This document shows positions 1 to 64,000 of a DNA stretch of 64,000 nt, piece by piece (the stretch's first letter is position 1; every line of letters begins with the position of its first letter). The stretch covers positions 32,001-96,000 of the forward strand of contig CAVYBH010000008.1 of the NCBI GenBank assembly GCA_963766715.1, in the 5' to 3' direction. The position numbers and the translations under genes were made by a program. The stretch is from an uncultured delta proteobacterium. GTDB taxonomy: Bacteria; Myxococcota; Myxococcia; Myxococcales; Anaeromyxobacteraceae. The notes under the pieces are model-generated. The model was given only the letters and a program-made list of their open reading frames with translations. It did no database searches and was not told where the DNA came from.

Positions 1-1649
1 TCTCCAGCTCCTCGGGCACGGAGGCGAGCACCGCGTCGAGGCCGCCCACCGGCTCGTCGAAGATGCCGATCTCCTTCTCGTACAGGTCGGCCAGGAAGGC
101 TTCCTCGCCGGGCTCGGGGAGCACGTGGATCTCCACGGGCCTCGACTGGCCGAGCCGGTCGAGCCGCCCGATGCGCTGCTCGAGCGTCAGCGGCGAGTCG
201 GGCAGGTCCAGGCAGACGAGGTGGGAGGCGAACTGGAAGTTGCGCCCCTCCCCTCCCGATTCTCCGGAGAGCAGCACCATCGGCCCCTCGGGGTCGCGGA
301 AGCGGGCCACCAGCCGGTCGCGCGCCTCCAGGCTGGGCGCATCGTCGTAGAGCAGCGCCTCGAGCCGCTCGGCCTCGGCGATCCGGGCCTGCAGCTCCCG
401 GAGCCGATCCAGGTCGCCGCCGAAGACGAGCACCTTGTCCCCGCCGCGCGCCAGCTTCCCGCAGAGGGCCGCCACCGCCTCGATCTTCGCGCCCTCGGCC
501 ACGTCCTCGCGCCGCAGCACACGGCGGGTGAAGGCGCCCACCTTGACGCGCCGGTTGCGCACCAGGCGGGCGGAGAGGCCGTAGTGGCTGGCCAGGTGCT
601 CGAGCAGCGCGGGGCGGGAGGGCCCCTTCTTCTTCCCGGCGGGCGCGACGAAGGCCTCGTCGTCGGGCGAGAGCTTCCGGAGGCGCTCCAGCGCGTCCTC
701 CACCTTTCCGCCCGCGAGCAGGTCGCGCGCCACGGCCGCGTACGACCTCGTGGGACTCGAGGCGGGCCAGGAAGGCCGGGAGCGTGGTGGTGGGAACCGG
801 CTCGACGAGCGAGAGGAGCCGGAAGTACTCGCGCGGATCGAGGCGCACCGGCGTGGCGGTGAGGAGCAGGAGGCCGAACGAGGCGCGGGCCACGGGGGCC
901 ACGGCCTCGAAGAGCGCGTCCTCGGCGAGGTGGTGGGCCTCGTCGACGATCACGAGGTCGAAGGAGAGCGCGGCCGCCGCCGCGGCGAGCTCCGGATCGG
1001 CCGCCATGGCCTCGTGGGAGACGATGGCGAGCTTCGACTGGGCGAGCGCCGCCTCCACTCCCCCCATCGCCGCGATGCGGTCCGGCCCGAGCAGGGTGAA
1101 GAGCGCGTTGAACTTGTGGAACAGCTCCGCCAGCCACTGGAAGGCCAGGTGCTCGGGGACGATGACGAGGACCCGCTCGGCCAGGCCGAGCTGCCGGAGA
1201 CCGGAGAAGACGAGGCCCGCCTCGATGGTCTTGCCGAGGCCCACCTCGTCGGCGAGGACGAAGCGGGGGACGCGATCGGAGAGGATGCGCCCGGCGGCGC
1301 CGACCTGGTGCGGGAGGACGTGGACGCGGGAGGAGAGCAGCGCGCCCAGGCTGTCGGCGCGGCGCTGGGCCTCGAGGCGGACCACGCGGGTGCGGAGCGC
1401 GAAGGCGCTGGCCGGTCCGGTGTCGCCCGAGGCGAGCCGATCGAGGAGTCCACCGGCCGGCTGATCCAGCGGGGTGTCGTCCGGCACCGCGGCGAGCGCC
1501 CGATCGCGCCCCGAGACCACGGTGACGCCTTCGCGCCCTGCGAAACGGACCGCGATCCGGCGGGCGTCCTCGCCCACCTCGAGCACGATTCCGACGCCCC
1601 ACCCGGGTTGTGCCCGGTGGACGAGCTTCTGCCCCTTCTTCCAGGTCAT
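1..1649 (-). CDS. rapA: SNF2-family helicase, RNA polymerase-associated RapA/HepA-like (3' end outside window; frameshift near 750-780)
   Basis: Manual translation from ATG at 1649 gives MTWKKGQKLVHRAQPGWGVG..., LPHQV, LADEVGLGKTIEAG (Walker A), VDEAHH (DExH), LLTATP, and GEGRNFQFASHLVCLDLP..LEQRIGRLDR (helicase C motifs). Confidence 0.85.
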   Translation of the reverse strand, partial: MTWKKGQKLVHRAQPGWGVGIVLEVGEDARRIAVRFAGREGVTVVSGRDRALAAVPDDTPLDQPAGGLLDRLASGDTGPASAFALRTRVVRLEAQRRADSLGALLSSRVHVLPHQVGAAGRILSDRVPRFVLADEVGLGKTIEAGLVFSGLRQLGLAERVLVIVPEHLAFQWLAELFHKFNALFTLLGPDRIAAMGGVEAALAQSKLAIVSHEAMAADPELAAAAAALSFDLVIVDEAHHLAEDALFEAVAPVARASFGLLLLTATPVRLDPREYFRLLSLVEPVPTTTLPAFLARLESHEVVRGRGARPARGRKGGGRAGAPPEALARRRGLRRARREEEGALPPRAARAPGQPLRPLRPPGAQPARQGGRLHPPCAAARGRGRGREDRGGGGPLREAGARRGQGARLRRRPGSAPGAAGPDRRGRAARGAALRRCAQPGGARPAGGPLPRPRGADGAALRRIGRGGAQLPVRLPPRLPGPARLAADARAAHRAARPARPVEARGDPRAPRARRGSLPGRPVREGDRHLRRAGGRPRRGARLRARGAG

Positions 1650-1736
1650 TTCGCCCGGTCCTCTACCCCGACGCGTGGCCCGAAACCATTCATTTAAACC
1701 CCCGCGGCGCCAGGCCCCTGGAACCCCCGACGATCG

Positions 1737-1765
1737 TTGACACCGGCCCCCCGCCAAGCTAGAAC
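1737..1765 (+). promoter_or_regulatory. sigma70-type promoter for the tRNA pair
   Basis: TTGACA-17 nt-TAGAAC ending 22 nt upstream of tRNA-Val. Confidence 0.6.
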
Positions 1766-1787
1766 CCCGACCGCTCCACCGCCTCGG

Positions 1788-1859
1788 GGGCGGATAGCTC
1801 AGGGGTAGAGCGTCGCCCTTACAAGGCGAGGGTCGCAGGTTCGAAGCCTGCTCCGCCCA
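1788..1859 (+). tRNA. tRNA-Val(TAC), CCA not encoded
   Basis: Acceptor stem GGGCGGA/TCCGCCC, D arm AGCTCAGGGGTAGAGC, anticodon arm TCGCC-CTTACAA-GGCGA, T arm GCAGG-TTCGAAG-CCTGC. Confidence 0.95.
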
Positions 1860-1873
1860 ATCGTCTTTGAATT

Positions 1874-1950
<77 letters not shown>

Positions 1951-1968
1951 CATCGGCAGCAATGCCAC

Positions 1969-2005
1969 AAGGCTCCAAGCTCCCAAGCTTGGGGCCTTTT
2001 CTTTT
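1969..2005 (+). terminator. Rho-independent terminator after the tRNA pair
   Basis: Stem AAGGCTCCAAGCT / loop CCCA / AGCTTGGGGCCTT followed by TTCTTTT. Confidence 0.8.
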
Positions 2006-2017
2006 GCGGAAGGGGGG

Positions 2018-2280
2018 CTACGGATTTGTACGGCCTCTTTCGGCGCGATGCGGTTGCACTCCACCGCGCGGCACATCGCCGGCCAGACCTCCTCCAGGCG
2101 ACCTTCATCCCGGCGGCGGCCTCCCCCGCCCTCATGCCGGTGAAGAACTCCAGGGCGTACGGCACGCGCCGGTCCTCGGCCACGCGCTCGTCGTGGGTCA
2201 GGCCGTACAGACGCAGGGGCTCACCACGATGAGGTCCTTCCGCGCGGAGTCGCCGATGTGGTCGAGCGCCGTGCCGGAGG
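2018..2280 (-). pseudogene. Collapsed tyrosine recombinase/integrase remnant
   Basis: Minus-strand fragments ARKDLIVVSPCV, LTHDERVAEDRRVPYALEFFTGMRAGEAAA (box I TGxRxGE) and VWPAMCRAVECNRI...stop, pointing at the tRNA-Asp 3' end. Confidence 0.6.
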
Positions 2281-2322
2281 AGTACTCTCCTCCACGTCGC
2301 GGCGCACAGGAGGCGTCACCCG

Positions 2323-3761
2323 ATGGCCAGAACGACGAAGAAGCCGGACGTGAGCCCGTCGAATCCGCGCGACGGAAAGCGCACGAAGCACGACCTCGCC
2401 TGGCACCTGTCGCAGGAGGAACGGTACGCGGCGGGCAAGGCACTCCGGAAGGCCTGCCCCCGGGAATCGCACGCCGAGTGGAAGGCGCCCGCCGGACGCC
2501 GCGATCCGATTGAGATGGTCCTCGCGGCCGAGAAGGGGCGGCTGCCCGAGCTGCTCCCGCTCCGCCACGGACGCATGGTCCGCTCCGCGTTCACCTTCTA
2601 TCGCGGGTCGGCCCTCCCCATGGCGGCCGACCTGGCGTCCACGCCGTCGTCGGGCGTGTACGTCCAGTGCTGCGGGGACGCGCACCTCTCCAACTTCGGG
2701 GGGTTCGCCACCCCGGAGCGGAGGATCATCTTCTCCATCAACGACCTCGACGAGACCCTTCCCGCTCCGTGGGAGTGGGACGTGAAGCGCCTCGCCGCGA
2801 GCTTCGTCGTGGCGTGCCGGGACAACGGCCAGAAGGATTCGGCAGCCAGGGACGTGGCGACCACGTGCGTCCGCACCTACCGCGAGGCGATGGGCAAGTA
2901 CAGCAAGCTGAAGACGCTGGAGCTCTGGTACGAGTCGCTGGAGGCTCGCGAAATGCTGCGCACCATCAAGGATCCCGGCGATGCACCGGCGGGTCGTCGA
3001 GCGCCTGGAAAAGGAGAGGGGGAAGAGCAAGGGAGAGGAGATCTTCCCGAAGCTCGCCGGGCGGAAGGGGGACCTGCACGTCATCAAGGACCAGCTCCCG
3101 ACCATCTTCCACGCCAAGGGTCACGCTCCCGGCGAGGTCCAGCAGGCCATCCGGGACGCGATGGCCGGCTACCGCGCCACGCTGCCGTTCCGCCTACCAG
3201 TCCCTGCTCGAGCGCTACGAGCTGCGGGACGCCGCCATCAAGGTGGTGGGGATCGGAAGCGTCGGGACGTCCTGCTGGGTGCTGCTCTTCATGGCCGGCG
3301 AGAGCGATCCCCTCTTCCTCCAGGTCAAGGAGGCGCGTCCCTCCGTGCTGGAGCCCTACGCGGGAAAGAGCGCCTTCCCGAACCAGGGCCAGCGCGTGGT
3401 GGATGGGTACCGGCGCATGCAGCCGGCGAGCGACATGTTCCTCGGGTGGACCCGGGGCCCGGCGCGCGACTTCTTCGTGCGGCAGCTCCGGGACATCAAG
3501 GTTAGCGCCCGGGTGGAGACCTTCGACGAGACCGTGATGGCCCTCTACGCCACCTGGTGCGGGAAGGCGCTGGCGCTGTCCCATGCCCGCTCCGGGCTCT
3601 CGGCGGTGCTGAGTGGCTACATGGGGAAGAGCGACGTCTTCGACGAGGCCATCGCGGCCTTCTCGATGGCGTACGCCGACCAGAACGAGAAGGACCACTC
3701 GGCGCTCGCGCGTGCGGTCCGCACGAAGAAGGTGAAGGCGGTGTTCGAGGAAGACCGGTGA
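2323..3761 (+). CDS. DUF2252 domain-containing protein (frameshifts near 2975 and 3190)
   Basis: RHGRMVRSAFTFYRGSA, CGDAHLSNFG, INDLDET, KVVGIGSVGT, LQVKEA, VRQLRDIK, YADQNEKDH; RBS AGGAGG. Confidence 0.9.
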
Positions 3762-3903
3762 GTCCCGATCCACGGGACTTCTCGGTCGTCCTGGGGGGGC
3801 TCCGCTCGCGCTCACCATGATGCCCCTGGAGCAGCTGCTGCGGTCGCTGCTCCGCGTCCTGGTCTAGACGGCGACCACGGCCCCCGGAGGATCTCGAGGC
3901 CGG

Positions 3904-4917
3904 TCACATCTCCGGGGCGATCTCCGCTCCGCTCGTCGACACGCGGCCGCATGCGCGGCTGAGCGTCTCGCTGGGCTTCTCGCCGAACATCGCGCGGTAG
4001 TCGCCGGAGAAGCAGCCGAGCCGGAAGAATCCCCACCTCATTGCTACGGCCGCCACGGTCGTGCCTCGCCTCGCCCGCTCCAGGTCCTTGCGGGCCGCCG
4101 AGAGCCGGAGCGACTTCCAGTACGCCATCGGGGAGGTCCCAAGGGCAGCCCGGAAACTGCGGTGCAAGGCTGGCCGTGAGGCGCGAACGGCCGAGCAGAC
4201 GTCGTCGATCTGGACCGGCTCATCCAGGGATTGGCGCAGGAACGCCTCGGCCCGGAGGGCGACGTCCCGGCTCGGCCGCAGGGGCGTGGTCACGGGTACC
4301 GGTTCGACGCCATCCATGACGGCGCCGATGACCTCCTGCTCCATCAGCTCCACCAGGCCGGGGTCCGTGAGTATCCCGGGCTGACGCCGCGCGTGTTTGA
4401 GCCACCAGGCCCAGGTGGAGAGGAGGCGCCGCCGGCTTGCCGGGTCCCGGAAGCGCAGCCCGGGCCCGGAGAGCCTCGTCGGGAACCGCACCCCCCAGTG
4501 CGTCAGGGAGGCGTCGTCGAGACGGTCCGGATCGACGCACAGGCCGAAGAGCGTGTGCGGGGCGGTCGAGATGATCTCGAACTCGCCACCCCGAGGCACG
4601 ACGCCGAGCAGGTCTCGCGCCCAGGGGTGTCGCTGGAGGTGAAGGGAGGGCCCCCGGAGGTTCACGGCGACGACGGTCAGGCCTCGAGGCGGCGCGCCCC
4701 GGAGGAGCACCCCGGGGGCACGGGAGATGACGGCGAGTTCCATGGACGGCGTGTGTGCGAAGGTCGTCCGTGCGCACGGAACGCCGCGACCGAGTTGCAC
4801 GTGCGACTGGTCCCAACCGGGGCTCAACCTTGGGATGGCGTCGAAATCGTCGACGCGGATCGGCCCGCCGGAGCCAGCCGGAAAGACGGGGGGTGGCGAG
4901 GGCGGGGTCGGGATCAC
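3904..4917 (-). CDS. AraC-family transcriptional regulator (EutR-like); start uncertain
   Basis: C-terminal HTH_18: RAEAFLRQSLDEPVQIDDVC...LHRSFRAALGTSPMAYWKSLRLSAARKDL...VAMRWGFFRLGCFSGDYRAMFGEKPSETL. Confidence 0.85.
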   Translation of the reverse strand: MIPTPPSPPPVFPAGSGGPIRVDDFDAIPRLSPGWDQSHVQLGRGVPCARTTFAHTPSMELAVISRAPGVLLRGAPPRGLTVVAVNLRGPSLHLQRHPWARDLLGVVPRGGEFEIISTAPHTLFGLCVDPDRLDDASLTHWGVRFPTRLSGPGLRFRDPASRRRLLSTWAWWLKHARRQPGILTDPGLVELMEQEVIGAVMDGVEPVPVTTPLRPSRDVALRAEAFLRQSLDEPVQIDDVCSAVRASRPALHRSFRAALGTSPMAYWKSLRLSAARKDLERARRGTTVAAVAMRWGFFRLGCFSGDYRAMFGEKPSETLSRACGRVSTSGAEIAPEM

Positions 4918-5144
4918 GCGAGGACAGGATAGTCGATGTGCGTGCGCCGCCCCGGCGAATTCCCGGCACGGTGACCACTTTGGGTGAGGCGGGTTCGCCT
5001 CGGTCGGCGCGGAACCGAGGTGAGCGAGACAAACCGGACAGACGTGTGACAGGCATTCGGCGATAGTGATTCGCTCGGGGTTCATGGGCTCGGGCTTGCG
5101 CCACCCCTTCGTCCGGACCTCCTTTGGGCCCAGGAGACGACCGC

Positions 5145-5924
5145 ATGACTTTCGCCACCTTGACCGCCGCGCTGCTCCTCGCACTGGGGGATGGCGCCGC
5201 CCCAGCGAAGCCATCCGAACCCGGGACCCAGCCACCCGCGGCCTCGGCTCCGGCGAAGGACCCCGCGGCGTTGACGCTCCTGAAGCGGATGTGCGACCGC
5301 CTCCAGGCGGCGAAGACCTTCACCGTCCGGGGGCAGGCGTCCCTCGAGCTTCCCGTGGCCGACGGCACGCTGGCCACCTTCTTCAACGAGTACGACATCG
5401 CCGTCCGGCGCCCGGACGGGCTGGCGGCGCATCGGGTGGGCGACCTTCCCGACTTCCGCTTCGTCTACGACGGGAAGGCCATGACCGTGCTCGTGTCGGG
5501 CAAGGGGCGGTGGGGCACGACGGGCGCTCCTCCCACCCTCGACGCCATGCTCCCGGTCGCCGGGGAGCAGGGGGGGCTCAACATGCCCTTCGACGAGCTC
5601 CTCGTCGCCGACCCCTGCGCCGCCATCACCGCAGGAGTCAGGGAGATCGTGGTGACCACGCCGGCCACGATCCGGGGGAAGAAGGTCGAGCACCTCGTGC
5701 TGTCGGGCCCGCAGCTCCGCATCGAGTACTGGATCGACCCGGCCACGGCGCTGCCGGCGCGCTCGCTCGTGGTCTACGTCGACGACCCGCAGCGGCCGCA
5801 CTTCCAGGTGGAGTACGCCGAGTGGAAGCTCGACCCGAAGCTGCCCGCCTCCACCTTCGCCCTGCCCAAGCCGAAGGGCGCCACCCAGGTCGACTTCCGC
5901 GAAGCCGCCAGCGAGTTCCAGTAA
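5145..5924 (+). CDS. DUF2092 family exported protein (LolA-like fold)
   Basis: Signal peptide; LLKRMCDRLQAAKTFTV, VRRPDGL, FVYDGK, WIDPATALP, TFALPKPKGATQVDF. Confidence 0.75.
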   Translation: MTFATLTAALLLALGDGAAPAKPSEPGTQPPAASAPAKDPAALTLLKRMCDRLQAAKTFTVRGQASLELPVADGTLATFFNEYDIAVRRPDGLAAHRVGDLPDFRFVYDGKAMTVLVSGKGRWGTTGAPPTLDAMLPVAGEQGGLNMPFDELLVADPCAAITAGVREIVVTTPATIRGKKVEHLVLSGPQLRIEYWIDPATALPARSLVVYVDDPQRPHFQVEYAEWKLDPKLPASTFALPKPKGATQVDFREAASEFQ

Positions 5925-5935
5925 GGGGGCCGAGC

Positions 5936-6302
5936 ATGCGCGCCAGCAACCTCGTCGTCGCAGGCCTTCTCGCCAGCCTGGCCATTCCAGGCACCGGCCA
6001 GGCAGTCGTCGTCGTCCGTCGTCGCCCGGCCCCCGTCGTCGCCGCCGTGCGTCACGGCGACGGCGGTCGTGGTCGCGGCCGTCGTGTCCAAGCCACCGCC
6101 CACCCCGCCGCCTCCGCCGTCGGCGCCGCCGCCGCCGCCGGTGACGAGCCCCCTCCCCATCGACAGCACGACGTGGGTGCTCCCGTCGGGTTGCCTGGGA
6201 GTGACGGTGAAGGGCGAGACCCTCTACCAGTGCGGGCCGAGCTGGCTGAAGAAGCAGCAGAGCGACAAGGGCACCTGGTACCTCGTCGTGCCGCCTCCGT
6301 AG
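5936..6302 (+). CDS. Small exported Pro-rich protein (DUF6515-like; frameshift near 6050)
   Basis: Signal peptide MRASNLVVAGLLASLAIPGTGQA, poly-Pro linker, C-terminus LPSGCLGVTVKGETLYQCGPSW...YLVVPPP. Confidence 0.6.
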
Positions 6303-6344
6303 CGCGCGAGCCTGCCGGATTCGATTCAGGAGAGGGAGTTGCCC

Positions 6345-8138
6345 ATGAACCGCTTCACGATGGCCCTGGCCCTCGTCGGCCTGGCTGCCGCACTGTCCGC
6401 ACCCGCCCCGGCCCGTGGCGCCGACGCACCTCGCCGGCCCAACATCGTCATCATCCTCGGCGACGACCTGGGGTACGCCGACATGGGCTCGTTCGGCAGC
6501 GAGATCAAGACGCCGAACCTCGACGCCCTGGCCGCGAACGGGACGCGCTTCACCGACTTCTACACCCACGCGACCTGCTCGCCCACCCGGTCCATCCTCC
6601 TGAGCGGCGTCGACACCCACGTGAACGGGCTGGGCAACATGGACGAGTGGACGGCCCCCAACCAGGAGGGCGTCCCGGGCTACGAGGGGCACCTCAACCA
6701 CCGCGTGGCCACCCTGCCGCAGCTGCTCCGGGATTCCGGCTACCACACGTACATGGTGGGCAAGTGGCACCTGGGGAAGTCGCCCGACCTCATCCCGGCG
6801 GCGCGCGGCTTCGAGCGCGACTTCTCGCTGCTCGACGGGGCCGGAAGCTACTGGGACATGACCAACTTCACCGCCCTGTCGCCGCGGTCGCTCTACACCG
6901 AGGACGGGAAGTACCTGAGCTCGCTGCCGTCGGACTACTACGCGACGAAGACCTACACCGACAAGCTCATCGACTTCATCGACGCCAACCGCGGCGACGG
7001 GAAGCCCTTCTTCGCCTACGTCGCCCACCAGGCGCCGCACGACCCGTACCACCTGCCCCGGGACTGGCGCTCCCGCCACGTCGGCGAGTACGACAAGGGC
7101 TGGGACGCGGTCCGCCAGGAGCGGCTGAAGCGCCAGATCGAGTTCGGAATCCTGCCCAAGGACACGGACCTCGCCGAGCGGATGTGGTTCATTCCCGATC
7201 CCATCGTGCTCGCGCCGGTCGCCCGGGCCATGCTCGGCAAGAAGATGGAGCTCTACGCCGGCATGGTGGAGAACCTCGACTTCCACGTCGGCCGACTCGT
7301 CGATCACCTGAAGGAGATCGGCGAGTACGACAACACGGTGTTCATCGTGTTCGGGGACAACGGCGCGGAGGGCACCGACCTCTTCGCCATGATCTCCGGC
7401 AGTCCCGGCACGCTGAACTTCCTGTTCGCCGCGCAGAACTGGTCGAACACGTCCAGCCCAACGCCTGGGGCGACCCGGGCTCGTACGTGGCCTACGGGCC
7501 GATGTGGGCGCAGGTCTCGATGACCCCCTTCAGCCAGTACAAGGGATGGGTCGCGGAAGGGCGGCATCCGGAACGCGCTCATCGTCAGCGGTCCGGTCGT
7601 GAAGCGGGTCAAGGGCGACATCAACCACGGCATCATGCACGTGGCCGACATCCTGCCCACGCTGCTCGAGATCGCCGGCACGACCTATCCGAAGACCCAG
7701 GGCGGCCAGGAGCTTCCCCCGCTCATCGGCAAGTCCTGGGGTCCGGTGCTGGCAGGGAAGGCGGAGTCGCCGCGGACGGAGAAGGACTATCTCGCCTGGG
7801 AGATCTTCGGGAACCACGCCGTCCGCCAGGGCGACTGGAAGCTCCGCTGGCAGTACAAGCCGCTGGGCAAGGGGGCCTGGGAGCTCTTCAACCTGAAGGC
7901 CGATCCCGGCGAGCGGAAGGACCTCGCCGCGGAGAGGCCGGAGAAGGTGAAGGAGATGATCGCGCTGTGGGACGAGTACGCCCAGGCGAACAACGTGATC
8001 CTGCCCAGCCGCTCGGTGTTCGAGACCCTGGACGACCAGCTCCCGCCGCGCACGCCGGTCGACCCGGGTTACCCCCCGCTCATCTACAAGCGGCAGTTCG
8101 TGCCCCCGAAGGACATGGTGGCGGAGCCCAAGCCATGA
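6345..8138 (+). CDS. atsA: Arylsulfatase (Cys-type formylglycine sulfatase; frameshifts near 7450 and 7560)
   Basis: Signal peptide, PNIVIILGDDLGYAD, CSPTR (CxPxR), GKWHLG, APHDP, GDNG, HVADILPT, ELFNLKADPGE. Confidence 0.9.
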
Positions 8139-8158
8139 TCGCACTCGACGGAGGTCCC

Positions 8159-9140
8159 ATGAGGCCGGTCGCCCTGCTCCGCTGGTTCCCGCCGTGCTGG
8201 TCGCCCTGTGCGCGCTGCTCCCGCGCGTGGCGGAGGCCCAGGCGCGCTACTACTGGAAGTCGCTCGCCGGGGCGAACGTCGTCCCGGTCATCTTCGAGGC
8301 GCTGAGCGGCAACGCGAACCCGGCCGACCCGGCCCACACGTCGTGCCCGGCGGCAACGTCTCGGGAACGATCGGGGTGGCCGGCTACTCGCGCATGTTCT
8401 CGCTCTTCGACCGCGGCGCGATGGCCGCGATCATCGTCCCCATGGGGCACATCTCGGGCGAGTCCAGGCTCGCGGGCAACACGTTCTTCCAGTCGGCGAA
8501 CGGCTTCGGCGACCCGATGCTCGAGTTCGTCATGAACGTCGTCGGCCCGCGCGCGCAGAAGAACCTCGCCGACGTCGTGCGCTACGAGCCGGGGTTCTCC
8601 CTGGACGTCCTCACCGATTTCGCCTTCCCCATCGGCCAGTACAGCAGCAGCCAGCCGCTGAACCTCGGACAGAACCGCTGGTACGGGCGCGTGGGCCTGC
8701 CCATCGTCTGGCAACTCGGGCCATGGGTCCCGGGGGAGCGGACGACCGTGGAGGCCCTGCCCGCGCTGTGGTGGTTCGCGGCCAACACCGACTACATGGG
8801 GGGGAAGACCCTCACGACGGACCTCCTCTTCCAGCTCGACGGGCACGTGACGCGCGACCTCACGTCGAGCCTCTGGGTGTCCCTCGACGTCCTCTGGTAC
8901 TACGGGGGCACCGCGTCCATCGACGGCATCGCCGGGGACAAGCTCAACAACTTCGGCATCGGCGCCACGGCCGGCTACCAGATCACGGAGAACCTGGGGC
9001 TCACGGCGAGCTACATGATGCTCGTGAGCAGCGGCTCCCCGAACTCCCTGCAGATGGACAAGTTCGTGTTCTCGCTCCTCTACGGGTGGCATTCCCTCGT
9101 CGAGGGGGCGCGGCGGCTGGAGGAGAACGGCAAGAAGTAG
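8159..9140 (+). CDS. Outer-membrane beta-barrel, MetA-pathway/'transporter' family (frameshifted 5' part)
   Basis: GFGDPML, FPIGQYSSSQPLNLGQNRWYGRVGLP, amphipathic strands. Confidence 0.7.
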
Positions 9141-9163
9141 GGGAAGCGGTCCGGGGGTCTCGC

Positions 9164-10203
9164 TTGCGCCGCCGCCTCGCCACGCTCTCCGCCGCGACCG
9201 TCGCGCTGCTCGCGCTCGGCTCTCCCTGGGCCGCCGTCGGCCCGGGAGACGACCGACCTCGTGGTGCTCGTGAACGGGAACAACATCAACGGCGAGATCA
9301 TGGGGCTCTCGCGCGGGAAGCTCGACTTCAAGACCGACGACGCGGGCCGGCTCTCCATCGAGTGGCTCAAGGTGGTCCGGGTAACGAGCACCTTCACCTA
9401 CGAGGTCGAGACCTCGGCAGGGGTGAAGCGCTACAGCGCCCTGTTCGCGCCGGACGGGGACGAGCGAGGCGTCGTCCAGCTGCACGACGGGACCCGGATC
9501 CCCGTGGAGGAGATCGTCTCCCTGGTCCCCATCGACGCCGGCTTCTTCAGCCGGCTCAGTGCCTACTTCGACCTGGGGCTCTCGCTCGCCAAGGCGAACA
9601 ACGCACTCACCCTCACCTCGGACGGCTTCGTCGGCTACCGCGGCGAGCGCATGGGAACGAGCCTCCAGTTCAACCTCTACCTCCAGGCCACCAACCGCAC
9701 CCCCGCCGCGTCCAGCGCCACGATCCAGTGGACGGGGGACCTCTACTTCGGCCGGTGGACGGCCACGGTCGGCGCCGTGGCCCAGGAGAACAGCGAGCTC
9801 GACCTCAAGCTCCGCCTCATCCTGCTCGGCGGGGCGAGGTACTCCGCCATCCAGACCAACCTCATGGACCTGCTGGCGGGCGCAGGGCTCGCCGGAATCC
9901 GGGAGCAGTACACGACGGGAGATCCCAGCGTGGTACCTGGCCGGGTACGTGGCCGGGTCGTGGAGCATGTTCCGCTACGACAGCCCGAAGCTCGACCTGG
10001 GGCTCGACGTGGCCGCGTATCCGTACCTCACCGACTTCGGGCGCGTCCTCCTGCAGGGGACCATCCGGGTCACCTACGAGATCTTCGCGGACTTCAACGC
10101 CGGGCTGAACTTCACCGACACCTACGACAGCCGCCCCCCCGAGGGCGGCGTGAACAACGACTTCAACATGTCGATCACCATCGGGTGGTCGTACCGCAGG
10201 TAG
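9164..10203 (+). CDS. DUF481-family outer-membrane protein (frameshifts near 9240 and 9930)
   Basis: TDLVVLVNGNNINGEI..L..GKLDFKTD N-terminus; barrel strands ending DTYDSRPP...NDFNMSITIGWSY. Confidence 0.7.
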
Positions 10204-10237
10204 CTCGGTGCGCAACCCGCTCCAAGGAGGAGATCCC

Positions 10238-11564
10238 GTGAGGGCAGCATGTCTGTGATGGTGCTCTCCTGGCTGGCGCTCCTCGTTCCGGGCGCCGGCC
10301 GGGCCGCGGACGAGGCGGTCCGGGCCGACGACCCCTGTGCCGACGACCTCAGGCAGTTCTGCCCCGACGTGAAGCCGGGAAGCAGCCGTGTCGTCGAGTG
10401 CCTGCAGAAGAACAAGGCCCAGGCTCTCGGCCGCCTGTCGGAGCGCGGCTCGACGCGTCCCGCGCAGAAGGCGAAGGCGCTCATCGAGGAGTTCGGGCGG
10501 TCGTGTCGCAGGGACGTGGACCGCTACTGCCCGGGGTCGATCCCGGCGGTGGGCGCGTGCTGGGATGTCTCCGCCAGCACCAGCTCGAGCTCTCGCCCCC
10601 TGCAAGGGCGAGATGACCCGGATCACCGACGCCCGGGACCGCATCGCCACCCTGCGGAGCGCCTGCCAGGCCGACGCCGAGAGCCTCTGCAGGGACGTGC
10701 CTCAGCGGGCGGGCCCGCTGCTGGAGTGCCTCCAGGCGAACGAGGCGAAGCTGTCGCCGGAGTGCAACGCCGGCCGACGTCCGCAAGGCGATGGAGGCCG
10801 CGAGCCTGGTCGACGTCATCGAGGAGATGAGCAGCAAGGACCGGATCCTGGAGGCGCTGGAGATCCTGCAGGGGGTCGACTCGGTCGCCTTCGCGCGAAG
10901 CCAGATCCTCATCCAGGTGGACGGCTTCACCGGTACCAGGACGTCGCCAACTCCGGCGTGCTGACCTTCAACCCGCAGTTCGTGTTCGGGCGCCGCAACG
11001 AGTTCGCCGTCCAGGCCAAGGTCCCGCTGCTCGATCAGCGTCCCCACCGACCCCAGCTACCCCACCATGCTCGGCGTGGGAACGCTCTTCACGTCCTTCG
11101 CCTGGAACTTCTTCGCCCAGGGGCAGGTGCGCCAGTACGTCGGGCTCGGCATGCAGTGGGAGACGGCCACGTTCCCGGTCACGGGCTACACGTGGGGTCT
11201 CGTCCCCTCCTACGCCGTCGCGGTGGGCCTGGCCCGGTGGGTATCGCTCACCACGCAGGTCTACTGGATGCGTTCGCTCGGAACGAGCGACAGCTACCAG
11301 GAGCTGAACCAGCTGTGGCTCGAGCCCATCCTCGTGTTCAACCTTCCCGGAAGGACGTTCCTGGCGCTCGACACCAAGCTCGGCTGGGACTTCTTCCGGG
11401 GCACCTTCGCCCCGGTGATGAAGGGCGTGGGTGGCATCTTCCTGGACCGGCAGCGATCGGTCGCCATCTCGGCCTGGTACCAGGCGTCGCTGACCAGCGA
11501 AGCCGTGCCCGTGACCTTCAAGTACGGGGTCGGGATCGGCATCGCCCACTACTTCGACTGGTGA
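10238..11564 (+). CDS. Exported protein with three Cys-rich (GLG1-like) repeats and a C-terminal putative beta-barrel (several frameshifts)
   Basis: Repeats DPCADDLRQFCPDVKPGSSRVVECL, SCRRDVDRYCPG..GGGRVLGCL, ACQADAESLCRDV..RAGPLLECL; amphipathic strands ending IAHYFDW; RBS AGGAGG. Confidence 0.65.
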
Positions 11565-11665
11565 CTGCTGGCGCAGTGCCAGCGCTCGGCTTGCCGGGCC
11601 CGGAGCGGAGTATGATGCGCGCCGCTCGACCGCGGCCCCAGTTCCCTGGAACAGACGGAGATCTC

Positions 11666-13619
11666 ATGACACCGCATCCCTTCCGACGCGTCCCCGCAGC
11701 CTGGCTGCTGCTCTCCGCGGCGGTGCTGTTTCCCGCCCCCGCGCTCGCCTGGATCTGGCCCGAGCACCGGGACATCGCGGCGGCGGCGGTGAACGATCTG
11801 CCGGCGGCGCAGCGCAAGACGCTCGACACGATGTGGGCCGAGACGCAGAAGCTGGGAGGCAAGCAGGTCTGCGAGAAGCTGGTCGATCCCGGCGCCCAGC
11901 CGGACGTGAAGTTCGGAGAGTGGGAGAAGGTCTGCGTCGACTTCGCGTCCTTCCCGGCGCTGGCGGCCGACCACTCCTGCTCCGCCGACGAGCTCTGGGC
12001 CGACGTCTCCAGGGAGCTGTGGGCGGTGAAGGTGGTCTGGGTCGCGGCCGCACCAAGGAGAAGCTCGCGACCTCCACGAGCGCCGCGCAGCACGAGGACG
12101 TCTGGAGCCTCTCGCACCTGGCCATGCAGTACGTCGATCCCCGGTACCTGACCCGGGCCGAGGGCAACAACGCGCACTTCCTCGTCCCGCGGGCCCCGGT
12201 GCAGTCGAAGGAAGACCTGGACACGTACCTCGACCGGGTGCTGCTGCCGGCCACCGAGATCAACGCCACCGGGCTCTACACCGAGTACCACATGCTGGCG
12301 CTGCGGCTGGCGGCGCTCTACCACGCGGCTCCGGCCGCCGAGAAGGCGGACCTCGCGCGCCGGGCGCTGGTGGCGGAAGGCGTGGCGTTGCACTTCCTCG
12401 AGGACTCCTTCTCTTCGGGCCACTACGCGGCCACCTGGGGCGGTGCCGCCTGGCAGAAGGGCACCCACGACTTCTACTCCACCATCGGGCTCACCACGAT
12501 GACGTGGAAGGGCGACCTCTTCGCGAGCCACGGCGACGCCAACATGACCGAGCAGGACATGAGGGTCGCCGCGGTGACCATCCGGCAGAGCCTGGCCCAG
12601 GTCGCCAGCGCCGCGGAGGGTCGGATGCCGCTCGCCGGTCGGCGCTCTCTCCCCGCGGAGAAGGAGGTCGAGGCGCTCAACTTCTGCAAGGCGGAGCACC
12701 TGCCCCCGCCGCCGGTGGACACGGTGGCCCGGAGCGCCACGACGATGGTCCTCCAGAACAGCCCGGTGCCGGCGGGGGGCAAGGACGAATCGATCCGCCC
12801 CGGGCCCGCGCCGACATGGGTCCGTTCGTCGGAGCCATCTCGGGCTACACGCTGGGGACGGCGATGGGCGGGTACGACAGCTCGGCCAATAGCGCGGCTC
12901 CGGTCCGAGTTCGAGATCGGCGCCCGGCTGGGCTACGGGCTGGAAGGGCTCCTGACGAGGAGCATGGACGGCCAGATGTGGGTGCAAGGTGAGCTGGTAT
13001 CGGATCCGGTCCAGCTGGACCTGGGGTGCACGACCTGCAGCCCGTACCCGCGGCCTCGTCGGGGAAGCGAACCGACGTCGCGGTTCCGCGGGTTGGCGCC
13101 CGCTCCGCGCTGAAGCTCTCCCTGCGGATGCCCTTCTACGTGGTTCCGTTCGACCTCGTGATCCTGGCTCCCGTGCTGATGTTCACGTCCCCTCAGGCCC
13201 TCACGAGCGTGGTCTTCGCCTCTGCAGCGGGAGGACTCCTGCCCATCGAGCGCAAGTTCGAGACCGACATCGGCACGTTCCAGTTCATGGCAGGCCGGGA
13301 GGTCGGGGTCACCCTGTGGGGGTTCACGGGCCACACCAACCAGTTCCTCTACACGCCCACTCCGGAGAAGACGGCAATCCGTGCCGTGAACTACGACTCG
13401 CTGGAGCTGGACTTCCCGATCTTCGAGTACGTGCCGCCGCGCGTCTTCGCGACCACGCTCTCCCTCGCCGCCGAGTTCCAGCTGGGCTTCAACGTCGAGA
13501 TCCCGATGAACGTGGCCTTCGACGACAACGGGGAGCCGTTCAGCCTCGGCCCCAGCTGGAACATCTACCTCCGGTTCCGGCTCGACGCGCGCAAGTACTT
13601 CGGCGGCTCCTCCGACTGA
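11666..13619 (+). CDS. Exported Zn-dependent phospholipase C/P1 nuclease-like protein with C-terminal barrel-like region (frameshifted)
   Basis: Signal peptide ending ALA then WIWPEH; HFLEDSFSSGH (HxxxDxxxxxH); THD; C-terminus IYLRFRLDARKYF. Confidence 0.6.
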
Positions 13620-13908
13620 GGCGGGCCCCACCCTCGTCAAGCCTCCGGGCCTACGGCAAGCACGAGGGCAAGCAGGGCCAGGAGCAGTAGGGGTCGCGGG
13701 AAAGGACTGCCACCCACGCTTCGAGTCAACGCAGCGGATCCGCCGCAAGTGAGGTGGGTGGCAGGGAGGTTCGTGCCCTCGACGAGCACTCTGTCTCTCG
13801 GACAGGCGCCTCCACGTCGAGAGCATAAGAGCAGCGGCAGGCAAGTCCAGCGGGCCCGGAGAGGCGCGCGGCCAGGCCGTGCGCCCCTCCTGGACGCTTC
13901 TTCCTGCC

Positions 13909-14400
13909 TTACTTGACCGCGCCCTTGGCTGCGGCCGCGGCGTCGTCGCTGGCCTTCTTCGTGGCGGCGGCCGTGTCGCCAGCAGCCTTCGTGGTCGCCG
14001 CCTTCGTGTCGGCCGAGGCCTTCGTGGTCGCTGCCTTCGTGTCGGCCGAAGCCTTCGTGGCCGCGGCCTTGGTGTCGTCGCTGGCCTTCTTCGATGCGGC
14101 AGCGGTGCTGTCCGCTGCCTTCTTGCTCTTGGCCGTGGCGTCGGCGGAGGCCTTCTTGCTCTTGGACTTGCTGGTGTCGACGGCCTTCGTGCCCTCGGCC
14201 TTGGTGGCATCGACGGACTTGGCGCCCTGGGCCTTCGTCGTCTCGACGGCCTTGGTGCCTTCGGCCTTGGTATCGGCGACCGCCTTCGCGCCCTGGGCCT
14301 TGGTGGTGTCGACGGCCTTGGCCGCGTCGTCCGCGAACGACGGACCCGCGACGGCGACGAATGCGACGGCGAGGACTGCGCTCAGGATCTTCTTCATCAT
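13909..14400 (-). CDS. Exported Ala/Lys-rich 11-mer repeat protein (LEA-like)
   Basis: Signal peptide followed by about 12 tandem 11-aa repeats such as KAVDTTKAQGA and KASADTKAATT. Confidence 0.75.
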   Translation of the reverse strand: MMKKILSAVLAVAFVAVAGPSFADDAAKAVDTTKAQGAKAVADTKAEGTKAVETTKAQGAKSVDATKAEGTKAVDTSKSKSKKASADATAKSKKAADSTAAASKKASDDTKAAATKASADTKAATTKASADTKAATTKAAGDTAAATKKASDDAAAAAKGAVK

Positions 14401-14774
14401 GGGTCTCTCCTTGGTGGGGGAACTCGAAGCCGCGCGAAGTCGCGCGTACCCCAGGAGAAGAGCACTGCGGGTGCCAACGAAGCCATCCGCCGCAATCGCT
14501 CGTCGTTGCAGCGCTTCCGGAATCGTCGCGCCACCCGCCTGGGCGATCCGGTGCGAAAGCGAACAGCCAGTTCGGGTCAGGGTGGGTCAGATCTCCTCGA
14601 TCCTTCGCCCCTCGTGACGTGCGGAAGCGCACCCGTTGTGGGGGCCATGCGCGACGAACGGTCGGAGCGCGCAGACATGCGAGTACGGGAAATCCCGTAG
14701 ACCCGGAAGGCGCGTGTCCCCAGGCATGGAGGCACGATGAAGTCAGGCAGCACATCGAACGAGGGGGAACGACC

Positions 14775-14945
14775 ATGGCGAGCGGCAAGACGGATGAGCT
14801 GAAGGGCCGAGTAAAGGAAGCAGCGGGAGTCCTGACCCGCGACGAGAAACTGCAGCGGGAGGGGAAGACCGACCAGGCCGTCGGAAAGGTCAAGCAGCAG
14901 GCGGAGAAGATCCTCGACAAGGTCAAGGACGCCCTCAAGTCCTGA
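14775..14945 (+). CDS. csbD: CsbD family general stress protein
   Basis: MASGKTDELKGRVKEAAGVLTRDEKLQREGKTDQAVGKVKQ. Confidence 0.9.
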   Translation: MASGKTDELKGRVKEAAGVLTRDEKLQREGKTDQAVGKVKQQAEKILDKVKDALKS

Positions 14946-14971
14946 CGCCACATCGAGGAAGGAGGCTCGAG

Positions 14972-15124
14972 ATGCTCTGGACCATCGCGGTCGTCCTGCT
15001 GGTCTTGTGGCTGGTGGGCCTGGTGTCGTCGTACACGCTGGGCGGACTCATCCACGTACTCCTCGTCATCGCGCTCGTGGTGCTCGTCCTTGGCGTGATT
15101 CAGGGCCGAAGGGGCGCCGGTTGA
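14972..15124 (+). CDS. lmo0937/DUF5670 family small membrane protein
   Basis: Manual translation MLWTIAVVLLVLWLVGLVSSYTLGGLIHVLLVIALVVLVLGVIQGRRGAG; RBS AAGGAGG; not in ORF track. Confidence 0.85.
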   Translation: MLWTIAVVLLVLWLVGLVSSYTLGGLIHVLLVIALVVLVLGVIQGRRGAG

Positions 15125-15156
15125 CCGTGAGCGAAACAACGACGGGAGAATCGATC

Positions 15157-15447
15157 ATGAAGAAGGTCTTGAGTGCGCTCTGCGCGGTTGCCTTCGTCGC
15201 CCTCGCCGGCCCCGCTTCCGCCGACGACGTGAAGAAGGCGGTCGACGACACGAAGGACTGGTCGAAGAAGGCCGCCGACGACACGTCGAAAGCGACCAAG
15301 AAGGCCGCCGACGACACCGCCGACTGGTCGAAGAAGGCGGCCGACGACACCAAGGACTGGTCGAAGAAGGCCGCCGACGACACCAAGGACTGGACCAAGA
15401 AAGCCGCCGACGACACCGCCGACACCGCCAAGAAGGCAGTGAAGTAG
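15157..15447 (+). CDS. Exported 11-mer repeat protein (LEA-like)
   Basis: Signal peptide plus six KKAADDTKDWS-type repeats. Confidence 0.75.
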   Translation: MKKVLSALCAVAFVALAGPASADDVKKAVDDTKDWSKKAADDTSKATKKAADDTADWSKKAADDTKDWSKKAADDTKDWTKKAADDTADTAKKAVK

Positions 15448-15462
15448 GAACTCGCCGGCGGT

Positions 15463-17097
15463 TCAGCAGAGCGCGAGCAACACCTGCACCAGCAGGATCT
15501 TGCCGATCGTCGCAGCAGGATAGACCGAGGCGTAGCCGAGGTTGGGAACCTCGTTCCCGGTCTGCTCCAGCGCGTACCCGAGGACGGCGGGCTGGGTCTG
15601 GATGCCGGCCACCATGCCGAGCAGCAGGCTGAACGGAAGGTGCAACAGCCGGTAGCCGACGGCCAGCGCCGTGAAGGCGGTGAGGAACGTGACGACCGCG
15701 CCGGCGGCGAAGATGGCGAGCCCCCCGCCCGAGGCGAAGGTGGCGAGGAAGCCGGTCCCTGCCCGGGTCCCGATGCCCGCCAGGAACAGCACCAGCCCTA
15801 TCTGCCGCAACGTCACGTTGGCGCTGTAGGGAAGGCTCCAGACCATCGGGCCGGTTCGCTGCAGCGTGCCCAGGACCAGCGCCACGATGAGCGGGCCGCC
15901 GGCGAAGCCGAGGGTGGCCCGAACGCCCCCGGGCAGCGGCAGGGGCAGGATGCCGAGCAGCAGTCCCAGGGCCAGCCCGAGGCCGAAGGTGAGCACGTCC
16001 ACCTCGCCGGCGGCCCGGTAGGAGTCGCCGAAGAAGGCGGTGACCGCCGGCAGTTGCCGCACCGGCGCCAGCACCCGCACCCGGTCACCCAGCTCCAGGC
16101 GCATCCGGTCGTCCGGCAGGATGTCGACGTCGCCGCGGCGCACCCGGGTGATGACCGCGCCCATGCGTCCCGGGAAGCCGAGCTCCCGGAGGGGGACGCC
16201 GGCCACCGCCTGGTGGGAGACGAAGATGCGGCGAATGTCGAACTCGCTCCGGTCGACGTCGATGGCGTCGGCGGCGCGCCGGCCGAGCCGCGCCACCACC
16301 CGCTCCAGCGCGCTGGCGGTCCCCACCGCCACCACCAGGTCGCCCCGCTCCAGCCGGGTCTCCCCGTCGCAGAGCTGGAACTTCCCGGCCCGCCGGAGCC
16401 GCCCGAAGATGACCCGCCAGTCCAGGCCGCGCTTCAGCTCGTCCACCGTGAGCGCGCCGAGGTCCTGCTGCACCTCGATGGTGAAGCTGGTGAGCGGTTC
16501 GTTGGTGGCGCCCAGCTCGCCGAGCTTCCTGGCCTCGGCGGCCAGGTCCGGCTTCCAGAGCCTCGCGGCCAGGCGGATGGCCAGCACCACGCCGATGACG
16601 CCCATCGGGTAGGTGATGGAGTAGGCCACCACCGGCCGGGTCAGCGCCTCGGTGGGGGCCGATTGCTTCAGGGTCTCGATGGCGCCCGCCAGCGCCGGCG
16701 TGTTGGTGAGCGCTCCGGAGAAGAGCCCGGCGGCGAGCGGCCCGTCGAGCTTCAGCAGGCGCTGCGCCGCCAGCGCCAGCAGCAACCCGAACCCCAGCAC
16801 GCCGAGGGCCAGGGCGTTGTGGCGCAGCCCGTCCCGCCGCAGCGAGGCCACGAAGGCCGGACCGGAGGCGAGCCCCACCGTGTAGACGAAGATGGCCAGC
16901 CCGAGCATGTAGACGATCTCGGGCAGCGCCAGCGTCGGAGAGAGCGCACCGGCGGCGAGGCCGACGAAGAGGACGGCGGCCACGCCGAGCTGGCTGCCCC
17001 GGATCTTGACGCGGCCGAGCGGGTAGCCGACGGCGGCGACGAGGAAGAGCAGGAGCAGCGGGTTCTGGGCGAGGAGATGGACGAGCGAGTCGAGCAT
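15463..17097 (-). CDS. Aspartate:alanine exchanger (YidE/YbjL) family transporter with TrkA-C domains
   Basis: GLAIFVYTVGLASGPAF, GALTNTPALA, YSITYPMGVIG, TrkA-C ITRVRRGD, AGIQTQPAVL. Confidence 0.9.
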   Translation of the reverse strand: MLDSLVHLLAQNPLLLLFLVAAVGYPLGRVKIRGSQLGVAAVLFVGLAAGALSPTLALPEIVYMLGLAIFVYTVGLASGPAFVASLRRDGLRHNALALGVLGFGLLLALAAQRLLKLDGPLAAGLFSGALTNTPALAGAIETLKQSAPTEALTRPVVAYSITYPMGVIGVVLAIRLAARLWKPDLAAEARKLGELGATNEPLTSFTIEVQQDLGALTVDELKRGLDWRVIFGRLRRAGKFQLCDGETRLERGDLVVAVGTASALERVVARLGRRAADAIDVDRSEFDIRRIFVSHQAVAGVPLRELGFPGRMGAVITRVRRGDVDILPDDRMRLELGDRVRVLAPVRQLPAVTAFFGDSYRAAGEVDVLTFGLGLALGLLLGILPLPLPGGVRATLGFAGGPLIVALVLGTLQRTGPMVWSLPYSANVTLRQIGLVLFLAGIGTRAGTGFLATFASGGGLAIFAAGAVVTFLTAFTALAVGYRLLHLPFSLLLGMVAGIQTQPAVLGYALEQTGNEVPNLGYASVYPAATIGKILLVQVLLALC

Positions 17098-17217
17098 GGT
17101 GGGGGGAAGGCGGGGCAGTGTAGCGCCTATGCGACCGGCGCGCCTCGGTGTCGAGGCCGCGCGGCGCTCACGAAGGGAGCGACGGCCCGGATGAAACGCG
17201 ACTCGAGGCCTCCTACG

Positions 17218-18660
17218 TCAGCCTTCCTCCTCGTACACGGCTTTCACCCGCTTCTTGCGGACCGCGCTCGCGAGCGCCGCGTGGTCCTTCTCGTTCTGGT
17301 CGGCGTAGGCCATGGAGAAGGCCGCGATGGCCTCGTCGAAGACGTCGCTCTTTCCCATGTACCCGCTCAGCACCGAGGAGAGCCCGGACCGTGCATGGGA
17401 GAGCAGCGCAAGGGCGCGCCCGCACCACATCGCGTAGATGTCCATCAGGCTCTCGTCGAAGGTCTCGACCCGGACGCTGATCTTGATGTCCCGGAGCTGG
17501 CGCACGAAGAAGTCGCGGCTCCGGCCCCGGGTCCATCCGAGGAACATGTCGCTGGCCGGCTGCATGCGACGGTATCCGTCCACCACCCTCTGGCCGTGGT
17601 TCTCGAAGACGGTCTTCCCCGCGTAGCGCTCCAGGACGGACGTACGCGCCTCCTTCACCTGGAGGAAGAGGGGATCGCCCTCGCCGGCCATGAAGAGCAG
17701 CACCCAGCAGGACGTCCCGACGCTCCCGATCCCCACCACCTTGATGGCGGCGTCGCGGAGCTCGTAGCGGTCGAACAGGGATTGGTACGCGGAGGGGAGC
17801 GAGGCGCGGTAGCCGGCGATCGCGTCCCGAACGACCTCCTGGATCTCGCCGGGAGGGTGATCCTTGTGGTGGAAGATGGTCGGGAGCTGGTCGCGGATGA
17901 GCGGCAGCTCTCCCTTGTGCTCGACGAGCTTCGGGAAGATCTCCTCGGCCCTGCTCTTCCCGCGTTCCTTCTCCAGGCGGTCCGCGACCCGCTGGTGCAT
18001 GTCGGGATTCTTCACGCCGCGCAGCAGGTCGCGAGGCTCCAGCGACTCGTACCAGAGCTCGAGGGTCCGGAGCTTGCTGTATCCCGCCATGGCCTCCCGG
18101 TAGCTGCGGACGCAGGTCCGGACCACGTCCTTGGCGACGGTGTCCTTCAGGCCGTTGTCCCGGCTCGCCACGACGAAGCTCGCGGCCAGGCGCTTCACGT
18201 CCCACTCCCAGGGAGCCGGCAGCGTCTCGTCGAGGTCGTTGATGGAGAAGATGACCCGCCGCTCCGGGGTGGCGAACCCGCCGAAGTTGGAGAGGTGCGC
18301 GTCCCCGCAGCACTGGACGCGGACCCCGGACGCCGGAGTGGACGCCAGGTCGGCCGCCATGGGGAGGGCCGACCCGCGATAGAACGTGAAGGCGGAGCGG
18401 ACCATCCGTCCGTGACGGAGGGGAAGCAGCTCCGGCATCCGGCCCTTCTCCGCCGCGAGGACCATGTCGATCGGGTCGCTGCGGCCGGCGGGCGGCTTCC
18501 AGGGGGCGTGCGACTCGCGGGGGCAAGCCTTCCGGAGCGCCTTGCCCGCCGCGTATCGCTCGTCCTGCGACATGCGCCAGGTGAGATCGCGGCGGTACGT
18601 CGCGACCGGCGCGTACTTCGCGCCGGGTGTCGCCTCGGCGGCCTTCTTCGTTCGAGCCAT
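17218..18660 (-). CDS. DUF2252 domain-containing protein (second paralog)
   Basis: MARTKKAA... with the same motif set as 2323..3761. Confidence 0.9.
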   Translation of the reverse strand: MARTKKAAEATPGAKYAPVATYRRDLTWRMSQDERYAAGKALRKACPRESHAPWKPPAGRSDPIDMVLAAEKGRMPELLPLRHGRMVRSAFTFYRGSALPMAADLASTPASGVRVQCCGDAHLSNFGGFATPERRVIFSINDLDETLPAPWEWDVKRLAASFVVASRDNGLKDTVAKDVVRTCVRSYREAMAGYSKLRTLELWYESLEPRDLLRGVKNPDMHQRVADRLEKERGKSRAEEIFPKLVEHKGELPLIRDQLPTIFHHKDHPPGEIQEVVRDAIAGYRASLPSAYQSLFDRYELRDAAIKVVGIGSVGTSCWVLLFMAGEGDPLFLQVKEARTSVLERYAGKTVFENHGQRVVDGYRRMQPASDMFLGWTRGRSRDFFVRQLRDIKISVRVETFDESLMDIYAMWCGRALALLSHARSGLSSVLSGYMGKSDVFDEAIAAFSMAYADQNEKDHAALASAVRKKRVKAVYEEEG

Positions 18661-18683
18661 CGGGGGTGCTCCCTTCCCTGGGT

Positions 18684-20418
18684 TCAGCCGATCCGTGAAC
18701 TTCGGTGGAACTCCTCGACGACGTCGGCCACCGAGACCCTGCGGTCGATGTGGCCGACCCGCTCGTCCAGGTCCTCGGCGCGCAGGATGTCCCGCACCGC
18801 CGCGCGCGCGTCGACGAGCCGCAGGGTCGCCCCGGCCTCCTTCAGCTTCGACTGCATCGCCTCGAGCATGCGCGCACCGGCCAGGTCGACCATGGGCGAG
18901 GACGAGAGGTCGAACACGACCACCCTCGGCGTCTCGGGGCGGGAGCGGATCTCCTTCCAGACGGCGTCCCGCACGTACTCGACGTTGAAGTACAGGAGCG
19001 AGGACTCGACGCGCACCACCAGCACGCCCGGGGTCACCTCGTTGTCCGGGTTTCGCTCCACGTCGGAGAAGATCGCGGGTGCCCGGGATGCGCCCGAGGA
19101 AGGCCACGTTCGGGTGGGCCGCGCGCCGGATGAGCAAGAGCAGCGAGACCACGACCGCCACCATCACGCCCTGGAGGATGCCCAGCAGCAGCACGGCCGC
19201 GAAGGCGACCATCGACACCAGGAACTCGACGCGGCTCACCCGCCAGACGTGGCGCAGCTCGCGGACGTTGACGAGCCCCTTCACCGCGACCAGGACGATG
19301 GCGGCGAGCACGACGGTGGGCAGGTTGGCGAGCAGGCCGGTCAGGAACATCAGGCACAGGCCGATGGTCACCGAGGCGAAGACCAGCGCCAGCGGCGTCC
19401 GGGCGCCCGCCTTGTCGTTCACCGAGGACTGCGACAGGCCGCCGGCCACCGGGTAGGACTGGAAGAGGGCCGCCGCCAGGTTCGCCGCGCCGAGCCCGAG
19501 AAGCTCCTGGCGTGGGTCGACCTCGTCGCCATGCGCCTGCGCCAGCGCGCGGGCCGCGGAGACGCTCTCCACGTACGCGAGCAGCAGGCAGGCGAAGGCC
19601 AGCGGGATGACGCCATCCACGTCCCGAAGCCTCAACGCCGGAAGGTGGAGGCCGGGCAGGCCTTGCGGCAGCGCGCCGACGATCTTGAATCCGAGCTCTC
19701 CCAGCGAGGTCACCGACAGGACCACGATGGAGGCTACGACCACGAGCAGCGCGACCGGCCGCCCCGGCAGGTACCTCTCGCCCAGCAGGAGCAGGGCGAG
19801 CGCGGCGAGGCCGAATCCCAGGACGGCGAGGTTGGTGCCGGGGAGCTGCCCCCAGAGGATGCCGATGCGCTCGAAGAACCCTTCGCCGCCGCCCTTCACG
19901 CCGAAGAGCTTGGGGAGCTGCGTCATCGCGATGGTCAGCGCCGCCCCGGCCTTGAAGCCGAGCAGGATGGTCTCGCTGATGAAGTTGACGATCGAGCTCA
20001 GGCGCAGGAGCCAGCCCAGCAGGCACATGGCCGCGATCACCAGCGCGGTCAGCGCTGCGATGTCGGCCCACCGGGCCGGATCGCCCCCGGCCATGCCGGC
20101 GACCGTGGCGCCGACGAGCATCGAGATCGCGGAGGTGGGACCGATCGCGAGCTGCTTGGACGATCCGAGGAGCGCATAGGCGAATCCGCCCGCCAGGTAG
20201 CCGTAGATGCCGTACTGGGGCGGCAGCCCCGCCAGCGACGCGTAGGCGAGCGACACCGGGATGCCGTAGGCGGCGAGCGTCACGCCAGCCACGGCGTCGT
20301 TCTTCAGCCACCGCGCCTGGTACGTGGGCAGCCATTGCGCGGGCGGGAAGGCCGACCGCCATCCCCGCGCCGGGCCAGTACCGCCAGGATTCGCCGCTGC
20401 GTGCGCCCCTTCGGACAT
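18684..20418 (-). CDS. SulP family anion transporter with STAS domain (frameshift near 19075)
   Basis: DAVAGVTLAAYGIPVSLAYASLAGLPPQYGIY, GSSKQLAIGPTS, STAS LLYFNVEYV...FDLSSSPMVDLAG. Confidence 0.9.
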
Positions 20419-20439
20419 CCAGACCTCCAGGACCGGATG

Positions 20440-20921
20440 CTACAGCGATCGTGGCGCGAGGACGACGGCGTGGACACTGGCCCCGTCATGCCCATGCGGC
20501 TGCTGGCTGCCGCCTCGAGGAAGGTCGCGAGGATCCGGACCTGGGTCTTCCCGACGTTGGTCGCGGCGTGAGGCGCCGCCATCGCCTCCATGAAGGCGTC
20601 GCCGGCCCGGTAGACCTTCTTCCCGTGCCCCTCGTAGTCGACCGACACCTCCCCCTCCAGCATGTAGATGAAGACGGGCACGTCGTGGTGGTGCTTCGCG
20701 GTCGTCTCGCCGGGCGCCAGCGTCACCACCACCGTGCGCACGGAGGGAGTGCCCGCCGGGTAGCGCAGCGGCTCGCCGATCGTGGACGTGCCGGTCCGGA
20801 GCAGTTCCTTCACGGAGCCGTACGGACCCTGGGATGGACCGTCCGCCGCGAGCGCCGAGGACCCGAGGAGGAAAGCGGCGAGGGCGAGGGGGGCGCGGGA
20901 GCGGATCGAGACGGGGATCAA
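20440..20921 (-). CDS. Exported cupin domain protein (3' end uncertain)
   Basis: Signal peptide; TLAPGETTAKHHHDVPVFIYMLEGEV...AGDAFMEAMAAPHAATN. Confidence 0.75.
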
Positions 20922-21959
20922 TGGGGTCTCCGGTTCCGGAATCCTGCCGGGGACGTCCCGGTCCAGCTCCGGAAGGCGCGGGTGAAGCTCTTCTCGTTGC
21001 GGAAGCCCACGGCCGAGGCCACCTGCTTCACCGACCGCTGGCCGCGGGAGAGCAGCTCCACGGCCTGGTCCCGCCGGGCCTCGTCCTTGAGGGCCTGCAG
21101 CGAGGAGCCCTCCTCGCGGATCTGCCGGTGCAGGGTGCGCACCGACACGTGGAGGAGCCTCGCCGCGTCGCCGGCGGTGCGGACCTCGCCCGCCCTCCCC
21201 TGCAGGAGCTCCCGCACCCGGCGCACCAGCAGCCGGTCGCGCCGGTACTGGAAGACGGTGAAGGCGAGCGCGCGCTCGAGCATCACCTGCATGTCCCGCT
21301 CGTCCCGCCGCAGCGGCAGGGCGAGGTACTGGGCGTCGAAGGAGAAGCCGGCGTGCGCCGCCCCGAAGGTCGACGGTCCCGGGAACATGTGCGAGGTAGG
21401 CAGGCGCGTGCGGGGGAGGCTCGAAGGGGAAGGTGACCCGGGGCAAGGGAATCCGGGAGTCCACCGCCCAGCAGGCGTAGCCATGGGCGTACCGGAGCAG
21501 GGTCACGAGGCAGAGCTCGCGAAGCTCGCCCAGGCGGCGGTGCTCCGCGATCGAGAAGGTGGCGAAGGGCCCCTCCCGGACGAGCGAGAGCTCCACGTCC
21601 CCGGTGAGGAGCCGGTGGTGGCGGCACCAGCGCTTCAGCGCCACCTCCAGGGTGGGCGCGGTGAGCGAGGCGCGGCAGAGCATCCCGTAGCTGCCCCAGG
21701 GCAGCCTGCGGGAGAACCAGCCGAGCGCCTCGTCGTCCAGCTCCTGCATGGCGACGCCGGAGAGGACCTCCATCTGCCGCGCGGTGATCCGCCCGTCGGG
21801 GTCGGCGACCCGCTCTGGCGCGATCCGTGCCTCCCGGAGCGCCGTGCCGGGGTCGATGCCGCGTCGCTCGTAGGCTCGCACCACCGCGCGTGCAAACGCC
21901 ATGGGCGTCTCGGCGGGCTCGGTGGAGGGCGGGGCGGGGCGGGGGGTGGGCCCGGGCAC
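20918..21959 (-). CDS. AraC-family regulator divergent from the liu genes (frameshift near 21395)
   Basis: MQELDDEALGWFSRRLPWGSYGMLCRAS; HTH VSVRTLHRQIREEG...VGFRNEKSFTRAFRSWTG. Confidence 0.85.
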
Positions 21960-22050
21960 GCCAGGATCATCCGTCCTTTGGCACGATTTGCAACCTTCCT
22001 GGCTCCCTGTGTGCCCCCGGCTCCCTACGGTCGGACCCAAGGAGCCACAC

Positions 22051-23215
22051 ATGAACTGGAAGGGACTGGAGTTCGACCTGGGAGAGACGGCCGACGCGAT
22101 GCGGGACATCCGTCCGGCAGTTCGCGCAGGCGGAGATCGCGCCGCGCGCGGCGGACATCGACCGGGAGAACCACTTCCCCATGGACCTGTGGCGCAAGAT
22201 GGGCGCCCTGGGGCTCCTCGGCGTCACCGTCGACCCCGAGTACGGGGGCGCCGGCATGACCTACCTCGACCACGTCGTCGCCATGGAGGAGATCAGCCGG
22301 GCGTCGGCCGCGGTGGGGCTGGCCTACGGGGCCCACTCCAACCTCTGCGTGAACCAGATCCACAAGAACGGGACCCCGGAGCAGCGGCGGCGCTACCTGC
22401 CCCGGCTCGTCTCCGGCGAGCACGTGGGCGCGCTGGCGATGAGCGAGCCGGGCGCCGGCTCGGACGTCGTCTCCATGAAGCTCCGGGCCGACCGGAAGGG
22501 CGACCACTTCGTGCTGAACGGCAACAAGATGTGGATCACCAACGGCCCGCACGCCGACGTGCTGCTCGTCTACGCCAAGACCGACCCCACCGCCGGGCCG
22601 CGGGGCATCACCGCCTTCATCATCGAGAAGGGCATGCCCGGCTTCTCCACGGCGCAGAAGCTCGACAAGCTGGGCATGCGCGGCTCGGACACCTGCGAGC
22701 TGATCTTCGAGGACTGCCGCGTGCCGGCGGAGAACGTGGTCGGCGAGGTGGGACGGGGCGTGAACGTGCTGATGAGCGGGCTCGACTACGAGCGGGCGGT
22801 GCTCGCCGGCGGGCCGCTGGGGATCATGCAGGCCTGCCTCGACGTGGTGGTTCCCTACGTCCACGAGCGCCACCAGTTCGGCCAGGCCATCGGCCAGTTC
22901 CAGCTCATCCAGGGCAAGCTGGCCGACATGTACACCACCCTCTCCGCCTGCCGCGCCTACGTGTACGCCGTGGCGAAGCAGTGCAGCGCCGGCAAGACCG
23001 CCCGCAAGGACGCGGCCGGCGCCATCCTCTACGCCTCGGAGCGGGCCACCCAGATGGCGCTCGACGCCATCCAGTGCCTGGGCGGGAACGGGTACATCAA
23101 CGACTACCCCACCGGCCGGCTCCTGCGCGACGCCAAGCTCTACGAGATCGGCGCCGGCACGAGCGAGATCCGGCGCATGCTCATCGGCCGGGAGCTCTTC
23201 CAGGAGACGGCTTGA
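22051..23215 (+). CDS. liuA: Isovaleryl-CoA dehydrogenase (frameshift near 22110)
   Basis: [60 protein letters not shown]. Confidence 0.93.
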
Positions 23216-23246
23216 TCGGCGACCCGCCGCGGAGGAAGGTCCTGCC

Positions 23247-24856
<1,610 letters not shown>

Positions 24857-24864
24857 GGGTGCGC

Positions 24865-26872
24865 ATGTTCGACAAGATCCTGGTGGCGAACCGCGGGGAG
24901 ATCGCCTGCCGCGTGATCCGGACGGCGCAGCGCATGGGCATCCGCACCGTGGCGGTCTACTCCGACGCCGACGAGGGGGCGATGCACGTGGCCATGGCCG
25001 ACGAGGCCTTCCGCATCGGCCCGCCCGCGGCGCGCGAGAGCTACCTCCAGGCCGGCGCCATCGTCGACGCCGCCCGCCGGAGCGGCGCGCGCGCCATTCA
25101 CCCTGGGTACGGGTTCCTCTCCGAGAACGCCGCCTTCGCCGAGGCCTGCGCCGCGGCCGGCATCACCTTCATCGGCCCCCCTCCGCAGGCGATCCGCGCC
25201 ATGGGATCGAAGAGCGCCGCCAAGCGCATCATGGAGGAGGCCGGCGTCCCGCTCGTCCCGGGCTATCACGGCGAGGAACAGGCGCCGGAGCGGCTGGCGC
25301 GGGAGGCGGAACGGATCGGGTGGCCGGTGCTGGTGAAGGCCACGGCCGGGGGCGGGGGCAAGGGCATGAGGGTGGTGGCCGACGCCGCGTCCTTCGCCGA
25401 CGCGCTGGCCGGGGCCCGCCGCGAGGCGCTGGCCTCCTTCGGCGACGACCGCGTGCTCCTCGAGCGATACCTGGGCCGGCCGCGCCACGTCGAGGTCCAG
25501 GTGTTCGCGGACACCCAGGGGAACGCCGTGCACCTCTTCGAGCGCGACTGCTCGATCCAGCGTCGTCACCAGAAGGTGCTCGAGGAGGCGCCCGCACCCG
25601 GGCTCGATCCGGCCACGCGGGAGGAGATGGGGCGCGCCGCCGTCGCCGCCGCCCGCGCCATCGGGTACGTGGGCGCCGGGACGGTGGAGTTCCTCCTCGA
25701 CGAGGACGGCCGCTTCTACTTCATGGAGATGAACACCCGCCTCCAGGTCGAGCACCCGGTCACCGAGATGATCACCGGGCAGGACCTGGTCGAGTGGCAG
25801 CTCCGCGTCGCGGCCGGGGAGCCCCTTCCCCTGCGGCAGGAGGCGCTCGCCATCACCGGGCACGCCATCGAGGCGCGCGTCTACGCGGAGGACCCCTCCC
25901 GCGACTTCCTGCCGTCCATCGGCGTGCTGGCCCACCTCCGGCCGCCCCGCGAGTCGGCGCACGTCCGGGTGGACACCGGCGTCCGCCAGGGAGACGCGGT
26001 CACCATCCACTACGACCCGATGATCGCCAAGCTGGTGGTCTGGGACACGAGCCGCGCCGCGCGCGGTCCGCCGGCTGCGCACCGCGCTCGCCGAGTACCA
26101 GGTGGTCGGCGTGACCACCAACCTCGCCTTCCTGGGCGCGGTGGCGGCCCACCCGGCCTACGCCGCGGCCGAGCTCGACACCCGCTTCCTCGATCGCCAC
26201 CGGGACGACCTGGTCGGCCACGAGGGCCGGGCCAGCGACACCGTGCTGGCGGTCGCCTGCCTCGACGAGATCCGGCGGCGCGCCACCGAGGCCGAGCGGG
26301 CCGCGCGGACCTCGGAGGACCCGTACTCACCGTGGAACCGCACCGACGGCTGGCGGCTCAACGCCGACTACCACCACACCCTCACCTTCGTGGACGCGGG
26401 CGAGCTGGTCCGGGTGGTGGCCCACTACCGGGCCGACGCGGTGCTCCTCGACCTCCCCGGGGGGCGGGTGACGGCGCGTCTCGGGCGCAGCGGCCCCGAC
26501 GAGCTGGTGGCCGACGTGGGCGGCGCCCGCATCCGCGCCACCGTGGTGCGGAACGGCGTCGACCGGGTGGTGATGATCCAGGGGCGCGGGCACCGGCTCG
26601 CGCTGCACGACCCCGACGCGGCGGCGGAGCGCGACGTCGGAGCCGGCAGCCTGGTCGCCCCCATGCCGGGCAAGATCGTGGCGGTGATGGTGCAGCCCGG
26701 GTCCGACGTGAAGAAGGGGGCTCCGCTCCTCGTGCTGGAGGCGATGAAGATGGAGCACACGGTGATCTCCCCGCGGGACGGGCGGGTCTCGGTGGTCCAC
26801 TTCGAGGCCGGGTCCATGGTCGCGGAGGGCACCCAGCTGGTGGCGCTCGAGCCCTTGCCCGACGAGGGCTGA
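24865..26872 (+). CDS. liuD: Methylcrotonyl-CoA carboxylase alpha (biotin carboxylase/BCCP) subunit (frameshift near 26060)
   Basis: [49 protein letters not shown], biotin motif EAMKME. Confidence 0.92.
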
Positions 26873-26882
26873 CGCGAGGACC

Positions 26883-27333
26883 TCAGGGGTCTGCGAGCAG
26901 CTGCGGGGCGACCTTGCCGAGCAGGATGGTCTCGGGACCCGGCCGCGTCACGCCGGCGTTCTCGTCCCGCCCTTGCAGGATGAACCGGGGTCACTCCGTT
27001 CACCGAGTCGGGCAGGATCGCCCGGAACTGCTCCTTCGTCAGCTTGTACCGGAGGCCGTCCGCCTGGAAGCGCAGCACGGCCTCCTCGACGTCGAACTGG
27101 GCGGTGGTGCTGTCCCAGTCGAGGACGACGTAGGCGGGCTTCCCTGCGTCCTGGAAGCGGCCACCGGGCCCGTGGTCCTTCATCAACTGGTTCAGGACCC
27201 CGAGATTCCTGTCCGACCAGTTCAGGCGGTCGAGGCTCCTCGCCGCCTGGGGCTGCGGGCCCTGGCATGCGGCAACGAGGCAGGACCCGGCCGCGAGCAC
27301 GGGGAGGAACCAGGGGCGCCGAACGGAAGGCAT
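26883..27333 (-). pseudogene. Truncated HAD-superfamily lipoprotein (only the N-terminal ~150 aa)
   Basis: Lipoprotein-like leader (LVAAC), HAD motif I-like YVVLDWDST, then the frame ends against liuD. Confidence 0.5.
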
Positions 27334-27530
27334 GGAGATCCAGGGGTCAGCAATCGACGGGCCCGGGCCCGGATCCCCCAATCTCCGGAAACGACAGGGG
27401 ATCCACCCTTGACTCCCGGTGACGCCTGGCACCCGGGGTGTCGCACGACCCCCATCCCTCCCCGACGGGATGACCCCCTCGAGCCCCCGCATCCCGTACA
27501 GTGCTGCCACCTCATGCTCCCGGGAAAGCC

Positions 27531-27974
27531 ATGACCAGACTCGTCGCGTTGGCGGTGGCGTTCGCGCTCGCCGGTTGCGCCTCCAGCCCCCCCACTCCGC
27601 GCATCGACACCTACGACCGGCCCGGCGAGGCGACGGAAGCCGCCGTCGGGAACCCGATGGTGAGCAACCGGAGCACGACCCTGGTCGTCACGTCCATGGT
27701 GCCGAAGCCGCGGGTGGACGGGCTGACCGCCGAATTCGTGTACCTGGGGCTCCTCGGGTCGGATCCGGCCGGCAAGAGCACCATCCGGGTGCGCTACGAG
27801 GAGCACAAGATCGCCAACGGCGTCGAGGACCCGCGCCCCGAGTATCGCGCGGAGGTGACCCTCGACCTGAGCCGGAGCCGGGTCATCGAGTTCCGGGGCT
27901 GGCGCATCGCCATCCTCGATGCGACCGACCGCTCCATCCGGTACCAGGTCATCGGGAGCCCTGCCCCGCCGTAG
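27531..27974 (+). CDS. Hypothetical lipoprotein
   Basis: [16 protein letters not shown] lipobox. Confidence 0.7.
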
Positions 27975-28051
27975 GGTCGAATCCGTCCTCGATGGGTACC
28001 CCGATGCGCGGCCGTCCACCGGCCCGTTGGGGTCAGCTACCATCGAGGGGA

Positions 28052-28513
28052 ATGACGCCCAAGGAATGCCTGGAAGCCGCGGCCCGCATCGAGGTCCTCG
28101 TGCAGACGATCTACGGCGGCCTCGCGTCCCGCTACGCGGATCGGCCCGCGCTCCGCGACCTCTTCCTCCGGCTCGCCGCGGAGGAGGAACAGCACGCCTA
28201 CCGGATCCGCACCCTGTCTCGCCACGACGTGCAGGCGGCGTGGGACGACGGCACCGCGGCGAACCTCCCCGCCCTCCTGGGCGCGATGGAGGCAGAGCTC
28301 GCCTCGATGGCGGCCGAGGAGGCCGAGGGCCCGGGAAGCGGCAGCCCGCGGAGCATCCTCCTGCGCGTCATCGACTTCGAGAGCCGCTTCGCGTCGATCC
28401 ATGCGGAGTACCTGGCGCGAAGCGTGGAGCCGGGAGTGCAAGGCCTCTTCTCCGCGCTCGCCATGCAGGACCGCCACCACATGGAGCTTCTCGAGCAGGC
28501 GCTGCAGGCGTAG
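28052..28513 (+). CDS. Ferritin-like/rubrerythrin-family protein
   Basis: AARIE...LFLRLAAEEEQH and LFSALAMQDRHH (ExxH-type helices). Confidence 0.65.
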   Translation: MTPKECLEAAARIEVLVQTIYGGLASRYADRPALRDLFLRLAAEEEQHAYRIRTLSRHDVQAAWDDGTAANLPALLGAMEAELASMAAEEAEGPGSGSPRSILLRVIDFESRFASIHAEYLARSVEPGVQGLFSALAMQDRHHMELLEQALQA

Positions 28514-28542
28514 ACGAGGCGCGTTAGGATGACCGGACTGCC

Positions 28543-29883
28543 ATGCGCATCGCGATCGTCGGCTCCGGCCCCGCGGGATTCTACGCCGCAGAAGCGCTCC
28601 TGAAGCGCACCGATACCCCTGTCGACGTCGACGTCTTCGACCGGCTTCCCACCCCGTACGGGCTGGTTCGAGGCGGTGTCGCCCCCGACCACCAGAAGAT
28701 CAAGTCGGTGGCCCGCGTCTTCGCGAGCACCGCAGCCCGCCCCACGTTCCGGTTCCTGGGCAACGTGCAGCTCGGGCGCGACCTGACCGTGGAGGACCTG
28801 CGCCGGCACTACCACCAGATCGTCTACGCCACCGGAAACGAGGCGGACCGGCGTCTCGGCATCCCGGGCGAGGGCATCGGCCGTTGCACGCCGGCCGCCG
28901 TGTTCGTCGGCTGGTACAACGGCCACCCCGACTACCGCGCCGCGCAGATCGACCTGTCGGTTCCCAGGGTCGCGGTGGTGGGCAATGGAAACGTCGCGAT
29001 CGACGTGGCCCGAATCCTGCTGCGCACCCGCGCCGAGCTGGAGCAGACCGACATCGCCGCGCACGCGCTCGACGCCTTGCGGCACAGCCAGGTGCGCGAG
29101 GTCTTCGTCCTCGGACGCCGGGGGCCCGAGCAGGCCGCCTTCTCGCCGGCCGAGCTGAAGGAGCTGGGCGCGATGGAGGGCGCCGATCCGGTCGTGGACC
29201 CGGCCGACCTGGCGGGCTGCGCCGAGGGGGAGAAGGGCGGGAACCTCGAGATCCTGCGCTCCTTCGCCGCCCGGCAGCCGAACGCGGACGCGAAGAAGCT
29301 CCACCTGCGCTTCCTGGTGTCGCCGACGGAGGTCGTCGCCGACGCAGCCGGCAACGTGGCCGGCCTGGCGCTGGAGCGGAACCGCCTGGAGACGCGCCCG
29401 GACGGCAGCGTCGCGGCCCGGGGCACCGGGGACGTCGCGGTGCTCGACGTGGGAATGGTGGTTCCTGCCATCGGCTTCGCCGCCGAGCGCATCCCGGGCG
29501 TTCCCTACGACGAGAAGGCCCGGATCGTCGCCAACGTGGAAGGGCGCGTCGTCGATCCCGTCAGCCGCGCCGTGGTTCCCAACGAATACGTGGTCGGCTG
29601 GGCTCGCAGCGGACCGCAGGGGCTGATCGGCGAGCACAAGCGCGCCTCCGCGATGGTGGTGGCGAACATGGTCGCCGACGGCGCGGGGCTCGCCGCGCGC
29701 CCGCTGCCTCCGCGCGACGCGATCGACGCCCTGCTGCGCGACCGGGGCGTCCAGCTCGTGTCCTTCGAGGACTGGAAACGGCTCGACGACGTGGAGGTGG
29801 CGCGCGGGGCCCGGCGCGGCGCCCCGCGGGACAAGATCGTCGACGTCGATGCGATGCTGGCCGTCCTCTCGCAGGACCGGTAG
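28543..29883 (+). CDS. Ferredoxin-NADP+ reductase (FprA/adrenodoxin reductase type)
   Basis: IAIVGSGPAGFYAA, PYGLVRGGVAPDH, VGWYNGHPD, VGNGNVAIDVAR. Confidence 0.9.
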   Translation: MRIAIVGSGPAGFYAAEALLKRTDTPVDVDVFDRLPTPYGLVRGGVAPDHQKIKSVARVFASTAARPTFRFLGNVQLGRDLTVEDLRRHYHQIVYATGNEADRRLGIPGEGIGRCTPAAVFVGWYNGHPDYRAAQIDLSVPRVAVVGNGNVAIDVARILLRTRAELEQTDIAAHALDALRHSQVREVFVLGRRGPEQAAFSPAELKELGAMEGADPVVDPADLAGCAEGEKGGNLEILRSFAARQPNADAKKLHLRFLVSPTEVVADAAGNVAGLALERNRLETRPDGSVAARGTGDVAVLDVGMVVPAIGFAAERIPGVPYDEKARIVANVEGRVVDPVSRAVVPNEYVVGWARSGPQGLIGEHKRASAMVVANMVADGAGLAARPLPPRDAIDALLRDRGVQLVSFEDWKRLDDVEVARGARRGAPRDKIVDVDAMLAVLSQDR

Positions 29884-30019
29884 CGCGCGGCGCGTCACCC
29901 TCCCCGCCGGAGCGCCTTCCGGAGGGGAGGTCGCATCGTGGAGCACACGATAGCCTCGACGGTGCTCCCGTTCCACAGGGGGGGTACACTGGATTGGCCG
30001 TCGACATCGGCCTTCCCGA

Positions 30020-30800
30020 ATGACCACCCCCACCACCGACGACGGCTGGATCCACGTCTGGCACGCCGACCCCGGACTGGCCGCGGACCCGGATGCCCGG
30101 CGCGCCTGCCTCGACCTGCTCGACGGCCCGGAGCGGGAGAGGATGGGGCGCTTCCGCTTCGAGGCCGACGCGACGGCCTACCTGGCCGCCCATGCGCTCC
30201 TTCGCTCGGCGCTTTCCCTCCTCGCCCCGGTGGAGCCGCGATGCTGGCAGTTCCGTCCAGGGGCGCATGGCAAGCCCTTCGTCGAGGAGCCCGGCGAGCA
30301 CCGCGGGCTCTCGTTCAGCCTCTCCCACACCCCGGGGCGGGTCGCCGTGGCCGTCGCGTCGAGAGGCCCGGTGGGGATCGACGTCGAGCACTCGGGCGTC
30401 GCCCGTTCACTCCTGGAGAATCCGGAACGGTTCCTCTCGCCGTCCGAGGCCAGAGCACTCCGGCGCCCTGCCCGTCGCCGACCAGCCGGACCGCTTCCTC
30501 GCCTGCTGGACGCTGAAGGAGTCCTACTTGAAGGCCTCGGGGCTGGGACTGTCCGTGCCGGTGCAGGCCTTGTCGTTCCACCTCGACCCGGGAGCCCGGA
30601 TCCGGGTCAGCTTCGAGCGCGCCATCCAGGACGACCCCGAGGCCTGGCGGTTCCTCCGGTTCGCGGCGACGAGCGAGCACCCGGCGGCCGTCGCCGCGCG
30701 GTGCGCGCCGGGAACTGAGCTGTCGGTGCGCATCCTGGAGGCTTCGCGCCTGCCCCTTGCTGGCTCGTCGCATCATCATGTGACGCCCAATGGGGTGTGA
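30020..30800 (+). CDS. Sfp-type 4'-phosphopantetheinyl transferase (frameshift near 30460)
   Basis: HGKP, FSLSHT, VGIDVE, WTLKESYLKASGLGL. Confidence 0.9.
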
Positions 30801-30824
30801 TCCCGTGCTCTGGTGAGAGGATCC

Positions 30825-32238
30825 ATGGCGTTCGATTCCCCAGCCGTCGATCCTGTCGCGCCCGGCCCTGTTCGACCCGGGCAGGAAGCGCGAGTGGAGT
30901 CACGGAGAGTTGCGTGCCGCCGCCGTGGGGCTGGCGAGCCGGATCGCGGGCGCCAGGAGCGGCCTGGCCTTCCTGCTCTCGCGAAACACGTTCGATGCGG
31001 TCGTCGCCTACCTGGCCTGCCTGGAGGCCGGCGTGGCGGTGGTCCTCCTCGACTCGCGGACCCGGCCGCCGGACCTCCAGAGGCTCCTCGAGATCTACCG
31101 GCCGGAGCTCGTGCTGGCGGTCGACGAGACGTCTCCGGGCGCCGGGTACCGGCTGGAGGGGCCCGTCGACGATCTCCGGCTCTGGTGGCGCGAGCCCGGC
31201 GAGGTGGCCGCCCCGGTACACCCGGACCTGTCGGTGCTGCTCTCCACGTCGGGGAGCACCGGCAGTCCCAAGCTCGTGCGCCTCACGCGACGCGCCGTCG
31301 AGGCCAACGCCGGGTCGATCGCGACCGCCCTCGGGCTCGACCCGGACGAGCGGGCGATGGCGAGCCTGCCGCTGTACTACTCGTACGGCCTCTCGGTGCT
31401 GAACAGCCACCTCCACGCGGGGGCGAGCGTCGTCCTCACCGACGAGACCGTCGTCTCGCCGCACTTCTGGAGACTGTTCCGGTCCCAGAACTGCACGTCG
31501 ATGCCCGGGGTCCCGTACACCTACGACCTGCTCCTGCGCATCGGCTTCGAGAGCCTGGAGCTGCCTTCGCTGCGCGCCCTCACCCAGGCGGGAGGGCGCC
31601 TCGCCCCGGATCTGGTCCGGCGCTTCCACGCCGAGATGGCGCGCCGGCGTGGCCGGTTCCACGTCATGTACGGGCAGACCGAGGCGACGGCCCGGATCGC
31701 CTGCCTGCCACCGGATCGCTTGCCCGGGAAGGCCGGCACCGTCGGCGTGGCGATCCCCGGGGGCCGGCTCTCGGTCGACGTCGGGGGCGGCCGCGAGGGA
31801 GCTCCCTCGGAGGTGGGCGAGATCGTCTACACCGGTCCGAACGTGATGATGGGGTACGCGGAGTGCCGGGCCGACCTCGCTCGTGGCGACGAGCTGGGGG
31901 GCGTGCTGCGGACCGGCGACCTCGGCTTCCTCGACGAGGACGGGTTCCTGCACCTCACCGGGCGCAGCAAGCGCATCGGGAAGGTGCTGGGGATGCGCGT
32001 GAGCCTCGACGAGGTGGAGGCCCGCCTGCGGGCCCGGGGGCCGACCGCGGTGGTCGCCGGCGACGACCGGCTGCTCGTGTTCTGCGAGTACGGAGATCCG
32101 GCGCTCTTCTCCGAACTGGCGAAGGAGCTTGCCCGCGACCTGCGGGCAACCGAGAATTCCTTCGTCTTCCGGCGGATACCGGCGCTTCCGCTCACCGCGA
32201 GCGGAAAGCCCGACTACCAGAAGCTCGTGCCGCCGTAG
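30825..32238 (+). CDS. Stand-alone AMP-forming acyl/aryl ligase (5' part frameshifted)
   Basis: LLSTSGSTGSPKLV, YGQTEATARIA, TGDLG, GRSKR, LPLTASGKPDY. Confidence 0.88.
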
Positions 32239-32281
32239 ACGCTCCGTCGATTCGAAGGGGGGGGAATGGTTTCAGGCCGCG

Positions 32282-35200
32282 ATGGATCGCCAGATGGCTG
32301 GACGGCGCTCGAGCTGCGCCTGGCCCGGATTCTGGGAAGAGGTCCTCGGGCGGGAATCCGTCGACCGGGAGGACGACTTCTTCTCGCTGAACGGCTCCTC
32401 GATCACGGTCATCGAGCTGCTGGCGCGCGTTCACGGCGAGACCGGCGTCGAGCTGGGATTCCAGGACGTCTTCCGGGCCCCGGTCCTCCACGAGCTCGCC
32501 GAGCTGATCGAGAAGGCCACGGGCGGAGACCGCTCCAGGCGCCACCTCCCGGATCGCGCGTTCGCCCCCGCGGGAGGAATACCCCCTCTCCTTCGCGCAG
32601 TCCCGCCTCTGGTTCCTGGAGGAGCTCTACCCGGGGATGCCCGCGTACCGGACCATCACGGGAATCTCCCTTCGCGGCGCGCTCCGCCTCCCCGAGCTGC
32701 GGACCGCGCTCGACCAGGTGGTGGCCCGCCACGCCATCCTGCGCACCACCTTCCACGCCCACGGCGGCGTCCCGGTCCAGGTGATCCAGCCAGCCTCGCC
32801 GGTCCCGCTTCCCGCGGTGGATTCTGCGCGGACACGCGTCCCCCGAGGACGAGGTCCGGCGCCTGGTGCGGGTGGACGTGCGGGCACCGATGGACCTGGA
32901 GGAGGGCCCGTTGTTCCGGGCCAGGCTCGTCCGGCTCGGAGAGGAGGAGCACCTCCTTCTCCTCACCATCCACCACATCGTCTTCGACGCCTGGTCCCGG
33001 AAGGTGCTCCTGCGGGATCTCGGCGCCTTCTACCGCCGGGCGTGCCGAGGACGCGACCGCCGTCGAGGCGGTCGAGCCGCTCCCGGTCGACTACGTCGAC
33101 TTCGCGGTGTGGGAGCGCTCGCCCGAGAACGACGCCCGGCTCGAGGTCGACCGCGCCTTCTGGAAGGAGCACCTCGGCCGGGATCCGATTCCGCTCGAGC
33201 TCGCGACCGACGAGGCGCGGCCGGCGGTCGAACGGTTCGAGGGGCTGCGCGAGACCCTGAGCCTTCCGCCGGAGGTCTGCGCCGGGCTGGAGCGCCTCGC
33301 CGCGGCGAAGGGAAGCTCCCTCGCCACGGTGGTCCTGGCGGGCCTCCAGGCCCTGCTCCATCGCCACACGGAGAGCGATTCGGTGGTGCTCGGCCTGGTG
33401 GTCGGAGGGCGGGACCAGGCGGGCACGGAGCCGCTCGTCGGCCTCTTCATGAACGAGCTCGCCCTGCGCACCGACGTGGCGCCCGACGAGACCTTCTCCA
33501 CCCTGCTCGCCCGGGCGACCCAGGCCACGCGGGACGCGCTCGCCCACCAGGGCCTCCCGCTCGACGAGCAGATCCGCATCGCACGCCCGGGTCGCCAGAT
33601 CGACCTGTCGCCCCTGTTCCGCGTCGCCTACAACTTCAAGCCCCGGCTGCAGGCCACCGTGGACTTCGGCGGCGGACTGGTGGGGGCGGACGTCGACCTC
33701 GATCCCGGCGTGGCGCTCATCGATCTGATCCTGAACGCGGTGCAGGTCGACGAGGGGCTGGCCGTTCACTTCGACTACGACCGCGACCTGTTCCGGCCCA
33801 CCACGGTGAAGCGCCTCGCCCTGCACCTCCGGGCCCTCCTCGAGGGCGCGATCGCCGACCCGGACCGGCCCGTGGCGCGCCTTCCCCTGATGAGCGCCCC
33901 GGAGCGGGAAACGGTGCTGCGAGGCGTCGCAGGGGCCGTGGCCGGCGGAGGCGGCGCCGGACGTGGTGGAGCGGATCCGGGAGCAGGCGGTTCGGCGCCC
34001 GGAGCACGTGGCGGTGGAGGCGCCGGACGGGAAGCTGACGTACGCCGAGCTCGAGGCGGCGAGCAACCGGCTGGCGCGGAAGCTCCGCTCGCTGGGCGTG
34101 GTCCGGGAATCGCGGGTGGGCGTGGCCGTTCCGCGCGGGGCGCGCGAGCTGTGCGCGCTGCTGGGGACGCTCAAGGCGGGCGGGGCCTACGTCCCGGTCG
34201 ACCCCGGTCACCCGGTGGAACGGGTGCGCGTGATCCTGGAGGACGCCGCCCCGGAGGTGCTGATCGCGCCGTCGGACTCGCCGCTGCGCGACGCCATGCC
34301 GCCGGGGACGCGCGCTCGCTCGCGCTCGACGACCTGGCGGCCGCCACCGCCGGCCTCGACGGCTCGCCGCTCGACGAAGCCTTCGACCCGGAGCAGCTGG
34401 CCTACATCCTCTTCACCTCCGGCTCGACCGGGCGCCCCAAGGGCGTGGAGGTGCTGCGCGGCGGCTTCGCCAACTTCCTGCGCTCCATGGCGAGGGAGCC
34501 GGGGCTCCGGGAAGACGACCGCTTCCTCGCCATCACCACCACCACCTTCGACATCTCCGGCCTCGAGCTCTTCGGGCCGCTCTGGGTCGGGGCGACGACC
34601 GCCATCGTCGACCGCCAGACCTCCATGGACCCCCGCCTCCTCGGGGACCTGCTCGCCACGGGAGGATTCACCGTCCTGCAGGCCACGCCGGCCACCTGGC
34701 GCATGCTCGTCGACGCCGGATGGAAGGGCACGCCGGGGCTGCGGATGTTCTGCGGCGGCGAGGCCCTGAGCCGCGACCTCGCCGACCGCCTCCTCGAGCG
34801 GGGCGGCGAGCTCTGGAACCTCTACGGCCCCACCGAGACCACCGTCTGGTCGACCCTCGACCGCATCCTCCCGGACGGCGCGCGCATCACCATCGGTCGC
34901 CCCGTCGACCGGACCCGGGTCTACGTCCTCGACCCGTCGCTCTCGCTCGTGCCGCCCGGCGTCGTCGGGGAGATCTTCATCGGCGGCGACGGCGTCGCCC
35001 GCGGCTACCGGGGGCGCCCCGACCTCACCGCCGAGAGGTTCCTCCCCGACCCCTTCGGCCCTCCGGGCTCCCGCTTCTACCGGACGGGCGACCTCGGCCG
35101 CCTCCTCGAGGACGGGCGCTTCGAATGCCTCGGCCGCACCGATCACCAGGTCAAGGTTCGCGGCTTCCGCATCGAGCTCGGCGAGATCGAGGCCGCCCTG

Positions 35201-38200
35201 CGGACCGTCCCGGGCGTTCGCGAGGTGGTCGTCGTCGCCGAGAGGCGAGCCGAGGGCGACCCTCGCCTCGTCGCCTACTGGACCGGCGACGTGGAGCGCC
35301 TCGCGCTCTACGAGCGGGCCCGCAGCGCGCTCGCGCCGTACATGGTTCCCTCCGCCTACGCCCGGCTCGACGCCTTCCCGCTCACCACCAGCGGCAAGAT
35401 CGACCGCAAGGCCCTGCCCAGCCCGGACGACGTCGCCTCCGACGACGTCCCCGCCCTCGTCCTGCGCCCGCGCGACGACACCGAGGCCCGCATCGCCTCC
35501 ATCTGGGCCGACGTCCTCGGCCTCGACGCCGTCGGCGTCGACCAGGACTTCTTCGCCCTCGGCGGCACCTCGCTCCTCGCCATCCAGGCCCGCTCCCGCA
35601 TCGAGCAGGAGTTCGGCCTCGAGGTTCCCCTCCGCGCCTTCTTCGAATCCCCCACCGTCTCCTCCATCGCCAGCGGGGCTCGGCTCCAGCGCCGCGCCGG
35701 CAGGACCGTCCGCGGCCGGCCCGAGCAGCGTCCGGGCGACCGACCCGGAGGCGCCGGGGGCCGACGCGCGGTCCCTCGCCCTCGGGCTGGCCCGGGCGCG
35801 CGCCGTTCCCCTCACGGCTCGACAGAGCCTGATGTGGCTGGACCAGCAGCTCTTCCCGCACGCCCGCTACCACAACCTGGTCCTCACCCTCTCGATCACC
35901 GGCGACCTCGACATCGAGCGGTTCCGGCGCGCCTGGGCGGATACCGTGGCCAGGCGGGACTTCCTCCGGATCGCCGTGAGCCCGCGCGGGGCCAGCCAGC
36001 GCCTGGTGGAGGTCTCTCCCCCGACCTCCCGCTCGTGGACCTGAATCCCGAACGGCTCCAGGCCTGGGTCGCCGAGCACGGCACCCGGTCCTTCACCTCC
36101 GACGGGGTGCGCTGGGAAGCGGCGCTCCTCCGCCTCGACCGGGAGCACCACGTCTTCTTCCTCGCCACCGACCACATCCTGGTCGACGCGCTCTCGCTCC
36201 GGGTCGCCGTCGCCGACCTGGACCTCCTCTACCAGGGAAAGGCGCCTCCACCGCCTCGCTCGTTCGCCGAGTACCTCGACTTCGAGGCGCACTACAGGGC
36301 GTCGGCCGGCGCGGAGCTGGACCGTGCCTACTGGGAACGCAAGGTGGCCCTCGGGGCACCGCCCCTTCGCCCGTATGGCCTTCGGCGCACCGATCCCTCG
36401 GTGGCCGCCGAGGTCCGCTGGACCGACGCGGATCCGGTGCGAGGGGGGCGCCTGCTCGAGCTGACGCGGTCCGAGGCGTTCCGTTCCGTGAATGGACCGC
36501 TGTCCAGGATGGTGGTGTTCGCCACGGCCCTGGCGGCCTTCCTCCACCGCATCACCGGCAATCGCGAGGTGGTGCTGGGAGCCCCCGTCGCCAACCGGAA
36601 CCCGCGCTTCGCATCGACCAGCGGGCTCCTCATGGAGCAGGTCTTCCTGCGGATCCTCGTCGAGGAGGAGGACACCTTCGAGACGCTGGCTCGCAGGGTT
36701 CACTCGGAGCTGCTGGAGTCCCTCCGCCACGGGCAGGCCTGCGTGAGCGACCGCGGGATGGAGTACGTGACGCTGAACCTCCTGCCCCCACTCCCGACCT
36801 CGTTCGGCGAGCTCGCGGTGGAGATGCACGCTCGACGCCGCCGCGTCGCTCGGCGGGCCCCAGGCAGGCACCGGCGATCTCCGCGATACCTTGCGACTCC
36901 AGATCGTGGACTCGGCATCGAGCGACCTGATCCAGGTCGGCTTCGTCTTCCACAAGGCGACGTTTCCCCGCGAGGTCCAGGAGCGCGTCCTCGACCATTT
37001 CCACCGGATCCTGGACACGATGTCGGCGGATCCCGCCACGTCGATCGAGTCGGTGGGGCTTCAGGACGAGGTCGAACGCGACGGCGGTGCTCCAGGCGTC
37101 GCAGGGGCCGTGGCCGGCGGAGGCGGCGCCGGACGTGGTGGAGCGGATCCGGGAGCAGGCGGGTCGGCGGCCGGAGCACGTGGCGGTGGAGGCGCCGGAC
37201 GGGAAGCTGACGTACGCCGAGCTCGAGGCGGCGAGCAACCGGCTGGCGCGGAAGCTCCGCTCGCTGGGCGTGGTCCGGGAGTCGCGGGTGGGCGTGGCCG
37301 TTCCGCGCGGGGCGCGCGAGCTGTGCGCGCTGCTGGGGACGCTCAAGGCGGGCGGGGCCTACGTCCCGGTCGACCCCGGTCACCCGGTGGAACGGGTCCG
37401 CGTGATCCTGGAGGACGCCGCCCCGGAGGTGCTGATCGCGCCGTCGGACTCGCCGCTGCGCGACGCCATGCCGCCGGGGACGCGGCTGCTCGCGCTCGAC
37501 GACCTGGCGGCCGCCACCGCCGGCCTCGACGGCGCGCCGCTGGACGAAGCCTTCGACCCGGAGCAGCTGGCCTACATCCTCTTCACCTCCGGCTCGACCG
37601 GGCGCCCCAAGGGCGTGGAGGTGCTGCGCGGCGGCTTCGCCAACTTCCTGCGCTCCATGGCGCGGGAGCCCGGGCTCCGGGAGGACGACCGCTTCCTCGC
37701 CATCACCACCACCACCTTCGACATCTCCGGCCTCGAGCTCTTCGGGCCGCTCTGGGTCGGGGCGACGACCGCCATCGTCGACCGCCAGACCTCCATGGAC
37801 CCCCGCCTCCTCGGGGACCTGCTCGCCACGGGAGGATTCACCGTCCTGCAGGCCACGCCGGCCACCTGGCGCATGCTCGTCGACGCCGGATGGAAGGGCA
37901 CGCCGGGGCTGCGGATGTTCTGCGGCGGCGAGGCCCTGAGCCGCGACCTCGCCGACCGCCTCCTCGAGCGGGGCGCCGAGCTCTGGAACCTCTACGGCCC
38001 CACCGAGACCACCGTCTGGTCGACCCTCGACCGCATCCTCCCGGACGGCGCGCGCATCACCATCGGTCGCCCCGTCGACCGGACCCGGGTCTACGTGCTC
38101 GACCCGTCGCTCTCGCTCGTGCCGCCCGGCGTCGTCGGGGAGATCTTCATCGGCGGCGACGGCGTCGCCCGCGGCTACCGGGGACGTCCCGACCTCACCG

Positions 38201-39655
38201 CCGAGAGGTTCCTCCCCGACCCCTTCGGCCCTCCGGGCTCCCGCTTCTACCGGACGGGCGACCTCGGCCGCCTCCTCGAGGACGGGCGCTTCGAATGCCT
38301 CGGCCGCACCAATCACCAGGTCAAGGTTCGCGGCTTCCGCATCGAGCTCGGCGAGATCGAGGCCGCCCTGCGCGGCCGTCCCGGGCGTTCGCGAGGTGGT
38401 CGTCGTCGCCGAGAGGCGAGCCGAGGGCGACCCTCGCCTCGTCGCCTACTGGACGGGCGACGTGGAGCGCCTCGCGCTCTACGAGCGGGCCCGCAGCGTG
38501 CTCGCGCCGTACATGGTTCCCTCGGCCTACGCCCGGCTCGACGCCTTCCCGCTCACCACCAGCGGCAAGATCGACCGCAAGGCCCTGCCCAGCCCCGACG
38601 ACGTCGCCTCCGACGACGTCCCCGCCCTCGTCCTGCGTCCGCGCGACGACACCGAGGCCCGCATCGCCTCCATCTGGGCCGACGTCCTCGGCATCGACGC
38701 CGTCGGCGTCGACCAGGACTTCTTCGCCCTCGGCGGCACCTCCCTCCTCGCCATCCAGGCTCGCTCCCGCATCGAGCAGGAGTTCGGCCTCGAGATTCCC
38801 CTCCGCGCCTTCTTCGAATCCCCCACCGTCTCCTCCATCGCCAGGGGGCTCTCGGCGCCGCGGTCGACCCCGACGAGCCCATCGTCGCCTGGTTGTCCCG
38901 CAAGCCGGCTGGCGTGCCCCCGGTCTTCTGCCTGCTCGGGATCCAGCTCTACCAGGACGTCGCCGAGGCCCTCGGCGGCAGCCAGCCGGTGGTGGGCATC
39001 CACGTCCCGGTCCGGTACCGCCCCGGCGACAGCGCCTCCATCCAGATCGAGGCCATCGCCGCGCGATACGTCTCGCTGATCCGTTCCATCCAGCCGAGCG
39101 GCCCGTATCACCTGGCGGGCTTCTGCTTCGGGGGGGTGGTGGCCTACGAGGTGGCGCGACAGCTGGAGCGCGCGGGCCTGGAGGTCGCCCAGGTGGCAAT
39201 CTTCGACGGGGGGCTGCCCGGCGCCTTCCGGACGCAGCGCCTGGCCCAGATCCGCGAGGCTGGCTCCTACCTGATCCGGCCGTCCAGGGCCCTTGCGTGG
39301 TTCCGTCGCCGTCGACGCAGCCGCGCCGCGTCGGTCCGGCCATCGGCGAGCCCGGCGAGAGGGCCTCGTCGATCTCGACGTCACCAGCCCTGAGCTGCGA
39401 GTGACGGGGCGCAGGTACGAGCGCACGCTGGGCCGGATCCGCGCGCACGTGCTGGTGTTTCGCGCCCTCTACCGGGAACTGGGAGTCGGCGTGCAGGTCG
39501 ACCCCGATCTCGGGTGGTCCCGCTTCGCGGAGCGGGTGTCGGTCTGCATCGTCCCGGCCGTCCACATGGACCTGGTCCAGGCTCCGCAGGCCGAGACAGT
39601 GGCCGCAAGATGGACCGAGGAGCTCCAGATACGGGGCGCCCTGCCTCGAGCCTGA
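32282..39655 (+). CDS. Non-ribosomal peptide synthetase T-C-A-T-C-A-T-TE (multiple frameshifts)
   Basis: T0 DFFSLNGSS; C1 SFAQSRLWFL, HHIVFDAWS; A LAYILFTSGSTGRPKGV, TFDISGLEL, NLYGPTETTVWS, GKIDRKAL; T DFFALGGTSL twice; C2 DHILVD; TE GPYHLAGFCFGG...VHMDL. Confidence 0.9.
33913..38844 (+). repeat. Near-identical ~1.76 kb direct repeat of the A-T didomain (33913-35674 and 37086-38844)
   Basis: Long identical runs by eye, with only scattered substitutions. Confidence 0.92.
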
Positions 39656-39897
39656 CCCACCCAGCCTGCCGCTCGACCGAACGAACGGGCAGTCGCCCGC
39701 CCAGTCTCGGCCCCTACCCGGAAGGGAACGTCAGGATCCAGGGGGCCGTCCTGTCCTTCTCAAGGCAACGCCGCGCCGGCTCTCCATCCCGTGTCCCGGG
39801 ACTCCACGACATCCGAAGACAGGATGTGTGCGAGTGGGGCAAAGGTGGGAAAAGGTAACTGGGAGTTTATCTGGCGGGAACAAGGCGAGGGGTGGGA

Positions 39898-42800
39898 ATG
39901 ACTCGGAATCTCAGGGCCGTCGCAATGGTGTTGCTTCTCGCGTCCTGCGGCGACGGGGACTCCCCTGGACGGCGCGCTCCGTCGGCGGACGCTTCGCCGC
40001 GGCTCGACGCCGGCTCGCGGACCTTCGGCTACAACACGACCGACGGATTTTACTACGCGTCTCACAACTGGCCCCTGGTCAACAATCACCAGGTGCAGCA
40101 GGCCACGCTGACGGAGCCGGGACTCCTCACGGCGATCCGGACGTATTTCTACACCGTCAAGGATGCGCCTGGCTCCGCCATGCGCGTTCGCGGCCTCATC
40201 TACACCGACGAGCAAGGAGCCCCGGGCACGCTGCTCGCGGTGACCCCGGAGGTGACCAACATCGTCGGCGCCGCATGGCGCGAGCTCCCGCTCAGTCCCC
40301 CCATCCAGCTGGAGCCCGGGACCTACTGGATCGGCATCTGGGCCGACGGCAGCCAGGAGGCGCTGTCCCGACCTGGCGTCAATCGCTACAAGCCCGTCCC
40401 GTACAGCACGCTCGGTCCGGCGCAGAATCCCTGGCTCCAGGATTTCAATGGCGGCGTGGACGGCGGCGTCATCCGGCCCGTCTGCGGCGTCTATACGCCC
40501 GCCAGCACAATCACGGCCTCCGTGTCGCTCCAACCCAGCAGCGTGGTCGGCGGTACGGGCGCGACCGGAACGGTCACCCTTTCCGACGTTGCCCCCGCCG
40601 GCGGCGCCGTGATCGCGCTCGCGAGCAGCAACGTGGAGGTGGCCACGGTGCCAGCAAGCGTCACCGTGGACGCCGGCGCGACCTCGGCCACCTTCGCCGT
40701 GACGACCACGGCGGTGACTGCCACGGCGAACGTCACGGTCACCGCTGGCTACGGCGGCGGGACGCGAACCGCGAGCCTGGCGGTCAATCCTGCGCCGGTC
40801 GTCGTCACCCTCTCCTCGGTCTCTGTCAGCCCCGCCAGCGTCGTGGGCGGAACGGGTTCGACCGGCACGGTCACCCTTTCTTCCGCCGCTCCGGCCGGTG
40901 GCGCCGTGGTCACGCTCGCGAGCAGCAACGCCGCGGTGGCGACGGTCCCCGCGAGCGTCACCGTCCCTGCCGGCGCGACCTCGATTGGCTTTGCCATCGC
41001 GACGACGGACGTGCCGGCCTCGACGATCGCCACGATCACCGCCGCCTATGGAGGGTCCACGCGGACGGCGATCCTGGCGGTCGACCAGGCGCCGGTCGTC
41101 GTCACCCTCGCCTCGGTCTCCCTCAATCCCGCCAGCGTCGTGGGCGGAACCGGGTCACCGGCACGGTCACCCTCTCCTCCGCCGCTCCGGCGGGCGGCGC
41201 CGTGATCGCGCTCGCGAGCAGCAACGCCGCGGCGGCGGTCCCCGCGAGCGTCACGGTCCTCGCCGGCGCGACCTCGGCCACCTTCGCCGTGACGACCACG
41301 GCGGTGACTGCCACGGCAAACGTCACGGTCACCGCGGCCTACGGCGGCGGGACGCGCACCGCGAGCCTGGCGGTGAATCCGGCGCCGGTGGTCGTCACCC
41401 TCGCCTCGGTCTCCCTCAATCCCGCCAGCGTCGTGGGCGGAACGGGCTCGACCGGCACGGTCACCCTCTCCTCCGCCTCTCCGTCGGGTGGCGCCGTGGT
41501 CACGCTCTCCAGCAGCAACGCCGCGGCAGCGGTCCCCGCGAGCGTCACGGTCCTGGCCGGCGCGACCTCGGCGACCTTCGCCGTGACGACCACGGCGGTG
41601 ACTGCCGCGGCCAACGCCACGGTCACCGCGGCTTACGGCGGCGGGACGCGACCGCGATCCTGGCAGTCAATCCCGCGCCGGTCGTCGTCACCCTCGCCTC
41701 GGTCTCCCTCAATCCGCGCCAGCGTCGTGGGCGGAACGGGCTCGACCGGCACGGTCACCCTCTCCTCCGCCGCTCCGGCCGGCGGCGCCGTGGTCGCGCT
41801 CGCCAGCAGCAGCGCCGCGGTGGCGTCGGTCCCCGCGAGCGTCACGGTCCTTGCCGGCGCGACCTCGGCTGGCTTCGCCGTGACGACACGGCGGTGACCT
41901 GCTGCGGCAAACGTCACAGATCACCGCGGTCTACGGAGGGTCCACGCGGACCGCGAACCTGGCGTCAACCGGCGCCGTCGTCGTACCCTCGCCTCGGTCT
42001 CCCTCAATCCCGCCAGCGTCGTGGGCGGCACCGGGTCGACCGGCACGGTCACCCTCTCCTCCGCCGCTCCGGCCGGCGGCGCCGTGGTCACGCTCGCGAG
42101 CAGCAGCGCCGCGGCGGCGTCGGTCCCCGCGAGCGTCACGGTCCTCGCCGGCGCGACCTCGGCCGCCTTCGCGGTGACGACCACGGCGGTGACTGCCACG
42201 GCCAACGTCACGGTCACCGCGGGCTACGGCGGCGGGACGCGCACCGCGATCCTGGCGGTCAATCCTGCGCCGGTCGTCGTCACCCTCGCCTCGGTCTCCC
42301 TCAATCCCGCCAGCGTCGTGGGCGGAACCGGGTCGACCGGCACGGTCACCCTCTCCTCCGCCGCTCCGGCGGGCGGCGCCGTGGTCACGCTCGCGAGCAG
42401 CAGCGCGGCGGCGGCGGTCCCCGCGAGCGTCACGGTCCTGGCCGGCGCGACCTCGGCCACCTTCGCCGTGACGACCAGGCGGTGACTGCCACGGCCAACG
42501 TCACGGTCACCGCGGCTACGGCGGCGGGACGCGCACCGCGAGCCTGGCGGTCAATCCTGCGCCGGTCGTCGTCACCCTCGCCTCGGTCTCCCTCAATCCC
42601 GCCAGCGTCGTGGGCGGAACGGGCTCGACCGGCACGGTCACCCTCTCCTCCGCCGCTCCGGCCGGCGGCGCCGTGGTCACGCTCGCGAGCAGCAGCGCCG
42701 CGGCGGCGGCGGTCCCCGCGAGCGTCACGGTCCTGCCGGCGCGACCTCGGCCGCCTTCGCCGTGACGACCACGGCGGTGACTGCCACGGCCAACGTCACG

Positions 42801-44240
42801 GTCACCGCGGCCTACGGCGGCGGGACGCGCACGCGCGATCCTGGCGGTGAATCCTGCGCCGGTCGTCGTCGACCCTCGCCTCGGTCTCCCTCAATCCCGC
42901 CAGCGTCGTGGGCGGAACGGGCTCGACCAGCGCGGTCACCCTCTCCTCCGCCGCTCCGGCCGGCGGCGCCGTGGTCACGCTCGCGAGCAGCAGCGCCGCG
43001 GTGGCGTCGGTCCCCGCGAGCGTCGCCGTACCTGCCGGCGCGGACCTCGGCCACCTTCGCCGTGGCGACCACGGTCCGTACGAGCAACACCACCGCGACG
43101 ATCACGGCATCCCTTTCCGGACGACCCGGACGGCCCGGCTGACCGTACTCCGGATCGCGGTGCTGTCGCTGGCGCTCAATCGCCCAGCGTGGAGGAGGCA
43201 CCTCGGCCATCGGCACCGTCGCAATCAACGTCGCGGCTCCGGCGGCGGGATTCCGCGTCACGCTCACCAGCAGCCTGACCTCGATGGCGACCGTACCGAC
43301 CAGCGTGACGGTGCCAGCCGGCGCGACGAGCGCGACCTTCCCGGTGACGACGAGACCGGTGACCACCTCGGGTTCCGTCCGAATCTCCGCCTCCGGAGGC
43401 GGGGCCACCCGGTCTGCCACCCTGACGGTCAATCCTGCGCCGGTCGTCGCGACCCTCGCCTCGGTCTCCCTCAATCCCGCCAGCGTCGTGGGCGAAACGG
43501 GCTCGACCGGCACGGTCCGGCTTTCCGCCGTCGCGCCCGCGGGCGGCGCCATGGTCACGCTTTCCAGCAGCGGTGCCGCGGCGGCAACGGTCCCGGCAAG
43601 CGTCGCCGTCCTTGCCGGCGCGACCTCGGCCACCTTCTCCGTGGCGACCGCGGCGGTGACTGCCACGGCCAACGTCACCGTCAGCGCGAGCTACGGCGGG
43701 GTGACTCGCACCGCGAATCTCGCCGTGATGGTCGCGGGGAGCATCTCGCGCGTCTTCGGATACGACACCATCGATGGCTTCTCCTATGCCTCACACAACT
43801 GGCCCCTCGCGAACAACCAGCAGGTCCAGCCGGCCACCCTGACGGAGCCTGGACTCCTCACGTCCATCCGCACCTACTTCTACTCGGTGGCAGATGCTCC
43901 GGGCTCCGCCATGCGCGTGCGCGGTCTCGTCTATGCCGACGCGGTGGCGCACCGGGGGCGTTGATCGCCGTGACTCCCGAGGTCTCCAGCATCGTCGGCG
44001 GCGCCTGGCGCAATCTTCCGCTCGCCACGCCCGTCGCCCTCCCACCGGGCACCTACTGGATAGGAATCTGGGGCGACACCAGCCAGGACGCCCTTTCGCG
44101 ACCCGGCGTCAACCGCTACAAGCCGGTCACCTACAGCAGCACCGGGCCGGCGCAGAGCCCCCTGGCTGCAGGATCGCAACGGCGGCGTGGACGGCGGGGT
44201 CGTCCGGCCCGTCTGCGGCGTGTACACGCCCTCCAATTGA
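39898..44240 (+). CDS. Giant surface lipoprotein: terminal domain, 11 Ig-like repeats, duplicated terminal domain (frameshifted)
   Basis: Lipobox LASC; [18 protein letters not shown]...RPVCGVYTP domain at both ends; ~98-aa Ser/Thr/Ala/Val-rich repeats between. Confidence 0.8.
40505..43735 (+). repeat. Tandem array of 11 coding repeats of ~295 bp
   Basis: GCCAGCGTCGTGGGCGGA-like anchor recurs near 40536, 40833, 41130, 41423, 41718, 42011, 42308, 42600, 42899, 43183 and 43478. Confidence 0.88.
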
Positions 44241-44413
44241 TCCGGCTCGCGGGCCGTGCGTTGGGGGGGCGCCCGTTGGAGGCATCTCGACGGGGACGCG
44301 CTCGATTCGATGCCGATGGCCAGGGCCCCGTTAAGAGAATGCGGCGCCATGCCACCGATCCGCGCAGTCCGTGCAGCGCGTGAACGGCGAAGGCGACACC
44401 CGCGCAGAAAGGG

Positions 44414-45750
44414 ATGACCATGAACCCGGCCAGTTCCGTTCGACGCGCCGCCCTGGCGTTCGCCACCCTGCTGGTGCTGGGCGCCTGCAGCGGCACGCCC
44501 ACCCCCGCGCAGCCCGGGCTACCCGGGGATACCGGGGGATCCCGCCACCGTGGCCGTCGTGGTCAGCCCTCCGGCCGCGCAGGTCTCCCCATCCGGAACG
44601 CAGGGCTTCGTCGCGACGGTGAGCGGGGCCTCCAATCTGGCCGTGCGCTGGGACGTCGCCGAGAGCGGCGGCGGCACGATCGATTCGAATGGCCTCTACC
44701 GGGCCCCCGCCCAGGCCGGGACCTTCCACGTCGTCGCGACCTCGCTCGCCGACGCGTCCAAGTCCGCGACGGCCGCCGTGACCGTCACCGCCTCCCAGCC
44801 CGCCGTCGTGGGGGTCTCGATCTCGCCCCAGTCCCGCTCCGTGACCACGGGAGGATCGATCCAGTTCACCAGCGGCGTCTCCGGCACCTCCGACACGCGG
44901 GTCACGTGGACGGTCTCCGAGGGTTCGGCGGGCGGCTCGGTCGACTCGGGTGGCCTCTACCAGGCTCCCGCCCAGGCCGGGACCTTCCACGTGGTGGCGA
45001 CGTCGGTCGCCGATGCGACCCGGTCGGCCACCGCGACGGTGACCGTGACGGCGCAGCCGCTCCCGGCCACCGACCTCGCAGCCCAGTTCGACGTGCTCTC
45101 GCGCCACGCGATCCTGTTCGAGCATGCCTCGGTGGGCGAGAACATCATGGACGGCGTCGCGGGATCTGCTCGCAGGGCGTGAGCGGGCCGAAGCCCACCA
45201 TCATCAACATGAACGCCTCCATCGGCGGCCTGAAGCCCGACCTGATGCGCGCGGGCGTGTGGGCCGAGTCGATGAAGCTCGCCCTGCTGAACGGCAGCCC
45301 GATGCAGAAGATCACCACGTTCAAGGACGACCTGGCCGGCGGCTCCGGCGCCAAGGTCGACATCGCCTTCATGAAGTTCTGCTTCGTCGACTTCGACGGG
45401 AGCACCGACCCGGCTGCCCTCTTCAGCGCCTACCAGTCGATGATCACGTCGGTGAAGGCCCAGTACCCGGACGTCCACTTCGTCCACTTCACCGCGCCCC
45501 TGGAGACCGTCTCGAACGGCGCCTACAACGTCGTCCGCGAGGCCTTCAGCGCGCGGGTCCGGGCCGCCTACGGGTCGGACGTCTTCGACCTCGCGCTCCT
45601 CGAGTCGACCTGTCCGGGCGGCAGGCGCGAGCTGTCGGGCGGCGTGCCGGCCCTGTGCCCGGAGTACACGAGCGACAGCGGCCACCTGAACGCGACCGGC
45701 CAGGCCGGGTGGTGCCGGAGCTGGTGAAGTTCCTGGCGAACCTCCCCTAG
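44414..45750 (+). CDS. Lipoprotein with two Ig-like domains and a C-terminal SGNH-like domain (frameshifted)
   Basis: LGAC lipobox; two GLYxAPAQAGTFHVVATS repeats; EHASVGENI, DIAFMKFCFVDF, DSGHLN. Confidence 0.7.
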
Positions 45751-45811
45751 GCGGCGGTCCGGCGGGCCAAAAAACTCGCCCCTCCCCGCCTCCGCTGAGA
45801 GACTCCTGCCC

Positions 45812-46819
45812 ATGGCGCCTCCCGACCCGACACAGGCGCCCGCGGCCGCCAGCGGCGCGGGTGCGCCCCGGCGGCTCCTCCTCATCGCCTCGTCCGGCGG
45901 CCACATCTTCGAGATGTTCTGCCTGCGGGACTTCTGGGGGGACAAGGACCGCTTCTGGGTGAGCTTCCCCACGGCGGACGCGCAGTACCTCCTGAAGGAC
46001 GAGAAGGAGGTCTACTGGGCCGCCCATCCCACCGTGCGCAACGTCCCCAACCTGCTCCGGAACCTGGCGCTGGCGGCGAAGCTCCTCCGCACCAACCGGC
46101 CCGACATGATCCTCACCACCGGATCGGGCGTGGCCGCGCCGTTCCTCTGGCTGGCGCGCCTCCTCGGCATCCCCACCGTCTTCGTGGAATCCATCACCCG
46201 CATCACCGAGATCTCCCTCACCGCACGGATGGTGAAGCCCTTCGCGACGAGGATGCTGGTCCAGTGGCCGGAGCTGGTGGATCGCTACCCGGGCGTGGAG
46301 CATCACGGGAGGATCGTGTCGATCTTCGTGATCATGGGGATGGAGGTCCACCCGTTCGACCGCCTGGCGCGCGCCGTGGACGAGCTGCAGGCGAGCGGCG
46401 TCGTCGGGGAGGACTTCCTCGTCCAGCTGGGCGCCTGCACCTACGAGCCCCGCCACGCGCGCTACGAGCGGTACGTCTCCTTCGGCGCCCTCTGCGAGCA
46501 CGTCCGCGTGCCTCCAGCGTGGTCATCACCCACGCCGGCGCCGGCTCGACGCTCGTCTGCATCCAGCAGGGCAAGCACCCCATCATGGTTCCCCGCCGCG
46601 CGCGGTGGGGAGAGCACGTGGACGAGCACCAGGTGCCGTTCGCGGAGAAGCTGTCGGAGGGCGGGCTGGCCACCACGGTCGACGACCTCTCGACGCTGCC
46701 GGCCGCGATCGAGGCGGTCCGGGGCCGCGTCGCCCGCAAGCGACGCCATGGGACGCGCCGCCGAGCTGTCGGCGTGGCTGGAGGGCTTCTGGCGGGCCCT
46801 CCCCGGGCGCGCCCCCTAG
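45812..46819 (+). CDS. Alg14/PssD-like plus Alg13/PssE-like (GT28 C-terminal) glycosyltransferase pair, apparently in one frame
   Basis: LIASSGGHI, ILTTGSGVA, FVESITRI, VQWPE; then IFVIMGMEVHPFDRL, VITHAGAGS, PRRARWGEHVDEHQ. Confidence 0.85.
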   Translation: MAPPDPTQAPAAASGAGAPRRLLLIASSGGHIFEMFCLRDFWGDKDRFWVSFPTADAQYLLKDEKEVYWAAHPTVRNVPNLLRNLALAAKLLRTNRPDMILTTGSGVAAPFLWLARLLGIPTVFVESITRITEISLTARMVKPFATRMLVQWPELVDRYPGVEHHGRIVSIFVIMGMEVHPFDRLARAVDELQASGVVGEDFLVQLGACTYEPRHARYERYVSFGALCEHVRVPPAWSSPTPAPARRSSASSRASTPSWFPAARGGESTWTSTRCRSRRSCRRAGWPPRSTTSRRCRPRSRRSGAASPASDAMGRAAELSAWLEGFWRALPGRAP

Positions 46820-47680
46820 GCGGCCGGCCAGGCCTGATCGATGAGCGACTTCGTCTGGCGGATGTTCGCCGAGGACGACGCGCCGAACACGATCGAGTCG
46901 AGCCCCTCGAGCCCGCAGACCCAGTCGATGGCCTCCTTGGCCGGGATGGCGCCGGAGGCGAACACCGACATGGCGATGGCGCGGCAGCGGCGCTGGCGGA
47001 GCAGGTCGCGGTAGGCGTCGACGCCGCCGGACATGCGGAACCCGATCTTGTTGATGTTGGCGCAGACGATGGGGTTCGTCGATGCCCTTCTTCTCCAGGG
47101 CGTCGACGAGCCGCGGCAGGTTCATGGTGATGAAGCCCGCCTCGGCGCCGTACTTGCGCTGGATGTGGTGGGCGAAGGCCGGGAAGACGTCGTCGAGCCC
47201 GAGGCCGAGCAGGAGGTCGGTGACCACGTTCTGGACGAAGATCACCGGGGTCTTCACGCCGGCGAAGCGCTTCATCTCCGCGTCGACCAGGATCTCCATC
47301 AGCTTGTAGATGTCCTGGGTGACCGCCGAGACCGCGCCCTTGAACAGCGTCTCCACGAGGCCGCCCGGCGCGAAGCGCTTGATGGTCTCGAGGATGCCCA
47401 CCTCGCCCACCGAGTTGGCGTACTTGTGGGCGTACGGCATGCACGGGTAGAACTCGAAGTCCGGGTAGCGTCCGGGGTTGCCGCGCACGATGTCGGCGAT
47501 CTCGCCGACCCGGTCGTGGGTCGTGCACATGAAGATCCGGATGCCGCTGTCGTAGGCGATGTCGAGCACGCGCATGATCGACGCGGTGTCCTTGAACTGC
47601 ATCGCCTGCGCCCGGGCCTTCTCCTCCGACATGTGGTTCACGCCGAAGAACTGGTTGTCGCCGAAGAGGATGCGGTCCAT
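46816..47680 (-). CDS. Conserved hypothetical protein, possible TIM-barrel/aldo-keto-like (frameshift near 47080)
   Basis: MDRILFGDNQFFGVNHMS...; C-terminus IAMSVFASGAI...SIVFGASS; typical codon usage. Confidence 0.65.
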
Positions 47681-47682
47681 GG

Positions 47683-48713
47683 CTAGCTCCTCTCCTGGCC
47701 GGCCTTCTGGATCTGGTCGATGACGCGGTCGGTCTCGCTAGGCGCTCGCGAACGAGTTCTCGTGCTCGGCGGTCCCCTGCTCCGACCGCGTCGACGAAGG
47801 CGTCGATCTGGGCCGAGTACTCCTCGCCCCGGAGGTAGAACGCCACCGGCTTCTGGAGGTCGGTGATGTAGCGGATGGTCCAGCCCGGCCGGTACGTCTC
47901 GAAGTCCGGCGCCCTCCCGCAGGAAGACCCGGCACTCCTGCCGGTCGGCGACGATCTTGCCCTTGGTGCCGTAGACCGTGATGCGTGGTGCTCATCTTGC
48001 GGTGGCTGTCGTCGCTCCAGTTCGTCTCCAGCTTGCCGCTCGACCCGTCGGCGTAGCGGAAGGTGGCGTAGACGGCGTCCTCGACGTCCTTGGAGAAGAT
48101 GCGCCGCAAGTCCGCGGCCGCGACCTCGCCGGGGCACGCCCACGACGAAGTTCATGAGGTCGACGACGTGGGACGCGTAGTCGTGCAGGCAGCCGCCGCC
48201 CTCCGACTTCTTCGCGCGCCAGGTGCATGCCGGTCTTGGGCCGGATGACGACCTGGCCGAAGGCGCTGCCGGTCACGTGGTAGACGTCGCCGATGGCCCC
48301 GGCGCGGACGAGCCGCCGCGTCTCCTGGAAGGTGCCGATGAAGCGGTTGTGGTAGCCGACCTGGTTGGCCTTGCCCTTCTGCCGCGCCAGCTCGGCGAGC
48401 TGCGGCGCTCTGGGCCGGGTCGAGGCAGAGCGGCTTCTCGACGAAGACGTGCAGGCCCCTGCTCGAGCGCGTGCGTCGCCGCCTCGAAGTGGGTGGCGCT
48501 GGGCGTGGCGACGAACACCGCGTCGAGCCCGCCCGCCTCGATCATCTTGCGGTAGTCCTTGAAGGTCTCGACGCCGGTGTGCTTCCGCAGCGCCGAGGTG
48601 ACGTAGCGACAGCTGTCGCAGACGGCGGCGACCTTCACGCGCGGGTGCGCGCCGAGGATCGCGTAGTGCGAGATGCCCATCTTGCCTGCGCCGATCAATC
48701 CGACTCTCGTCAT
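47683..48713 (-). CDS. Gfo/Idh/MocA family oxidoreductase (frameshifted)
   Basis: VGLIGAGKMGISH, DAVFVATP, VFVEKP, QVGYHNRF, GGCLHDYASHVVDL. Confidence 0.85.
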
Positions 48714-48840
48714 GAAGCCTTCTCCCCCTGGCCGCGGGTCGAGACCCGCTGGCGACGATGATGCCCGCGTCCCCTGCGGGCTGGCCCGGCGCCTCCCCGA
48801 GGAGGCGCACGGACGAAAGGGACCGTCGTGCTCGAGGCCC

Positions 48841-50270
48841 CTACGGCTCCCTGTTGAACTCGGCCAGCACCGGGAGGTCGAGGCCGATCTCGATCTGCGA
48901 GCGGGTGAAGATCTGGCCCGTGCGCGACTCCCGCCAGACCGCGGCGCCGAGCGCCAGCGCGAGCACGAGGAAGCCTCCCAGCCCGAAGATCTTGAGGGGA
49001 TTGGGGCTCACCGGCCGGCGCGGGACCTCCGCCGGCCAGACCACGCTGTAGCGGTACTTGAAGGCGGCGCGAGCGCTGTCCAGGTCGAGCTGGGCCGCGT
49101 TCACCCGCTCCACCATCTGCTGGTAGCGGAAGCGGGCCTCCCGCACGGCCTCGGTCTCCGAGCCCGGAGCGATGACGACCTGGCGCGGGCTCCGGTCGAG
49201 CCGTGCTGGAGCTCGCCTGCCGGCTCTCCAGCGCGGCCCGCTCGTTGTACTCGCGGCGGAGCGCCTGCTCCTCCTCCCGCAGCGCGGCGATCTGCGGCGA
49301 CTCGCGGGAGAGCCCGGCGATCTCGTTGCGCAGCGCCACCATGTTGGGATGGGCGTCGGAGTAGACGCCCCGCTTCTCGTCGAGCTGGGCCTGCAGGTCG
49401 AGGAGGCGGCGGCGGCGGAAGTCCTCCATGTCCCGGAGGGCGCGCTCCTTCGCGTCGAGATTGGCCTTCAGGACCGCCAGGCCGTCGCTGACCGGCGCGG
49501 CGCCGCGGGGCGGCGCCGCGCGCGGCGAGGCGCGTCGGACGCCGGGGCGGCCACCACGCGGGGAACGGACCGGCGATGGCCGCGTCGAGCTCCTGGCGCA
49601 GCGTCGACACCCGCCCCTGCAGCAGGGTGATGGTGTCGTCGATGGCGGTGATCTCCTGGAGCTGCCGGGCCTCGAGGAAGTTCTGGAGGGCGGCCTCGAC
49701 GAGCTGGTAGGCCTGCTGGGCGTCGGGCCAGTCCACCGAGATGGTCACGGTGCCGTCGCCCGTCTCGACGGTGAGCGCCTTCTTGAGCCGGAGGACGAGG
49801 ACGTTGAGCGGGTCCTCGGGCGGGCGCGGAGCCGCTCCAGAGGCGCGCGGCCGCCAGCTCCAGCCGGATCATCCAGTCCGACTTCGGAGCGGGGCTCGAG
49901 GGGTTGTAGACGTTCGTCTGCTTGAGCAGCGAGACCAGGTTCTCCCGCCGCTGGATGAGCTCGAAGGCGGCCTTGGTGGGCAGCTCGTTCGGGACGCTGG
50001 CCCGGACGATGGACGGCATCGCCTGCTGGCGCTGGGTGAGGAGCGTGGTGCTGACCCGGTAGAGCGGGGTCTTCGTCGCGTAGTAGACCCCGAGACCCGC
50101 GAAGCCCACGACCAGGATCGCGGCGAAGAGGAGCTTCCCACGTGCCACGGCCCCGGCCATGAACTGGAGCCGGCGCGGAGCGTGGGCGCGCGCGCCTCGT
50201 CCAGCGCCTCGTCGGTCTCGTACGACGCGTGAATTGGCCCCTGGCCCGGGGCGGACCGGTACCCGCTCAT
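48841..50270 (-). CDS. Polysaccharide chain-length determinant/co-polymerase (Wzz/GumC-like, no kinase domain; frameshifted)
   Basis: N-terminal TM then PLYRVSTTLL, TVTISVDWPDAQQA, coiled coil with YSDAHPNMVAL, C-terminal PAEVPRRPVSPN plus TM. Confidence 0.8.
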
Positions 50271-50385
50271 TGTCGACGAGGCTATCACACGATCTGCGTC
50301 GTCGCCGTGCCACGACCCGGGTGCATCCGGAATCCGGTGTCACCAGGTCAGGGTGGCGATCGTGCGGTGCACCCAATCAGGTCGT

Positions 50386-52219
50386 TCACCGCCCGGCGGC
50401 GAAGTCCATCACGGCCTGCCACATGGGCGTCGGCGAGGGGGTTCCGGTCAGGGGCCAGGGAAATCCATCGGCGGCCGAATAGGAACGCGAAAGCTCGTTC
50501 GTGGTGCGGACGCCGCGCACGGTGGCGCTCTGCACGGCGACGTCGGCGTGGGGCATGGTCCGCATGTGCGCGAGCAGGTTGTAGTAGATGACCCTCATCT
50601 CCGGGTCGGACCACGCCGCGCCCACCTGACCGGGCTTGAAGATCTCGATGCCGGTCTCGTACGAGGTGAAGCGGACGCCGTGGCGCGCCGCCAGCTTCTC
50701 TCCCGTCTCGTGCAGCTGGTAGATGGATTGCTCCCACTTCCCCTGGTTCCCACCCTTGACGCTGAGCGCGCGCTTGAGCTCGCCGAGGAAGCCCGACCCG
50801 TCGCCGAGGACCCCGAGGGTGCCAATCTTGCCGACCGAGGTCGCCGTCGGGACGCCGTCGTTCATGGGGGCGTGGAGGTAGAAGCTCCCGGAGAGGTCGT
50901 GGAGGTAATGGCCGACCGGCTTCCTGGGATTTGGGAAGCCGGCGATGGTGTCGAATCGGGATCCAGGTCCCCAGACGGCCGTCACGTAGTCCAGGCCCGC
51001 CTGGTGCCGCCCCAGCCGCCCCAGTCGCCCTGGTTCGCGTAGACGATGCGGATGGTGTCCTGCATCGCCGCGTCGCCCCACACCCTGCGACCGAGCAAGC
51101 TCAGGCGAACGGCGTTCCATGCGCCCCATCGGTCCCCGGGGTGGTCCCGCTTCCCGTCCCAGGCGAGCTGGTGGACGTCTCCAGCGTCAATCTCCGCCTT
51201 TCCGCGCGGGTCGCCGTACGAGTAGTACGTGAACAGCTCGTTCGTGAACTCCACGTACACCTTGCGGCCAGGCAAGAGTCCCGGGTACCACGTCGCAGTG
51301 GGCGTCCAGGCCGCCGGATCGTTCGTCCGCACGGTGTAAGGCACTTGACCGTCGCTTCCGTACTTCAGCAACTGGAAGACCTTCGTGACGTAGTCGTCGT
51401 CCGCGCCGATGGGGATGTTCAGCCAGAGGTCCATCCCGGTCAGGTTGGCGAAGACCACCGTGTCTTCCCACGGCATGCCCTTGTCCGCGTACCCGTAGAA
51501 CCCCGGTCGCGCGCGCGTGCTCCAGGTCGTGTCGCACGAGTCCATCACGCCGCTCGCGTTGTTGCAGCCTCCTCCGGAGGGGCCCAGCGCCCACTCGAAG
51601 CGCATCAGCGAGAAGACGTTGCGCATCGACACCACTTCCTTGCGCCAGTAGTCCTGCGGCCACGAGTGGCCAGGCGCCATCAGGCGCGGATTCGAGAATC
51701 CCCGGGTGCTCCCGGTGGCGTCGGCCGCGTGATCCGCCCTGCGCCAGGCGTTCCTGAACTCAATCCAGTAGTTCGACCCGCTTGCCGGGATGACGACGTC
51801 GGCCGTCGTCGTGTTCGTGACCGCGTCGTACTTCTGGTTCTCGATGGTCCCGGCGTCGCCGATGGCCAGCGTCGCCTGGCCGGTGAAGGTGAGCTTGTAG
51901 GTGCCCCCGATCACCTCCGTGGGGCCTGCCCGGACCCCTCGATGAAGAGGATGCGGGCGTCCGTCGTCGGATTCCCCTTCGCGTCGTACCTGTCCAGCGG
52001 CAGCGGGTTCAGCGAACCCGGGACGCACCACCTTCGCCCCTGCTTCAGCGCGTTCGCGTAGACCGGGGCCGTCCATCCGGAGATCTCCGGGATGTGGCCG
52101 CCCACGTAGACCGGTGGCCTCGGCGGGGAGGCTGCCGCCCTCGCGGCCGACCCGGTGCCCGCCAAGGCGACCATGCCGGCAACGAGCAAGGAACGAGGGA
52201 TCCAGTCGAGGGCGCGCAT
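50386..52219 (-). CDS. Exported glycoside hydrolase-like TIM-barrel protein (frameshifted)
   Basis: Signal peptide; PWEDTVVFANLTGMDLWLNIPIGADDDYV, KVYVEFTNELF, TSYETG. Confidence 0.65.
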
Positions 52220-52338
52220 GTCCAGCGTGCCAATGTCCCAGACGACGTCCGGGACCGTCAAGCAACGTCCACCGCGACGCGGCGGTGGTCTCACCGCGGG
52301 ACGTCCGGGGGCGACCGGGGCAGCCCCCGGGCGTTCGT

Positions 52339-54460
52339 TCAGTTCCCGCCGGCGAGGTCGATGATCGCCTGCCACATCGGAGTCGGCGACCCGGTTCCGG
52401 TGAGCGGCCACGGGTACCCGTCGGAGGCCGCGTAGGAGCGCGAGAGCTCGTTGGTCGGGTAGATGCCGCGAACGGTGCCGCTCTGCACGATGACGTCAGG
52501 TGAGGCAGCGTGTACGCGTGCCCGATCAGGTTGTAGTAGATGGTCTTCATCTGCGGGTCGGACCACGCGGCGGCGACGGAGCCCGCCCGGAAGATCTCGA
52601 TGCCCGACTCGTAGGACGAGAACTTGATGCCGTAGCGTGCCGCCATGTCCTCGCCGTCCTGCTGGCGCTCGTAGATGGAGCTCTCGTAGGGCTGGCCCGA
52701 CCCGGTGCAGGAGAGCTGCTCCTTCAGGTCGTGGAGGAAGCCGGAGCCGTCGGCTCGAACGCCCAGCGTCCCGACGCTTCCCACCGACGTCGCGGTGGGG
52801 GCGCCGTTTCCATCCATCGGGGCGTGCAGGTAGAAGCTCCCGGACACGTTGTGGATGTAGTAGCTGACCGGCTGCTTCGGGTTGGTGAACCCGTCGATGG
52901 TGTCGTACGTCGAGTTCGGCCCCCACACGGCCGTCATGTAGTTCATCGCCGTCTGGTGGCGCCCCCACCCGCCCCAGTCTCCCTGGTTCGCGTAGACGAT
53001 CCGGATGGTGTCCTGCATCGCCGCGTCGCCCCAGACCTTGCGAGCGAGCAGGCTGATGCGGACGACGTTCCACGCGCCCCACTTGTCGCCCGGGGTTGAC
53101 GTGTTGCCGTCGTAGGCCAGGTGGTGCTCGTCACCGCCGCGATGTCAGCCGCTCCCTGCGGGTCACCGTAGGAGTAGTAGCTGAACAGCTCGTTGGTGAA
53201 CTCCACGTAGACCTTCCGGCCGGGCAGCAGGCCCGGGTACCAGCCCACGCCCTGCTGCCAGGTTGCCGGGTCGTGCGTCTGAACCGTGTAGGGATCGCGT
53301 CCGTTGCTGCCGTACTTGAGCAACTGGAACACCTTGGTGACGTAGTCGTTGTCCGCGCCGATCGGGATGTTCACCCAGACGTCCATCCCGGTCGTGTTGG
53401 CGAAGATCACCGTGTCCTCCCACGGCGTGCCGAAGTCCTGGTAGCCAGGGACTCCGGGGTACTGCCGGGTGCTCCACGACGTCTCCGTGGACCCCATGAT
53501 TCCGGTCGCGCCGTGCGTGCAGGCCAGGGGTGCCACCGAGCGCCCACGCGAAGCGCATGAGGGAGAACACGCGGTTCAGGGCCACCACTTCCTTGCGCCA
53601 GTAGTCGGTCGGACACGAGTGGCCCGGGTACATCAGCCGGGGGTTGGTGAAGCCCCGGGTGTTCCCGGTGGCGTCCGCGGTGTGCGCGGCGTTCCGCCAG
53701 GAATTGGTGATCTCGACGTAGTAGTTCTTGCCGCTGGAGGGGATGTTCACGTCCGCGGTGGTCGCGTTGGTCGAAGCGTCGTAGACGAGATTCGTGACCG
53801 AGCCCGTGTCCCGACGGAGACGCTGGCCTGGCCGTTGAAGAAAGCTTGTAGGTCCCGGCGACGACGGCCGAGGGCCCCGCTCCGGAGCCCTCGATGTAAG
53901 AGGCGCGGCAGTCGACGGTCGGGTTGCCGTTCACGTCGTACTGGCTCGCGCCGATCGTGTTGAGGGTCCCGGCGGCAGCCAGCCTGGCGTCCCTGCTTGA
54001 ACGGATCGGCGTAGATCGCGGGCCGTCCAGCCGGAGATCTCCGGGACGTGACCGCCGACGCGCCCACGGGCGTCGTCGTCGGGCGCGGGGGCGTAGACGC
54101 AGTCGACACCGTGATCGTGGCGGTCGCCGAGACGGAGCTGTCTGCGGCGGAGGTCGCGACGACGTGGAACGTCCGTACGTGCCCGGCGCGAGTAGGAGGC
54201 CGCTGGCATCGACGGTTCCGCCTCCCGACTTCCGTCACGACCAGACGACGCTCCGGACGGGGTGCCGGTCACCGCGGCCGCCAGGGAAATGACCCTCCCG
54301 GGGTCACCGTTGCGGCCGGGGGACGACGGCAACGTCGACGCCGGTGGCCGCCGACCGTTGGGGGCTCCGCGGAACGTCGGCGGAGTTCCCCCGCAAGCCG
54401 ACAAGGAGGATCGCGGCGCCAAAGATGCCAAGGAGGGCGTGAACGGGCGCTGTTGAACAT
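52339..54460 (-). CDS. Paralogous glycoside hydrolase-like protein with N-terminal lipoprotein/Ig module (heavily frameshifted)
   Basis: LSAC lipobox-like, TFHVVATSAADSSVSATATITV Ig strand; PWEDTVIFANTTGMDVWVNIP, KVYVEFTNELF, SSYESG. Confidence 0.62.
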
Positions 54461-54786
54461 GAATGCCCGTCGTTCAAGGCGGCTGTACCCGGCCGATAAC
54501 GGCGGTCGCCTGAGCCGCCTCACATGATAGGGTACTTCGTTCGCGGGGTCGTCACCATTATTCCCGGCCGAAAACACCCTAAAGTATCGCAGTCACAGTA
54601 GGAATTTTCACTACACGGCAGGCAAATTCGGAGAAAGCTCCGTAAGCCAGGGATTCTTGAGGGTAATCTCGGGGCGACCCCAACCAGACGCGTCGCAAAA
54701 AGGACCAGGTAAAGCGTCTTTTTTCAGACGAACCCTTCCTTTTCCTCGCGAAGGGCCGAGGGAAGCGGATTGGCCCATTTAGGGGC

Positions 54787-56259
54787 CTACTTTTTCGGCG
54801 GAGGACGGCCGGGGCTCGACTCGGTCACGGGCTGCGCGGCGTCACGCGGCGGTCGCCGAGGTACCAGAGCGCGACCACGCCCCAGAACAGCGGCACGACG
54901 GCGGCTGCGGCCAGCGAAGGGGAGGATGCTGCGGCTCGGCGTGGACGACAGAGCTTTGGCGGCCGCGAAGCCGGCGAGGATGCCACGCCGCGAGAGGCCG
55001 TGAAGCGAGGCGTCGAAGCGGGTGGCTCGCAGCCCGTGGGCCGAGACGCCGATCATCGAGACCGTGTACTTCGCCAGGTCGGAGCAGCGACGAGCCCGAT
55101 GAGCGCGCCGCGGAATCCGCCCAGGTGGAAGCCCAGCGTCACGAACGCCACGAGGGTCGCGACCTTGACCGCGCTGATGGCCGCCTTCCAGTGGGTGTGC
55201 CCCATGGCGAGGAGCGCGGCGCCGTTCGTCGACTCCAGGATCTGGAACCAGGCGGCCACCGACAGGAACTGGAGGATCCAGCCCGCCTCCCAGTAGCGGC
55301 TGTCGTAGAGGATGCGGACCAGGGAGGGCCCGCAGGCGATCATCCCGCTCACGATCGCACCACCGCCGAGCAGGAGCGGCAGGCGCACCACCGCGAACGT
55401 CTTCGAGAAGTCGTCCCGCCCCGCGATCCGGCTGTAGGTGGGGAAGAGGACCCGGCTCCCGATCGCCTCCATCGCCTGCGTGGGCATGACTCCCAGCGTG
55501 GCGCCGATGTTGTAGACGCCGAGCGTCTGCGATGGGCAGGAGCTTGCCGAAGAGGAGCCGGTCGGACTGGTCCGACAGGAAGTGCAGGATGGTGCTGAAG
55601 GCGATCCATCGTCCGAAGCGGTACTGGATCCGGAGCCAGTGCCGGTCGAAGACGAAGCGGTGACGGATGTGCTCGACGATAGGTGTGGGTGAGCACCAGC
55701 CTGACGAAGTTCCCGGCCAGGTTTCCGCCCACGACCGCCCAGACCACGCGGGGGTCGTTCGCCGCGTGCGTCGATCGGTAGGCGAGCGCCAGGACGATGA
55801 TGGCGACGATGTTCACCACCTGGCTCACGAGGTCGACGATGACGACCGGCTTCATCTTCATGTGGCGGCACGCTGCGTGTGCATCGAGGTGGCCTCGAAG
55901 CCGTTCATCACGGCGTTCAGCCCGGCCACCGGGAGGAGCTGCGCGAGCAGCGGCTGGCCGTAGAAGGACGCCACGGGCCCGGCGATGGCACAGGAGACGA
56001 GCCAGATCGAGCCGCCGCGCACGATCTGGATCGACCAGCAGGTGTTGAGGAAGCCCGGGTCGTCGCCGTGCTGGCTCTGGATGATGGCGGCCCCGGTCCC
56101 GGTGTCCGAGAACATGAAGAGGCCCAGGATGAAGATGGACACCAGGGCGGCGAGGCCGAAGACCTCCGGGAAGAGGAGCCGCGTGAGGATCAGGTTGCCG
56201 ACGAAGCGCAGCAGCTGGGCGCCGCCGTAGCCGCCGAGCGTCCAGATCGAGGCCCGCAT
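54787..56259 (-). CDS. wzx: Wzx oligosaccharide flippase (frameshifted)
   Basis: LRFVGNLILTRLLFPEVFGLAAL...FSDTGTGAAIIQ, QSDRLLFGK, LGVYNIGA, LYDSRYWEAG. Confidence 0.85.
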
Positions 56260-56265
56260 GGCGCC

Positions 56266-57533
56266 TCATGCCGGCCGCCGGAGGCCGGTGGGCGGTCCCG
56301 TCCCGCTCCGGCCGCCTGGGTGATCACCGAACCCTCTCTCGCGAGGCGTCCGGACCCATTCCTGTTTGGAGCGGCGGCGCGGGCGCAGCAGGAGCCCGAC
56401 CTTCCAGACCAGGTAGAACGGGCGCTCCCAGCAGGCCGAGCAGGCCGGGCCAGCCCGGTGCCGGAGAGCCACCAGCCGCGCAGCGACGTAGAGCGCGAGC
56501 GCCGCCAGGCTGGCTCCCCAGGGCCAGACCGGCCAGAGCAGCGCGTCCGGCCAGACGCGGAAGCCAGGCCAGCCAGGAGCGTGCCCGCCGCGGCGGCGGC
56601 CGCGAGGTAGGCGAGCGGCGGGACGAGGAGGTCGAGCCCGAGATCCACCAGCACCCGGTCTCCAGTACGGAGCCCGCGCCGCAGGACGGGCAGGCCGTAG
56701 CGGCGCGCCATCTGGCAGCGCCCGCCCTCCCACCGGCGTCGCTGGACGTCGGCCGCGGCCCCGCCGACCGGCCATGTCCCCGAGGACCGAGGCCTCGGCC
56801 GCGAAGTGGACGCGATGGCCGGCGAGCCCGAGCCGGATGCCGTACTCCAGGTCCTCGACGATGGAGAAGGCCTGGTGCGGGACCTCCCGCAGCACCGCGG
56901 CCGAGAAGCACATCCCGTTGCCGCGCAGGCCGGCCGAGCAGCCCAGGCGCTCGCGCCCGAGCGAGCGCAGCATGTGGAAGAGCGCCAGCGCGACCGCCAT
57001 GAGCCGCGTGCGCCAGGAGGCGCCGGGGTTGCGCACGCCGTAGAACGCCTGCACGGCGGGCGCCCCGGCCTCCAGCCGCGCCGAGAAGGCGCGCGAGCAG
57101 GTTCGGGCGACACCTCGCTGTCGGCGTCCACGACCACCACGGCGTCGGCGAAGCCCTCGGCCAGGCTCTCCGCGAAGGCGTACTCCAGGGCGTAGCCCTT
57201 CCCGCGCCGCTCGGCGTCCGTCCGGACCAGCACCTCGGCGCCGGCCGCGCGCGCCCGCTCGGCGGTGCGCGTCGGTGCAGTTGTCGGCCACCACCACCAC
57301 GCGTCGAAGCGCTCCGGGTAGTCGAGGGCGAGCAGGCTCGCGACGGTGGCCGGCGATGCCCGCCTCCTCGTCGTGGGCCGGGACCACGACGTCGAAGCGC
57401 AGGCGCGGGAGCGCACGGCGGGCGGCGCGCGCCGGCGCCGGAGAGAAGCGTGAGCACGAGCAGGTAGCCGGACGCCAGCCAGCACCGGCAGCGCAAGGAG
57501 CCCGAGCAACGCCTCGGCGACGTCCGCAATCAA
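56266..57533 (-). CDS. GT2 glycosyltransferase with membrane helices (frameshifted)
   Basis: VVPAHDEE, VADNCTD, GKGYAL, VVDADS, GNGMCF, IVEDLEY, QRRRW. Confidence 0.85.
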
Positions 57534-57803
57534 GGCAGGGCTCGGGGGCGGAATGGGACGTGCGAGTCGGTTGGTCGGTCCAGGCGTTCAATGCGGGCGT
57601 CGAGCTCGCACGGGAGCGGTCTCCGAGTACCACGGGGCTGCATCGGGTGCATGATACCGAGGTCGAGGGTAGCGGCCGTCGCAACTACGGCGCGGGCGGT
57701 TGTCTTTCGGCCCGGGTCTGTTAATGATTCGCCAGGCTTTCCGCCATTCCCGCCGACGAGCGTCACGTCAGGGACATTGCGACGAGGCGCCGACGAGGGG
57801 CGC

Positions 57804-59211
57804 GTGAGCGCACTGATCCACATCGCGATCGCTTCCTGGTTGGTGCTGGTCTTCGCGCTCTTCTGGCTGCGACCGCCCGCGCAAGCCGCGGTGGCGTCCT
57901 TCGTGGTGGGATGGATGTACCTGCCCATCGCCGGGTACCCGATCACCGGGCTCCACTCCAAGGCGGAGATCGTCGCCACCGGCGTGCTGGTCGCGAGCCT
58001 GATCTTTGCGCCCCGCGCGTGGCTCCGGTTCCGTCCGGCCTCGATCGACCTCCCGATGGCGGTGGCCTCCCTGGCGCCCTTCTTCGCGGCGATCGCCAAC
58101 GACGAGGGCCCCTACAACGGCAGGCTCCGTCCTCTTCTCCGGCCTGCTCCGATGGGGTTCGCCCTACCTCGTCGGCCGCGTGTTCCTCTCCGACCTCACG
58201 GGGCTCCGGACGATCGCCCTCGGGGTCTTCCTGGGTGGACTCAGCTACGTCCCGCTCTGCCTGTACGAGATCCGGATGAGCCCCCAGCTGCACCGGATCC
58301 TCTACGGATTCCACCAGCACGAGTTCGTGCAGACCCTGCGCTGGGGTGGCTTCCGGCCCATGGTGTTCATGAACCACGGCCTCGCCCTCGGGCTGTGGAT
58401 GACCCTGGCCTGCCTCTCCGGATACTGGCTGTGGCGGACCGGAACGAAGAAGCGCCTCTGGGGTGTCCCGATGTCCTCGCTCTCGTGGTCCTGTTCCTGA
58501 CCACGCTGCTCGTGAAGTCCCTGGGGTCCCTCGTCCTCCTCGCCGCGGGGATGGCAGCGCTGACGCTGGCGCGATCGCTGCGGACGTCGTGGCCGGTCCT
58601 CGCGCTGGTCCTCGTCGCGCCTGCCTACATGACCGCGAGGGCGACCGGGTACTGGTCCGGGACAGGAGCTGATGCAGTTCGCCGGACGGCTGGACGCCGA
58701 GCGGGCGCAATCCGTGCAGACCCGCCTCGAGAACGAGGACGAGCTCGTCCGGAAGGCCATGGAGCGGAAGGTATTCGGCTGGGGCGGATTCGGTCGGGCC
58801 GAGATTCGCGACGAGGAGGGGGTCAGTCCACTCCGTCCGCGACGGCATGTGGGTGATCTTGCTGGGTGAGGTCGGGGCTGGTCGGGCTGATCAGCCTGAC
58901 CGCCGCGTTCCTGCTTCCCGTCGTGTACCTGGTCCGTCGCTACGGGACGCGGCTCTGGCGCGACCCGGACCTGGCGACGGCCGTGGTGCTCGCCATGTTC
59001 TTCATCCTCTTCCTCATCGATTCCCTCTTCAACTTCTTCGCCAGCCCGGTTTACTCGGCCAGCGCCGGAGCACTGGCTGGATTCGCGCTGCGCGCACCCC
59101 CTGAAGGTCCGCCGCCGGGTCCGGCGCGCCGCCCGATCCGGCTGGGCGGTGCCCCGGATCAACCCGCAGCCCGTGCTCGGGCCGAAGACCGAGAGCGGCG
59201 GCGGAACGTGA
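57804..59211 (+). CDS. O-antigen ligase/Wzy polymerase-like membrane protein (frameshifted; end approximate)
   Basis: Multiple TM segments; YEIRMSPQLH, RWGGFRPMVFMNHGL, RAQSVQTRLENE, FGWGGFGR. Confidence 0.7.
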
Positions 59212-59301
59212 ATCCAGCCGGCCCGGCGCCCGTTCCGCTCGCGTCACCTGAATCCGGTGATCCCGCCGGACCGCCCTTCCGCTATTATCCGGCTCGCCCC
59301 C

Positions 59302-59858
59302 ATGTTCGAGACGCTGCGGCGCGACGGCGCGAGGTACTCCCAGCTGGGAGGGTGGGCGTCCAGCCCCGGCTTCTGGGTGGGCGCCATCTACCGCTTTGGG
59401 GTCTGGGCCCACTCCCTGCCCTCGGTCTTCCTCCGCATCCCGGTCATCACGCTGTACCGGATCGTCAAGCTGCCCTGGCGCATCCTGCTGAACGTCTACA
59501 TCCCGCCCTCGGTGCGGATCGGCCCGGGGCTGTGCCTCATCCATCCCAACAACATCCTCATCGCCCCGAACGTGGTCATCGGCGAGGACTGCCTCATCTT
59601 CCACGAGGTGACGCTGGGGACGGGCCCGACTCCCGGGGGTCCCGACGATCGGGAACAGGGTCGACATCTACGTCGGGGCCCGCGTCCTGGGCGGCGTGGT
59701 CATCGGCGACGCCTCGATGATCGGCGCCAACTGCGTGGTCACGCGGAACGTGCCCGCCCGGATCGGTGGTGGTCGCTGCCCCGGCGCGGGTCGTCCCCCG
59801 TTCGCTCGCCCCGGTGGCCCGCGCGGCCGACGAGCGGGCCCGCTCGAACCAGGAGTGA
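59302..59858 (+). CDS. Left-handed beta-helix O-acetyltransferase (CysE/WcaB-like; frameshifted)
   Basis: IGPGLCLIH, IGEDCLIFHEVTLG, IGANCVVTRNVP hexapeptide repeats. Confidence 0.8.
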
Positions 59859-59897
59859 ACGCGCCGCGGGTCTCCCGGGACGCTGCGGCTCGACCGC

Positions 59898-61476
59898 TCA
59901 GGACGCCGGGGGCCGGGCGGCGAGCTGCGCCCGGAGGAGCTTGCCCGACTCGTTCCGGGGCAGGGATTCCACCGGGGTGAAGCGGACCGGGACCTTGTAG
60001 GCGGGCAGCGCCTCCCGGCAGAAGCGCCGGAGCTCGCGCCTCGTCGACGGCGCATCCGTCCCGGGGGACGACGAAGGCGGCCGCCACCTCGCCCATCAGG
60101 GCGTCGGGGACCCCCACCACCGCTGCGTCGGCCAGGTCCGGGTGCCGGGCCAGGACGTGCTCGATCTCCACCGGGCTCACCCGGTGTCCGCCGATCTTGA
60201 GGATCTCCTTCGACCGCCCCTGGAGGAAGAAGAATCCGTCGCGATCGCGGTGGGCGAGATCACCGGTCCAGAGCCACCCGTCGTGGAGGATGGCGGCGGT
60301 CTCCTCCGCCTCGTCGAGGTAGCCCGGCGTCACGTTGGCGCCGCGCGCCACCAGGTGTCCCGTCTCCCCGGCCGGAAGCGCCCTGCCCGTCTCGTCGGCC
60401 ACCTGCAGCTCGACGCCGGGGATGGGGACGCCGATGGAGCCGGCCTTCTCCGCGGAGCGGGACGGCGGCAGGTAGGACAGGCGCGCGGTGGCCTCGGTCT
60501 GGCCGTACATCACGAAGAGGTGGGCCGGCTGGAAGGCCTGGCGCACCCAGGCGATGGTGTCCGGGGACATCGCGCCCCCGGCCTGGGTGAGATACCGGAG
60601 GCGAGGGAAGGACAGCGACGCGACGTCGACCTGGCGCCGGATGATCTCGAAGGTGAGCGGGACCCCGGCGAACCCCGTGCAGCCCTCCGACCCGAGGTTC
60701 TCGAGCACCACCCGGGGGAAGGCGAAGCGGGAGTCCAGGAAGACCGAGCCGCCCGCGAGCAGGTGGGTCTGGAGCACGCTCCGGCCGTAGCAGTAGTAGA
60801 GGGGGAGGACGACCAGCGCCCGGTCGTCCGGGCCGAGCCCCAGGTACTCGACGATGGAGCGGGAGTTGGCGTCGACGTTGCGAAAGGTCTGGATCACGCC
60901 GCGGGGGCGCCCGGTGCTCCCCGAGGTGTAGAGGATGAGGGCCGGCGAGGCGGGATCCAGCGACGGGAACCTCGGCGGCGCGGCCGCCGGGAGCGCGGGA
61001 TCGACCCGGCCGTCGTCGAGCACCCAGGACACCTGCGTCCCGGAGAGCTCCGCCCGGAGCGGCTCGGGGAGCGCGGCCGGGTGCACCACCCAGAGCCGAT
61101 CGAGCGGGCTCCGCTCGATCACCCTCCCCCAGATCCGGGCGTCGCGTCCCCAGACCACCGCCGTCCGGACGCCGGTCCTCGCCACGATGTCGCCCAGGAT
61201 CTCCGCGCCCCACTCCCGGTTCACCTCGACGGCGGTGCCACCGAGGGCCTGCACGGCGAGGGCCGCCACGACGGTCGCAGGGACGTTGGGCAGCGCCAGC
61301 AGGACCCGATCGCCCGGCCGCAGGCCGCCGGCGGCCAGATGGGCGGCGAGGGCGCGCACGCGCCCGGCCAGCTCCCCGTAGGAGAGACGCGTCGTGGGCG
61401 TCGCCACCGCCGGCGCCTGCGGGCGCCGCTCGGCGTGCTCGAACAGCCAGTCGTGGAGGAACGGGGAGTTCACCAT
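59898..61476 (-). CDS. Class I adenylate-forming enzyme (acyl-AMP/CoA ligase; frameshift near 60035)
   Basis: ILYTSGSTGRPRGV, YGQTEATARLSYLPP, WTGDLA, GRSKEILK, LPRNESGK. Confidence 0.88.
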
Positions 61477-61498
61477 GGGTCCGTGCACGCGGGGGAGC

Positions 61499-62341
61499 CT
61501 AGGGCGACGACGGCGCAGGGCCGGAAGGGACGCGGGCGAGGACGCCGACGAGCTCCCGCGCCGCCCGGAGCCGGCCCGCCTGGTTCAGGTGGCCCCCGTC
61601 CTCGCTGTAGGCCTCGGCGAGCACCGGGATGGACCTTCCGCTCCACTCGACGACCGTGCGCGCGCCGTCGGGACCGGTCGACTCGACCGCCGCCAGGTCG
61701 AACAGGGGTTCGCGCCCCTGGTACGCCTGGCGCATGAGGGCGTTGAACTCCTCGCGCCGCGCGTTCTCCGCCACGCCCCCGGGCGCCTTCCCGAGGAGGC
61801 GCTTCACGAGGGCCTTCGGCCCCCCCTGCGTGGTGGTGAGGGGAACCGTCACGTGGACGAACGTGGTGCCCGGATGGCGTCGCGCCAGGTCGGCCACCGT
61901 GGACTGGTAGCGGGCGAACAGCCGGGGCGCGTCGGTGTCGGATCGGAAGTCGACGTAGCAGAACTTCACGAGCGCGACGTCCACGGCCGAGGCCGGCCCG
62001 GAACCGAGGACCCGGGCGAAGCTCTCGAGCTTCTTCTCCGGGTTGCCGTTCTCCTCCACGGGTCCGTGCCCGAAGGAGCCGGCGGGGACGGCGAGCGGGC
62101 CTGCCTCGACCTCGACCCACCGGATCGGCACACCCGCCTGGGCCGAGAGCTGCTTCAGGCCGTCGACCAGGTTCCAGCCCACCGACTGGTGACCGAAGTA
62201 GATCCGGTGGCGCCCCATCGACTCCAGGTCGGCGCGCAGCTTCGGGTCGCCGGCGTCGGCGCGCGCGCCGCCCGCCGCGGTGACCGCGAGTCCGGCCACG
62301 AGCCCGAGCATCGCCCCGCCGATGAGTTCCGTCCCCACCAT
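61499..62341 (-). CDS. Exported SGNH-like hydrolase/acyltransferase
   Basis: Signal peptide; FGHQSVGWNL, DVALVKFCYVDF, NARREEFN, DGGHLN. Confidence 0.65.
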   Translation of the reverse strand: MVGTELIGGAMLGLVAGLAVTAAGGARADAGDPKLRADLESMGRHRIYFGHQSVGWNLVDGLKQLSAQAGVPIRWVEVEAGPLAVPAGSFGHGPVEENGNPEKKLESFARVLGSGPASAVDVALVKFCYVDFRSDTDAPRLFARYQSTVADLARRHPGTTFVHVTVPLTTTQGGPKALVKRLLGKAPGGVAENARREEFNALMRQAYQGREPLFDLAAVESTGPDGARTVVEWSGRSIPVLAEAYSEDGGHLNQAGRLRAARELVGVLARVPSGPAPSSP

Positions 62342-62384
62342 CCCGAACCCTCCTGTGGTGCCGCGACCCAGCCTACCTATATAA

Positions 62385-63383
62385 ATGGACATTCGTGCCG
62401 GAGCCCCATTGACCCGCCTCGCCGTCGTCATCGTCAACTACCGCACGGCGGACCTGGCTTGCCAGTCCCTCGCCAGCCTGGCGCCCGAGCTGGCGAGCCG
62501 GCCCGGGAGCGTCGTGCGCGTCGTGGACAACGACTCCGGCGACGGCTCCCTGGAGCGGATGGCCCGCTTCGTCGAGGAGCGGGGCTTCGGGGCCTGGGCC
62601 CAGGTCGTTCCGGCCGGCCGGAACGGCGGCTTCTCGGCGGGGAACAACGTGGCCCTGCGCGCGCTCCTCGCCGAGGGGCGGCACGACGCCTTCCTGCTGC
62701 TCAACCCCGACGCCTGGGTGCTTCCGGGGGCCATCGACGCGCTCGTCGCCCGGATGGAGAGCGATCCGGGGATCGGCATCGTCGGAAGCCGGCTGGAGAA
62801 CCCGGACGGCTCGCTCCAGAGGGCCGCGTTCCGGTTCCCGTCGCCGGGCAGCGAGCTGGAGCGGGCCATCTCTCTCGGCCCGATCACGCGCCTGATGGGC
62901 AACTGGGCGATCTCCTTTCCTCCGGCGGACGAGCCGCACCGCTGCGACTGGGTGGCGGGCGCGAGCCTCCTCGTGCGACGGGAGGTCCTCGAGAAGGTGG
63001 GCCTGCTCGACGAGGGGTACTTCCTCTACTTCGAGGAGGTGGATCTCTGCCTGCGCGCCGCCCGCGCCGGCTTCTCCTGCTGGCACGAGCCCCGCAGCCG
63101 GGTGGTCCACCTCGAGGGGCAGGCGACGGGGGTGACCGATCCCCGCAACGCCCGGCGCCGGCTGCCCACCTACTGGTTCGACTCCCGCCGGCGGTTCTTC
63201 CTCAAGAACTTCGGCCGCGCGCGGACCGCGGCGGCGGACGCGTCCTGGCTGGCGGGGTGCGTGGTCGGCGCTCCGGGCCGCGCGCTCCGGAAGGCCGTGC
63301 GGGGAAAGGTCGAGGAGACGCCGAGGCGGATGCTCGTCGACTTCACCCGGCACAGCGTCTTCGTCCGGGGCTTCGGCTGGTGA
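62385..63383 (+). CDS. GT2 glycosyltransferase (WbbL-like)
   Basis: VVIVNYRT, VDNDSGD, NGGFSAGNN, LLLNPD, WVAGASLL, DEGYFLYFEEVDLC. Confidence 0.9.
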   Translation: MDIRAGAPLTRLAVVIVNYRTADLACQSLASLAPELASRPGSVVRVVDNDSGDGSLERMARFVEERGFGAWAQVVPAGRNGGFSAGNNVALRALLAEGRHDAFLLLNPDAWVLPGAIDALVARMESDPGIGIVGSRLENPDGSLQRAAFRFPSPGSELERAISLGPITRLMGNWAISFPPADEPHRCDWVAGASLLVRREVLEKVGLLDEGYFLYFEEVDLCLRAARAGFSCWHEPRSRVVHLEGQATGVTDPRNARRRLPTYWFDSRRRFFLKNFGRARTAAADASWLAGCVVGAPGRALRKAVRGKVEETPRRMLVDFTRHSVFVRGFGW

Positions 63384-64000
63384 GCGCATCCGGGCAGAAG
63401 CGCCGGGTGGGCGTCGTGGCCATCGGACGCAACGAGGGAGATCGGCTCCGGCGCTGCCTGGAGTCGGTGGTCCCGCTGGCCGACCGGGTGGTCTACGTCG
63501 ATTCCGCCTCGTCCGACGGAAGCCCCGCGCTCGCCCGATCGCTGGGCGCGACCGTGGTCGACCTGGACATGTCGAAGCCCTTCACCGCCGCGCGCGCGCG
63601 CAACGAGGGGTTCGAGCGGTTGCTCGAGCTCGAGCCCGGCCTCGAGCTCGTCCAGTTCGTGGACGGGGACTGCGAGGTCGTGGCGGGGTGGATGGCCGTC
63701 GCCGTGTCCGCCCTCGACGCGGACCCGGGCGTGGCCGTGGTGTGCGGCCGCCGGCGGGAACGACACCCGGAGAGGAGCATCTACAACCGGCTCTGCGACT
63801 TCGAGTGGGACACGCCCGTGGGCGAGACGCTCTCCTGCGGAGGGGACGCGATGATGCGCGTGCCGCCCTTCGTGGAGGTGGGCGGGTACGACGCCGGCCT
63901 CATCGCCGGGGAGGAGCCCGACCTCTGCCTCCGGCTGCGCCAGCGCGGCCATCGGATCCTCCGGGTCGGGGCGGAGATGACCGTCCACGATGCGGCCATG
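63380..64000 (+). CDS. GT2 glycosyltransferase (runs off window end)
   Basis: GTGA overlap; manual translation VGVVAIGRNEGDRL...YVDSASSDGS...FTAARARNEG...QFVDGDC...GEEPDLC. Confidence 0.85.
   Translation, partial: MSASGQKRRVGVVAIGRNEGDRLRRCLESVVPLADRVVYVDSASSDGSPALARSLGATVVDLDMSKPFTAARARNEGFERLLELEPGLELVQFVDGDCEVVAGWMAVAVSALDADPGVAVVCGRRRERHPERSIYNRLCDFEWDTPVGETLSCGGDAMMRVPPFVEVGGYDAGLIAGEEPDLCLRLRQRGHRILRVGAEMTVHDAAM

Follow-up and report, generated by a model that had tools for sequence, protein, structure and literature searches.

Results

Gene order and domain content of the cassette

The window (the whole 64,000-nt stretch of Anaeromyxobacteraceae DNA analyzed here) contains a phosphopantetheinyl transferase (PPTase), a stand-alone ligase, and a nonribosomal peptide synthetase (NRPS) of domain order T-C-A-T-C-A-T-TE, all on the + strand and adjoining an exopolysaccharide (EPS) locus. 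This tandem was found where an earlier note on the same DNA had placed it. The PPTase (30020..30800, +; family match) is of the Sfp/HetI type, has a single frame break near 30452, and accompanies the cassette in the related genomes G001, G004, G006, and G008 and in metagenome lineage L062. The starter ligase (30825..32238, +; PF00501) is a stand-alone adenylating enzyme of approximately 470 aa with a probable early break near 30860. In the NRPS (32266..39655, +), domain matches gave the order T0-C1-A1-T1-C2-A2-T2-TE across approximately 14 frame breaks, likely assembly errors. The features of a linear type A NRPS were present (C-A-T modules, core motifs, Ppant serines, and a terminal TE), with a divergent C2.

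T0 (32330..32520, +; PF00550, E 4e-10) is an N-terminal PCP-like carrier with a Ppant serine, and it was found in every orthologue. C1 (32575..33920, +; domain match) has the motif HHIVFDA and was 58–61% identical to its counterparts in single-module orthologues. A1-T1 (33924..35675, +; domain match) carries the code DILQFGLVWK, and codon comparison identified A2-T2 (37096..38845, +) as a near-identical copy. Both codes are of what we take to be the glycine type under the Stachelhaus scheme, which agrees with the X-Gly-Gly product previously proposed for this locus. Between the two lies C2 (35800..37075, +; sequence comparison), with the motif DHILVDA. The thioesterase (38851..39655, +; domain match and motif) has a cysteine nucleophile (GFCFGG) and a C-terminal His.

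The cassette sits at the edge of the EPS locus, with housekeeping genes upstream, and the closest glycosyltransferase gene to the NRPS is 6.2 kb away. As the earlier note had stated, no exporter or tailoring genes were seen among the neighboring genes inspected beside the cassette.

Frame breaks and module duplication

At least seven break sites in the NRPS (32330, 32822, 33049, 34313-17, 36830, 37082, and 38849) are indels, and these indels were absent from the short-read contigs of close relatives. Frame breaks in the EPS genes were as dense as or denser than those in the NRPS (1.2 vs. 2.5 per kb). Thus, the breaks in the NRPS are most likely assembly errors. The duplication of the module, in contrast to a mis-assembly, is real: A1-T1 and A2-T2 differ at 23 of 577 codons (16 synonymous and 7 non-synonymous differences), and the T-C2 and C2-A junctions recur in independent contigs from two other studies. 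An assembly artefact or a pseudogene was ruled out by these codon differences, the recurring junctions, and the indel-free contigs of the relatives.

Condensation and thioesterase domains

C2 was 45% identical to the N-terminal C domain of a different C-A-T-TE NRPS (genome G089) and 25% to approximately 31% identical to the remaining C domains compared. The catalytic second His is kept, whereas the late core motifs typical of C domains are missing. C2 derives from a starter-type C domain; its G089 relative adjoins only an EpsC-like gene, without a full EPS locus. The affinity of C2, together with the single module of most orthologues, is what would be expected if the glycan received acyl-Gly instead of acyl-Gly-Gly, with C2 inactive or accepting, as a starter domain, the acyl group carried by a discrete ACP (for example, that of the second ligase described below). 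We consider this improbable. The second His is retained, the two-module form recurs in the contigs of two other studies, a two-module form was built independently in G008, and the NRPS has a single TE, so module 1 requires C2 for off-loading.

The TE of the G004 orthologue had AB3403 as its closest PDB sequence, and in 2 of 12 orthologues the TE nucleophile is Ser instead of Cys. A TE with a cysteine nucleophile does not by itself indicate transfer, since it occurs in AB3403 and also in ObiF, which forms a beta-lactone (PMC6668435).

Starter ligase

The closest PDB sequence to the starter ligase was VinN, whose pocket residues were compared as given in the available text of PMC7756342 and PMC11253843. 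R331 was kept and D230 was replaced by Ser. The carboxylate-binding Arg of VinN was invariant (60/60), and the amino-binding Asp was missing from the ligase pocket. Both stand-alone ligases in the window have Ser or Cys where this Asp is expected, and the embedded NRPS A domains have glycine codes. An alpha-amino acid or cysteine as starter (a Leptothrix-like Cys-Gly) was therefore ruled out.

In a quick tree with a midpoint root, the starter ligases formed one clade (SH-aLRT 99) nested within LuxE/LuxC-linked ligases, to which they were 41–56% identical. In 80 GTDB loci, the neighbors of these surrounding ligases included LuxE (77), LuxC (76), and an SDR (78), and 65 of the 80 loci carry pseudaminic-acid (Pse) pathway genes. 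The best fold matches of the ligase included o-succinylbenzoate-, oxalate-, and malonate-CoA ligases, all with TM 0.6–0.7, which does not fix the substrate. Pocket and family context together suggest that the ligase loads T0 with either succinate or malate, both C4 dicarboxylates. Ligase matches occurred in at least 7 of 401 genomes of the phylum (best four candidates per genome scored), and the two outside the family both adjoin LuxE.

Within the cassette, there is no LuxE, LuxC, SDR, or discrete ACP. LuxC was found in 0 of 5 carrier genomes, and G000 had one weak, distant LuxE match. The acid would thus stay unreduced, and a starter reduced to a hydroxy-acyl group is unlikely. Some glycans bear N-4-hydroxybutyryl on Pse (PMC9912281, available text), and the tetronate of the Vibrio cholerae O-antigen is made from malate with the 471-aa WbeL, according to the available parts of PMC3441752 and PMC10746206.

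The polysaccharide locus

Downstream of the NRPS are two lipoproteins, one with tandem Ig-like repeats of approximately 100 aa (39898..44334, +; without a family match) and one with Ig-like domains and an SGNH-like domain (44414..45750, +). These are followed by a PssD/PssE-like GT28 pair (45812..46819, +; family matches), a Gfo/Idh/MocA oxidoreductase with a partner that gave no known family in the family search (46819..48713, −), an EpsV-like chain-length (PCP/Wzz) protein (48853..50222, −; family match), and two paralogous proteins, also without a known family and possibly acting on glycans (50386..54270, −). The locus continues with a Wzx flippase (54958..56269, −) and an EpsU-like GT2 (56266..57530, −), both family matches. 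A putative Wzy-like membrane protein (57786..59042, −), without a Pfam or NCBIfam match, was placed by membrane character and position. Then come a CysE/EpsC-like acetyltransferase (59257..60000, +; family match), a second AMP ligase (59916..61488, −; TIGR03098-like by family match), an SGNH-like protein with an N-terminal signal or membrane helix (61499..62373, −), and two GT2 glycosyltransferases (62385..64000, +; family matches), the second extending past the window end. Of the locus content that had been described, the lipoproteins, GT28 pair, chain-length protein, Wzx, glycosyltransferases, acetyltransferase, and second ligase held, whereas the Wzy-like protein had no family match and the two SGNH matches fell short of the Pfam cut-off (E 1.7e-4 and 1.2e-3). 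In the Atlas, neither the SGNH protein nor a relative of the paralogous pair was assigned to a named family. Neither the window nor the 20 kb that follow it showed a priming transferase; the loci of relatives do have one.

The second ligase belongs to a separate ligase-NadE-AsnB-ACP module, the other genes of which lie just past the window. It was present in 35 of 92 family genomes, mostly without this NRPS, and is accompanied by its own ACP, AsnB, and NadE-like genes. As a marker of this EPS type, it was found in 4/5 carriers vs. 1/9 other genomes of the genus; outside the genus, 30 of 78 genomes have it and none has the cassette (0/78). Its own gene module, its frequent occurrence without this NRPS, and the ligase tree ruled it out as a partner of the NRPS.

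DltABCD and AlmEFG use adenylation and carrier chemistry to attach Ala, Gly, or Gly-Gly to an envelope polymer and are not known to contain condensation or TE domains. The earlier note had drawn an analogy to these systems. In a relay of this kind, the peptide would be moved across the membrane and then joined to the polymer on the outside by an SGNH protein. Ser and His motifs do occur in both SGNH-like proteins of the locus, and in G001 an AT3 acyltransferase adjoins the cassette. The SGNH proteins are not dedicated partners of the NRPS: the SGNH family was found in 25 of 92 family genomes, including 22 without the cassette, and was absent from 2 of 5 carriers (present in 3/5). G000 has an AT3 only on another contig. 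In addition, MBOAT was found in 0/5 carriers, whose genomes are 74–96% complete (control, 3/14). The analogy is not supported, since no MBOAT was found in the carriers and neither the SGNH proteins nor the second ligase tracks the NRPS, and we regard such a relay as very improbable. The window system further differs from Dlt and Alm in its condensation and TE domains.

Distribution and neighborhood among relatives

The cassette was found in 5 of 14 genomes of the genus and in none of 78 other family genomes, and it is the sole C-domain system in all five carriers. Polysaccharide-locus genes adjoin it in 5/5 carriers in at least four different arrangements, in line with the linkage of NRPS and EPS genes that had been predicted; homologues mostly without EPS genes were looked for and not found. 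The neighbors were GT4, GT2, Wzx, and Wzy in G001; GT2 and Wzx in G006; WecG, the AsnB module, and GT4s in G008; and ACP and AsnB in G004. In L062, a polysaccharide deacetylase adjoins the PPTase; only three of the five carriers have such a deacetylase, which could expose an amine acceptor, in their EPS locus. G009 has the EPS locus without the cassette. Module content varies across carriers (Gly, Gly-Gly, or another residue). Most orthologues are single-module, those of G004, G006, and G001 being intact, and the two-module form of G008 arose independently. The ligase tree indicates that the cassette arose once, so that the five co-locations are not independent; they represent one gain kept through shuffling.

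A scan of metagenomes gave seven loci, of which only two were orthologues (63%), apparently of one lineage, and five were generic NRPSs. Among 12 other family genomes inspected, 5 have NRPSs of other types next to Wzx, WecG, or Wza genes. Passenger genes tend to accumulate in EPS loci.

Two further readings bear on this distribution. As the main alternative, the cassette may make a free, small, AB3403-like acyl-glycylglycine that serves biofilm or metal handling, with the EPS neighborhood due to co-regulation or to passage in a variable region. The single origin of the cassette and its position at the locus edge in the window would fit, as would the closest solved TE, that of AB3403, a C-A(Gly)-T-TE enzyme with Cys in the TE that is fed by a free-standing ligase and carrier. 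Exporter and tailoring genes are, however, absent beside the cassette, the starter ligase belongs to a family of glycan acylation, and the cassette remains within the locus across at least four rearrangements; we consider a free product unlikely. Alternatively, the peptide may be joined to a single repeat unit, and Wzx would then export a small glycopeptide that is not polymerized into EPS. Carenaemin would be the model: its production requires an NRPS-PKS together with a Wzy-dependent locus, and the available text of PMC8313283 proposes that a repeat unit is the site of attachment. In G084 and G022, Wzx-NRPS-PPTase mini-cassettes occur without a full EPS locus. The cassette studied here, in contrast, has no Wzx of its own and lies beside an apparently full polymerization set (Wzx, the putative Wzy-like protein, and the chain-length protein), which leaves a monomeric glycopeptide with little probability.

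Discussion

Proposed pathway

Since the cassette stays beside polysaccharide genes in relatives, it likely builds an acid-capped Gly-Gly tag for a sugar chain. The full reading that we favor, at somewhat better than even confidence and from sequence comparison, is that the cassette is an optional plug-in of EPS loci that makes succinyl- or malyl-Gly-Gly, which the cysteine TE would hand over to a cytoplasmic sugar precursor. PPTases are known as a family to prime carriers, and the one here would prime T0, T1, and T2. The stand-alone ligase, judged by its pocket and family context, would adenylate succinate or malate and load it on T0, and A1 and A2, judged by their codes, would load glycine. 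C1 would then form acyl-Gly and C2, in spite of its divergence, acyl-Gly-Gly. In what is the weakest step, a nucleotide sugar or an undecaprenyl-linked repeat unit may receive the acyl-dipeptide from the TE on one of its amine or hydroxyl groups, before flipping by Wzx. FrsA-type and Pks13-type enzymes are precedents for transfer by a TE.

Module swaps and additions in relatives would yield strain-variable side chains. A wider form of the proposal, which we put forward only tentatively, is that EPS receives from a modular NRPS peptide side chains that differ between strains (acid-Gly, acid-Gly-Gly, acid-basic residue, or acid-Gly-basic residue) and that module swapping diversifies in a serotype-like manner.

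Comparison with known systems

The comparisons that follow draw on the available parts of the papers cited. The V. cholerae O1 tetronate genes (WbeL; VC0248-VC0252) share a stand-alone ligase (471 vs. approximately 470 aa) and, as predicted for the window cassette, yield a glycan acyl group derived from a dicarboxylate, WbeL being likened to the ligase of the window by length and role alone. The ACP-SDR-ligase-LuxE-LuxC cassette of pseudaminic-acid clusters shares the ligase family. Unlike both, the window cassette has no LuxC, SDR, or discrete ACP, and the predicted acid would pass to T0 of an NRPS for extension with amino acids. AB3403 of Acinetobacter baumannii (PDB 4ZXH/4ZXI), for which the available text of PMC10510592 gives no defined product, shares the free-standing ligase, carrier, C-A(Gly)-T-TE order, and TE Cys, whereas the window NRPS has a fused carrier T0, two modules, a predicted dicarboxylate-type starter, and an EPS-locus context.

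Carenaemin of Collimonas arenae Cal35 (PMC8313283) is an NRPS product that depends on a Wzy-dependent sugar locus, as is proposed here; it differs in being a diffusible antifungal made by a hybrid PKS-NRPS, with genes in two loci far apart, and its mechanism is unproven. In Flavobacterium psychrophilum, wfpC-G (PMC6519341) is likewise a carrier-based line in a polysaccharide locus with a predicted strain-variable N-acyl group, but it uses fatty-acid-synthase-type enzymes and a PglD-like transferase and has no NRPS. The sheath glycan of Leptothrix cholodnii (bioRxiv 10.1101/157073) carries N-acetyl-cysteinylglycine and 3-hydroxypropionyl groups. Thus, extracellular polysaccharides with an acyl-capped, glycine-ending dipeptide exist; the residues differ from those predicted here, and the likeness is one of chemistry alone.

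Peptide and acyl-peptide substituents on bacterial glycans are known, and an NRPS route to them was not found described: our literature search returned no characterized condensation-domain NRPS that installs such a substituent on a bacterial glycan, and the available text of PMC4062626 held nothing on the Roseobacter cluster. Because of its small size, its intact single-module orthologues (G004, G006, and G001), and a testable starter prediction, the cassette offers a tractable test of the wider pattern of NRPSs in polysaccharide loci. If the proposal is true, genome mining would read such clusters as glycan tailoring instead of orphan antibiotics, and a ligase family with thousands of members would gain a substrate class. 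In the wider, tentative form of the proposal, a Gly-Gly unit with a dicarboxylate cap and a TE-made bond could even provide a covalent cross-link or anchor between chains.

Gene content of the window and integrity of the NRPS gene

The genome from which the window derives is 4.2 Mb long, with 72% GC and 85% completeness. Frameshift-aware reading and family scans of 42 pieces bore out the gene list of the earlier note. A PPTase (30020-30800), a stand-alone ligase (30825-32238) and an NRPS with the domain order T0-C1-A1-T1-C2-A2-T2-TE (32266-39655) lie in tandem on the + strand, followed by two Ig-repeat lipoproteins and then by the EPS genes. The family scans gave no family match for the Wzy-like protein, and both SGNH matches were below the Pfam cut-off. 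Approximately 14 frame breaks occurred along the NRPS; the cassette (PPTase, ligase and NRPS) had 1.2 breaks per kb, the EPS genes were denser at 2.5 and the upstream region sparser at 0.8. At least seven of the NRPS indels were absent from the short-read contigs of relatives (roughly 90-97% identity). A1-T1 and A2-T2 differed at 23 of 577 codons (16 differences synonymous), a pattern that fits a real duplication and not a collapse error. The C2-A2 junction was covered by a contig of read run X1 and the T-C2 junction by a contig of run X5, the two runs coming from different studies. The NRPS gene is real.

Distribution and neighborhood of the cassette

At E ≤ 1e-75, the ligase was found in 6 of 92 family genomes: five of the 14 genomes of the genus (the carriers) and G027, a family genome in which the C-domain search gave no match and whose ligase is flanked, by eye, by ACP/SDR genes on one side and LuxE/LuxC-reading genes on the other. 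Searches did not find the cassette in any of the 78 family genomes outside the genus or in a 401-genome phylum sample. Every C-domain match in the five carriers was part of the cassette. The NRPS follows the ligase in the four other genus carriers, that of G006 being on a separate contig end. As to whether NRPS homologues keep company with EPS genes, a check proposed in the earlier note, polysaccharide-locus genes adjoined the cassette in 5/5 carriers. Besides the window, these were GT4 and AT3 upstream and GT2, Wzx, Wzy-like and chain-length genes downstream (G001); GT2 and Wzx downstream (G006); WecG, an AsnB module, a deacetylase and GT4s upstream (G008); and ACP and AsnB abutting the cassette at a contig end (G004). 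In a metagenome lineage (L062), the PPTase was adjoined by a polysaccharide deacetylase. The ligases of NRPS carriers formed one clade of 22 rows, 6 of them with known context (SH-aLRT 99; quick tree). The co-location therefore represents a single gain that has persisted across four or more gene arrangements, rather than five separate events.

C domains were present in 21 of 92 family genomes. Among 12 of the 16 non-carriers with a C domain, NRPS neighbors included Wzx/WecG/Wza-type genes in five, only an EpsC-like gene in two and none of these in five. The EPS locus of G012, a genus relative, has in place of an NRPS a proline-type ligase, a carrier, an acyl-CoA dehydrogenase, two ketosynthases, an ACP, a ketoreductase and a radical-SAM-like gene (L052:11566-19935), and resembles a pyrrole-primed type II PKS module. 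In G089, the same module accompanies an NRPS of the form C-A(Gly-like)-T-TE(Cys) (L157:9827-19989). In G084 (L156:6008-14182) and G022 (L150:7127-15303), a FAAL-like-T-C-A-T-TE NRPS forms a mini-cassette with Wzx and a PPTase, with other EPS genes absent nearby.

Predicted substrate of the starter ligase

Among the matches listed, the best ligase relatives came from 80 GTDB loci (39 of them Nonomuraea). LuxE was present in 77 of these loci, LuxC in 76 and an SDR in 78; 65 loci had a gene of the PseB/C/F set, and one had a C domain. N-4-hydroxybutyryl is a known substituent of Pse (PMC9912281); succinate reduced by LuxE/LuxC/SDR would give this group. The Vibrio cholerae O-antigen tetronate is made from malate with the 471-aa WbeL (PMC3441752, PMC10746206); the window ligase, about 470 aa long, was compared with WbeL in length and role. 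VinN was the only PDB sequence matching the window ligase at E ≤ 1e-30. In VinN, the amine is bound by D230 and the second carboxylate by S299/R331 (PMC7756342, PMC11253843). The window ligase has Ser in place of D230 and keeps the Arg of R331, invariant in 60/60 homologues. Its AlphaFold model (pLDDT 93.5) best matched o-succinylbenzoate-, oxalate- and malonate-CoA ligases, a non-decisive result (TM 0.6-0.7). Genome searches found LuxC in none of the five carriers, from which we infer that T0 would carry unreduced succinyl or malyl.

Module variation

One Gly-type module was found in G004, G006 (by eye) and five database or metagenome orthologues. In G001 and the orthologues P0131 and P0136, the single module instead carries the code DAEDLGLVNK or DAEDVGTVQK, which would specify a basic residue. 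G008 combines a Gly module with that of another residue (module 1 read by eye), and its second C is unrelated to window C2 (25%). Window C2 shares 45% identity with the N-terminal C of another NRPS, a C-A-T-TE(Cys) line in G089. The window gene is thus the G004-type line plus a borrowed C and a second copy of its A-T. A product of acyl-Gly only is improbable for the window.

Proposed product and its alternatives

Genes, domain order, motifs and synteny of the cassette were read directly. In the model that we favor, at slightly better than even chances, a dicarboxylate would be loaded on T0 and glycine on T1 and on T2, acyl-Gly-Gly would form on T2, and the Cys TE would move it to a cytoplasmic sugar precursor, which would then be flipped and polymerized. 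A candidate acceptor is a deacetylated amino sugar, and a deacetylase lies in the locus of 3/5 carriers. Among 12 orthologues, the TE has a Cys nucleophile in 10 and Ser in the other two. The main rival, a free AB3403-like product, is unlikely. The nearest solved TE is that of AB3403, described as uncharacterized, with product undefined (PMC10510592, PMC6668435), and Cys in the TE is no proof of transfer. A carenaemin-like glycopeptide (PMC8313283) has a low probability, about that of acyl-Gly only.

The earlier note drew a comparison with Dlt. MBOAT was found in none of the five carriers, SGNH in three (25/92 family genomes), and AT3 of the window genome sits on another contig; therefore, a Dlt-type relay was not supported. 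The N-termini of the two SGNH proteins in the window are signal-like. An SGNH relay is very improbable.

The second ligase (59916-61488), a sister family of the starter ligase in a quick tree, was ruled out as an NRPS partner: it occurs in 35 of 92 family genomes (4/5 carriers, 1/9 other genus genomes, 30/78 outside) with its own NadE-like, AsnB and ACP genes, which in the window genome lie just beyond the window (L046:488-3802). It marks this EPS type, and the module product is possibly an amidated dicarboxylate. In an Ignavibacterium locus (L133), a starter-ligase-family member adjoins NadE-like, AsnB and ACP genes.

Both thiotemplated glycan acylation and acyl-glycine NRPSs have precedents. 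Searches of the open-access literature found no description of the two fused as here, with a dicarboxylate-type ligase recruited and modules that can be swapped. An acyl-Cys-Gly side chain on the Leptothrix sheath glycan (bioRxiv 10.1101/157073) shows that products of this class exist. The host genus seems to be represented by assemblies alone.

Other features of the window

The lipoprotein at 39898-44334 has a dozen or so tandem Ig-like repeats, rich in Thr/Ala/Val, with a copy of one unknown domain on either side. Two paralogous proteins without a Pfam family lie in the EPS locus (50386-54270); the Atlas clusters nearest to a relative are unnamed, with about half of the members viral. Paralogous proteins of ~470 aa are encoded on opposite strands at 2338-3749 and 17227-18648, 15 kb apart, and two divergent small proteins at 13912-15444 are built from short Lys/Ala/Asp/Thr repeats.
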